From contig NC_092345.1 in NCBI RefSeq assembly GCF_963676685.1, forward strand, positions 24,862,001 through 24,926,000: 64,000 nt of DNA. Reading direction: 5' to 3'. Within the stretch, counting starts at the first letter, position 1. Each line of letters opens with the position of its first letter. Source of the DNA: Mytilus edulis. Taxonomy: Eukaryota. The position numbers and the translations under genes are program-made. Of this stretch, positions 1 to 64,000 are shown piece after piece. The notes under the pieces are model-generated. The model was not told where the DNA came from. It worked only from the letters and a program-made list of their open reading frames with translations, and did not search any database.

Positions 1-1074
1 ACTCATCAGATAGACAAAAAAACAAGTGGACGTGGCCAGGTGTTTTTTTTTTTTTGACAGGTACAGACTGATAAGCTCAACTTCATTTGATTTTCATAAC
101 TTTCTAGTATATAATTACTATCTTATTGGTTGCCTTTTCATTTTTCTAGAGCTCGAGTTGTAAGTTGTCATATAAATTACACGATATATGAGTTTGACTA
201 TCCCTCTGGTATCTTTAGTCTCTCTTTTACAATGGATCAGTAGAAACTGTCGGAAACAAACATTATCCACAACACAAGGTCTGCGAAAATTACATATTAC
301 ACCCTATTCAAGCTGTATCTGTCTACAAATAAATACAAAATAAATGTGACAATTTTATAGAAGGATTTTCTTAATCATGTTTTGCGATATGATCTGATAG
401 CTGTATTCATCAAATTGAATAATCTTTCAAAAGTCAACACAATGAACCATGTAAATCACTCCAATGCAATTAAAATAATATTTCAATACAACAAGGTCGA
501 AGTTTAAATTTCAAAATTGTATGTACACACGAGACTGCATAAAACAATGTATTTCTAAAGAACTAACTTTTAAATATCTCATATTATTTTATTGCAAGGA
601 AACATCAAAATGAAAGAGTCATATATTAACAGTAAGTATATTTCAGTTACATAAATTCATTACTAAGTTGGTTAATATCATGTTTGGTTTCATCGTTTGT
701 TCGTATGTTTGTTAGTTGGTCTGTCTTTTTTTGTGGTCTGTTTTTACAAGCAAATGCTTTGTTTTTATTTCGTGGTTTTTTTTGTCAGCATGAATAACAT
801 TTTATATTGTAATGTTTGGTGTGGTAGATAAGTTTTTATTTTCTAGAAAGGACGTACCGGATACAGAGAATTGAATTTCGCTAAAAAAAATGTTTCACTT
901 CAGCAAAATTATGCATTCCAAATAACTAAGAAGGTATGAAGTTTTACGAGACACGTAAGGATATATAGCTGCCTCTAATACAACACAACAAGGATACACT
1001 TCGTACAGATTTCAGCATGCATGCAGTTACTAGTAGCCTGTTCACAGACTATGTCCGTTGATCAATTAATGTTA

Positions 1075-1473
1075 GTATGTACTAAGGTGATGTAAGGTAA
1101 ATTTAGATAAATCAAGAATTCAAAATTGATACTTTAAGCTAAAAGAGTATTAGTTAAGGATCAATATTGCCTAAAAATGTTGATAGGTCACGGAGCTCCT
1201 TTTTGGGATATTTGATTTATAAAATATGGCAGGAAAAGACTGACTCGGACTTTTACCTTATATTTGCTTTTGTATTATTTGAGTCTCAAATCGAAAGAAA
1301 AAAAATCAAGAATCTGCTTAAATTTTGTCAAAAGACCTTTTATGAGCTATTGAGTCTTATGTTGAAAGATAAATAAGTGTTATAGGACAAAATATTTTAC
1401 CTTGTATCGTAGGTAAAACACCTAGGAGTCCGAACATTTGACACTTATTCCAAAACCTCACCTAAGTACATTA
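1075..1473. mobile_element. Degenerate copy of the same MITE family (truncated paralogous copy at ~31408-31663)
   Basis: atgtactaaggtga...cctcacctaagtacat; internal sequence aligns with 42804-43202. Confidence 0.75.
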
Positions 1474-4400
1474 TTAAATACGGTTCCAATTCACTCAGGT
1501 TAGGTTAACTTTAAATGGATTTGGCTTTTTTTCTTTGTATATCCTTTTTGTATCAAACAGTGCCTAGCGATTATCGCAGTACTGACATATCCTTAAATTT
1601 GGGCTTTAGGGATGAAGGCCTAGTTATATTAGGAAAAGCGCTCAGGTGCATCAAGTTTATATAGTGTTATTTCTATTATCGAAAACTAAATTGATACCAC
1701 TTTTGGTAGACAGTTAGTCCCTAAAAGGTCACCTAGCACCAGCTTATAAGCCAGTTTTTCCATAGTGGTATTATAAAGAACAAACTTATCCTAAATTTTC
1801 CGCTAGGTTTCTTAAATGTTAAGTTGATGAATTAAGAAATTATTAAGAAACTATTTATAGTTCAAAATCATTCAGGGAAATTTTACGTTGACTATTATGT
1901 GTATGTAATATTGTTGGTCATAAAGCACACCACGTATTTAAAAACCTATAATCAATGGCTAACAAGTTGCGTTTTTAAATTCTTGGTAAAACAATATCTG
2001 AATGTGGATGATTTAAAACAAAAGTGTGGTTTACATTGTATGTTAAATAATTTTCAACAGATTCTTTTACAAAAAGTTAAACTGTAATAGTTAAAGTTAA
2101 AATAATGTACTTTGTCTCCTTTTTAACCTGTGTTAAAATGATATTACTTATAGTGAACGATCAAGCGTTAAGATTGATAATCTATTCTATTTGTACTGAT
2201 TTCAATACTACATAATCATAAACAAAGTCTAGAGATATTGAAACCTGATTTATACAAAAGGCCAACATAAACCTTGAAATTTAATTAAAAGTGCACAAAT
2301 ATAATTACAAATATAATTTCCGTTTTGAATATAGTCATACAACCGATATTTAACAAGACATTGTAGTTAATAAATAAGACAAATTAAAAACCAAAAATAC
2401 TTTTAAAAGTGAACTTTAAACGTTATGTGTTGTTTAAAAAAATGAGAAGATATGGTATGTCAATAAACTCATCCTAGATACAAGGATTGACATTTTTTTA
2501 CGGTAGACAAGAGTTTCGTCTACGAAAGACTCACTATCGACACTCGAATAAAAACAGTTAAAAAGGCAGGAATAAAGTACAAAGTTGAAGAGCTTTGACT
2601 ACCAAAAAAATCTAAACGCATTGCCAATTAAATGAGTCAAATCTCAAACAGAGACCCACCGATGTAAAAGATTTTCAACTACAGATTACCATACTGCCTA
2701 TTCCAAGGAGTAAAAAACATACCGCATTAGTATTGAATGCCACAAAAAGGCTCTAAATGACAAATGAGAAAAAGAAAACGGCCTGATGCTTGCTGGAATT
2801 AATTATACAAAAACACAAATAATAAACAGAAATAAACGGCAGACACTGAATTACAAGCTCCAAGCTAAGTACCAATACAAACAGAATACGGGGTTAAACA
2901 TGTTTGAGTGTGTGATAACCCTTTATGTACTCCAACATGTAATAATCTGTTGAAGCGTGATTCACTCATCAAATCGATACAAGGCACGAAAACAACTTAC
3001 AAAAACATGAAAGAGATATATGAGAGTACTCACATTGATTAAAAGCTAGTTAAAAACAAAAAATAAATAACAACAAATCGTATGAGATTGTATGTCTAAT
3101 GCCATATCTAATTTGGGATAACAAACCAAAATTTATTTCAGCTACAGATAATACTGCTGTGAACAAACTTATTTTCGCTGATATTTTTATGCGTTTATCC
3201 TGTTAAAACTCACTTTTCGAAATATGCTAATCTTGCTTATAAAATTATTTAGATAAACGAATAATTATCATTTGACATATTCGCAACGATATGCGGTCGC
3301 ATAGTTTTGCTACTCACGAAAGTGACATACATAAGTTATTCTAATGCATTAAAATATTATCGGAATGTTGTTATGGAAACGAAGTTACCTTCTGAGGTAA
3401 TATCACATCTCAAAGTCTTCCCTGCAAATGCTGAAAAACAACGGAATGATTTTCGAAGTTGCAGAGACATTTTAAAAGACCAATGCATCTATTTAATTCA
3501 CCAACATTGAATAACAAGGTGTGTTGGTGCAACTGAACCAGTAAATATTAAACTTATGGTTATTAAACCAGAAAGACTTCACCGTCAAAAGTAGGCAATT
3601 AACAGTTAACAATTCTCGGTCATAAACTAATTTAAGTTATTTGAAATCCACTCAGTTTATTGAAATATGAAACGCAAGGATTGGGCGTGCTATTGTGTGT
3701 TTGACACTTTTGGTCTATTTTTCCCGTATGATATACCCACCCTATTTAAAGAGAGGCACAATACCAACTGGATACTAAATTTCGAAATTATAATGACAAT
3801 TCCTTGGCAAAATAAAATGACCAACAGACAAACAATAACACACAAAACACATTATAGAAAGTTAGATACTGAGCAGTAGAATTCCACAAAAGACTCGGGG
3901 TGATCACATGTGCTCTGGAAAGGTAAACAGATCCTGCATCATAAGTGGTATACCCGTCGATTAAAGCTTAGTATTAACGTTGTAAAAAATCGTAAGTAAT
4001 TTTACTATATACATGTTTGAAGGGTCAGTTTCATGAATATCGTTAAATTGTTATGTTCATCAACCTAAAATATTGAAAATATATTCAAAACATGATTAAG
4101 CGTATCGTGTGTTTTTATACTATCTTGACCGTTATGTTCACCAATATGTAGACATTGTTTTAGAATAATAAATCAACTTATATTTTTTTTCGTTGTTCAT
4201 TTTTGAAAGTCAGTTCTATTAAATATTTTAACTTTAATAAGCTAGCAACCAAGTAAAAAGATAATGTATAAAGAAAAGACAAAAGGACTATAATAAATAT
4301 GTTCTTCAGTGAATACAAGCAAATAACAGATAGAAATTTTTTTTATATAATAAATTTTTTTTTGACTTTTTGTCTTCCTTAAAATTTAACAGATATGTTG

Positions 4401-5772
4401 ATCACCTCTTCCTCTGTGTAGCATGGTTTAGCTATTTGGTTCACTATTGACAAAATATGCCGTATTGTATACTAAAGTTATATATTGATAGCGTATGCCA
4501 CCATCTTTAAAAGTAAAGGCGTTATGGTTTTTTTCTTTGAACATTTTTTTTCAATTTCACATGGGGAATAGTTGTATACTGTACATTAAGAAATATTATT
4601 GGCAATATCGCTCCACTTTTAAACTTATACAGTTGTTATCAGTTCACAATGTGAAAGAACTTAATTATTTAGGTAAATTGTTGTTTAATATTGAAAAAAT
4701 CTTAATATGTAGTTGTATCACTTATTCATCATATGAATTTATTTTCATTCTCCGCCATACATGTATTGTGTATTATTATTGTTATTTATATTACACTGAT
4801 GCATTAAAAAAAATATTGTAAAAATGTATATTCTATAAGCTGTATTGCTTCTGAATAAAAGTATTATTATAGACAAGGTTGCAAAAATGTGTTAATATAA
4901 ATAATTTTCGAGAATAAATGAAATTTAATATTATCCAGAAGTTATTAAAAGTTTTTTTTAAATCCACATATTGTTAATACCAGTATTTCTGCAGACCCTT
5001 TTTCATTGCAAACAAAATGCCTTTTTTAAAAATGAACCTTTGTAAATTGTTTCCTCGGTAAATAAATTCAAGTACAAATCAAAAGAATTTGGTGGAAGAA
5101 AGTTCTGGACGAGCAGACAAATCAGACTGTGACATAGAACTAATAAAACTTCAATTGAAATTAATAAAAAAAAAATAGTTCAAATATATATGGAAAAAAA
5201 GATAACGATTGATGTAAGACTGAACGAATAAAATGTCTTCTAAAGATGTGTATGTACCTGATTATACCTTCAATGTTGTCGAAATAGCTTTTATCATTTC
5301 AAGACGGTTAAAAAACTTCAATTTAGATTTATTGTTCGGTTTTTAAAGAAAGCATTACAATTACATGAATTCTGTTTTGTGGTGTTTTTTATTTTATTGA
5401 TACTTAATTTCGAGATGGAGAAAATAAAAACATTAAAAAAAACACTGTATCTACATAAAACAAAATTCAACGAATATATATATTGTTTTTTAAATACATT
5501 GTTTTCTTTGTAATGTTAGAATAAAAAATAAAAAATAAGAATATTTTAATCAATGGTGTGGAAGCTCGATTCCCCATATAAAATTTACTTACGTGTGTTT
5601 AAACGTGAATCCTAACTTCACATTTGATAGAAAAAATACTATAATTAATGAAACATGTAATACAGAACTGTTACTTGACGAACACTGGAATATGTTTTCA
5701 TACCTATCAAATAAATATAATCAGCAGATTTGCTGTACCGAGTGTCGGTAATAGGGTGTAGTACATGATTCT

Positions 5773-5794
5773 ATGAATCCCATCAACATTAACG
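5773..5794 (+). CDS. Gene A (TM + B30.2/SPRY-like protein), predicted first coding exon MNPININ
   Basis: ATG AAT CCC ATC AAC ATT AAC G|GTTTGG gives a phase-1 donor that joins the phase-1 acceptor at 5962. The sequence is identical in the paralog (41644-41665). There is an in-frame upstream stop and a cagcag acceptor at ~5727. Confidence 0.6.
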
Positions 5795-5961
5795 GTTTGG
5801 CACTTATAAAACTTTTGGACAAATTGCACCTTTCAAAATCAAAATCAACAATTAGGCCTTAAGAAAAGAGATTTTATTTGTCAAAGATAAATTTTAGTAC
5901 AAAAGTAATGAACGAGTATTGTTAATTCATTATTTTACGTATATTGTATATTGATTTATAG

Positions 5962-6273
5962 ATGGCACAAGCAATGATCCAAATTCCATGGATCTAGGCT
6001 CCGATTTTTGTGGCAACGTTGAAGACTTAAGACAAGAAAATATTCTCCAGAGTTCAACTGCACAGGTTAAAAACGTAAATGAAAGCAGTCAAGAACCGTT
6101 GCAGTTATTTGCAAAACCAATCAGACCGAATACAAAATCTACGGCCATCAGAGATATATGTATAAGATTGAAAGAGCACAAGTGGTCCTTACTTGCATTT
6201 GTGTGTGGTGTTATCCTGACACTAGCGATAGTTGTCCCTGTGATGGTTGTGAACTGCTCATCTTCGGAAAAGG
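5962..6273 (+). CDS. Gene A exon 2: N-terminal tail, transmembrane helix (WSLLAFVCGVILTLAIVVPVMVV) and Cys-containing stalk
   Basis: Acceptor tttatag|AT and donor AAG G|GTATAC define a 312-nt phase 1-1 exon. It overlaps ORF 5988-6293 and has the same length and boundaries as in gene B. Confidence 0.85.
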
Positions 6274-8394
6274 GTATACTTTATTTCTGTTAATCTATTA
6301 TGATTGAGATTGGTCAAATAGTCATCAATGTGGAAAAAAACAACTTCAATTTTTTTTTATATTGACATTAAAGTTTTCAAAACTAAATCAAGTATTGCAG
6401 TTTCGAGGTCTCTTACTATATCTAAAAATAGTTTTTTGTGTGCAGACATAGTCCTTTCGTCACATTTTGACCGGAGTTACTAAACTCATATACCCCAGAA
6501 AATGCACTTTCCTTTTAAAACACGCATCTACTTATTTTAAAATCAATTTTATAACATCCTTTTGGCAAAGTATTATACTTAAGGGTGTTCGCTACTATAT
6601 TGTAGAATAACAAGCTTTTTAAAAGACTTTTATAGATTTATAATATAATTAAAGGAACTAAAAAGACAGAAATAAATGAATGATTCGTGCGCTTGTTTTG
6701 AAAATATAAGCTACTGAGAAACTTAGCTTAATTTGTACAAACGCACAAACTAAAAGTGATCAAGTACATTAAAGAAAAGTAAATAAAAACTCTCACTTCT
6801 ATGACAGTTGCATCAAATTCCGTTATATTTACAACGATGCGTGAACAAAACAGACGTAATAAACAAAAGTCAAAATATGGGTATAGCAGTCATCACCGTG
6901 TTACAATCTCAAAACAAACAATCATTTACTAAATTTAGTGCTATAAAACCAGGTTCAATCCACAATTTTCTACATCTGAAAATGCCTTTACCAAGTAAGG
7001 AATATGACAGTTGTTGTCCATTCGTTTGATGTGTTTTGTTATTTGATTTTGCAATTTGATAAAGGAATTTACGATTGTATTTTCCTCGGAGTTCAGTATT
7101 TTTGTGATTTTACTTTTTTTTACATTTACGTTGCAAAATGCATTTACCTTTAAAGGCACGTATCATTCTATCTTAGAATCAATTTGTACGACATAGTTGA
7201 CATAATACTATGCTTTCACAAGATGGAAACAAGATAACCTTCTAAACATCAACAGAAATTGAATAAAATTCGGTGGAATGTCCGGACGATACAATCATGG
7301 TTGCGTTCCGTTAAAAATGTCACTGTTATAAATTTACTGTTAATGGACGAACGTTCGGTTTTGTCGTGGCCTGTCGTGCAAAATGTCAAAAACATATTTC
7401 GAGTGGTCACATCAGCTACGACATGTCCACGATGGTTCCACGATGGGGACAAGACAGAAAAAAAATGTAATTGAACTGTCGTGGGTTTGTTGCAAGTCGG
7501 TCGTGTGACAGTCGTGCGATAACCGTACGACAATCGTGAGTTTTGAGTTCAGTATTTTTGTGATTTTACTTTTTACCAACCAACGTTGGGCGTTTCCCTG
7601 GTTCCTTTACTGTTCAAGGGCTAGAGTCAACGCTTTTAAACATCAATTCTCTGTAATAATAGACCAAATATGAAAAATTTTGGCCAGATTATTTGTTTTC
7701 GATTACTTTTTTTTTAAGTTGAAATGGTCCAAACTAACAGTCAAATTAAAAAAAATCAATAAAAAAAATCTGACTAGTCTGGTTGCCATGGAAACCACGT
7801 GACATCATATGCATATATTAGTATAGCAAGGAGAAATGGCTAACATTGTATTTTATGGTAAAAATGAGATAAAGCATTTCATTTTTTGTTATTTTCATGG
7901 GTATAAGAGAAGATTTCGATCATTTAAACTGCTAACTGACAAATTTGTCGAATAAAAACAGTTTTTTGGTACATAAGGTGGTCCACTTAACACAAAAATC
8001 GACATGATTTTTGCCGTTTTTTGTCATTTTTTACATCTGATTTTACCAAAAACGCAGAAATCCTCACATAAAAGACTATAAAATATAAAATTATGGATGT
8101 TTTGTCAACAAAAAGCTGCAAAAAAATTCTTGGGTAAATGTTGCAGAAAGTTGCCAATAGAGGAATATTAGTCATTGTAATTTACCCTGAAATTCCACCT
8201 TTTTTAGGTTCTATTTGTAAATAAATATTTCATATGAATATTTTCATGATAAAATAGTCCTTTCTTATGAAAACAACTATGTTTAGATGTATTGCGGGTA
8301 ATTGTATCATATTACATATTCCAGCAATTAAACATTTCATGCTCAAACTAATCTGGATGTAATTTCGAAAAATGAGTTATTTCCCTTTTTTGAA

Positions 8395-8968
8395 AGGAGT
8401 AGGTCCAGTAAGACCCCTTTTTGACCCCAAAATATAGCAGTTTTATCGGATTGTAAAAACTTTTAGTTATTTATTGGACAGTAGAATGCTTCTGCTACAT
8501 AAATATGGGCTGTTTTGGACAATACAATGCACATATATCGGGTACTAACACCATTAAGTCATGCTAAATTACTGAAATCTTCACAATTCTATCATTTTAG
8601 TTAAATTTTAGACGGTTTTCGTGTAAAACGAAAGTGGCCGCATTTGTGTTCATCCTTAATATTGAAATGTAAGCTGTATTTAATGATAATACATCACATA
8701 TATAAAGGTTGAGAATGAACACGGATGCGGCCACTTTCATTTTGGACAAAAACCATCCGAAAAGTGACATTTTTTGGCATATTTGGTAGATTTTTTCTAT
8801 TTGAGCTTGAATTGGATCGTTTTTAATGACTAAATCAGTTAAAATCTTTCACATAAACTAATTGATTCAAATGAAATAGACACTTAAGTGTTTAAAAAGG
8901 GGTCAAAATCTTTTGTCAAATGAGCCTGAAATTTGAGGCCAAAATCAGTCCTTACCGGACCTACTCCT
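8395..8968. mobile_element. MITE with terminal and internal inverted repeats
   Basis: AGGAGTAGGTCCAGTAAG ... CTTACCGGACCTACTCCT; internal IR aaagtggccgcat / atgcggccacttt. Confidence 0.8.
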
Positions 8969-9652
8969 TTTCGTTCAAGAGATAGAGAAAAAAAACTTTA
9001 GCAGCAATAATATTTAGGAGACAACTTGATTATACTATTTCTGGATCACTTTTCCTCACTAGACAGCTGTCGGCGGAAAGGAAATTAGCAAATGAAAAAA
9101 TTAATATTTTATCAAATTTAACCAACAACTTTAAAAAAAAATTATTAGAAAATAATTATTAGTTTTAAATTATAGGGTAGTTAATAATGTTGATATTATA
9201 ACTGCTTTGCAACAAAACATAAGTAAAAAAATATAACTATGTTTTATATATAAAATATATAACCGGTAAAATCACGGTTTCATACTAAAAATGTTCAAAG
9301 GCAAATCTCGTGAATCTTTCATATAAATACGGAGTACTTCAGCTATTTATTTTAATACTGCAATTACATACGTTTGAATATGAGCAAAAGAAAAAAATCG
9401 AATTTTACCAATGCAAAACTACAGTGCCCAGTTTCATCCTAAATGTAACAAAGAAGATGTGGTATGATTGCCAATGAGACAACTGTCCATAAGAGACCAG
9501 AAATAAAATCCCTAATAAATTATGTCATCTATATTAAAACGCATCAAATAATAGTTTAAATCTGTGTTAAAATCATTTTGTTATCACAAGTTATGGAACT
9601 GTTTACAAAGGAAATTTACTTATTTGATAAAAAAAAAAAAAAACAAAAAAAA

Positions 9653-11132
9653 AACAGATGCTCCGCAGGGCGCAGCTTTACACAACCGCATAGGCTGAAC
9701 CCTGAACGGTTGGGGCAAGTATGGACACAACATTCAAGCTGGATTCAGCTCTGGATTGCGATTAAATAGTTGACACAGCATAGGTTTCTGACACAGAATA
9801 AATGTGGTCTAATGAACTTTAAATACTTTTTTTTGCCTTTAAGCAATTCACTATGCTGTTGAAAATTTATCCTCTCAAAAAAATGTTTGAAGAAATTTTC
9901 CTTTTATTTATGAAATCTAAAATGAGAAAAATTGAACCCCCCTCCCCCCCCCCCCCAATTTTTTTTCACATCCCCCTTTCCCTTATTCCAAAACTGATCT
10001 CAATTCAAACTTCTAATGGAGTTTGCAACAATAACTATTCATTTAAATACATCATAAAATATTAAAATGTAAAAAAAGTGCTTGTTATCACTGAATGGTA
10101 AAGATTGTTTTAATTTATCAATTGGTAGTAAAAGTGAATATACATTGTATATTGTATAAAACAATGATTTAAGTTGATTCAACTACTATTCTGGACAAAG
10201 AATGATAACTCCAATTTAAAATTTCTTGCTATTGCACAATATTGTGCAATTAGATATTTCTTGCTATTGCGCAATACTGTGCAATTGAAAATACTTGCTA
10301 TTGTACAACACTGTGCAATTGAAGATTTCTTGCTATTGCGCAATACTGTGCAATTGAAAATTTCTTGCTATTGCACAATACTGTGCAATTGTAGATTTCT
10401 TGCTATTGCTGAATACTATGCAATTGAAAATTTCTTGCTATTGCACAATACTTAATATGATAATTTTGGATCCTGATTTGGATCAACTTGATAACTGGGC
10501 CCATAATCAAAAATCTAAGTACATGTTTAGATTCAGCATATCAAAGAAGCCCAAGAATTCAATTTTTTTTAAATCAAACTTAGTTTAATTTTGGACCCTT
10601 TGGACCTTAATGTAGACCAATTTGAAAACGGGACCAAAAATTAAGAATCTACATACACAGTTAGATTCGGCATATCAAAGAACCCCAATTATTCAATTTT
10701 TGATGAAATCAAACAAAGTTTAATTTTTGACCCTTTGGGCCCCTTATTCCTAAAATATTGAGACCAAAACTCCCAAAGTCAATTCCAACCTTCCTTTTAT
10801 GGTTATAAACCTTGTGTTTAAATTTCATAGATTTCTATTTACTTATACTAAAGTTATGGTGCGAAAACCAAGAAAAATGCTTATTTGGGCCCCTTTTTGG
10901 CCCCTTATTCCTAAACTGTTGCGACCTCAACTCATAAAATCAATCCAATCCTTCCTTTTGTGGTCATAAACCTTGTGTCAAAATTTCATAGATTTCTATT
11001 TACTTAAACTAAAGTTATAGTGCAAAAACCAAATGTCTTCGGACGACGACGATGACGTCGACGCAGACGACGACGCCAACGTGATACCAATGTACTACCA
11101 AAAAAATGTCAATTTTTGCGGTCGTATAAAAA
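9653..11132 (-). mobile_element. HINE/Helentron-like non-autonomous element with internal tandem repeats
   Basis: Subterminal IR (tttacacaaccgc / gcggtcgtataaa), (gac)n microsatellite, internal 35-bp and ~160-bp tandem repeats, inserted in an A-tract. Confidence 0.65.
10219..10451. repeat. 35-bp palindromic minisatellite, about 6.5 copies
   Basis: Unit aaaatttcttgctattgcacaatactgtgcaattg, head to tail, no spacers. Confidence 0.9.
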
Positions 11133-11458
11133 TGGAAAATGGTGTGAGCAAAAAATCAATTCTTAATTTTGTCTACTTTTGACTAGTGAAGTGTACAAAT
11201 TTTCAAATAAATATTTTAATTATTCTATAGAATCTCCCCCATTTTTAAATTGAATATTTTTTTATATTTTGTAATACCACAAAAACAAGTATGAGTAAAT
11301 TCTGTTTGTTAACTGCTAAATTACTTAATAAACTTACTTTATTTGAAAATTTATCAAAAGAATGTATATTTATACATGTAATATTAGAAATGTAATTAAG
11401 AAATTACTTTATATCCAGATTAAATCACCAAATATGCATAAATTCCAGAGTTTTGTTT

Positions 11459-12338
11459 TTGCCTAAAACCATGTTCGGCAATAGGGCGAATAATCATCAT
11501 CAGATTTCAGGAAATAAGCTGACAATTTCAGGCAATAACTTAATGCCTAGGCGTTAGCTTATTGCATAGAATTTAAGCTTAATGCCTAATTTCACTTATT
11601 GCCGCTAACATATATAACAACAACAACAACAAAAACACTCAAAAGAAAACACCAAAACCTTTTTTCTTTTAAAAATAATTAAAGTATGAATACTGTACGA
11701 AAGAACAACAGTAGCACTGTCACTGATACTTATTAAAATTAGCATCTGCCTAAAGTACACTTCATTCCAAAATTACGGTTTTTCAACAAAGATGTAGTAC
11801 TTTGTCCTCTAACCTTTACTTTAATTGAATTGAAGAAAAAAAATTACCAAGTTATATGTTCAGTTTTAATTCAAATGAGTTTTTACTTAATTACATGAAG
11901 AATACGTGTTTTGGTATTGCCTAAAACCATGTTCGGCAATAGGGCGAATAATCATCATCAGATTTCAGGAAATAAGCTGAAAATTTCAGGCAATAACTTA
12001 ATGCCTGGGCGTTAGCTTATTACCTAGGATTTAAGCTTAATGCCTAATTTCACTTATTGCCGCTAACATATATAACAACAACAAAAAAACACTCAAAAGA
12101 AAACACCAAAACATTTTTTTCTTTTAAAAATAATTAAAGTATGAATACAGTACGAAAGAACAACAGTAGCACTGCCACTGATACTTATTAAAATTAGCAT
12201 CTGCCTAAAGTACACTTCATTCCAAAATTACAGTTTTTCAACAAAGATGTAGTATTTTGTCCTCTAACCTTTACTTTAATTGAATTGAAGAAAACAAATT
12301 ACCAAGTTATATGTTCAGTTTTGATTCAAACGAGTTTT
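11459..12338. repeat. Two-copy tandem duplication, period ~458 bp
   Basis: gcctaaaaccatgttcggcaatagggcg at 11461 and 11919; high identity throughout. Confidence 0.9.
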
Positions 12339-12398
12339 TATGCCCTACCTACGATAGTAGAGGGGCATTATGTTTTCTGGTCTGTGCGTCCGTTCGTC

Positions 12399-12429
<31 letters not shown>

Positions 12430-12831
12430 TCGTTCGTCTGTTGGTTCGTCCGTCTGTCCCGCTTCAGGTTCAAGTTTTTGGTCAAGGTAGTTTTTGATGA
12501 AGTTGAAGTCCAATCAACTTGAAACTTAGTACACATGTTCCTTATGATATGATCTTTCTAATTTTAAAGCCAAATTAAACTTTTGACTCCAATTTCACGG
12601 TCAACTGAACATAGAAAATGAAAGTGCATGTTTCAGGTTAAAGTTTTTGGCCGAGGTAGTTTTTGATGAAGTTGAAGTCCAATCAACTTGAAACTTAGTA
12701 CACATGTTCCCTATGATATTATCTTTTTAATTTTAATGCCTTATTATATTTTTTATCCAATTTCACGGTCCATTGAACATGGAAAATGATAGTGCGAGTG
12801 GGGCATTCGTGTACTTTGGACACATTCTTGT
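12335..12831 (+). mobile_element. HINE/Helentron-like element (shorter relative at ~18855-19143)
   Basis: ttttatgccc...gggcat IR, (gtcy)n microsatellite, two ~180-bp core repeats, 3' hairpin gtgcgagtggggcattcgtgtac. Inserted in a T-run; the empty site is visible in the adjacent tandem unit (~11880). Confidence 0.75.
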
Positions 12832-13899
12832 TACTTAATTACTTGAAGAATACGCTGTAAAATAAATTGATTCTCTAAATCCACAATTTTTAAACATAAA
12901 ACCCAAATTTTCCATAAATATAATGAACTTAGTAATGAACCCATTTTGTTTATCTCTGTATTTAAAGAAAATCATTTGAAGCATCCATCCCAAAATTGTT
13001 TTATTTTAGTGCCTCTCTATTTCTTAATTTTTTGTGCAATTTTTTTTTTTTTTTTAAATATGTCACTACCCCCACCCCCTCTTTTTTTTAAGGTTTGCAT
13101 TAAGGTTTTTTATTGTCAACCATAGGTCAGTCATTTGAACAAACATATTCAACAAACACCAACATCAATATAACATGTTAGTTAGATTATATGGTGGAAA
13201 TTGTCTGGTATGATAGAAAACATATGAAAAATTAATCTACATGAAGAGTTTACACCCCTAATATGACCTAATTTGAATTATCCGCCATTGATTTAAAATA
13301 TATTTACCCAAAATAGTTTTTCATTAATGATTAGCTGAATACCTAATCTTTAAGTGTAGTGAGTCGTGTTTTGGCTATATTTCTGCGAAAAAAATATTTT
13401 AGGGACCAAATTTGGTCGAATTTTACTCTTTTTGCTTAAGACCCACAGTACCTGAAATAGCTATTAGCTCTGATATTCTATACTGTATTTCACCGTATAA
13501 GATTTACTTTAATAAATATATTTTTATAAAGCATATTCTGTTGTTCATTTAATGATAAACTTTTTAAAGCTATCTGCCATAATAAATGAGCTGTGCATAA
13601 TTGAAATTTGGTCATTTTGAGGTAAATTTTTCCTTGGTTGCTAAGGAAATTTATGTTCCTTGGCAACCGACAAGAAGGACTGGGATGATTAAGATTTTAA
13701 ACTGATTTTTATGAATAATGCAACTAACTTTGATGTTAGAGGTAGTTTTTCTATCACAATATTTTTTTTATGTGGCCAGCTGTTGGTTGATGCATACAGA
13801 GAATCGATGTTAAAGAACCATATTTTGCCCTTCTTGGAGTCCGGGAAGGCGCCTATTAAGCAAAGCTAACCAGAATCGTTCTGATGGAATAGCCATCCT

Positions 13900-14423
13900 C
13901 TTTTAACGGTAGACGGTATGTTTTTCCAAACATACATTCCCGCTGAATTGTATTCTTCTAAATCAAACGAAAATATGTTGGCCGACGAACGTACCACTGT
14001 CGTACGACAGACAATCAATGTTGTGCGAGCATTGTACGAAATTTGGTATTCGTGAGACAATCTGTATCTTCCGACAGTCGTGAGATTGTCGTACGACAGT
14101 CGTGTGACAATTGTTTGATTAAAATGGTTTATGTTGATACTCACGACAATGTGTTTATCGCACGACAGTCGCACGACGGTTGTAAATAAACTCATCATAG
14201 ACACTTTCACGAAGGCCACAAGACAGTGACAAGACACAAAATCGTAGAGCAAAAAGGTGCATGTCCAATTTTCGTCCCACAACACACGACAGCGCCACAA
14301 TACTCAAAATATCGTGCGACTGTCGTGCGATTATCGTACGACGACCACAGATGACCCGCGATTTGACCAAATGTCATGTCGTGGCGCTGCATAGATGTGT
14401 CGTGGGCTTGTTGTGACCAGGGC
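13900..14423. mobile_element. Right part of a Harbinger-like non-autonomous element (related segment at ~7250-7540)
   Basis: Dense gtcgt/acgac motifs ending ttgtgaccagggc|TAA. Confidence 0.5.
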
Positions 14424-15220
14424 TAAACTGAACACAGAAAGAGACTTGTTTTGTACGTTCATAAAATATAACATTGGAAGATATTTAAAAGTTATATATA
14501 CGATATCAATTTCGCTTCATAATAAAGACCGTATGGTGAGATATAGTATTTACATTATACAACGACGATATTAAGACTGGTTGATAGTTGCCTCATTAGT
14601 TATTAAGTCTCCTTATTTTAACCTCAATTACTATTTCAAATTTCTTTATATTTGGACTCTGTTAACAAAATAAAATTGACAAAAACATAAAACAAATCCT
14701 AAAGTCAAGGTACTATTTGAATTCGACTTACTTAGATAAGAAAACTCCAAGCAGTGAATATAAAAGAGGGACGAAAGATACCAAAGGGACAGTCAAACTC
14801 ATAAATCTAAAACAAACTGACAACGCCATGGCTAAAAATAAAAAAGACAAACAGAAAAACAATAGTACACACGACACAACATAGAAAACTAAAGAATAAA
14901 CAACACGAACCCCACCAAAAACTAGGGGTGATCTCAGGTGCTCCGGAAGGTATAACATTTTCCTAAGTCTAACTAATAATATCACGGAACAGAAAAATAA
15001 GTATGAAAGCTAATCTATAAATAGCAGGTGTCTGATCTTCAATAGAAACTGGAATCGAAGTTCATAGGATATATGCCTCAATTATAATAATCTAATACAT
15101 CTAAGACACGCCAACTGATCCTGGAACATGTACATATTTTTCCAAGACTCATTTCATTTAATTATCAAAGTTTTTTTTATTTTAAGTTTTTTTTTAGATT
15201 TGTTTATTGGTTTATTTTAG

Positions 15221-15879
15221 ATGATCAGGCTGGATATTTATTTACTTTGAAATTTGATAGAGAGTCGACTCATTCATCACTGTTCCTGTCTGATGATCAT
15301 ACAGTGCTGGGTAATTCATTCACTAAAGAAACACCGAATCCCGTGAATCATCCGAAACAGTTTAACACTTACATAGGAACAATAGGAGATAGATGCTTAA
15401 CTTCTACAAGTAAACTATACTTTGAGATTACGTTCTCGTACGAAATATTAGGGTGGATAAACTCAACAAACTTAGTCCTCGAAGTAGCAGTGGCTAGTCG
15501 TGAAAAATTAGACAGCCAACATTATGTCGGATACCACGGCTGGTCGTTTATTTTAAGCAATTGCAATACTAGCATTTGCCTTAAATCCACATCTGGTTCT
15601 ACGAAGACGGTTGAAAAAGTTAAGATAATAAGTAGCAGTAATACAGCCGGTACAGTGATCACAGGAAGACTTGGATTTTTTGTTAACATGGACCGTCATG
15701 AGTTTTCAGTTATTGACAAGGACAGTTCGAAAATCTTGTCAACGTTTACAAAGGTAGTGTCTGCTGATCAGCTTTGTCTAGCGTTTGGTATTTATAACCA
15801 CCAAATTCTTGAAACAAAACTGAAAATAATGTATTCTTACGATTTCAAAAATCTTCCAATTATCAATGTTGTTGCTTAG
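15221..15879 (+). CDS. Gene A terminal exon: B30.2/PRY-SPRY-like domain
   Basis: Phase-1 acceptor tttattttag|AT is in frame with ORF 15247-15879. Motifs LKFDRESTHSSLFLSDD (PRY-like LxLDxxTAHxxLxLSxD), GDRCLTSTSKLYFEI, GRLGFFVNMDRHEFSVID and TF...LCLAFGIY match the B30.2 pattern. Spliced CDS is 993 nt = 330 aa. Confidence 0.85.
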
Positions 15880-16009
15880 ATAATAGGGTTACTTATAGTG
15901 GGAACATTGTACCAAGCAGTTTGTTAGTATCTTAATACACTTACTCGAAAGTGTTATGTAACATACTGTGAGGGACAATAATCCTCTTTAATAGTGTAGT
16001 ATTTTAATC

Positions 16010-16665
16010 ATAATATAGAACGTACTATTTCAGTATTTGATGAAGCTTCTGCCACCTCCTTAAGCTCTGATGTACGCATTCAGGACGCAATATCATTTGC
16101 CGCCTTCTTGTGTACATTTTGTTTAATTGCGTGCACGTTGAAAAGCATCCAAGTTGACATAAATGTGGAGTCTTTATAATTTTACCATCCTTTAAATAGA
16201 TGGTTAATCGAAATAAAAAATATGCAATTGTGAAATTTGAAAGTTTGTGTTATTTCAAGCATGCATGTGAATGAAACGTTTAACTTCTGTCAAATTTTGT
16301 GTGATTTTATGCGATATATGGTAAATGATTTTCTGGGTAAACGGTCCAAGTCTGAGAAACAATTTGATTTTTTGCAGTTTAAATATAAAGAATTAAACAT
16401 CTGTCCCTCAAGTGGAACAAAATTTCATTTAACTAATGAAGAAATAATTGGGTCCCTATTGTACAATTATCGTTTTCATCGCCATACCAAGGGTTGTTAG
16501 GGGTATAGAAATATTGTCATTCGTTCATCCCAGTGGGTTGTCAATTTTCCTGTGTGGGATGTTTAAATTCGAAATAAGGTCCGAACCACCGATGCTGATA
16601 ACTCTGAGCATTAGGAATTCTCGCAACAACTCTTTGTGAGGTCCGTACGTGGTCTGCTGCAAGGT
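16010..16665 (-). pseudogene. Decayed antisense coding remnant of an unidentified gene (copy 1)
   Basis: Minus-strand peptides HVRTSQRVVA, EFKHPTQEN, WTVYPENH and RTSELKEVAEASSNTE are conserved with 47290-48145, with third-position substitutions. Multiple stops and frameshifts. Confidence 0.6.
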
Positions 16666-16849
16666 TAAATTGTGATACCTACCAATTTAGCTGCATTTCA
16701 ACTCAACGGATTTTTTTCTGTCTGCTACGTATATTCAAATAAAAATATCAGTAAAAATATTGGCAAATATAAAATTTCTGTTTATCAAAGTAATCAACAT
16801 GAAAAATTTCATATTGTATTATGATTATATATTGCATTATAAACACATA

Positions 16850-19454
16850 GCAAAGAGGGGGATATAGCAGATCGTTACCCAGAGAAAACATTGTCATCAG
16901 AGGTTAAAGTGAAGAGCAATGGGCTTACATCGTCGAAAATAACATTGGATTTTTCATCAAAATTCAAATGACAAACTTAAATATCTTTTACAATTGATAA
17001 TGTATCTTTAAATTCAAAATTTTATCCATCTCCATCCATGTCTTGTTTGATGTAATATTTCACAATCGTAATTGAAAAATCGTAAATGGCAAATTTCTAT
17101 GAAACTAGAGTAAGTATACTAAATATAGTGTCAAGGAACAGTTGATATATATTCTCATCAGAGAAATTATTTAGAAATAGCCAAACTTTAATAGTTTAAA
17201 TTCAAGGACCTTTTACAAATATCACTGCTTGAGAAATAAATATAGAGGAAAAAACACTTCATTTTACTGATTGTTCAAGTTATCTATCGATGATCTCTTT
17301 TCTTCTACTTAACATGATTCCAATGGAGAAACAAAATAACGTATTATAGTACACAATACTTAAAAAGCTCACTTAAACTTTAGACTTCATTCGTACCTAC
17401 AATTATAGTACTTCAAAACACAAAAGTTACTAAAACTGACAATGGAAATCACACAGCTGTTTCATTCTTGGCAAAACCCTACCTATAAGCAGCAAGTGCA
17501 TGATCAAGTACATTAAATAGCTATATATACTGCTCTTTGAAAAACTGAATATGCAGGCAATTTTAAGAAAACATTTGTATTTGTTTTGTTATTTTGTTAT
17601 TTCTACCTGTCAAATTAGAATTAAATGAAAATATTTCGTTACATTTGTGTTTTGTTGATCTAGTCCTTTCTCACAATAGTATTTTAGAAGATGGCTTTTG
17701 TCGGGAACCCTTTTAAGATGTTGAAGTATGTCTGCTTTGAATCAAAATACAAAATATATTACTAGAGATGTTTAATTGCTTTACTTTTGGGCAATGGTAT
17801 AGACATATACAAGGTATAAACGTCAATTTAAAACATCTGAGGAATTCAAAACTTTACATACGAAAGCACCTTCGACGAAGATCTTTTAATTTAAAGTTGT
17901 CCGTCTCAGTGAACTTTAAAGTCTAAAAAGAGGCTGCCTTTCTAGGTTATTTAGTTTCATTTATGTCGAATATACACGATTCAAATATATGATAAAAATA
18001 ATTATAATTCAACATTAATATATTTATCCACACACTATCAATCAAGAAAGCCATCTGTGTGTTAAACGTTAAACATAACCAACTCGGGGGAAACAAATGT
18101 CTCTCAAAAAGTTAAACAGTTGTTCAAACTAAATTTTTTTGTTGTACAAAATACATTTGAGATCTCATTCACAAATTGTATTTTCAAATCTCTGTTTGCA
18201 GAAAAATGTCAATTAAAAATATAAAAAAGAAGTTGTGGTATAATTGCCAATGAGACAACTCTCAACAAGACACACAAAAAAATTAACAACCATACGTCAC
18301 CGTACGGCCTTCAACAATGAGCATAGCCCATATCGCATAGTCAGCTATAAAAGGCCTTGAAATGAAAAATGTAAAACAATTCAAACGAGAACACTAACTG
18401 CCTTATTTATACACAAAAAAAAAGTTGATCTTCCGATTGAGCAGACATAGTATTGTAGTAGATTTGAAGTTTTTTGGCTATTTAAGATTGTGATCAGGAA
18501 AATAGGTAGACACATTGGCACTGCTATAACATTTACATATAATATCAACAAATGCAATGAACTTCATCTTGCATTCAATACAGCTTGTAAATAGATTTCT
18601 TTAAATACACCAAATTTGCAAATGGGTGAGGAAATTGACACATCGAACTACGTTGACATACTTACAATTTCGATGACAATGAGACATACAAAGAAATTTT
18701 AAAAAAAAACTCAGAACCTTGAATCCAAATTTCGTTTTTTAAACATCTGAAAATTATAAATTTTATACAGAAAACAAAAACAGTTCAGGTTGTTATAATT
18801 AAGATGCACCTCAAAAATTGTTTATTCCAAAGATACAAATATTTAAACAAATACGGTTATTATTCCCCATTTCTGGGCATTATGTTTTGTAGCATGTACG
18901 TCTGTCCGTTCATGCGTTAGTCCGTCCATCCGTTTTTCCCGTTTCAGGTTAAAGGTTTTGGTCGAGGTGGTTTTTAATGAAGTTGAAGTCCAATCAACTT
19001 GAAACTTAGTACACATCTTTCCTATGATATGATATCTCTAATTTAATGTCAAATTAGAGATGTCCCCCCATTTGCACGGTCCACTGAACAAAGAAAATGA
19101 TAGTGCGGATGGCAGATCCGTGTCCTGCGGATATATTCTTGTTTTTTTTAATAAAATAGAAGCACTTTTTGATGAGTAACTATAAAATCTCCGAGGAAAC
19201 GATCATTTTCGATTGCCTTTCATTGTTGAAAGATTACGATTATCAAACCATAGATAAGGAGTTTTGGAAATTGTATATTGTTATTCTACATTTTTGTTTT
19301 CTTATTATTTTTATTAATCTTCTTCAACAGATTTTGACCAGCTAGTTCCCGGAATTAAATGGGCCAATGTTGATGGAACTCTACTTTAAGGAGAATCCCC
19401 ATGTGAAGTTGTGCATCTTGCTAAATAATGGTCCGAAATTGCCATCATTTCCAT
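16850..19454 (+). pseudogene. Possible heavily decayed LRR/Toll-like receptor remnant
   Basis: Scattered LRR-like peptides in shifting frames (LQNTKVTK, EKLNM, GNPF, VLNVKHNQLG, ELHLAFN, KLRTLNPNF) and a TM-like run KEFWKLYIVILHFCFLIIFINLL near 19260-19330. Many stops; interrupted by repeats. Confidence 0.3.
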
Positions 19455-19699
19455 GCAGTAATACAGCCGGTACACTTGTCATAGGAAGACTTGGGTTTTT
19501 TGTTAACATGAATCGCAATGAGTTTTCCGTTATTAACAAGGACAGTTCGAAAATATTGTTCACGTTTATGAAAGTAGTATCCGCTGATCAGCTTTGTCTA
19601 GCGTTTGGTGTTTATAATCCTAAAAGATTTGAAACAAAACTGGAAGTTATGTATGCGTATGATTTCACAAATCTTCCAATTTTCAATGTGGTTGCTTAG
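19455..19699 (+). pseudogene. Orphan 3' third of a SPRY exon (fourth family member, 5'-truncated)
   Basis: SNTAGTLVIGRLGFFVNMNRNEFSVINKDSSKILFTF...NLPIFNVVA* aligns with the C-termini of genes A and B. Homology begins abruptly at gcagtaatacagccgg. Confidence 0.85.
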
Positions 19700-19804
19700 A
19701 TTTTTTGTTTGGAAAACACAGTTTGACCAATGTTCAACCAGCTATATTTAAAACACAATTATAATTATAGGGTCATTACACTAATAGTTATTCTTCTTTT
19801 GTGT

Positions 19805-20250
19805 ACTAACCTTTTTATAATATAGTCCCAAATATTTCCGCAGCACAAATGTTTCGTTTGATTAAGTGTACATGGATTAGATCACAATTGACAGCTAGAA
19901 TTTCAGTCCAGTATCAACGAGTGGATTGTCATAATAGCTTAACCATCTTTTATATTGAATATTGTACCGAAATGAAAATTATGCGAAGTTGCATGAACAT
20001 TTGGTTCCCAATTACAACTATCATTTTAATTGGCACACCAACGGTTGACTTGGAGTATAGAAATATTGTCATATTTTGGTCTTTTTATGACCGTCATTGA
20101 AAAGTTTAATGTACTTACCATTTTTATGAAATAGTCCACAATATCTCCGCAGCCCAGATGTTTCGTTTGATTTCACGAACATGCAATTGTATCCCAATTT
20201 GAAGCTATATTGTCAGTCAAGTACCGACGAATGAAGTGTCATAATTTGCT
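19805..20250 (-). pseudogene. Fragments of the same antisense remnant (copy 3, with a diverged internal duplicate 19812-19940 / 20120-20250)
   Basis: gtatagaaatattgtcat and flanks are shared with ~16500. Minus-strand HxIKRN..AAEI resembles HAIKQNVHKKAANDI of copy 1. Confidence 0.5.
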
Positions 20251-22564
20251 TTGTTTGGTTGTGTAAATGAGAATATTGAATAAATGTGAACATAGTAAAA
20301 TATGATTAAAAACTACAATCATTGAATGACTGGCGAACGAAAAGCATTTGTATTCGTTGAATATTTCCTGTATTTCGTTATGTGACATTTTATTTACATC
20401 AAAACAACTTCCCCTTTATTACAGCTCTAATTGTTTACTGTATATAGAACTATGGCTACTTGTGCTGTTCCTTCTGGCACCAAAATTCATGAAAAAATGG
20501 AAGTCCTTTTAGATGTGCGAGACGTAAACATATACAATCCCGTCAGGACTATCGGGACGTAAAACCAAATTTTCTCGTTTTGACACAAAAGATCTGTGTA
20601 TAAAATAGTTCATCTATCTGTAGGTGAAATTCTGCAATTCAAATATTATTTATCTTTCTGACATACTCTCTTTAATCAAAAGTATCAATTTCCCGCCTTT
20701 TATGTTTGTTTTTTCTGACAAGTACTCTAAAGTGCCTGATGAGGACTTTAACTTGTCCCAGGCAATCTAAAAGCCGTTAATAATAAACCAAGCCTACCAA
20801 AAACTGTTCGGATGTTTGAAAATATAAAATATTAGTAACATTTTTAAAACTCATGGTAAACGCATGAAACTATGATATCATTAAAATTGCTTTATACATT
20901 TGAACTTTTTTAAAACATTGCTGCTTATAAGATAGATACATAATTCTTGTTCTTCTGGTCAACTAAAACACCCCGTGTCCTGTCGTGGTTATTTATTTCA
21001 GAGACAAGAGCGTGTGTTTTGTGTTGCTTTATATATTTTTTATCATTAAAATGATGTTCAACTTTACAATCTACTGTATATAATGTTTGATTTAATTATG
21101 TATTTTGAATGTTGTATGCAAGTTGCTTGACTTTAATAAAATCTTAAATCTTGGAACACTTTTTTTCTTGGGGGAATGATCCATTGTCTTTTTACATTAT
21201 TTACCCCCAGTGCTTAAGTTTTTTAAGTATTATCTGTTCATACTACTGTGACTTGACTGTTAGTGTTGCTATTCGTTTTGCAATGTATTCAAAATTCTGA
21301 CCAAATTATAATTTGTTTTATCGAAACATAACTGTTAGTAGTCAACAACTCGGTGTTGACATGCATATCAATAATGTGGTCCTTTTTTTAATTTCCTGTT
21401 TACAAAACTTTAAATTTTTCGAAAAACTAAGGATTGTCGTATCCCAGGCATAGATTACCTTAGCCATATTTGGCACAACTTTTTGGAATTTTGGATCCTC
21501 AATGCTTTTTAACTTTTTACTTGTTTGGCTTTATATTTTTTTTATATGAACGTCACTGATGAGTCTTATGTAGACGAAACGCGCGTCTGGAGTACTAAAT
21601 TATAATCCTGGTACCTTTGATAACTATATTCAATTGGTCATACAAATTGCTGTAGAAAACCACAGTCATTGCGTTAAAAAAGAGGGACGAAAGATACCAG
21701 AGGGACAGTTAAACTCCTAAATCGTAAATAAACTTACAGCGCCATGGCCAAAAATGAAAAGGACAAACAGACAAACAACAGTACACATAACACAACATAG
21801 AAAACTAAAGATTAAACAACACGAACACCACTAAAAACTAGGGGTGATCTCAGGTGCTCCGGAAGGGTAAGCATATCCTGTTCTACATGTGGCACCCGTC
21901 GTGTTGCTAATGAGATAACAAATCCGGTAAATAGTTTTTTTGGTAGGTCACATTTATGAAAGGGAAGAAGACCGAAGTTACGACGTTCGGGACATATCCG
22001 ATATCATTTGTAAAACGGTTATTCCATAACGGTCAACCAACTCGTGACATATTATCGAGATAATTTGATTTGTAATATTTGTCCGTCAAAGTAATTTCAT
22101 TAACATGAACCGTCGTTTCTGTCTAAAGTTTTTTTTTGTTGGAAGAAACAATCAAGATTCAATATGTTATCACAAAGATAGAAACGTGTTTCAAGATCAT
22201 TTAACCATCGTCCAGCTGATTGGTGAAGCTGTGTGAATTTTTATTCGATAAAGAACAAGCTGAGAGTAGCCGATATATAATATAAAAACTGTTAGAGATC
22301 GTATACAAAAATATCTTATACACATTGTCTATATCAAAATACAAAACAATAAGGTATGATTGCCAATGAGGCAAACCTTCACAGAGACAAATCAAAACAG
22401 AGACTAACATAGGGCACTGTACGACCTTAGTGTATACATGATAAGTTAAAGAATTCGAATTCAAATTAGAACTTTACTCGTTTCAAAATGCTTCAAAAAT
22501 GCAATCATTAAATAATATTAAAAAAACAACTGATATGTGCAGGTTAGTGGTTTCACTGCACTGT

Positions 22565-22566
<2 letters not shown>

Positions 22567-22596
<30 letters not shown>
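22567..22596. repeat. (GT)n microsatellite
   Basis: About 15 GT units. Confidence 0.95.
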
Positions 22597-22597
<1 letters not shown>

Positions 22598-25500
22598 CGT
22601 ATCTAAATATCTCGAGAAGTCGAGAAGAAAATATGGTGTCTCCTCTAAACGTCCTTTCTTATGATTTTTGTAACGACTTTACTATTTGAAACATCTAACA
22701 CTTCATATTTAAACTTAAAGCACCTGAATGTTGTGTATGTTTGGTGCGGATGTGGAGCCTTGTCATCAAGAGCATATGCTTACAATCCACTTCCTAAGAA
22801 ATTTTTACATGAGTTAAAGGTAACACAAATGTCATGGTTATATACCATTTTATCGTCCTGATATTTTAAATAAGTGCTTCATGGATTCGTATATTCTTGT
22901 ATTTTTACTGCGAAGATATTTTAAAAAGTGGTAGTTATTGATTAAATAAACTGTTTAAAAGATGTCAAGTAGTTTGATCATCTTTACCGTATTGATCGAC
23001 TTTAAATTTCATTACAAACAGAATGTAAAAAGATTTGCAATGACGGCGATAAATAAAAACACTATAAAGACACGAAATATGACGAAATTCATCGTTTTGT
23101 CTTTAAACATCTATGAATGAAATATAGCATAAGGCGTCTCATTCGTTGTGACTATTTTGAATATCAGTGTGTAACTTACTTGTAAACATTGCAAAACAGA
23201 AATACTGTATACATGTAGCAAGAACTTAACAAGCTAACTAAAAATAAAAGTGTTGTATATTTGCTTAAAAAATATATGTGTCCTAGTGTTAAATGATTTT
23301 AGTGTTGCATGAGTTCATAATAAGTGTTAATGGTTTACAAAAAGAGTAAACAATGTGGGTTACTAGCGTACTAAACTATAATCCTGGTACCTTTGATAAC
23401 TATTATAACAAACTTTACACGGTATGAGTGTTTTTCCTAAACATGTTGTACCTTCTGGTACGGCCATAGGTTTTTGACGCAAACTAGTTAAATGTGTATA
23501 TAACAACGTTCAAATCAATTTTTATTAGTACGCTCCTGACTTATGACAGATTAACTGTGATCCATAGGTTTTAAGCAATACAGAATTTTGCTTTAACAAT
23601 ATATGTCATTAGTCAATAAATTAGCTATAATTAGCATGTGTATTTTTATCTTTAGCAGTTGAATTAATCGAGGGTAGCATTGTTTTTAAAAGCTACGATT
23701 AAGAAATACCAATAGCAAAAAAGTTATATGTTTTTCATGACTGTCATGACTGTATTTTAATGACCAGTTGACTTCCCTCTTATTACTCGTATACACTGAC
23801 AGTAGCAATTATAGGCGGTATACATGTTTATTCAAGCTTTTAAGAATTTTTTATTACAGATGAAAACTTTATATGACTTGCAACTAGATTTTGCAAAGTT
23901 AAACTTTTTAAAAGTAGAAAAACGTTTGTTTCATTAAACTGTGTAGAAGTGTAAAGTGTATACAACAGAAGAGTCAAAGGAATTGAAAGTTCCATTTAAA
24001 ACACATAATTCATCTACAACATAATTCCAAAAGACCGAGATGAAAAACAAAAAATTGACTATTTGTATGTTATCAAGGTAGCCATAGATAGATAATCCCT
24101 GACGTTTAGATAACTTATGGCTATAGCATTGTCTGATGGGTAGTAATTAATGGATTCACATTATGATCTACAATGTAAATTGCATAAATGTCAGTACTGT
24201 GGATTTGTTTGTAATGTAAATGTGGTAAGCGTAACAGTCATGTCAAAGTAAATGAATGTCAATCGTTATAATTATTAGCCATGACTGTTAGTCTGACCTT
24301 TCATTCTAAGTTGACTTTTGTAGACCTTCTAATCACACTTAAGACTGATAAACATTACTTGTACCCACCTTTATAATAGCTTGGCTTCAATCGTTAAAAG
24401 TAGGTAACCCACATGAAATCAAGTGGCGTTGATTTGCAATACAAAACGAAGGACCTGATATCTTATTGGTATTTAATCATTTCAAACATGTTCTTAAATC
24501 ACCTGAGATCATTCGAAAATAAACATGAACAAATAGTTTGTTGTTTGATAAAACTTTACTGATAAAAATAAATACACCGCCTTTACTATCCTTTGTGGGT
24601 GATGGCTAGCTGTAGATACCAGAATATTTAGCAAAAATCAAAAACCCTGAGATACTTTCTGTTTAAAGGAAAACACACATGTTGAAAATTGTCCTTCTCT
24701 TTGTTTTTTTTCGAAAGTAGATGGAAAGTTAATAATAACAAGTGCAAAACACTTTTCTAGAGCAGAAACGGAAGATCGCCAAGTTTACTGAGAAAATAAT
24801 GGAGTGATTCTTTTAATAATAAGGATGTGACACACGTTGTAGTATGCAACGGTCTTCTTTAGGATGTTCATTTATATTAGGTAACGAGTGGGTAGAACTG
24901 AAATACAAGATCAGATGTAATGCACAAGGAAATGAGATGAGTTCGATATGTAATTTCTTCCAAAATGTTTTTTTTTTAATTTTATTTATGATACTAAATG
25001 TCATTGGATTGATTAAGGAAAAAAATGAGTAAAGATAAATGGCTTATAATTTATAAACGAATAATGGCGTTTTTGGATAACATCTTTTAGAGCATTTCGA
25101 AAATAAAGACAACAGTAGTATACCGCTGTTCAAAAACCATAAATTGATTGAGGGAATACAAATCCTGGTTTTAAATTAAATTCGAGGAAACGAAACAACA
25201 GAAACACTGAGGAGCAACAAGAAACCACATGACAATGCAACACACACACAGATATAATCGAAGTAGGTATTACCAATGTGATTTCAACTGATCGGGCGGA
25301 GCTTACATTTCAATTTGCAAAGGGACAGTCTATTTGAAGATGTGTGTGATAAGAATGATTGATTACCGTTATAATTATCATTGAATTCTAATCACCAATC
25401 AGTGTCATAAAAGGAATTTACAAAAATTGACTGGACACTTCATTGATGGGCTTATCCTAAAACACCTATCTGTAGATGGACGGTTTTTATGAGCGATCCG

Positions 25501-25704
25501 GTTAAACTCCGCTCAGTTAAATGAAATAAATCGAGTAATAAATCTTAATAAAATTTAAAAATAAATAAACACGTATGATAAATAACATAACCTCCACATT
25601 GCGTAGTCTTACACTAGTGATGGTAGTATGTTAACAAGAAAAAGTGTTTTCTAATAAATTAATCAAAGGTGCCTCTTACCTATTTGTTTTCTTATGTTTA
25701 ACAG

Positions 25705-25812
25705 AACCCGTATTAACGAAAAATAGAAGTACGATTCCGTATGCCTTCTGAATTTCTGTTCATGAACTCGTACCTTATCTCATTGATCATGTTGATATCA
25801 CATTTACCCTCG
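25705..25812 (+). pseudogene. Exon-like segment with CARD-like peptide and an in-frame stop
   Basis: Pyrimidine tract + aacag| acceptor and |gtgagt donor bound 108 nt (phase 1-1). Reads EPVLTKNRSTIPYAF*ISVHELVPYLIDHVDITFTL. Confidence 0.3.
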
Positions 25813-28650
25813 GTGAGTTAAATTTTATCTTCAAAAATATCAACGTTAGAAGATGATTATACTAGAAAAGTATTAGAATAAAATTGAGAATGGAAATGGG
25901 GAATGTGTCAAAGAGACAACAACCCGACCATAGAAAAAACAACAGCAGAAGGTCACCAACAGGTCTTCAATGTAGCGAGAAATTTCCGCACCCGGAGGCG
26001 TCCTTCAGATGGCCCCTAAACAAATATATACTAGTTCAGTGATAATGAACGCAAAACTAATTTCCAAATTGTACACAAGAAACTAAATTATAATAATACA
26101 AGACTAACAAAGGCCAGAGGCTCCTGACTTGGGACAGGCGCAAAAATGCGGCGGGGTTAAACATGTTTATGAGAAAACTGTTTCATTGAGACTTTCTATG
26201 AATTCAGACGTGTAGCAATGTGTAAAGGTTACAGGCTTATTAAAACGTAATAACCTTACTTCACAAAACATGTACGGTATCAAAAGTTTTATCACCTACA
26301 TTTGTGTCTTTCTATTTACAGAACGGGAACTGAAAAAAATACTCCAACTCAAGGCACAACATTTTGTTGGTGTATGTGGTTATCAAGGTGTTTTGTGTTG
26401 ATAATATTTGCTGTAAATGTTGAAAAATTGGAATTTAAAACCATTCAGTGCAAAAATGTCAATTCACTTCAAATGTGTCATTTTTTGTTATTTGCATGGC
26501 TTCTATGGATGTTAACCATAACCATACACTCTAACCCCTACAATATCTCCTATATCTGTAAGTTGTGTTGCTATATTTTTCAGTGTGAATGTTTTACCAG
26601 TCATTTTTTCCTTTTGTGTTATCTGTTGCTGGATAGGTTTTCCACTATTTCCTCATTTAATTATCTTAAAGTCAACACAATTCCTTTTGTTTGTTTGCAT
26701 GTCGATTTCATATGCAATCATTGTGGAGTGGAATTTTTGCAATCGATGAAGTTCTGTTTTGTTGGGTTTTTTCTATTGAGGAAGTTTCCATTCTAATATT
26801 TCCTTACGATTATCAATTTTGCGGAGACAATTTTCCAGTCAATTAATTAGTGTTTGTTTTTCATATTTGTGGAGATGTTTCCGCAGTCTGCTGTTTTCTT
26901 GATAAAATGATGTGACAAAAATACTGTACAAATAAACAAAATATCGAATTGTGTAAATAATGCTAAAATTAGTGTATGTTCTAACAATTTCTGTTTTTTC
27001 TTCAAAATCAAAATTGTCTTAAGACAAATAAATCCTCATCCCCTATGGATTTTACCAAGCCTCTGTTGACCGTGCATATTTTTTTTTTTGGAATGAAGCG
27101 CCTTTCACGCTTCTTACAAAATGTACTCGGTCAACACCTTTTACAAAAACATGAAAAAGGCGCATTCAATAATAGTTCAATAAAATGTACTTCATACGTT
27201 CGTTTGGGATAAATATTATAATAACAGAGTAATGCAAATGCATTGCAATTGCTATCGATGGGGTATTTATTGCCGTGTGATTCGTGGTTTTAATTAATCA
27301 ACGAGTTTAAAGGTTGAAAAAAAATCAATTTTACATTGGCTCTTTGACACATTCGTCTTATTTTTAAGTAATGTTTATACGAAAGACACCTGACACATTG
27401 ACATAGGCTTGGGAACACTAAGCGACAAATGTTTACATCCTCCAACACAATAAATTCCGAAGTTAAGTACATTTGCCATTTTCCACCATGTCTTACAAAA
27501 CGACAGCACTGGTTGCTGAAATAGTTGTGCTCCGTCGAAACATACATTGACAAAGTGAAGCAAACACTTTTATATTGCCGTTACTGACGAATGATTGTTT
27601 GATTTCTATTTCTGAACATATTCCATAAGCTTATCAGAACAACATCAGAATTAGATCATTGCTGTAAAACATAGTCATAGTGTGGAATCACTAAGCACTA
27701 AAATTACTGAAAGATTTGGATTCTATGTCTATATGAAGTTGATAGATTTTTCACTCATTGACAAGGAAAGTTTGGAAATACAACACAGTTTGAAGAGTGA
27801 GCTCAGCTGAGGTCATTTGTCGAATATTTGTTGTTGACCAGCCAGGCGATGTGGAAGTACAAATTTATGATAATTCTAAATAAAGTAAAATAGACATTTA
27901 ATATCATTAATGAACAAAGAACAGCAATCAATAGGCCAGAACGTGTGTTTTTTTCTTTAGAGGACAATGATCTCACAGTTTCAGAAATGTATGCTTCATG
28001 ACTTATGTTGGCATGATGTGTTTTTATGTAATTGTATGTTTTATGCAGTGCATCATGACTTACATCAGTGTAACACTATTTACTTAAAGCATACATTTCC
28101 TTTTTTGAAATTTTTAAGAACAATGCCTAAAAATTTTGCGTAATATTCCTACCCCTCGTTTTATAGCATGCAAAAACTAAAGCAATGGCTCATATGCTTA
28201 CACTGTAAAAACAAGAGAGAGCTAAAATTGTTTTCATTTGACCACGCTTCATTATAAATATCTTTGAATCTACTCGTCAACATGTTTGGCCTTCAGCATG
28301 GCTTATTTATACCTCAAGTTATTTTTTTTTTGGATAAAGTATAAGAGCATTGCATCGAATGTCATTTTGATGTGTTGAATATATATCCTCTACTTTGAAA
28401 GCAGGTATTGGTGGCCTTCGGCTGTTGTCTTTGACACAATCTTTATTTCGTTTCTCAATATTATTTGTACAGAAATCTATCCTGGCTATCCTCTTACGTC
28501 TTTTATTGTCATCTAGAATGAAAGTATTTTACTATTGCTTTCAAAGTGGACACTCACAATTATAATTCATCAGATTAGAATACTGAATAGTGTTTGTTGA
28601 CTGCATGTGTGTTTTAAATGGTTTAAAGAAAGTATTCAAACAATGCATCT

Positions 28651-29140
28651 GGGGCCAGTTTCATAAAGCTGTCTTAGGACTAAGACATGTCTTGGGATGG
28701 TCTTATGACATATCTCAATCCTAAGCGGGTTTCACAAAGTATTCCTAAATTACAACATCTCTTAAAATTGGTCTCAAAGTTAGGATTACACGAGAGGTGT
28801 CTGATGAAGGTCTTAGGATAGTCATAAATTTATTTATATAAATAACACTCATTTATTATCGTATTATCAATTTTTATTTTCTTGCTAAATCTGTAGGTTG
28901 ACGGATTATTATGAGTTAAAAGCTTCAATATATTGCTTTAAAGCAATGATGCACCATTTTATCCTTGAACCTTTTCATAACCGATACAATGACAGCTTTA
29001 AGCATATCTTTGCTAAGATCATCCTACGACAGCTTTGGGACGAGGTCTGAGATATGTCTATAGATTGTCATAAGAGGATCATAAGACATGTCCTAATATA
29101 TCTTATGGCAGTGTTAGGAATGCTTCATAATACCGACCCC
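28651..29140. mobile_element. PIF/Harbinger-like MITE
   Basis: Imperfect TIR ggggccagtttcataaagc ... gcttcataataccgacccc, CTG-like flanks, inverted subterminal gtctta/taagac motifs. Confidence 0.6.
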
Positions 29141-32100
29141 TGGACATTAACAGTATCAAAAAAGAACATAACACACAAACAGAAATAAATGATAAAAAAG
29201 TGATGAAAATCTTATTGAGGTTAATAACATCTGTTGCAATAATAGCAGCATAACTTTATTTTTTTCAAAATCAAGTTAATACCATTTTTAAGCAAAATTG
29301 TGTACAGGTTATAACATGTACGAGGTACTTTTGTACATGTTATAACTTGTATTTTAGCATTATACAAGTTTAACATGTACAATATTTTTGTACATGTTAT
29401 AACCTGTAGAAAATCGCAACTTGTACACGACATATATACAACAAAATCCTCTTGTAAAAGTAGTATAGTTGTATTAAACGTTAATTCATTCACATCATTT
29501 AAAATGTTTTTATTCATTGTAATCAGATGTAATCTTGATTACTTTGCCAATATAATCATTAATTTAATCAGACACTTTCAGAAAAGATGTAATCATTAAT
29601 TTAATTTAATCGTACAAATGACAAAATTGTAATTAAATCAACTACGTTGAAAGTAATTGGGCCCATCTCTGAACCTAATAAACATACATTTTACCTCGCA
29701 TTTTTGGTTTCAGTTTCGGTTTCGGTTTTTCGGTTTCGGTATCGGATTCTGGTGAACAAGTCTATTGCAAGATTAAAGAGTCGTAGATTGTATTTACTCT
29801 AAAAGATCTTTTGATTTTTTTAATATCCATATCTGATTCACGCAGCTTCTAGAATATGTAGTTTCTTTGACTAACTTTGAAGCCAACCTGTTTTTTTCAA
29901 TTTAGAATACAGTCAAATCTTCTGTTTTCTATTTTTAGCACATTTTAGGTCCTCAATGCTCTTCAACTTTGTACTTTATTTGGCCATTCAAACATTTTTG
30001 CCTCGAGCGTCACTGATGAGGGGTTTTTTTTGTAGACGAAACGAGCGTCTGTCGTAAGTGTACAATTTTAGTCCTGGTATCTATGATGAGTTTATTTGTA
30101 AAGGCGCTTATTTAGTTTTGGTATCCAATACAGTGATGGCAGATCCAGTTATTCATCTTTGGTTAAAATTCCAAATGAAAATGTCTCTCTTTTACAATAA
30201 ATCAGTAAAAACTGTCGACAACAAATATTATCCATAACACAGGATCTGCAAAAATTACATTTTACACCCTATTCAAGCTGTATCTGTCTACAAATAAATA
30301 CAAATTAATGTGATAATTAGATAGAAGGGTTTTTGTAATCATGTTCGTCGATATGATCTTATAGCTGTATTCAACAATAATCTTTAAAAAATCAACACAA
30401 TAAACCATGTAAATCACTCCAATGCAATTAAAATAATATTTCAATAAAACAAGGTCGAAGTTTAAATTTCAAAAAATGTATGTGCACACGAGACTGCATA
30501 AAACAATGTATTTCTAAAGAACTAACTTTTAAATATCTCATATTATTTTATTTCAAGGTAAACATCAAAATGAGAGAGTCATATATTAACAGTAAGTTTA
30601 TTTCAGTTACACAAATTTATTCTAAAGAACTAACTTTTAAATATCTCATATTATTTTATTTCAAGGTAAACATCAAAATGAGAGAGTCATATATTAACAG
30701 TAAGTATATTTCAGTTACACAAATTTATTACTAAGTTGGTTAATATAATGTTTGGTTTCATCGTTTGTTCGTATATTTGTTAGGTCTGTCTTTTTTGTAT
30801 TTTTTTAACAAGCAAATATTAGAAGTAAATAACTTGTTTATATTGTTATGTTTGCTGTGATAGATAAGTTGTTATTTTCAAGAAATGACGTACCGATGCA
30901 GATAATTGAATTTCACTAAAAAAAAGGTTTCCCTTCGGCAAAAAAATAATTGTGTTTGGTGTGGTAGATAAGTTGTTATTTTCAAGAAAGGACGTACCGA
31001 TACAGAGAATTGAATTTCGCTATAAAAAAAAAACAGTTTCACTGCAGCAAAATTGTGTGTGAACACGTCATAAACAGCCAGAGAAAAACTTGACCTTTTG
31101 TAATGCCAACAAGACACTTGAAGGGGGATTTATTCCGGTTTGATACGGTAATTAAGGCTATCAAAATACACAAAAGGACGCCCATGAAATTTGTAAAATT
31201 GTTTAAATGTTTTCGGAACGTATCTTTCTAAACGGGCAAAAATCGTTAATTTCATCAGTTGTTTCGGTTTTAAACGTTAAACGGTTATTTTAACTGGGAA
31301 TAAAAAGTGGAATGCGTTATGCATGCACAACGAATATTCCTGTCGACAATAAGGGTTATCAGGTTTCCAGCAGGCAGTGGTTGGGTATTGACATGATTTA
31401 TTATTGTAGATATTTGATTTATAAAATATGACGGGAAAAGGGTTACTCGGCCTCTTACCTTATATTTGCGTTGATATTATTTGGGTCTCAAATCAAAAGA
31501 TAGAAAAGGGCTTAAATTTTGTCAAATGACTATTTATGAGATATTAAGTATTATGTTAAAAGATAAATAGGTTTTATGGGGCAGAATATTTTGTGTCATA
31601 CGGAAAAACACCAAGGAGTCCGAACATTTGACACTTATTCAAAACCTTACCTTAGTACATTCCTAAATGATGTTCCAATTCGCTAAGGGTTATGTTTACT
31701 GTATTTGGCTTTTTTTCTTTGTATATCCTTTTTGTATCATATAGTGCCTAACGATTATTCAATTACTTATATATCCCTAAATTTGGGCTTTAGGGATGAA
31801 GGCCTAGTTTCAATATGAAAAGCGCTCAGGTACATCAAATTTATACAGTGTTATTTCTATTATCGACCACTGAATTGATACTACTTCTAGTAGACAGTCA
31901 GTCCCTTAAAGAGGGGGGGCAAGGGGTTTAACTGTTATGCTGTTATGATCCTTAAAGGTCACCTAGCACCAGCTTTATATAAGCCAGTCTTTCTATAGTG
32001 GTACTATAAAGTACAAACTTATCTTAAATTTTCTGCTAGCTTACTTAAATTTTAAGTTGATAAATTAAGAAACTATTTATAGTTCAAACTAATTCAGGCA

Positions 32101-33357
32101 AATTTTACTTAAGTTATCATTGACTATTATATGTATGTAATATTGTTGGTCATAAAGCTTACCACGTATTTAAAAACCTATAATCAATGGTTAACAAGTT
32201 GCGTTTTTAAATTCTTGGTAAAACAATATCTGAATGTGGATGATTTAAAACAAAAGTGTGGTTTACATTGTATGTTACATAATTTTCAACAGATTCTTTT
32301 ACAAAAAGTTAAACTGTGATAGTTAAAGTTAAAATAATGTACTTTCTCTCCTTTTTAACCTGTGTTAAAATGATATTACTTATAGTGAACGATCAAGCGT
32401 TAAGATTGATAATCTATTCTATTTGTACTGATTTCAATACTACATAATCATAAACAAATTCCAAAGATATTGAAACCTGATTTATACAAAAGGCCAACAG
32501 TAACCTTGAAATTTAATTACAAATACACAAATATGATTACAAATATAATTTCCGTTTTGAATATAGTCATACAACCGATATTTAACAAGACATTGTAGTA
32601 AATAAAGAAGACAAATTAAAAACAAAAAATACTTTTAAAAATGAACTTTAAACGTAATGTGTTGTTTAAAAGACGAATGAGAAAATATGGTATGTCAATA
32701 AACTCATTCTAGATACAAGGATTGACATTTTTTTACGGTAGACAAGAGTTTCGTCTACGAAAGACTCACTATCGACACTCGAATAAAAACAGTTAAAAGG
32801 GCAGGAATAAAGTACAAAGTTGAAGAGCTTTGACTACCAAAAATAATTTAAATGTTTTTCCAATGAGACAAATCTCAAACAGAGACCAACCAATGTAAAA
32901 TGTTTCCAAATACAGATTACATTTGTAATATAGAATGCACTGACGACGCAGGGTTCGATCAATCTATTTTCAAAAGGGAATTCCAACCAAAGATAAGGGG
33001 GGAGGGTCCGACAGTATGTCCCTATTCAAAAGCACTGACCGTCAATAAAAGGAGTGCCCCCCCCCCCCCCCGCCCGGAACAGCCCGTGATTTCTCACTAC
33101 GACGTTGTTCATTTCAACACAAAGTATATACACAAATCTATTCAATTGATTTTTAGGGAGAAAAAAATCTAAAAGTGTAGCAGGTGAGAAGAAATTAAAA
33201 AAAAAATCAAAATCTATTTAAATCAACAAGGCAACAGTTGCAGATACAAAGTAGTAATTGTACATAAAAACGACAACTACATCCCTTTTTCAAATGAAAC
33301 AGTTTGTAGAGTATCCTCTGGACAATATTTTTTTCGTATACTATACCATTGCATTAA

Positions 33358-33929
33358 AGTCATAAGAAACCTCAAATTCAAAAAAAATATTGCATATGTT
33401 TTTTATAACTCAATGGATAGTTTTCATTGTAAAACTTATGTACATATACTTTTTTCTGAAGAAAATTCTTTAATTTATTCATATTTAGAAGAAGTTTACT
33501 TTATTTGAATTGCTTCCTTCCAGCAAGCAATTCCCCCGATATATTTTCCGTATGCAAGATGACCTCAGTGTGACCCATCTCGTAAAAATCCGGTGACCAC
33601 AATACGCATGGATGTCCTTAAAATAAACTATTACCTGAATTTACATGTTAAACACGTGCTCAATTTCCATGCTTTTTTGTTTATTTTTCGTCAATTGTTG
33701 ACAAACAGGTGACAATCGTTAAACTTCGGCTTTAAAACACGAACTTTAATTACCTGCCATATTTTCACAACAACACTGACCGATTGAAAAAAAAAATGAC
33801 GATAATACGATATTTACACGAACAAAATGATAAATTCGAGCACAGAAGACTAAGTTTATGATGTTTGTATGCATTGGTTTAAAAATTGGAAGAACAATAT
33901 TTTTCACCGGTCACTCGTTTCTTATGACT
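33358..33929. mobile_element. TTAA-flanked MITE (Kolobok-like AG...CT termini)
   Basis: TTAA|AGTCATAAGAAAC ... GTTTCTTATGACT|TTAA. Confidence 0.85.
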
Positions 33930-34319
33930 TTAAAAGTTCCCTGTTTTACGAGGAAAGTCTATTTCTCCTGCAAATAATATGTCATACATCTATCTACACT
34001 TTCGTCCCTTATAAATACTTGTCGTCAAATATTCGGTTTTGTGTGGTTCTGATGGTTAATCCAGAATGCGCTTCGGACACATGCATTATTTTTGTACTTT
34101 GAGATGACCACTTGTTTTTTTTTCACCTGTAATCGTATGTCTAAAGTGTAAACTCGGGTATAGACATAGTTTCCGCAAACGTCTAATTATCATTTGACAT
34201 ATTCACAACGATATGTGGTCGTATAATTTTGCTACTCACGAAAGTGACATTAATAAGTTGTTATAATGCATTCAAATATTATCTGAAGTGTTGTTATGAA
34301 CCAGTAAATATTAAACTTA

Positions 34320-36148
34320 TCTATACTATTAAACGAGAAGACCTCATTTTGTGTGTCGCTTCTCTTCTTTCCACAATGAATTAATCAACACGCCTCTGTG
34401 TCCTATATGTACAGTGCATAGTCGCATTTGTCATTCATTCATATGGTTATTCAGATTGAGTTATTTTGGGAGAAAAACGAGAAAAAAAGGCATCCGGATT
34501 TTGTCCCGTCATTGGACGAAATTTTTTAAAGTCAGATTAGTTTTCCGGTTTGCGTTTTTCTTTGAACCTACATACACTACGAATAAAGTGCATTTTAATG
34601 ATATCAGCTATCATTTTCAAGTTAACTATCCACGGCGGTCACAGAGTTTATTAAATAGAAGGTCTGTATACTATATCAATGATCACCATGGATCGATTTG
34701 AAAGTAAATACACTTTATTTATATAGTAATGAATGTTCGTAATATACAGATAAGCGCTAAAATAATTCATGTGAACTTTTGATACCTTTACTGAAATGCT
34801 CCAGTCTTTAAACCTTTTACAAAATTCATTGATTACAAAAAAAAGATGTGGTATGATTGCCATGTTGATATAACTCTCCACAAGTGACCAAAAATGACAC
34901 AGAAATTAATAACTATAGGTCACCGTATGGCCTTCAACAACGAGCAAAGCCCATACCGCATACTCAGCTTTAAAAGGCCCCGACATGACGATGAAAAACA
35001 ATTCAAACGAGAAAACTAGCGGCCTTATTTATGTACAAAGTGAGTCTCATTGCTTTCATACGTAGTGTAAGCGGAATACGGGAATCTGACAAAACAGTAA
35101 GCGGGATCCGGGATCAGAACCCCCCTTTTTTTTCCCAATGAGACCCCCTACAAAAAATGAACGAAAAACAAATATGTAACACATAAACAAACGGCAGCCA
35201 CTGAATTACAGGCTCCTTACTCATGTTACTTAAATGTTCATAGTATACTAAAGGTATGTTCATATTGAAATTGATAGAAAACCAAAATTTGGTATTTTGG
35301 AAATAAACGAGGAGGGATGAAAAAAAAACATTTTCCGGTCCCCAATAACCTATGACTAATGACACTTTTGCTGAAATTCTCCAGTCATTTTTACAAAATT
35401 CTTCAAATAAAATTGGGAATGGAAATGGGGAATGTGTCAAAGAGACAACAACCCGACCAAATAAAAAACAACAACAGCAGAGGGTCACCAACAGGTCTTC
35501 AATGTAGCGAGAAATTCCCGCACCCGGAGGCGTCCTTCAGCTGGCCCCTAAACAAATATATACTAGTCCAGTGATAATGAACGCCATACTAATTTCCAAA
35601 TTGTACACAAGAAACTAAAATTAAAATAATACAAGACTAACAAAGGCCAGAGGCTCCTGACTTGGGACAGGCGCAAAAATGCGGCGGGGTTAAACATGTT
35701 TGTGAGATCTCAACCCTCCCCCTATACCTCTAACCAATGTAGTAAAGTAAACGCATAACAATACGCACATTAAAATTCAGTTCAAGAGAAATCCGAGTCT
35801 GATGTCAGAAGATGTAACCAAAGAAAATAAACAAAATGACAATAATACATAAATAACAACAGACTACTAGCAGTTAACTGACATGCCAGCTCCAGACTTC
35901 AATTAAACTGACTGAAAGATTATGATTTCATCATATTAACATCAGGCACAATCCTTCCCGTTAGGGGTTTAGTATCATACCATCATAACATATATGAGAA
36001 GAACATAACCCGTGTCATGCCAACAACTGTATTTTAGAATAAATGTGTTTAGTTCCGATGCAAAGACCTTATCAGTGACTCAATAAACAACACTTTACAT
36101 ACTTTAAACTACGCTCTGAATGCCCGCGATTTCGCGGGTGTGTTTTAG
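34320..36148 (+). mobile_element. Non-autonomous Helitron with nested short interspersed repeats
   Basis: Starts A|TCTATACTATT and ends with hairpin cccgcgatttcgcggg then gtgtttTAG|T. The paralogous empty site aaactta|tggt at 3556/3557 shows an A|T insertion with no TSD. Confidence 0.85.
35406..36080. repeat. Abundant interspersed repeat (SINE-like); near-identical partial copy at ~25878-26172
   Basis: aataaaattg(a/g)gaatggaaatggggaatgtgtcaaagagacaacaacccgacc... shared between the copies. Confidence 0.7.
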
Positions 36149-36529
36149 TGGTAAATAAACCAGAAAGACCTCGCTGTCAAAAGGAGGCAATTAAAAATTA
36201 ACAATGTTCGGTCATATATAGATATAGGAAGATGTGGTGTGTGATGAGACAACTCTGCATCCAAATAACAATTTATAAAAGTAAACCATTATAGGTCAAT
36301 GTACGGCCTGCAACACGGAGACTTGGCTCACACCGAACAAAAAGCTATAAAGGGCCCCCAAATTGCTAGTGTAAAACCATTCAAACGGGAAAACCAACGG
36401 TCTAATCTATACAAAAAACGAGAAACGAGAAACACCTATAAATTACATAAACAAACGACAACTACTGCACATCAGATTCCTGATTTAGGACAGGTGCAAA
36501 CATTTGCAGCGGGATTAAACGTTTTAATG

Positions 36530-39500
36530 AATCATTTATTTGAACTTTATGTAACATTGTATTTTTTCATTAATAAATACTGTTGAAACTAAAAGTAAGT
36601 TTCGTTTTTTTTTAGTTGAAAGATGGTTCCAAAGTGTTCAAATAAACAGTGGATAGTTGTTTCATTGGCAATCATTACACATTCCCTTATTTTTATAATT
36701 TATACTGATACAAAATTTAACAACTTTCGGAGAGTTTTTGAAAACGGAAGAATTATAGTTACGCATTTTCTTTATCAAGATACCAGTACTGTGGCTTAAA
36801 TGTTCAAAAGTAAAGAAGAAAAATTAATTGCAAACACGAAGAGTAATCTTTGCAATTAAAAAATTAACAAATCAATGATTGAAAAGGGATACGTTATTGA
36901 AACTAAAACTAGTCTCCCTTTTTCTCCGCCTGCTTTTTTCTTTTCCAAACAATTTATAAAAACATCGATGAGAAAGGTTCGAAACTATTAAAACATTACT
37001 ACATAAAAACAATTGGAAAAAGTAGAATTTGCCTCTATACACCGGCTCAAAACAAATGACCCCAGCAACAAGCATTGTGTAAATGTATGGGCCCATTTGC
37101 AAGCACAGTTACTTATAATGCAGTCATAGACAATTGAAAATTTTCCACTTGAGTTGATGCGTTTCTTTTGTTGTGGAGTATAATTATTTTCTGCCTGTAA
37201 TTTTACTATTTGTCAAATTCTTTCAACTTTGGTACTAATAAAAAAACATTTTCTGAAAGTACATTATTTACTTTGTATTGAATATATTTTGCTCGTTCGA
37301 ATAATAAATTGATGTTCAAATTTGCAAGATCTCCGAACAAAATGCCCAGTGAATTAGGCTCGGAATCAGACATAGAACCGGCTAATATTCAAAATTTTTA
37401 AGAACAGCCTGCTTACGAAAAGCAACTGATATTTTATTTAAACGACCTTCAAAAATAATTTCCAGAGCTCCGGAAGACTTCAACTCAGTAGGTAACATTC
37501 CGGTCCCAAGCCCGGACGAAGGAGACAAGAGAAAAAATCATTTACGAAGTAGTTGAAATATCAAAAATATATAGAAAATAAATACATTCAAAATATTGGC
37601 GAAATTAGATGATTTTTTTTATTTGCGCAAATGGTACCTATATTTTTCAATAGACTGGCGCAGAAGTAGCATTGGCGCAAATAAGTTCATTTTTGGCGCA
37701 AAATGATATCACCCGCTTTAATGTTTGACGTCATGTAAAAATATATCGGTTGACGTCATATTGCTCGTGAATCAAATATGGCCGACTCCAGTGATTCAGA
37801 GCAGTTTTCAGACGGGGAGAGTGATAGTGATTTTGAAGTTTTAAGCGGTATCTCAGAATCTGAAGATGAGATGAATGATGTTCCAATGAATGCCAATCCT
37901 TGGTTTCGAGTTAGACCTCCGGAGATTGACTATTTACACGACCAAAGATTTGTAGAGAACAGTGGCCCTCAGAATGTCCCTGATGCCGACGCTAAACCTA
38001 TTGACTACTTCTTGCTGTTTCTGACACTTGATTTTCTACGACATATTGTCAGAGAGACAAACAGGTAAAATTTACAATTAACTGTTGCGTTATATGTTAC
38101 ATTTCACATATTAAAATAGTCATAAGTTTACTCAGTACGATATATTAATGCACACGTTGCGATTATGAAGACATTTGCCTTTGTTTTTTCTTACCTTTGC
38201 CAGGTCGTTTCAACACATAATATAATATAAACTATAGATATAAAATTGGTATATGATTTTGCTGCTTCTATACACTAAGCAAAAGAAAATAAATTATAAG
38301 AACAAAGACTGGTCGGCTGGGAGTCAGAATAAAAGGTCAGAGTAAGGTGACACGTATTTCTGCGCAATGTAAACTTCTGAACTAGTACAAAGCAGAGGAA
38401 ATTTTTTACGTTAGTATGAGTATGTTCTCGTCCTAAATATACACATTAATTTAACGCTGGATGTTAAAAAAAAGCACTAAAAATTACCTAATGGGCTACG
38501 CGCATTCGTGAATTAAAATTTAATTGATAAAATAATTTATCAGGTCACGCGTTGAGAATGTTAACATGTTATAATTCTAAGGTTATTTTTACTATTTGTA
38601 TATTTCATATCAATTATACTGTCATTTTTTTTTACAGGTATGCACAAGACATCATCACTAGTCGGCAGAGGATAAGAAGATTTTCGCGTCTTCATTCCTG
38701 GTTTAAAGTTGGTGCTGTAACTTTAGATGAGATGAAAGGATTTATATCAGTAATACTTAACATGGGCCTCATACGTAAACCATCCATTACAGAATATTGG
38801 AACACCAAATTTCAAAGCCAGGATACTGTTTGGTTTCGTAACATGTTTTCTAGAAATCGATTTCAGAGCATTTTAAAAAATTTCATATCGTAGATAATAC
38901 TACAATACCGAATCGGAAGGACGATTATTATTCACCCACATCAAAATTTCAGTGCTTCGTTGATCTTTTTAATCGACAGTCGAAATAACATTACATTCCA
39001 AAACAGAACCTAAGTATTGACGAAAGCTTAATCGCATCTAAAGGCCGGTCATCAATAATACAATTATTTCTTCAAAAGCGGCGAAATTTGGAGTCAAACT
39101 TTGGGTATTAGCCGAGGTCGTCAGTGGCTATATTTGTCAAATCAGTGTTTACAAATGCAAACAATATGACCCAACACCACAAGGAATATTACAGGGTGCT
39201 TACGTAGTCAACAAACTATTAGATGCCGCAGGATTGTTTGACAAAGCTTATTATTTATTTACTGACAGTTTTTTCTCCTCAATTAATCTGGCTAAAGAGC
39301 TTTTAGCAAAAGGAACATTGTTTACTGGAACATTACTCGCTAATCGGCAAATGCCAAACACAATAAAGACTCCTGTTTTGCAGGAAAAGGAAAGCATTTA
39401 TATTAAGACAAGAAAGAATTCTGTTATGTGCATATAAAGAACGTTATGGTCGAAAACCAGTTAGAATCATATCCTCTTTTTCTAAAGCAGCACAAGAAAA

Positions 39501-40549
39501 TGATAAACCGGCTATGATTTGCTCGTATAATAAATTTATGGGGGCGTAGATTTGGCTGACATGATGACAGAGAGTTACAATGATGGATGAAAAACGTTAA
39601 AGGTTTGGAAAAAGGTTGTTTTTAATCTGATGCACCGTATGGTAATCAATGCATACATTATTTATAAAGAAAACACTTCCAATAATCTGAAATTGTCGAG
39701 ATTATCCTTCACACAAAGGCTTATAGAGGATCTCGCTAAAGATCACATGGTGCTAAGAAACGAAAACCAAGACGACAGTAGACAGTGTGTAGAGTTTGCG
39801 GTACAGGTGTTCACCGGGAGTGTAAAGACAATCATTTATGTGTTGAATCATGATTAAAATATATTTTTTGTTTCTAATCAAATGTTTTTATTTTATAATA
39901 GGTGTTCAGACAACCTACTACAATTACATGAATTAGTCATTTATAATGCATCGAATCCTCATCCCTCACATAAAGATGGATCTGTACCAGGAGCATGACA
40001 ACCAATTTTGAAATTAACCTACTTGACCTTTTTCTAGACGGTATTTGGTTTTTTTTAATTGATTTTAATCGGTCATTCTATTTGGATTGGAATTCGCTCA
40101 TTGAATGTTTTATGCTTGTTGTATTGTTTGCTTTCGATTCAGCATACTTTTGAAGAATCATTATTCCATAAAAGGTGCACATGCAGTGCATCAAAATTGG
40201 TTTCAATAATTAAACTTTTCGACTGCTATCATTATTTAGTGAAACTGTAACATTTCTTTGATATGATTATTTTTACACAATACAAAAAAGAAAAATTAGC
40301 AGAAAATCCACACAAATTAAAAATTGCATAAAAGTATGGCCAACGCGGCTTAAATGAAAAATTGAAAGCACTTTGCATGCATAACGCAACGTGCTAAAGT
40401 CCCTCCCACAGTACACAAAAGAAGCGACGTCACTGAAACCTATTGTTCGACGTCAAGAAAAAAAAGCATCGGCCGAAAATCGGCCCGTGGCAGTCAACGT
40501 AGAATATACAAATCGGCCGAAAATCGGCCCATGGCACAGAAAACGTTAA
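36530..40549 (+). mobile_element. piggyBac-like DNA transposon (right end intact, left boundary uncertain)
   Basis: Right end ...catggcacagaaaacg|TTAA (40546-40549) with subterminal direct repeat atcggccgaaaatcggccc at 40468 and 40512. No matching left TIR found. Absent from the paralogous block near 3.6-5.4 kb. Confidence 0.7.
37778..39853 (+). pseudogene. piggyBac-like (PGBD/DDE_Tnp_1_7-type) transposase, inactivated, one intron 38065-38637
   Basis: Acidic N-terminus, PIDYF..F, ETNR|YAQ across the intron, MFSRNRFQSIL, catalytic SIDES, FTDSFF and (G)VDLAD, KVWKKVVF, C-terminal CxxC..HxxC. Several frameshifts and stops. Confidence 0.9.
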
Positions 40550-41643
40550 ACAAAGTTTGAATGAAAAAAAAATGAATTCTGTTTTATGGGTTTTTTTGTT
40601 TTATTGATACTTAATTTCGAACTGGAGAAAATAAAAACATTAAAAAAGCTATGTATCTAAAAATGTACATAAAACAAAATTCAACGATTACATATTGTTT
40701 TTTAGATACATTGTTTTCTTTGAAATGTTAGAATAATAAATAAAAACAAGAATATTTTAATCAATGGTGTAGAAGCTCGATTCCCCATATGGAATTTACT
40801 GACCCCAAATTATCGTTTTAGGTCAATAGCACACTACGTAATGCATTTTTCTTACCAACTATCTAAACATGTGGTATTGATACTGTTGGCCTATCAAAGT
40901 GATTAAGTCTTTTATTAGTTTTAAGAACCTAGCTACTTCCATTATTTTATACAAAAACAAATGCCAACAATTACAACTTGTTAGCCTTAAATTGATTTTA
41001 TGATTTTTTTTCAATCGTTATATAAAGCATCAATTTCTTCGTCTGTTTAAACCAATTATATTCCTAAAAATGTTTAGAAGTAAGATAAAGAGATTTATGG
41101 TGTACAATTTAATCAAAAGGTGTGTATTTACCAAATTCAATCGTGTTCAAATCAGAAGTATGATTTACAAATTTCTCTGTTTTGGTAACAAAAAGCATCG
41201 TACACATCTTATATAAACTCCATGAAACTTTAATCGCGACTGTCCAATTGACGTTTTAAAACTATTCGGCATTATTGACTTTTTTCATAGGGAGATAACA
41301 CTTGTCTCATTGATACGTGTGTTTAAACGTGAATCCTAACTTCACATTTGAAAAAAGCATGTAATTAATGGAACATGTAATTAGTATCAAAGGTACCAGG
41401 ATTATGATTTAGTACGCTAGACGCGCTTTTCGTCTACATAAGTTTCATGAGTGACGCTCATATCAAAATAGTTATAATGCCAAACAAATACAAAATTGAA
41501 GAGAAATGAGGATGTAATACAAGAAGAACTCAGTCTGTTATGTGGCGAAAACTGAAATATGTTTTCATACCTATCAAATATATAAATATATTCAGCAGAT
41601 CTGCCGTACCGAGTGTCGGTAATAGGGTGTAGTACATGAGTCT

Positions 41644-41665
41644 ATGAATCCCATCAACATTAACG
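41644..41665 (+). CDS. Gene B predicted first coding exon MNPININ
   Basis: Identical to 5773-5794, including the G|GTTTGG donor; joins 43692 in frame. Confidence 0.6.
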
Positions 41666-42803
41666 GTTTGGGACTTTTGGACAAATTGCACCTTTCAAAA
41701 TCAAAGTAAACAATTATGCCTTAAGAAAAGAGATTTTATTTGTCAAAGATAAATTTTAGTACAAAAGTATCGAACGAGTATTAGACATATTACGAAAAGG
41801 TATATTCACGACGCTGATGTTGACAAATTACACTATAAATGTGGGGACGGTGTCAAAACACAAAAGAGATTACCTGTGTATACATTCACAGATTTATAAA
41901 AACTGCATTGATCCTTTCGCAGGCAATTCCGTATAGAACGAATATTCAATAACATTTATACCATAAGAAACAAATATTCAATAACATTTATATCATTAGA
42001 AATATAAGAATAGATATTAATAATTTCCATAATATTTTTAAGAAACTATACTGCAAAAAATGGGGGGACGGTCATGTTAAAACAGTAAATGTGCGGGGCA
42101 ACGGAGACACGGGGTACATACGTGTGTGAATTCTTTGGCGAGCCCTTAATAGATCTTGCAAATAATCTTAAGTATTATAATCTGTTTTATACCTACATGT
42201 ACTCTTAAATATAAATGTAACGGTCATTTTATATAGTTTAAAAAAAACAAACGGTGTTGTTTGCCACCTAAATTTTTATCTATCGGGGTCTGTTTTTTAA
42301 AAACAACTAAAACAGGATTTTAATACAATTTTAACTCGAGGCATGTTGCATTATATAGTTTTAGAAAATTTACGTCTGGTCATATAGCTTTGATGGCATG
42401 TATTTTCTTTCTTTATTTTCTTTCAACTTTGACTTAATTAAAAAAGTTTCAGCTTATTTTGTATTTTCTTTATAAAGGATTTGTGATTGATTCGTTGCTT
42501 AACATTCAGTGGCAAATATGTCATGTTTGTTGAGAAGAGGTTTGTGTAAATTATGACTCACTACTCATCGGTTGAACAACGCTGCAGAGTTTCAAACGCA
42601 TTGCATAATGACTTTGCATTTACATCTTAACACCACCTTATGCAGATATTTTGTATTTCATAAATTCCTGAAACGTTTTGTTGAAATTCGACAACCGTTT
42701 CATAAGAAAATGACAATGTGAGAAAAGTGCCACCGATGACAGATGGGTCTTTCTTCTATTCAAGCTAACAATGATAGGGGTTTCTCCAAAAAAAATATAT
42801 TAA

Positions 42804-43202
42804 GGATGTACTTAGGTGAGGTTAGGTAAAAATTAATAAATTAAGAAGTTAAAATTGATACCATTATCTGGTAGAGCATCAATTAAGGATAAAAATAAGC
42901 AAAAAATATTGATAGGTCATGGACCTCCTTTTCGAGATATTTGAGATTTAAAATATGGCGGGAAAAGGCTGACTCGGACTTTTACCTTATATTTGCATTG
43001 CTATTATAAGGTCTCAAAACAAAAGAACGAAAATTAAGAATCTTCTAAAATTTTGGTAATTGACCTTTCATGAGCTATTTAGTCTTATATGAAAAAATAA
43101 ATGGGTGTTATGGGGCAAAATATTTTACATTGTATTGTATGGAAAAACACCAAGGAGTCCGAACATTTGACACAAATTCCAAAACCTCACCTAAGTACAT
43201 CC
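42804..43202. mobile_element. TTAA-flanked MITE (Kolobok-like GG...CC termini) in gene B intron 1
   Basis: TTAA|GGATGTACTTAGGTGAGGTT ... AACCTCACCTAAGTACATCC|TTAA. Confidence 0.85.
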
Positions 43203-43691
43203 TTAAATCTGTTGGACGGGTACCTATTACTACTCTACGGAGGTGCCAGTTGTTGTTCATGGGAGAAGGGGGGGGGCGCTAGGATTAAATTTGAAAAAGG
43301 AAGGACAGAAGTTTTGAGTTAAAAGGAAAGGCAGAATGAGCAACTTGGCAAAATAAAACACCTAAAATTTAACTTGCTTACTATGTTTATATTATCAATC
43401 TAGAATCGAATGAACTTGTATAACCCTCAGCCCCCTTTTTCTAGACCACCCACTCCTGCGCGCGTACACCTCGTAAGTCTTTTGACAGGTTTTAGCCAGC
43501 AATGATAATTTTATCACAAAAGCAATTGTCCTATAGGATGTTACATAATGATGGTGTAGATAAATGTGATTTGAATTTACCAAGACGCACAGGATTTAAA
43601 TTTTACCTATTTAAATCTATAATCAATGTTTTTCATTATTTTACGTATATTGTGTACTTATTGTTTACGTATATTGTTTATTGATTTATAG

Positions 43692-44003
43692 ATGGCTTAA
43701 ACGATGATCGAAATTCCATGGATGGAGCCTCCGATGATTATGACAACGTTAAAGACTTAAGACAAGATAATAATCTCCAAAGTTCAACTGCACAGGTTAA
43801 AAACGTAAATGAAAGCCGTCAAGAACCGTTGCAGTTATTTGCACAACCAATCAGACCGAATACAAAATCTAGGGCCATCAGAGATATATGTATAAGATTG
43901 AAAGAGCACAAGTGGTCCTTACTTGCATTTGTGTGTGGTGTTATCCTGACACTAGCGATAGTGGTCCCTGTGATGTTTGTGAAATGCTCGTCTTCGGAAA
44001 AGG
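43692..44003 (+). CDS. Gene B exon 2: N-terminal tail with DDYDNV motif, transmembrane helix and stalk
   Basis: tttatag|AT acceptor and AAG G|GTATAT donor; 312 nt; about 84% aa identical to gene A exon 2 (17 of 104 differ by manual count). Confidence 0.85.
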
Positions 44004-45308
44004 GTATATATATATCTTATTTCTGTTTATCTATTATGATTGAGATTTGTCAAATAGTCATCGACGTGGAAAAAAAAACTATACATTTTTTTTTAATATT
44101 GACATAAAAGTTTTCAAAACTCAATCATGTGTTGCAGTTTCGAGGTCTCTTACTATATCTAAAAAATGTTTTTGTGTGCACACATAGTTCTATCGTTACA
44201 TTTTGACAGGAGTTACTAAATTCATATACCCCAGAAAATGCACTTTCCTTTTAAAACACGCATACTTATTTCAAAATCAATTTTATAACATCCTTTTTGC
44301 AAAGTATTATACTTAAGGGTGTTCGCTACTATATTTTAGAATAACAAGACGTTTAAAAATTTTTTGTTAATTTATAATATAATTAAAAGAACTAAAGAGA
44401 CAGAAATAAATTAATGGTCCGTGAACTTTTTTACAAGACATTAGCTTTTGCAAATTTGGCGGGAAATAATTCTCTCTAGGCATTCCATAAGTTTATCATT
44501 GTAACCCTTTTTCTATTAAAAAAAACAAGAATTGTCTAGCTTTTTTCAAACATGGCTATTTGAATTATATGCTATTAAATTCTGGAAAGAAAAGTAGGAG
44601 TAAGCGGTGAAATATTTGTTATGGCTATACATGGATAAAACTAGATGATACCAAATAACTGGCAAAAAGTCAATAATAAGAGGAGCAAACATCCTTTAAC
44701 AAGATAAACACATGATAACGGTCCATAATTCAACAGAAATTAAATCGGGCATCTTTTAATATATTTGTGAAATGACCGAAAACGATAAGCATTGTTAAAT
44801 ATGTCCTCGTTATAAATTTAAAGTTTTGTGAAAAAAAATGACAAATCTAGCTTTTTTTATTTACTTTACTCATATATGATGAAGTGTCTGTAGGAAAAAC
44901 TAAGCTTGATTTGTACAAACGCACAAGTTTACAGTGGAAGACATTTTAAAAGAAGTATTAATGTGCAACTTGTCAATATCTAAATTAGCAAATACATGAA
45001 ATATGTAAAGCTTCTTTCAAAAAGAGTATGCGGTGAAATATAGTTTGCATTTACGTAACGTGGTCTGCTGGAAGTTGTCTCATTAGCATTCATTCATAGT
45101 GCACTCATATTACAAACAAACAAAAATTCTAACTTCAAATTTCTTCATAGGCAATCAGAAAGACAATTTTAAAGTCAAGGTACTTCTTGAACTTAACTGG
45201 ATGAAACTATTCCAACTTTACTTATAACTTACTTAAGCTAAAAGATGACATCACTAGGATGTTACGTCAAATTGTAAATGTATTATTGATTATATGAGTT
45301 TGTTTCAG

Positions 45309-45967
45309 ATAACCAGGCTGGGTACATATTTTCGTTGAGATTTGACAGGAAATCGACTCATTCAGTAGTTTTCTTGTCTGATGATAATAAAGTATTGAGT
45401 AATTCTTTCACAAAAGAAACCCCGAATCTCGTAAATCATCCGGAACAGTTTAACACTTACAAAGGAACAATAGGAGATAGATGCTTAACTTCTACCAGTA
45501 AAATATACTTTGAGATCATGTTCTCGTTTGAATTATTTAAGTCTTTGAACAGCACAACTTTGGTCGTCGAGGTAGGAGTAGCCAGTCGTGAAAAAACAGA
45601 TACTGAATACCATGTCGGACAACACGGATGGTCATTTGCAATACATAATTGCAATACTGTCATATGCCTTACAGCCAATCATTTTGATGCAAATACAGAT
45701 AAAGAGATTAAAGTAATAAGTAGCAGTAATACAGCCGGTACACTTGTCTCTGGAAGACTCGGATTCTTTGTTAACATGAAACGCAATGAATTTTCCGTTA
45801 TTGACAAGGACAGTTCAAAAATATTGTTCACGTTTACAAAATTAGTGTCAGCTGACCAGCTTTGTCTAACTTTTGGTGTTTATAACCCTCATTTACTGGA
45901 ATCTAAACTGGAAATAATATACTCGTATGATTTTACAAATCTTCCACTCATGAATGTTGTTGCTTAG
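45309..45967 (+). CDS. Gene B terminal exon: B30.2/PRY-SPRY-like domain
   Basis: tgtttcag|AT phase-1 acceptor in frame with ORF 45335-45967. Colinear with gene A exon 3 without indels, about 70% aa identity; AATAAA at 46139. Confidence 0.85.
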
Positions 45968-46176
45968 CAAATTTTTGGGAAATGGTTAGACCAAAAGAAT
46001 ATCATATCACATAAGTCAAAATGATATACGGCAAAGTGATTTACAAATTTTTGATTACTCATAGTGAGGAACTCTATTTTAAGCAGTATACTGATTGCAT
46101 TATGCAAGTGCTTGCAAGTGTACTTGCAAGTGTGATTTAATAAACTGCGGAGGACATTATGTTATAGACATATAAT

Positions 46177-46322
46177 GCCTATTATAAGGTTTTTCTTGTC
46201 GGAGAACACTACGAGGACCGAGGGGTGTCAGGATCGATCAAATGAAAGACCGACCGTACTTTCTTTTTGGCAATCCTGACACCCAATGTGTGTTCTACGA
46301 AAAGAAAAACCTTAAAATATGC
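46177..46322. repeat. ~145-bp imperfect palindrome (foldback/MITE remnant) just downstream of gene B
   Basis: taaggtttttcttgtcggagaacac..gggtgtcaggat / atcctgacaccc..gtgttctacgaaaagaaaaacctta. Confidence 0.75.
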
Positions 46323-47289
46323 AATAGCTAACTTGTATATCGTCAAAAACGAATTATTTTCAACAAAGATTTGCAGAATTAGCATTATATTTTACCGACC
46401 ACACTTAAGTGATATATATTCCGTATTGATACCTTAGGTTTTATGACGCCCTACGGCTTATTTTAGAATGTGAAATAAAACTCACTAATTTAAGGTAGCA
46501 CAATACAAAGATGTTTCATCCCCAATCAGACATCTTTAAACTGATGTAATTCCACTCATCCTTCTTTCAATTTTATAAATGAGGTACCAAAAGAAAGAAG
46601 AATGATTTATCTTTCAAATTGTGATAGTTTCATTATGACATAACTATTACATAATTAATTGTTATGCAATTAGTTGCTATATTGTGATGTCCATACTTGA
46701 ATGAATTTAGCGTCTTTGTTATTCATAGCATCCCAAAAAATGTTATAGATTCTTGCACAACACAGTTTGACCTCCAAAACTTTGTCTCAGATTTTTCTTA
46801 CTGTATTTCATTCTCTCATAAATCTTCAATGAAGTTTGCAACATCAATTCATAAGAGATCACTAAATTCAATTGGGTATAAAATTTGTTCAATTGATGTT
46901 TTTGGAAATCTGAGACACTGTTTTGGAGGTCAAGCTGTGTTGTACAACAATCTATAAAATAATTTGGGATGCTATGAAGAACAAAGACTTCACATGATTT
47001 TTTTTCGAAAGTTAAATACGCGCCAATGACGATTTTAAGTTAAACCTATCAAAGATGGAACTTTAAGAAATAAATTTCTTAACTTGCAACAACTGATTAT
47101 CAAACGAATTAAATTTCTAAATTAAATTATAGTTTTCATTTCTAACAAGCATAATAAGGACCTCACACAGGTCATTATTTTATGCCTTGAAGCATGGTAT
47201 CGTCCAGGTAGATTATTCGAAAGAATGACCCATCGTTCAGAAAAAAAATAACTCCACATAGATATATATATATATAACTCTCATTAACA

Positions 47290-48145
47290 TTGCAATATCC
47301 CATCTATAATATATGCTGTTCTAAATGTTTCAGCATTTGATGAATCGTCGTCCAATTCATGCAATTCTGATGCACGAAATACTTTTTTTTTGTACAGCAT
47401 CGTTGTTTGTTCTTGCGAATATTTTTATTTTATAAATTCCTTGTAAATTTGCGAATACGCATATCGTAATTTGACCAGCATTGGAAGAACAATCAGAAGT
47501 GCTGGCAGCCACCAAACGACAGAATCAGAAGAAGTAGCATCAAATGCAATATCTTTATTTTTACTCGAACGTCACGAATGAGTCTTTTGTAGACGAAACG
47601 CGTGTCTTGTGTACTTAATTTCAATCTTTGTACTGATAATGTGTTTATAGATAAATTTCCCATCGTGAAAACGGATATTGTACATTAATAAAAAAAAAAG
47701 TATGATATGTTGCTTAAATTTGTCGAATTTAAAAAAGGTCTTAATCTTATGACTTCTATAAAATAAATTATTATCTTGAAATGAAATATAAAATGGATGA
47801 TTTTCTGTGTAAATTGTCCAATTTTTTAGTTCGACTTTAACCATGAAGAAATCAAACAGACCTTATAAATACAAATGATATTTTTTCTTCTTAATTGCGA
47901 TTAAGTTTCATTGAAATAATTAAGGAAATAGCTCTGTCCCATTGTATTCGTATCCTTGTTAATCGCCACCAAATCGATGTTTAGCTTATATAAATATTGT
48001 CAATCTTTGGTCCTAAGTGGGTCGTCCGTTTTGCTGTACAGGATGTATAAATTCGATACCACATCCGATACAGCGATCTCTGTACAAAAGTTATATTTGC
48101 AACAACTCTTTGAGAAGTCCGTTCGTGGCTTGTTGCGAGGCTAAA
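47290..48145 (-). pseudogene. Decayed antisense coding remnant of the same unidentified gene (copy 2)
   Basis: Minus-strand peptides HERTSQRVVA, EFIHPVQQNG, WTIYTENH (inside ORF 47572-47844) and RASELHELDDDSSNAE. Interrupted by a short repeat at ~47570-47640. Confidence 0.6.
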
Positions 48146-49029
48146 ACTTTATCCTAATTGATTAAGCTTATTTTTTTACTTATCGAAAGATTTCTATTAC
48201 GTGTTATGAAATTAAAAAAAGGAATTTAATCCTGATATTTAATGTAGCGAATTGCTTAAGGTGTTTTCTCAACTTAACTAATCCACATCAACATCAGTTC
48301 ACAAGAGACTTATGTGCAAACTCATAAAGGTTATATGATTTCAGCCATAACATAATATGTGTATAATGTTTGTAGTTTAATTTACCATGACTTATTTGTC
48401 TGCATTTTACATTATCAGAAATTAATGCAATCCATCTGCGATTCCTTTAACGTCTTTACACAGATTTCCTGTACTTCTTTTTCATATTTTTCATATTTAT
48501 TCTTTAATCGTATTTTACTTTCCTATTTTCGAAATTCCGACCAAAACTTTCTATTTAAATAACAGGGGTTTTGGAATGATATTTTAGAACGTGATATGTC
48601 GTATCTTCAATGAAATCATTTGCATTTAAACAATGTGATATTTTTTATGTATGAATTTCACTTATGATCCCAGGTTAATCACACAAGTCAGGAAAAATTG
48701 ATAGATTCAGCTTTCAGAAAGTACACCATAATTTGTTTTAAATTGTTCTTGGATTTAAAAGGAAACGCATGTAATATAACTGCAAAGTCTGAGTAGGGAA
48801 TGTTGCCTCCTTTATAAAAACTCAAGTTTTATATATTTTGATAGATTTAACTGCCATGAAATAAACCCTCTTGTTTCTTGTTATACACGCATTCAACGTT
48901 AATTTGTCTGATGATGGAATATATACTTGGTATACTATTGCCAATCACATTTTAAAGAACTTCACATTAATGAAGAATAATGTGTTGATTTTGATCAACC
49001 TTTTAAAACTAATTAAAATGCATTTCATT

Positions 49030-49640
49030 TTTCTTTTAAATATTGTAAAAGAAAAGTTTGATAAAATCACTCCTGAAAAACTTTCTAATATCGATAAAAG
49101 TTTAAAACTTTACCTGTATAGTAAACTTTAAAATGAAATCAAATCTGAAAACTACTTGCACAATCTAAACAATTTTAATAGTTGTCAACTTTTAACCAAA
49201 TCCCTATAGAGACCATAACTTTGAAATTGAAATAAGTCGATATAAATAGATTCCAAGAGAACACAGACTGTGTTAATGTAGTAAAATTTGAGATGATGAG
49301 TAACACTTTTTCCTTCATTGCCAAATTAATAGTAATATTAGAAATCCCTTAATAAATGCAATTAAAACCCATTATCCTAATTCTAACCACCTTGAATCAA
49401 ACTCTCAACTTAAACTTATTCTAGATCCCAATAAAAATATGTTGTCTAGTGGTGTAGACCATTAAACAGCGATCAACGGAATTGCGAAAATAAGGTCCAT
49501 ATTGGTCAATTATATACCTAAAATATTATCAACTTCACTTGTTTAACACTTTTATCATGTATTGTGTGTTTATTGTCACTTGTGTATTTGATGTAAGAAT
49601 TTTGACCCGTCAGGGTTTCACTTTTGCAATAAAGTTATCA
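49030..49640 (+). mobile_element. 3' end of a decayed non-LTR retrotransposon (CR1/L2-like ORF2 C-terminus)
   Basis: HNFEIEISRYK*IPREHRLC*C..I*DDE*HFFLHC zinc-knuckle-like motif, followed by a 3' UTR ending aataaag. Confidence 0.7.
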
Positions 49641-51576
49641 TTAATAATTTCTGGTATCGAGTGACCTCAACTACGAGACCACTCGTAAAACATTTTGCTA
49701 CCACAAGTGTGAGGACAAAACCTTGATGAACAAATGTAAATAAACGTGCATGTTAAAAATGATAACTGATTCTAAAAAACTAATTTTTAAAATACAACAA
49801 ATAATTTGACAAATTGTTTATGGAATGTTAAATGTACAGATAGGAACACATGGAAATATCAAAGCTTATTTATGACTTAATCCACGTATTTTCTTTATAT
49901 TGTTATCCATGTCACGATCTAATAAACTTTGGCAACAAACTCAAAAGATAAGTACACACTGCAATAAATAAGTGTTTAACGGTTGAAAACTCGCAAACTA
50001 CCAAATAAACTCATCATAGATAGGAGTGAAATGTTATATTTAGGCCAGACGCGTGTTTCGTCTACAAATGACTCAAAAGTGACGCTCGAAAAAAAATGTT
50101 AAAAAGGCCAAATAAAGTAATAAGTTGGAAAGCATTGAGGACCAAAAATCCTAAAAGTTGATAACTCATGTCAACACAGAAGTGCTAACTACTGGGCTGG
50201 CAATACCCTCCGGTAATTAAAACTCCACTAACAGTTGCATCGACCCAGTGGTTGTAAATAAACTCATCATAGATACCAGAATTTAAATTTTAATATATTT
50301 ACGCCAGACGCGCGTTTCGTCTACAAAAGATGTGTCATACAAATATTTCTTAATAACGTTAAAAGGAAACGAACAATCCAGATATAACAAAAAAACAACC
50401 AAATTGTCGAATTTCAATATTTAGGAAAACATCAAAATGTCGCAGGGTTTAACTAGTTTATCGTTTATATGATATCTTATTTTTTATTGAAAAAGTTTCA
50501 AGACATGAAGCAATTAAGGCTTTGACAAACTGTATCTTTATCTTATTGTCATTCCTAATGTTGTAATCTGTAAGCCTAATTTTATTTGGTCTGTTGCTTT
50601 CCGAGGTATTCCCTACATAACGTCTTTTTCGAAATCTGAATCGATTGTCTATTTTGGAGTTTTGTGAGACGAATGCAGAAAAAACTCATCATAGATACAA
50701 GAACCAAATGTTGTATATACGCCAGACTCATCAGTGACGCTCGAATCCAAAAGGTTAAAAGGCCAAATAAAGTACGAAGAGCATTAAGGACCTAAATTCC
50801 TAAAAGTTTTGCAAAATAGAGCTAAGGGAATATATGCTTGAGGTAGAAAAGCCTTAGTATTTCAAAAATTAAAAATTTTGTTAACAGTTAATTTAATTAT
50901 AACATTGAGAGTGAAAACCAAGTAATGTGTCAAAGAGATAACAACCCAAACAAAGAGCAGAAATCAAGCAATGGGTATTCAACACTACGATATTGCTCTA
51001 ACCATGTAGGTTGTATATTTGTAACATTCACATTTGTACCTCCTGTTTTTGTTCCAATTATTGCTTCTGAAAGTAACAAAAACAAATATTGAATTAACCG
51101 ACGTAAATGAATATATTATAACTATATAATGGCATCAAATGTCATTATCAGACACAACACGCTGAGTTCTACATCACAATTTATTATGTCTTTTCAAGAT
51201 TAGTATATTTACATAATTATTTCTTCGTGAATTTGAAATAAAGGGAGGCCTAAATTCAGGATACATTACTCATTGAATCATTTTTCATTGTTTTTGTCTC
51301 TATGGACCAGCCTAAGTTCCATCTTTTAAAAAGAAGAAAAAACAATTTCATTTGCTAAAAAATGAAAACCACACGTTTATAGTTTCATGCGTCCGTAGCG
51401 CTTTTACGGATTTACCTTAATCAGGAACGTTAAAAACAAAATAAGTATGGAAAACTAATGATGTATAAAAACCAAAACATTCCCAAATCTGTCTTAGCTA
51501 TGTCAGCAAAGAGTTGAACCCTTTGTTTATAATAATTTTATAATTTATTAACGGAATGTATCAAAAAGGTTTGTTA

Positions 51577-52128
51577 TAAAAGAGGGACGAACGATACCAG
51601 AGGGACAGTCAAACTCCCAGATTGAACATAAACTGACAAGGCCATGTCTAAAAATAAAAAGACAACATAAAAATAATAGTACAGAAGACACAATATAGAA
51701 AACTTAAGACTAAACAACACGAACCCAAAAAAAAATGGTGCTCCGAAAAGGCAAGTAGATCCTGCTCCACATGTGGCACCCGTTATGTTGCTCATGTTAT
51801 TACAAATCCGGTAAATAGTCTGATTCGGTAGGTCACATTAGTGAAAAGGGGAGGGTATTTAAGTTACGACATATGGAACATATCCGATAGCATCTGTGAA
51901 ACGGTTATTCCGTAACGGTCAACCAACTCATGATGTTGTCCGTAAAATTTTCGAAGGGATGATTTCAAATTCACCATATGGAACTATTGGTTTAATAGCT
52001 TACCCGTGAGCAACACTCCTCTATCAAGGAAATCATGATAGGAAATACAAACCCAGAAATATCGTATCAATTCGGAGATATATACTTCGAATACAGGCGC
52101 TGCTGGAATGTTGCTACATAGAAATGTA
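51577..52128 (-). mobile_element. Penelope-like retroelement 3' fragment (RT C-terminus + tail); related pieces at ~14762-14950, 21676-22048, 56627-56911 (-) and 58640-58820 (+)
   Basis: Minus strand reads FLCSNIPAAPVFEVYISELIRY...SYHDFLDRG.LLT.KLLNQ; shared tail aaagagggacgaaagataccagagggacagtcaaactc. Confidence 0.7.
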
Positions 52129-52316
52129 AATCATGCCAGTACTGAAGTACTGACTAATGTCCTGAATGGTCGAAATGATTTAAGACCGCAGGGGAAACTA
52201 ATAAGGAAGTTTATAGCTTAAACCTATATTAAGAGTGATAATTATATTACTTTAAATGTTTAAGATGTTTCTGTAGTGCTCAGTGGTCGGACTTGTCTAA
52301 CTTAATTATTCTCTTA

Positions 52317-55300
52317 GGTAGCAATACACAGTTAGGAGTTTAGTTTCGCATTTTGGCCCCTGTGGATTTTTAAAATAGGAAAGTTATTGTGTAATAAAAT
52401 TCATTTTTAGACAGATGAGTGCTAATTTAGCCTTCAAAGATGGTTTATAAGTTCATCAAGATTATTTTTTACATGTTTTATGGGCTGTTTTCTGTTTGAC
52501 AATCCGTATTTTCATAGCTAGACCGGCCATCAGTCCAGAAATTACTGTACTGTTTACAAACACTCTTTTTCTACGCGAAGTTTTTGACGCAATTTTACAA
52601 AAAAATGAGATGAAAGACATATGATTATCATTGGATTTGCTGAATGATATATGTACACAGTTTCAGAAAAGGTATTACTTCAAGCGATTGAAATTCTACT
52701 TTTAGCCAAATTGTGGGGAAATATATGACATCTTTCCCCCCCCCCCCCTTTTTGCAATATTTTATAACAAATAAATGCAGATTGTTGCCATGGATACACC
52801 AAAAAGAAATTATATTTTTCCATTTTATATACTGGATATAAAATCTATGGAAGATTCTGATTACATACATATGCCCATATATAACACAAACAGTAAGCTT
52901 GATATTGCAAGAAAGCAATGAAAAGGGGATGGTAAAATTCATAAGGGCAAATTTTAGTATTTTTTCCTAACTGTTTATTGCTACCTTATGGCATACTTAC
53001 CAAGCTCAGAATTGTATAATTTAAGACTTTTCATGCCACAAATCTATTGATATTTAGATTCTTAATCAATTTCTGAGTAAATTGAGTGTTTAAGAATGAC
53101 AATATATGTCAATTTTATTGTTTACAGTCCTTAGCAACCAAAATTAGACATTTTGACACAAGGCTTATATTTGTACTCTATCGGCTTAACTTTTGCTTCT
53201 GATGGATTGGGCTGCATGTAGTAGCCTAAGTATTGAACGCGTTGGGTTTTTTCTTGCGAATATATCAAATTATTGTTTTTATCAAGATTTCATGTTACAT
53301 TTTGGCATATATTAAATGTATAGTTAAATCAGATGTAAGAAATTGATTCCCTATCACCAAGTTTTTTAATCAAGTCTTTGGTATGCAATAAGCATAAAGA
53401 TTAACATTTTTATGCTTGAAATTGCTAAATTTTATACAATGTTGCATCATCAGAGACCTTATTAAGATATTCAACATTAAAAAACTGACAAAAGAGGTAC
53501 AGTTTTTAAGATTTGGCTAAAAATTGAGGTAGAGACAAGATTTACACTTTGACTTGGCACCTTTCTTTAAAATCAGTTTTTGTCGCGTTTCAGTGTCAAC
53601 TGCTAACCTTCATAAAATATTCATTACTCAACCAATTTTCAAAAATAAAAGGCCATTTTACTCGTATTAGCTAGCAGAACTCAGAAAATAAGTTAAAAGG
53701 GAGAATTTGAAAAAAATATTTACTATTAAGGTAGCAATACACAGTTAGGAGTTTAGTTTCGCATTTTGGCCCCTGTGGATTTTTAAAATAGGAAAGTTAT
53801 TGTGTAATAAAATTCATTTTTAGACAGATGAGTGCTAATTTAGCCTTCAAAGATGGTTTATAAGTTCATCAAGATTATTTTTTACATGTTTTATGGGCTG
53901 TTTTCTGTTTGACAATCCGTATTTTCATAGCTAGACCGGCCATCAGTCCAGAAATTACTGTACTGTTTACAAACACTCTTTTTCTACGCGAAGTTTTTGA
54001 CGCAATTTTACAAAAAAATGAGATGAAAGACATATGATTATCATTGGATTTGCTGAATGATATATGTACACAGTTTCAGAAAAGGTATTACTTCAAGCGA
54101 TTGAAATTCTACTTTTAGCCAAATTGTGGGGAAATATATGACATCTTTCCCCCCCCCCCTTTTTGCAATATTTTATAACAAATAAATGCAGATTGTTGCC
54201 ATGGATACACCAAAAAGAAATTATATTTTTCCATTTTATATACTGGATATAAAATCTATGGAAGATTCTGATTACATACATATGCCCATATATAACACAA
54301 ACAGTAAGCTTGATATTGCAAGAAAGCAATGAAAAGGGGATGGTAAAATTCATAAGGGCAAATTTTAGTATTTTTTCCTAACTGTTTATTGCTACCTTAT
54401 GGCATACTTACCAAGCTCAGAATTGTATAATTTAAGACTTTTCATGCCACAAATCTATTGATATTTAGATTCTTAATCAATTTCTGAGTAAATTGAGTGT
54501 TTAAGAATGACAATATATGTCAATTTTATTGTTTACAGTCCTTAGCAACCAAAATTAGACATTTTGACACAAGGCTTATATTTGTACTCTATCGGCTTAA
54601 CTTTTGCTTCTGATGGATTGGGCTGCATGTAGTAGCCTAAGTATTGAACGCGTTGGGTTTTTTCTTGCGAATATATCAAATTATTGTTTTTATCAAGATT
54701 TCATGTTACATTTTGGCATATATTAAATGTATAGTTAAATCAGATGTAAGAAATTGATTCCCTATCACCAAGTTTTTTAATCAAGTCTTTGGTATGCAAT
54801 AAGCATAAAGATTAACATTTTTATGCTTGAAATTGCTAAATTTTATACAATGTTGCATCATCAGAGACCTTATTAAGATATTCAACATTAAAAAACTGAC
54901 AAAAGAGGTACAGTTTTTAAGATTTGGCTAAAAATTGAGGTAGAGACAAGATTTACACTTTGACTTGGCACCTTTCTTTAAAATCAGTTTTTGTCGCGTT
55001 TCAGTGTCAACTGCTAACCTTCATAAAATATTCATTACTCAACCAATTTTCAAAAATAAAAGGCCATTTTACTCGTATTAGCTAGCAGAACTCAGAAAAT
55101 AAGTTAAAAGGGAGAATTTGAAAAAAATATTTACTATTAAGGTAGCAATACACAGTTAGGAGTTTAGTTTCGCATTTTGGCCCCTGTGGATTTTTAAAAT
55201 AGGAAAGTTATTGTGTAATAAAATTCATTTTTAGACAGATGAGTGCTAATTTAGCCTTCAAAGATGGTTTATAAGTTCATCAAGATTATTTTTTACATGT

Positions 55301-55803
55301 TTTATGGGCTGTTTTCTGTTTGACAATCCGTATTTTCATAGCTAGACCGGCCATCAGTCCAGAAATTACTGTACTGTTTACAAACACTCTTTTTCTACGC
55401 GAAGTTTTTGACGCAATTTTACAAAAAAATGAGATGAAAGACATATGATTATCATTGGATTTGCTGAATGATATATGTACACAGTTTCAGAAAAGGTATT
55501 ACTTCAAGCGATTGAAATTCTACTTTTAGCCAAATTGTGGGGAAATATATGACATCTTTCCCCCCCTTTTTGCAATATTTTATAACAAATAAATGCAGAT
55601 TGTTGCCATGGATACACCAAAAAGAAATTATATTTTTCCATTTTATATACTGGATATAAAATCTATGGAAGATTCTGATTACATACATATGCCCAGATAT
55701 AACACAAACAGTAAGCTTGATATTGCAAGAAAGCAATGAAAAGGGGATGGTAAAATTCATAAGGGCAAATTTTAGTATTTTTTCCTAACTGTTTATTGCT
55801 ACC
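52317..55803. repeat. Near-perfect tandem array MITE-spacer-MITE-spacer-MITE (period ~1412 bp)
   Basis: MITE copies at 52317-52985, 53730-54396 and 55141-55803, with TIR GGTAGCAATAMACAGTTAGGA and TTAA-like flanks. The differences noticed are poly-C length (13/11/7) and one SNP. Confidence 0.9.
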
Positions 55804-58800
55804 TTAACTGTTTAATATTTGGTCTATATTACATGTAGAAACATTTAATTAATTACCAATGCGTGATTGCTTTCATCTTTCTAACTCGTCAATTATATAA
55901 CGGGTTTAGCTAAAGTTCATAAGTATGTTATGTGTGTTCGATTCCTTTCACCATTAGGCCTTTGATTTGTAAACTTGTTTTTTTTATACATTTCGTGAAA
56001 TTCAAATAAGTTCTTTTTCAATTTAATTTATTTCTGTAAAATTTGAGGCAATCTTTGTGTGTGATTGGAGTGATTTTCTTTGAGCAATCTGAGGTAAAGG
56101 TACACATTTAATATAATTTTAATACATTTGCACATTTTTACTTAGTGTGAATTCGCATGAGAGGAGGTGTATTATAAGAGAGATACTCGTGCCCTGTCTG
56201 TTCTCCTGGATTTGCTCTTTTTGAAGTTCCAGCGATTTTCTCAGATTTTTGTTTTTTGCTATGATATTTGTTATCAAAGTAACAAGGATTATAGTTTAAT
56301 ACGCCAGACGCACGTTTCGTCTACATAAGACTCATCACTGACGCGCAGATAAAAATAGTTCTAAAGCCAAACAAGTACAAAGTAGAGGAGCATTAAGGAC
56401 CCGAAATTCCAAAAAGTTGTGTCATACGGCTCATGTAATCTATTCCTAGGAGAAGAAAATCCTTAGTCTTTCGAAAAATTCAAAATTTTGTAACAGGAAA
56501 TTTATAAAAATGACCATATAATTGATATTCATGTCAACACCGAAGTGCTGACTACTGGGCTGATTATACCCTCGGTGACGAAACGTCCATAAGCAGTGAC
56601 ATCGACCCAGTGCTGAAATTATTATTAAAGAAGGACGAAAGATACCAGAGGGGCAGTCAAACTCATAAATCGAAAATAAACTGACAACACCATGGGTAAA
56701 ATGAAAAGGACAAACAGACAAACAATAGTACACATGATTCTTCATAAAAAAATAAAGAACAAACAACACGAACCCTACCAAAATCTAGGGGTGATCTCAG
56801 GTACTCCGGAAGGATAAGCATATCCTGCTCCACATGTGGCACCCGTCGTGTTGCTTATGAGATATCAAATCCGGTAAATAGTCTAATTCGGTAGGTCACA
56901 TTTATAAAAGGTACCAGGATTATAATTTAATACGCCAGACGCGCGTTTCGTCTACATAAGATTCATCAGAGACGCTCAGATCAAAATAGTTATAAAGCCA
57001 AACAAGTACATTAAACAGGATCGTCTGTGTAAACTATTGTCACCTTAAATAAAGGGGCATTACATGTAGCAGGGGCTTAGACAAAGCATTAACATTTGAT
57101 TGTTTTTATTGAAATATTTGTAAAATAGGAATTTTGAATAAAGATTTCGCTAAAGTCAATTTGTCAAAATAAACTCTATATATAGCTGGTGTATTATTTT
57201 AAAAGTCAATGAATCAGTATCCACGAGTCTTGCAATGACATTGTGCATGATTTTGTTTTGATCAATTTTGTTTTATCATAAAAATTAAAACGTGGACACG
57301 TCTTTTCGATTAAAATATAGTGATTTCTGGTTGAATTCATCACAATAGATAAGAAATTCATAAAAAATCGGAACCGATATTTAGAATACTTAAACTTTTA
57401 CACTTAAGTATCCCATATTTACGTTAAAACGTAATGTCCAACGTTAAATCTTTTGTAATAAAGATCGGAGTTCCGTTTCTTTCATTCTATATTTTTTCTC
57501 CGATCGTCTGAAAACCTCATAAGAGTATTGCTATTACGTATTGGTACTACGCTTATAACTGCAAAATCAATATTACTAAAACTGTAAACCGGAAAATTAC
57601 ATTTTTGAAACCGGTTATAAAAATGTCCAAGCATATGCAAGGTAAACATATATCGTGTTTGTTCATTTATATTGTGAAATTGGAAATGCTGATAGGAAAA
57701 ATATTTTTGATATTAAAATGTCTTTGTTCATGATAATTTTTGGCCGGAAACCATGTGCATAGTTTTCATTTCACTGAATTCAAAAAATATATCCATCTTG
57801 TCACTACGAAAAATAAACTATATTGTCATAATATGATTACAAGTGAGGTTTTAATCGGCTTTTTATCTTATTAGAATGCAGATACGTTACGTATGTAATG
57901 AGCCTGTGTAGATATAAAAAAAAACAATAATGTCAAAATCGTAAAACGATTGGACATGTTTTTCTTTTGTTTATGTAAATAAGCATGTAGAATCTACGAT
58001 TCATGAACATCTTGTATCATTTCTGTAATAGACACGGAATATTTATTTATTAAGTCTAGGAACTTTCCAATGCACTTTAGAAAAAAAAACAGATGTTTCT
58101 TGACAAACCCTTGCTCATTATGTTTTTACTCAGACACTGATGACGTTTTACACAAGTATGAGTAGAATAAACGTAGTAAATTCAAGCTCTTAAATATCGT
58201 AGGTGTCGTAAAACGCATTTTTCGTACGTGAGGAATATTATATTGGTGCTAAGGTGAGAAAAAATATGATTTCGAATTTAATTCGTCTCGTTGGTAATAA
58301 GTGTGGTTATTGCGATGAACCTTATTGTAAAATTCGAGTTGAATATCAAGAAATTATGCGGAGGGGGCTATATTTGTGGTTTCATAATACTATTGTTTGG
58401 CATGATATATTAATAGTACCCAATCAGGGAAGTTTGGATTGTTAATGGAAGGAACGTCATTAATATATCTGTATGTTAAATTTTAAAAACATCTATTTGT
58501 TCTTTTTGTTTTTACAAGTGTATGATGGACTTAGACTGATATGAACATTAGAAAAAGGTCTACCAGGAGAAGTGAATAGTTTGAATCCATGGTTCTTTAA
58601 TTTAAGTATACTTACAATTACATGACCATGTTTCTTGCTTTTATGGGGTCTCTTTGTACCGCCTGACTCAGAATATTTAGGTGCATTCCTACGTGTTACT
58701 TATTCTTCAGTCTATTGTTTGTCCGTTTGTCTTCTTTCATTTTTAGCCATTGCGTTGTCAGTTTATTTTCGATTTATGAATTTGACTGTCCTTCTTGTAT

Positions 58801-58960
58801 CTTTCGTCCCTCTTTTTTTGTGACGATTGACGTAATTAAAACTAACAACATACAGTTTAACTTAGTATTCTTTCAGAATCAATGATAAATTTCTGTGTAA
58901 AAAGTATGTACCAACATTCCATATTTTTTTATTCGTGTATTGCTTATTTTACTTCTGCAG

Positions 58961-59109
58961 ATGGACTCAGAAAAAGAACCTGTGTCTACCAGTGACATGT
59001 TGATTAGAATAAAGCAGCATAAGTGGTCAATACTTGCTTTTATATGTGGTGTAGTCTTGGCATTAGGTATTTGTTCCAGTGATGGTATCAAAATCTTCTC
59101 CGGGAAAGG
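58961..59109 (+). pseudogene. Gene C: diverged paralogous TM exon with an apparent frameshift; its SPRY exon was not found in the window
   Basis: ttctgcag|ATG...IRIKQHKWSILAFICGVVLALGI matches IRLKEHKWSLLAFVCGVILTLAI. After ~59070 homology (VPVMV-SKSSPGK G|GTATA) continues in a shifted frame. Confidence 0.7.
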
Positions 59110-61174
59110 GTATATAAATTATTGTTTTCATGTAAAAAGTATATATGGACACATATCAACATATCTTATACATGTAATATTGCTTCCGTTTATTTTATTA
59201 TCAGGTCGATGATCCTGGCCCCCTCTCATCCTCATTTTTGTTTTCACTTTTTGCTTTGTATCTTTTTAGTAGTTTGATAATATCAACTGCTTAAAAAGAA
59301 TTTGAAAAACGAATAAATAGCCTAAAGGCATGTCTTCTTTGACTGTCAATGACGTTAAAATACTAAATCCCTTGGATGTGTTTTAGTTGATTTTAGTCTC
59401 TTTTTATTTTAATTTGGGTTTGGCCTTTAACTAGCTTACAGTAACTGGGAGTACGCTTAAATCGTACTTTCGTGTTAATTCGACCTGTTGATACAATTTG
59501 TAATGCTTTTTTGTTATCTAATGTTCGCTTATGTAGTGCTATATCTTGTTTTTCTAATTTAGTATATACCAACATTGATAAGTGTTTGATATGACTTTGA
59601 GTTTTTCACTTTTGTTCTCGTACTATGAAACGAATATTTCCGTAATTCTTGACTGCACTTTATCTACCTGTGTAAAGTATTCTATTTGGTAGCATTTGGT
59701 TCAAGGTTATGGTTGTTTATCTGAAATTGTTTAACATTTCACCCCTTATCATATTGAATTCTGTATTTACATTGTGTCATCCATCAAATGTATTCGTTTT
59801 ATTTTATTTATTTGTTTGCATATGTCCTAAAATAGTAACCTGATGCTCAGTGGTTGTCGTATGTGGTTCGTAAGTGTTTCCCGGTTCTCGTTTTTTATAT
59901 AGATTTGACCGTTGGTTTTCCCGTTTCACTAGTAACGATTTGGGGCCTTTATAGCTTGCTGTTCGGTGTGAGCCTAGGCTCCGTGTTGAAGATCGTACTT
60001 AGTTTACTTTATCAAATTGTGACTTGGATGGAGAGTTTTGCCTTTGGCACTCATACCACACATCTTCTTATATCTATTTTAAATTTACGGAATTACTTTT
60101 AATGCAAAATATATATTTTTTGTGTTTCGGGGGATCTCCAGCTGAATACAACTATGTTATCACGTCTTGTGCCCTAATTGCAATTCTGGAACCACCTGCA
60201 CAAGGAGCACTCAAGACCAAAAATACGCCAGCTTGGTGCATTAATACTGATTCACGTAAAGACTCATACGACCAATAGGAAAAGCATGAGCACAAATAAA
60301 GTAAAAGAAGAGAAACACAATGTCATCACCTTGAATTTATAACAACTAAAGTGCAAAGCCAATTTCTTCTGTATCTGATTAATAAGCTGTTACATTTTCA
60401 AAACGTGTATTCTTTAATGCAAAATACCTTGTTGTCCCGAGTCTCATTTTTTGTGAATTAAAATATAAGTAGAGTGCCAAGTTAATGAATTTTATAAGAT
60501 TCGATATAATTAATCTTTTTAGATATTAACATTTGTTTTCTCCCGTCTTTTGATAGAAAGTGTTCGTAATGATTTTTCTGGGGGGAAATCCAGTTTTCTT
60601 TTGGTGAGTGTATAAAACATACAAATGTACGTTTCACAGCTGATGTATTATTAACGTATAATGGAATGAATTAGCATTCTGAATATATCTTTGCTCTTTG
60701 AAAATGAGAAAAACTGCATATTGTGAAAAAGTGGGAGGGTTGTCCGTCACTGTTATAAAACCAAAATGACAATTAGAAACAGGTTAAACACTTCATCTTA
60801 TACTGATATACCTTATTGAGCATAAGTTGGCTTACAATTGACATGAATTTTGTCTACAAAAACAGGGTTGTGACAACATCAATTTCAAATACAGATCTCT
60901 TTATTCGTTATCCGCATATGAGCTTATATATACGAGTACTAGCACGCGATTTAATAAAGATCCGAATTTTATCAGATTGAAACAACATAAAACTAATTGC
61001 CTTAGCTAGCAGTCACTATTGTATTTTGTTTTCTTCTGTTTAGTTCGAAACCCAACGACCAAGTGTAGGTAAGAGAGAGCTTATATCAGTTGTTCATTTT
61101 TAAGTGGCCTTCGAAGCAAGTCGCAAATAGCTAGACATACAACATACATTCTGATAATGGAGGTGGTATCACCG

Positions 61175-61600
61175 TAAACTATTTGTATACTTTATTTGAT
61201 TAGTACTTATATCTAGACATTGACTATGAGGGTCGGTTGAAAACAAAACTTTACGACAAACGTGATGATTCCAGCTTCCCAATTGTGACCATTTCATTTT
61301 TAAACCAAGAGTTCCAAATGGTGAAGTTGAAGTCATCACTTCGTAAATTTTACGGACGCTATCAATAGTTGGTTGACCGTTATGGAGTATTCGTAAAAAA
61401 TACAGATTATATCGGATATGTTCCTTATGTTGTAACTACCATCCGCTTCACTTGTCACGAATGTGACCTACCGAGTTAGACTATTTACCGGATTTGAAAT
61501 AACATGAGCAACACGAAAGGTGCAACATGTGGAACATGATCTGCTTACCATTCCGGAGCACATGTAATCACCCCCAGGTTTAAGGAGGGTTCGTGTTGCT
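61175..61600 (+). mobile_element. Penelope-like RT fragment
   Basis: YLDIDYEGRLKTKLYDKRDD.SFPIV...NQEFQMVKLKSSLRKFYGR...LVDRYG. Confidence 0.7.
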
Positions 61601-64000
61601 GTTGTTTCCCTATTTGTGACATTTTCTTCACGCATCGTTGTCAATATAATGAAATTTTATGAGACTGTCTTACCAGTGAGAGGTATAGTGCTATAAAACC
61701 AGGTTCTATCCACCATCTTCTACATTTGAAAATGCCTGTACCAACTCAGAAATATGACAGTTGTTGTCCATTCGTTTGATGAGACTAATCATTTGATTTT
61801 GCCATTTGACTAAGGACTTTTCATTTTGAATTTTCCTCGGAGTTCAGTATTTTTGTGATTTTACCCTTTAAAATATATAAGAGGGTAGAGGAATCGGATT
61901 ATCATACTCTTGCAATTTATATCCATTGTGTTACGGAGTTCCCGTCTGTCATATAATTTCTTTCCTTGGTCTCATTTTCATGATTTACTGACCTCTGGAA
62001 AAACTTTCCTTATGTGAATGTCTCACTTGTGTATTTGAATGTCTCTTTTGTATCATTTGCATCTGTTTTATCATGAGTTCTAGGATATCTCTATGTGATT
62101 ACTAATTCTTGATATCCTTGTAGGGTCTATATGTCGGTCATACATGGTTTACCTGACTTGACCTCATTTCAGGGATCAGTAAACAAGGTTGAGTTTGAAT
62201 GGTCAAGTCCTTATCCCTTTCGCTATAACTATTGTGTCAAATTTGTTTGGAGTATGGGTACATGTCTTTCTGGCCAAGTTAATCTGACCTTACCGCATTT
62301 GCATAGAACATTGATAATTTTAATTTAATATTATACTGGTATAATGAAAAAAAATACGGTAGGCGGTTGTAAGCAGTTATCAGCAACCGTACGATTGATT
62401 GATTTATTGATTTTTGATAGCTTTAGGCCGCATCAGCACAAAAAAGCTATATCGCGCTGGGAATGTGTATAATCCTTTTCTCTAAGAATTTCGACTTAGT
62501 TCAGTCAGTAAGTAAAACATGCTTTTCCTGTATAATCCTAGTTTTCACTGTAATAATGTTTATGATCATACTTTTCTCAGATTATACATTGATAACTTCC
62601 TTTCATTAGCTTTCAGTGAGGGAACGACCAATTAGATTTGGACGGAGGGAGAGGAGGAGGATTTTGAAAATCGATAACTTGGCCTGGTGTGAACTGACAA
62701 TCGGTTATTTTAGCCACCAACAAAGAGCGTAATACATTTAGTTTTCATGTTCAAGATATCCCGTACAAAACAGTATATAGGGATACCTTGTAAAAACATT
62801 TAGAACAGCGAAATAACGGACGCACAAACCAGAAAACATAATGCCCATCAATGTGAACTAACGACGACTATCAGGATTTTAAAATATAATAATTTCCCCT
62901 TAATGTGTAAATAAAATTGTCCGTGTGTTATCTGTTAACTGACAATCGTTCACTATAGAACTTTTTTATACAATGGGCACGCTTCTATTTTAGACACACA
63001 CTATCCAGAATCTGTAATTACAACAAATATTTTGAAATGAAATAAACATCATGATATGAGACATAACAACTAACAGCGGTTTTTTAATGGGACAAGCAAA
63101 TGAAAATCTGGTGGTGTCAAACTTTTTTCTCAGAGTATCTTGTCATATGAATACGTAAGTTAACCATTATCGTACATAAGTAGATAAAAATAAATTAAGA
63201 ATATATATCTGCAAAATATAATTCAATAGTAAACACAAGTGTTTAAAACGTATTTATAGATTATACAATATATATAGCATAGTTTATGATAATTTTACAA
63301 GTGTGAACATTGTTAATTTAAGAACTAGTTATGTAATGTTAAGTAAATAAATACAATAAATACACAATTTTTTCAATAATTGGGATTTTAAAACCAGTTT
63401 GTGGTAATATAAAAATCCATCTCGCTGATTATATTATACATGTTATAGACAAGAAAAATATGTATATGAAAACAAATACATCGAGGAATCATTATAAAAA
63501 AACACACATAAACACAATATTATAATATTGTTTTAATTCGAATCAAAATCAAAACCGATTAAAATCGAAAATATGATTTTGGCCCTTTGAAACAAAAACA
63601 TTGAAATAATGGGATATTGGTGAAAGTGACACACAAACCTTTAAAATCATATTTTAAATGTTTTCGGACAACACATGAACGGCAAGTCGCGGAACTATGG
63701 ACCCTTATCTGCAAGAATAGACTCAACGCGAATGAAGTATACATGTAATTACATGTGTTAACATATAGTTTTTGTCTTGTTGAAAGTTTATTTCAATGTT
63801 CCAAATATATTTCTACGAAGAACTTAAGGTCATTTTTGCCAAAACGTCCATTTTTTCAAGACCTAAGCCATTGGAAATGTTTAAAACTGTTGCATTTGTT
63901 TTTGAAAGATATCTTGAATCGTAAAAATAAATTATATCGAATTTTTGTCTAAGCAATAACATATGTAATTGGAAGAGTTGTGAAATCGTATGAATACAAA

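Follow-up and report, generated by a model that had tools for sequence, protein, structure and literature searches.

Two intact paralogous genes, A and B, lie on the + strand of the window, the 64,000-nucleotide stretch of Mytilus edulis DNA analysed here, and their products are predicted to be single-pass membrane proteins with a C-terminal B30.2 domain. Each has an N-terminal tail of about 65-80 amino acids, disordered and acidic, which ends in a basic juxtamembrane stretch; next come a 22-residue signal-anchor helix, a stalk of about 10 residues and, from a single exon, a whole PRY/SPRY (B30.2) beta-sandwich. Judged from the sequences, a type II topology is the most likely one, with the tail in the cytosol and the B30.2 domain in a lumen or at the cell surface. 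In TRIMs and butyrophilins B30.2 classically serves recognition in the cytosol, and an outward B30.2 on a protein made of a tail and one helix would be an undescribed receptor layout.

Gene models, transcription and the tandem cluster

The NCBI M. edulis models P0001 (330 amino acids, gene B) and P0008 (314 amino acids, gene A) have exons identical to the window (Table 1). In both genes the TM exon and the SPRY exon meet in phase 1 at a GAT codon, with canonical donors (GTATAC, GTATAT) and acceptors (TTTTAG, TTTCAG) at all four sites. The TM exon of gene A, identical in sequence to P0008, is flanked by the acceptor TTTATAG and the donor GTATAC. The B30.2 exons of the two genes share 70% amino acid identity.

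Table 1. Features of the B30.2 gene family in the window.
Feature	Position	Strand	Basis and remarks
Gene A, probable first coding exon (MKESYIN)	610..631	+	Six-frame motif search; phase 1, donor GTAAGT
Gene A, exon for tail, TM helix and short stalk	5962..6273	+	ORF, tblastn; in-frame ATG 5988
Gene A, PRY/SPRY (B30.2) exon, whole domain and stop codon	15221..15879	+	Weak Pfam PRY match
Relic, C-terminal 91 aa of SPRY exon, upstream half absent	19424..19699	+	tblastn, blastn
Weak 34-aa SPRY-like relic, low confidence	27679..27780	+	tblastn 44% identity, E 6e-4
Gene B, first coding exon (MRESYIN), two copies	30570-30591, 30678-30699	+	GTAAGT donor each; P0001 begins MRESYINN
Gene B, exon for tail, TM helix and stalk	43692..44003	+	RNA contigs X1, X3, X10; in-frame ATG 43718
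Gene B, B30.2 exon and stop codon	45309..45967	+	RNA joint, AlphaFold, Foldseek
Disrupted exon 1 of the short-tail type	58961..59109	+	tblastn, ORF list, three-frame translation
3' end of a further full-length SPRY exon, leaving the window	63952..64000	-	tblastn

RNA contigs from three runs in three studies, one of the runs being a PacBio transcript library, carry the gene B joint 44003/45309 (GT..AG), which leads from the TM exon directly to a single SPRY exon and confirms that the two are joined. The match of the PacBio contig X10 begins exactly at the 43692 acceptor, and its record 12 has 41 letters 5' of this acceptor that mapped nowhere in 41400-46300. These are the only additional letters 5' of the tail exon in that contig. 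At the other end, the 3' UTR of gene B reaches at least position 46300 in the RNA contigs. Zero reads covered the exons in the raw RNA-seq of one run, so expression is restricted or low.

The original prediction consisted of three-exon models beginning with an MNPININ exon (5773-5794 and 41644-41665). Their TM and SPRY exons stand, given the canonical sites and the RNA joint, and so does the length of 330 amino acids, but the MNPININ exon was not confirmed: its donor, GTTTGG, is weak and RNA depth was zero in four out of four runs. The first coding exon of gene B is present twice through a 108-bp tandem duplication (30570..30699), and P0001 is compatible with either copy. Like the MNPININ exon that it replaces, this exon is 22 nt long, so the protein length is unchanged. 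The M[KR][EK]S... start is common to P0001 and its orthologues in other Mytilus species. For gene A, the exon at 610..631 is homologous to the first exon of P0001 and to the N-termini of P0006, P0012, P0013 and P0015, and is probably used as the first coding exon. With the conserved first exon so far upstream (610; 30570/30678), each gene would span about 15 kb.

The window lies within a cluster of about 307 kb with at least 12 copies. Among 12 paralogous SPRY exons the median pairwise omega was 0.31 (dS 0.52), showing that the cluster copies are under purifying selection; an in-frame stop was found in two of the 12 full-length SPRY exons. Orthologues or paralogues with intact reading frames occur in five Mytilus species. 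The two further partial copies expected in the window were located by tblastn as an SPRY fragment and an exon-1 relic. The former aligns to residues 128-218 with 72.5% identity in tblastn and to both intact exons with 84-85% identity in blastn. The latter has a +1 frameshift within the TM helix and retains its donor. The minus-strand SPRY exon at the window's end was recovered in full by a search of the own genome (G000:C2:24925952-24926605(-)), with 69% identity and no stops. Genes A and B are best explained as transcribed representatives of a tandemly amplified family specific to Mytilus.

The B30.2 domain and its membrane anchor

AlphaFold2 modelled the C-terminal domain with a pLDDT of 94, a pTM of 0.90 and 12 strands, as a two-sheet beta-sandwich of about 200 residues spanning the PRY and SPRY parts. 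Foldseek returned at least 500 matches at E<=0.001, and all matches listed contain B30.2/PRY-SPRY with a probability of 1.0; TM-scores were 0.6-0.77 for stonustoxin (the top match) and the PRY-SPRY domains of TRIM25, TRIM16L, TRIM21, TRIM7 and BTN3A. The family profile matched MID1 over the full length (E 1.2e-8), as well as MID2, TRIM21, BTN3A1, TRIM25 and stonustoxin, the last at E 5e-4. Pfam gave PRY scores of 19-21 bits, under the cutoff of 27.5, and no match to SPRY (PF00622) in the window proteins. On the strength of the structural model and the profile matches, the single C-terminal exon encodes a true B30.2 domain, as had been proposed, despite the sub-threshold Pfam scores. The proposed lack of RING, B-box, coiled coil and Ig domains also held, in that Pfam matched none of these in P0001 and gave the sub-threshold PRY match only.

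The sole hydrophobic segment of P0001 covers residues 84-102 (Kyte-Doolittle 2.8 over 19 amino acids), and AlphaFold places a helix at 69-102. Since the N-terminus is hydrophilic, there is no signal peptide; one TM helix without a signal peptide is what the original prediction had described. The stalk is short and Ser-rich. Flank charges were compared in approximately 24 TM-bearing family members: they range from +1 to +4 before the helix and from -3 to +2 after it, and without exception the N-terminal side is the more positive, so the flank-charge argument for an N-in orientation extends to all of these members. The TM-TSP1 relatives, whose N-terminus must be inside, show this bias too and serve as a positive control.

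Other features that had been put forward for this orientation were less general. Four conserved Cys had been claimed, but several family members have Y or W in place of C170, so a putative C170-C297 disulfide would not be universal. The stalk Cys is limited to genes A and B and their alleles, and the NST sequon, described as conserved, is found in some family members but not all. The C170/C297 pair covaries and occurs only in proteins without RING or B-box; TRIM-like relatives have P/S/G/A and W/Y/F at these positions. The C226/C231 pair is found in cytosolic TRIM-like relatives as well. Sequons in the B30.2 domain of the window family are fewer than expected by shuffling (2.0 per domain vs 3.45), while in the TSP1-bearing and secreted relatives they are enriched (5.0 vs 3.6). 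The N-tail has one to three recurrent sequons (NES, NTS).

Relatives and membrane topology

In a B30.2 tree, built by a quick method with P0164 left out, a branch with an SH-aLRT of 99 groups the window family with Mytilus TM or secreted relatives. No RING/B-box protein falls inside this clade, all its members with a known context are membrane-anchored or secreted, and all tree rows with the C170/C297 pair belong to it. Its architectures comprise type II TM-TSP1-B30.2, signal-peptide-like 2xTSP1-B30.2, a TM helix only, and a weak PAN-like N-terminus. P0045 has a TM helix at 76-94, TSP_1 at 115-161 and B30.2 at 161-370; P0046 a TM helix at 229-247 and TSP_1 at 276-316; P0110 a TM helix at 191-209, two TSP_1 (E 1e-13) and B30.2 at 340-554. 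P0048 combines a hydrophobic, signal-peptide-like N-terminus, read from its sequence, with two TSP_1 and B30.2, and P0052 has a similar N-terminus; neither has an anchor. These Mytilus TSP1-type entries (P0045, P0046, P0110 and P0048) are 31-43% identical to the window family and share C170/C297 with it. With 43% identity, P0037 is the closest outgroup; it combines a TM helix with a sub-threshold TSR-like WSxWSxW segment and B30.2. Found separately from the tree, P0164 of the ark clam Tegillarca has a basic tail, a TM helix, Sushi and a truncated B30.2.

TSP1 and Sushi are extracellular modules. Because such a module lies between the TM helix and B30.2, the B30.2 domain of the TM-TSP1-B30.2 and TM-Sushi-B30.2 relatives must lie outside (N-in/C-out). 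Like the window family, the Mytilus entries among these relatives have B30.2 encoded as a single C-terminal unit, and several have the same layout of N-tail and signal anchor with the same charge bias. The bivalve TM-TSP1-B30.2, TSP1-B30.2 and TM-Sushi-B30.2 proteins differ in the TSP1 or Sushi spacer, which the window family lacks, and the latter looks like a minimal form of this arrangement. No module diagnostic of an extracellular location occurs in the window family itself. No experimental study of bivalve TM-TSP1/Sushi-B30.2 proteins was found in the searched literature.

The nearest relatives outside the clade (E 1e-31 to 1e-7) are bivalve TRIM-like proteins of the RING/B-box/coiled-coil(/filamin)-B30.2 type. 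These have cytosolic E3-ligase architectures and share C226/C231 with the window family, but they have neither a TM helix nor C170/C297. The TRIM-type B30.2 of bivalves appears to be the source from which the domain moved into secretory-pathway contexts.

The charge bias and the architectures of the nearest relatives, together with the SH-aLRT 99 clade and the C170/C297 pair, thus argue for the N-in/C-out topology with a B30.2 ectodomain that had been proposed. A refinement of this type II reading, to which part of its probability belongs, is that the protein is no surface receptor and that B30.2 resides in the lumen of an organelle (ER, Golgi or granule) or is released from the membrane in soluble form. 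We consider this possible, if somewhat unlikely. The sequence has no feature that separates plasma-membrane from organelle residence, the character of the stalk would suit shedding, the signal-peptide-like relatives P0048 and P0052 are without an anchor, and secreted PRY-SPRY proteins exist (stonustoxin, the top fold match; vespryn/ohanin in the venom literature). However, no cleavage motif was identified, and the conservation of segments in the tail, together with the basic helix next to the membrane, points to a protein that stays anchored.

The reverse orientation, which we regard as unlikely, would have the N-tail lumenal or extracellular, maybe glycosylated at NES/NTS, and B30.2 in the cytosol, where it would serve, anchored to the membrane, as an adaptor or sensor and might recruit a ligase or signalling partner. 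In yeast Ssh4, a lumenal N-terminus of 46 residues precedes a single TM helix, and SPRY lies in the cytosolic region (PMC7759299), so an order of tail, TM helix and SPRY is compatible with a cytosolic SPRY. Ssh4 and Ear1, membrane-anchored Rsp5 adaptors, resemble the mussel proteins in their short N-terminus, single TM helix and SPRY and, like them, lack RING and Ig domains. With few exceptions, known SPRY proteins are cytosolic, many RING/B-box TRIM-like proteins are among the wider relatives of the domain, and both the net acidic N-tail with its recurrent sequons and the depletion of sequons in B30.2 would fit. On the other hand, the charge bias of all members is the opposite of what an N-out orientation requires, and reading of the family sequences revealed no PPxY, the motif present in Ssh4; both observations speak against an adaptor of the Ssh4/Ear1 type, with PPxY, a lumenal N-terminus and a cytosolic SPRY. 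No sequence relationship between Ssh4/Ear1 and the mussel proteins was detected beyond the fold class. The family also stands apart from its TRIM-like relatives, grouping with proteins whose B30.2 follows a non-cytosolic TSP1, and the C170/C297 pair is missing from the cytosolic relatives. A reading of the models as functionless products of duplicate decay or faulty annotation is highly improbable and already largely refuted, as the relics beside intact genes, the stops in two SPRY exons and the sub-threshold Pfam domain are set against spliced RNA in three studies, the low omega, intact frames in five species and a high-confidence fold.

Known systems and possible roles

Vertebrate butyrophilins, BTNL and ERMAP are single-pass proteins with B30.2 C-terminal to the TM helix, as in the mussel, and both the fold and the profile searches matched the BTN3A domain, at a sequence identity of only about 15-17%. 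Unlike the mussel proteins, these type I proteins start with a signal peptide, carry Ig domains on the outside and keep B30.2 in the cytosol, whereas that of the mussel is predicted to be outside. Membership of the butyrophilin family was rejected, there being no Ig domain and a hydrophilic N-terminus, as was membership of the TRIM/RBCC family, with no RING, B-box or coiled coil in P0001 and only the 41 letters further 5' in RNA. The C-terminal domain of stonustoxin/neoverrucotoxin, snake vespryn/ohanin and nematode SPRYSEC proteins show that B30.2 can pass through or work outside the cell; these are soluble toxins or effectors without a TM helix or anchor, from lineages unrelated to the mussel family.

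The C-type-lectin-like receptors of the NK complex and the TNF-superfamily ligands are type II proteins with a C-terminal beta-rich binding domain and clustered genes. Their cytosolic N-tail, signal anchor, short stalk and C-terminal binding domain are similar to the layout predicted for the mussel, and tandem clusters and paralog diversity are likewise common to both; genes A and B also have a stalk Cys. The mussel fold is B30.2 and not CTLD or THD, so the likeness is one of analogy, without homology.

In the type II topology, B30.2 would act as an outward-facing protein- or ligand-binding module, in which variable loops would provide paralog-specific recognition, and the tail would serve trafficking or signalling. 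A location at the surface rather than in an organelle lumen is speculative, as is a role in recognition or immunity. Tentatively, we propose that in pteriomorph bivalves B30.2 has moved outside the cell and has been amplified as type II surface receptors with TSP1, Sushi or no spacer, and that the Mytilus cluster of at least 12 genes may be a germline-encoded repertoire, directed at microbes, self/non-self or gametes, with a logic analogous to that of the NK receptor complex.

Gene structure and transcription of the two paralogs

The window, with a G+C content of 31% and no N, was searched by tblastn with the two exon peptides. The exons were searched separately, and the full-length sequences are those of the database entries P0001 and P0008. 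Two intact paralogs, gene A and gene B, each with an exon encoding a transmembrane (TM) helix and a single SPRY exon, were located together with three relics (Table). The gene B SPRY exon matches P0001, an NCBI protein of Mytilus edulis of 330 amino acids, with 100% identity, and P0008 (314 amino acids) is the counterpart of gene A. Five species (M. edulis, M. galloprovincialis, M. trossulus, M. coruscus and M. californianus) carry close relatives, for which the annotation goes no further than uncharacterised, 'Transmembrane protein' or 'B30.2/SPRY domain-containing'. In both genes the donors (GTATAC and GTATAT) and acceptors (TTTTAG and TTTCAG) are canonical, and the exons are joined in phase 1 within a GAT codon. 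The original prediction of such a gene pair essentially holds, except for its first exon and certain points of conservation.

Features of the window (nucleotide positions) and layout of relatives with additional modules (residue positions)
Element	Positions or layout	Strand	Basis or remark
Gene A, first coding exon	610-631, single copy	+	consensus GTAAGT donor
Gene A, exons	5988-6272, 15223-15876	+	tblastn, exon peptides against window
SPRY relic, C-terminal	19424-19696	+	tblastn
Weak relic	27679-27780	+	tblastn
Gene B, first coding exon	30570-30591, repeated at 30678-30699	+	consensus GTAAGT donor in both copies
Gene B, exons	43718-44002, 45311-45964	+	tblastn, exon peptides against window
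TM-region relic	58994-59071	+	tblastn
P0045	TM 76-94; TSP_1 115-161; B30.2 161-370		Pfam for TSP_1
P0046	TM 229-247; TSP_1 276-316; B30.2 327-537		
P0050			layout similar to P0045 and P0046
P0110	TM 191-209; two TSP_1; B30.2 340-554		TSP_1 E 1e-13
P0048	hydrophobic, signal-peptide-like N-terminus; two TSP_1; B30.2		N-terminus read from sequence
P0037	TM helix; WSxWSxW segment; B30.2		closest outgroup, 43% identity; segment TSR-like, sub-threshold
P0164 (ark clam)	very basic tail; TM helix; Sushi; beginning of B30.2		

The first exon proposed earlier, encoding MNPININ (5773-5794 and 41644-41665), has a weak GTTTGG donor and zero RNA coverage, and its product is unlike the N-termini of the database protein (MRESYINN in P0001) and of the orthologues (MKKSN, MTKSN or MKESN). 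Replacing it with the far-upstream first exon extends the shorter span given earlier to approximately 15.3 kb per gene (610-15879 for gene A and 30570-45967 for gene B), while the length of 330 amino acids is unchanged because both candidate first exons are 22 nt long. The first exon of gene B lies in a tandem duplication of approximately 108 bp (30512-30727), with ATG...AACA followed by GTAAGT at both 30570 and 30678, and either copy could be usable.

Four RNA runs were mapped over 41400-46300. In contigs of runs X1, X3 and X10, which represent three studies (X10 being a PacBio transcript library), position 44002/3 is joined to 45308/9, skipping 1305 nucleotides with GT..AG borders. The TM and SPRY exons of gene B are thus joined in RNA; had they been unjoined, the original prediction would have been refuted. 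Beyond the stop codon, the contigs extend at least as far as 46300. The match of the X10 contig begins exactly at the predicted acceptor, 43692, and is preceded on the 5' side by 41 letters unplaced within 41400-46300. Over 41564-41727, around the first exon earlier assigned to gene B, the depth was zero in every run. A raw-read run, X21, sampled at about 6%, had no reads on the exons; it is uninformative on transcript ends and indicates that expression is not ubiquitous.

In one X3 contig, exon 1 is preceded by 60 nt of retained intron (43632-43691), with A for G at 43691 in the acceptor AG, and the contig is also joined to 41782 on the opposite strand. It may come from an allele that lacks the acceptor, or the contig may be chimeric or derived from DNA. 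The gene B intron also holds an interspersed repeat (42712-43367; also at 1074-1479 and 31408-31668) whose depth is very high in every RNA set and reaches about 11,000 in X3. Its edges are sharp at 42800 and 43206-43208, and reads extend from it into numerous unlike flanks; it has the appearance of an abundant mobile element that is transcribed. Elsewhere in the window, 52316-55806 is occupied by about 2.5 tandem copies of a unit of about 1.41 kb (99.0-99.7% identical), which contain duplicated minus-strand ORFs of 102-104 amino acids, and a 113-amino-acid ORF lies at 38552-38893, the C-terminal part of which may resemble the N-terminal region of piggyBac-type transposases.

A divergent B30.2 domain behind a single membrane helix

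With the SPRY exon alone, the Pfam PRY match was below threshold and phmmer against PDB sequences returned just BTN3 with an E-value of 1.6. Such single-exon searches are too weak and a family profile was required. When 1.84 billion representative proteins were searched exhaustively with phmmer, only 78 relatives emerged; 50 of these sequences were taken into alignment A3. The A3 profile matched the B30.2 domain of MID1 over its full length with an E-value of 1.2e-8, and also MID2, TRIM21, BTN3A1, TRIM25 and stonustoxin. The fold search used the model of an AlphaFold2 run on the domain only with this diverse alignment (pLDDT 94, pTM 0.90), for which Foldseek returned PRY-SPRY structures with a probability of 1.0, among them stonustoxin, TRIM25, TRIM16L, TRIM21, TRIM7, TRIM65 and BTN3A. 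An earlier AlphaFold model of the whole of P0001, built from a shallow Mytilus-only alignment (pLDDT 57.8), left the PRY part unmodelled and was excluded from this search. The B30.2 assignment is secure, though the domain is divergent.

P0001 has a hydrophilic N-terminus and a single hydrophobic segment at residues 84-102 (Kyte-Doolittle 2.8). In its full-length AlphaFold model the tail is disordered and residues 69-102 are helical. Pfam detected no Ig domain in P0001, nor any RING, B-box or coiled coil. The tails of gene B (43733-43750) and several orthologues contain the acidic tyrosine motif DDYDNV; gene A has F and C at this motif (DFCGNV, 6003-6020), and DYCDNV is the form in many other members. 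With a cytosolic tail, the motif could serve for phosphotyrosine signalling or sorting in some paralogs only. P0002, from another M. edulis assembly, is 96% identical to P0001 and represents a gene B allele or an assembly variant. About 30 residues of its tail (approximately 46-76) are in another frame, the original one being restored ahead of the juxtamembrane RLKEHKW. Either such a change is tolerated in the mid-tail or that assembly contains paired indel errors.

Predicted membrane topology

Charge was counted in the 15 residues on either side of the helix: every TM-bearing family member has +1 to +4 on the N-terminal side and -3 to +2, mostly zero or negative, on the C-terminal side. By the positive-inside, or charge-difference, rule, this bias predicts a cytosolic N-terminus and an outward C-terminus (type II). 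In several Mytilus relatives, and in the ark-clam protein P0164, an extracellular module sits between the TM helix and B30.2 (Table). Since TSP1 and Sushi are extracellular modules, those relatives are type II with B30.2 outward, and they have the same flank-charge bias as the window family.

In a domain tree of 76 rows, a branch with an SH-aLRT of 99 unites the window family with all five TM-TSP1 proteins, P0048, P0051 (TM helix only) and P0071 (weak PAN-like N-terminus). No RING/B-box proteins fell inside this group in the tree, and its remaining members are single-exon ORFs on metagenome contigs without context. The cysteine pair C170/C297 of the domain covaries, is confined to proteins without RING/B-box, and all tree rows carrying it belong to this clade; in TRIM-like relatives the two positions are occupied by P/S/G/A and W/Y/F. 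A second covarying pair, C226/C231, was rejected as an ectodomain disulfide marker because RING/B-box relatives share it. The stalk Cys and NST sequon described earlier as conserved are not kept family-wide.

The opposite orientation is that of yeast Ssh4, which has the same linear order, yet keeps its N-terminus in the lumen and its SPRY domain in the cytosol (PMC7759299), and counts against the type II inference. The mussel proteins are not Ssh4-like adaptors, as they lack the PPxY present there and their charge bias is opposite. Recurrent NES/NTS sequons in the tail are further counter-evidence. Sequons are enriched in the TSP1-bearing and secreted relatives and fewer than expected in the B30.2 domain of the family (2.0 vs 3.45 expected); as topology evidence, sequon enrichment is uninformative or slightly contrary. 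All in all, the comparative evidence, which is independent of the original argument for an outward B30.2 domain, favours that reading, and the window family probably has the predicted type II topology.

Gene cluster, relationships and significance

The window corresponds to positions 24862001-24926000 of contig C2. There, a search of the mussel's own genome revealed 12 full-length SPRY exons, each at least 69% identical, on both strands at 24.707-24.948 Mb, two of them with an in-frame stop. With one 52% copy and several fragments, the cluster spans about 307 kb. Three further copies lie on another contig (C11), and distant clusters of 31-44% identity on C9, C7 and C3 are probably TSP1-bearing subfamilies. 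Among the 12 exons the median omega was 0.31 (range 0.21-0.46) at a dS of 0.52; pervasive positive selection was rejected on this range, the local rise at domain residues 111-130 reaching only 0.8. Variability peaks at domain residues of about 65-85 and 100-135, mostly loops in the model. Genes A and B are approximately 90-94% identical in the tail/TM exon and flanking intron (5934-6712 vs 43664-44446), while their SPRY exons are 79% identical with unalignable flanks (15200-15879 vs 45286-45967). This inequality implies a mosaic history and suggests gene conversion or unequal exchange restricted to the 5' part. In exon 1, 13 of the 18 nucleotide differences are non-synonymous, most of these falling in the tail.

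By fold and profile the mussel proteins belong to the B30.2 superfamily. They are not butyrophilins, as they have neither signal peptide nor Ig domains, nor TRIMs, as RING, B-box and coiled coil are absent. Stonustoxin, vespryn/ohanin and SPRYSEC are secreted PRY-SPRY proteins, so the fold tolerates the secretory route. NK-complex lectin-like receptors have an analogous type II layout and clustered genes, with no homology implied. Full-text literature searches turned up no membrane receptor described as having an extracellular or type II SPRY/B30.2 domain, and no account of this family or of other Mytilus SPRY membrane proteins. We classify the family as a new architecture, with a predicted topology, within the known B30.2 family.

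B30.2/SPRY ranks among the main folds by which animal innate immunity recognises targets inside the cell (TRIM5, TRIM21, pyrin, the BTN3A1 tail). A few secreted toxins and effectors apart, it is not, to our knowledge, known to bind ligands at the cell surface. Should the mussel proteins and their TSP1/Sushi relatives display B30.2 outward, they would form a new class of invertebrate surface receptors and a clear case of a cytosolic domain entering the secretory pathway, through exon shuffling because the domain is a single phase-1 exon. Bivalves lack adaptive immunity and have large lineage-specific gene expansions; with B30.2 outward, these proteins would be testable candidates for their poorly understood recognition repertoire.
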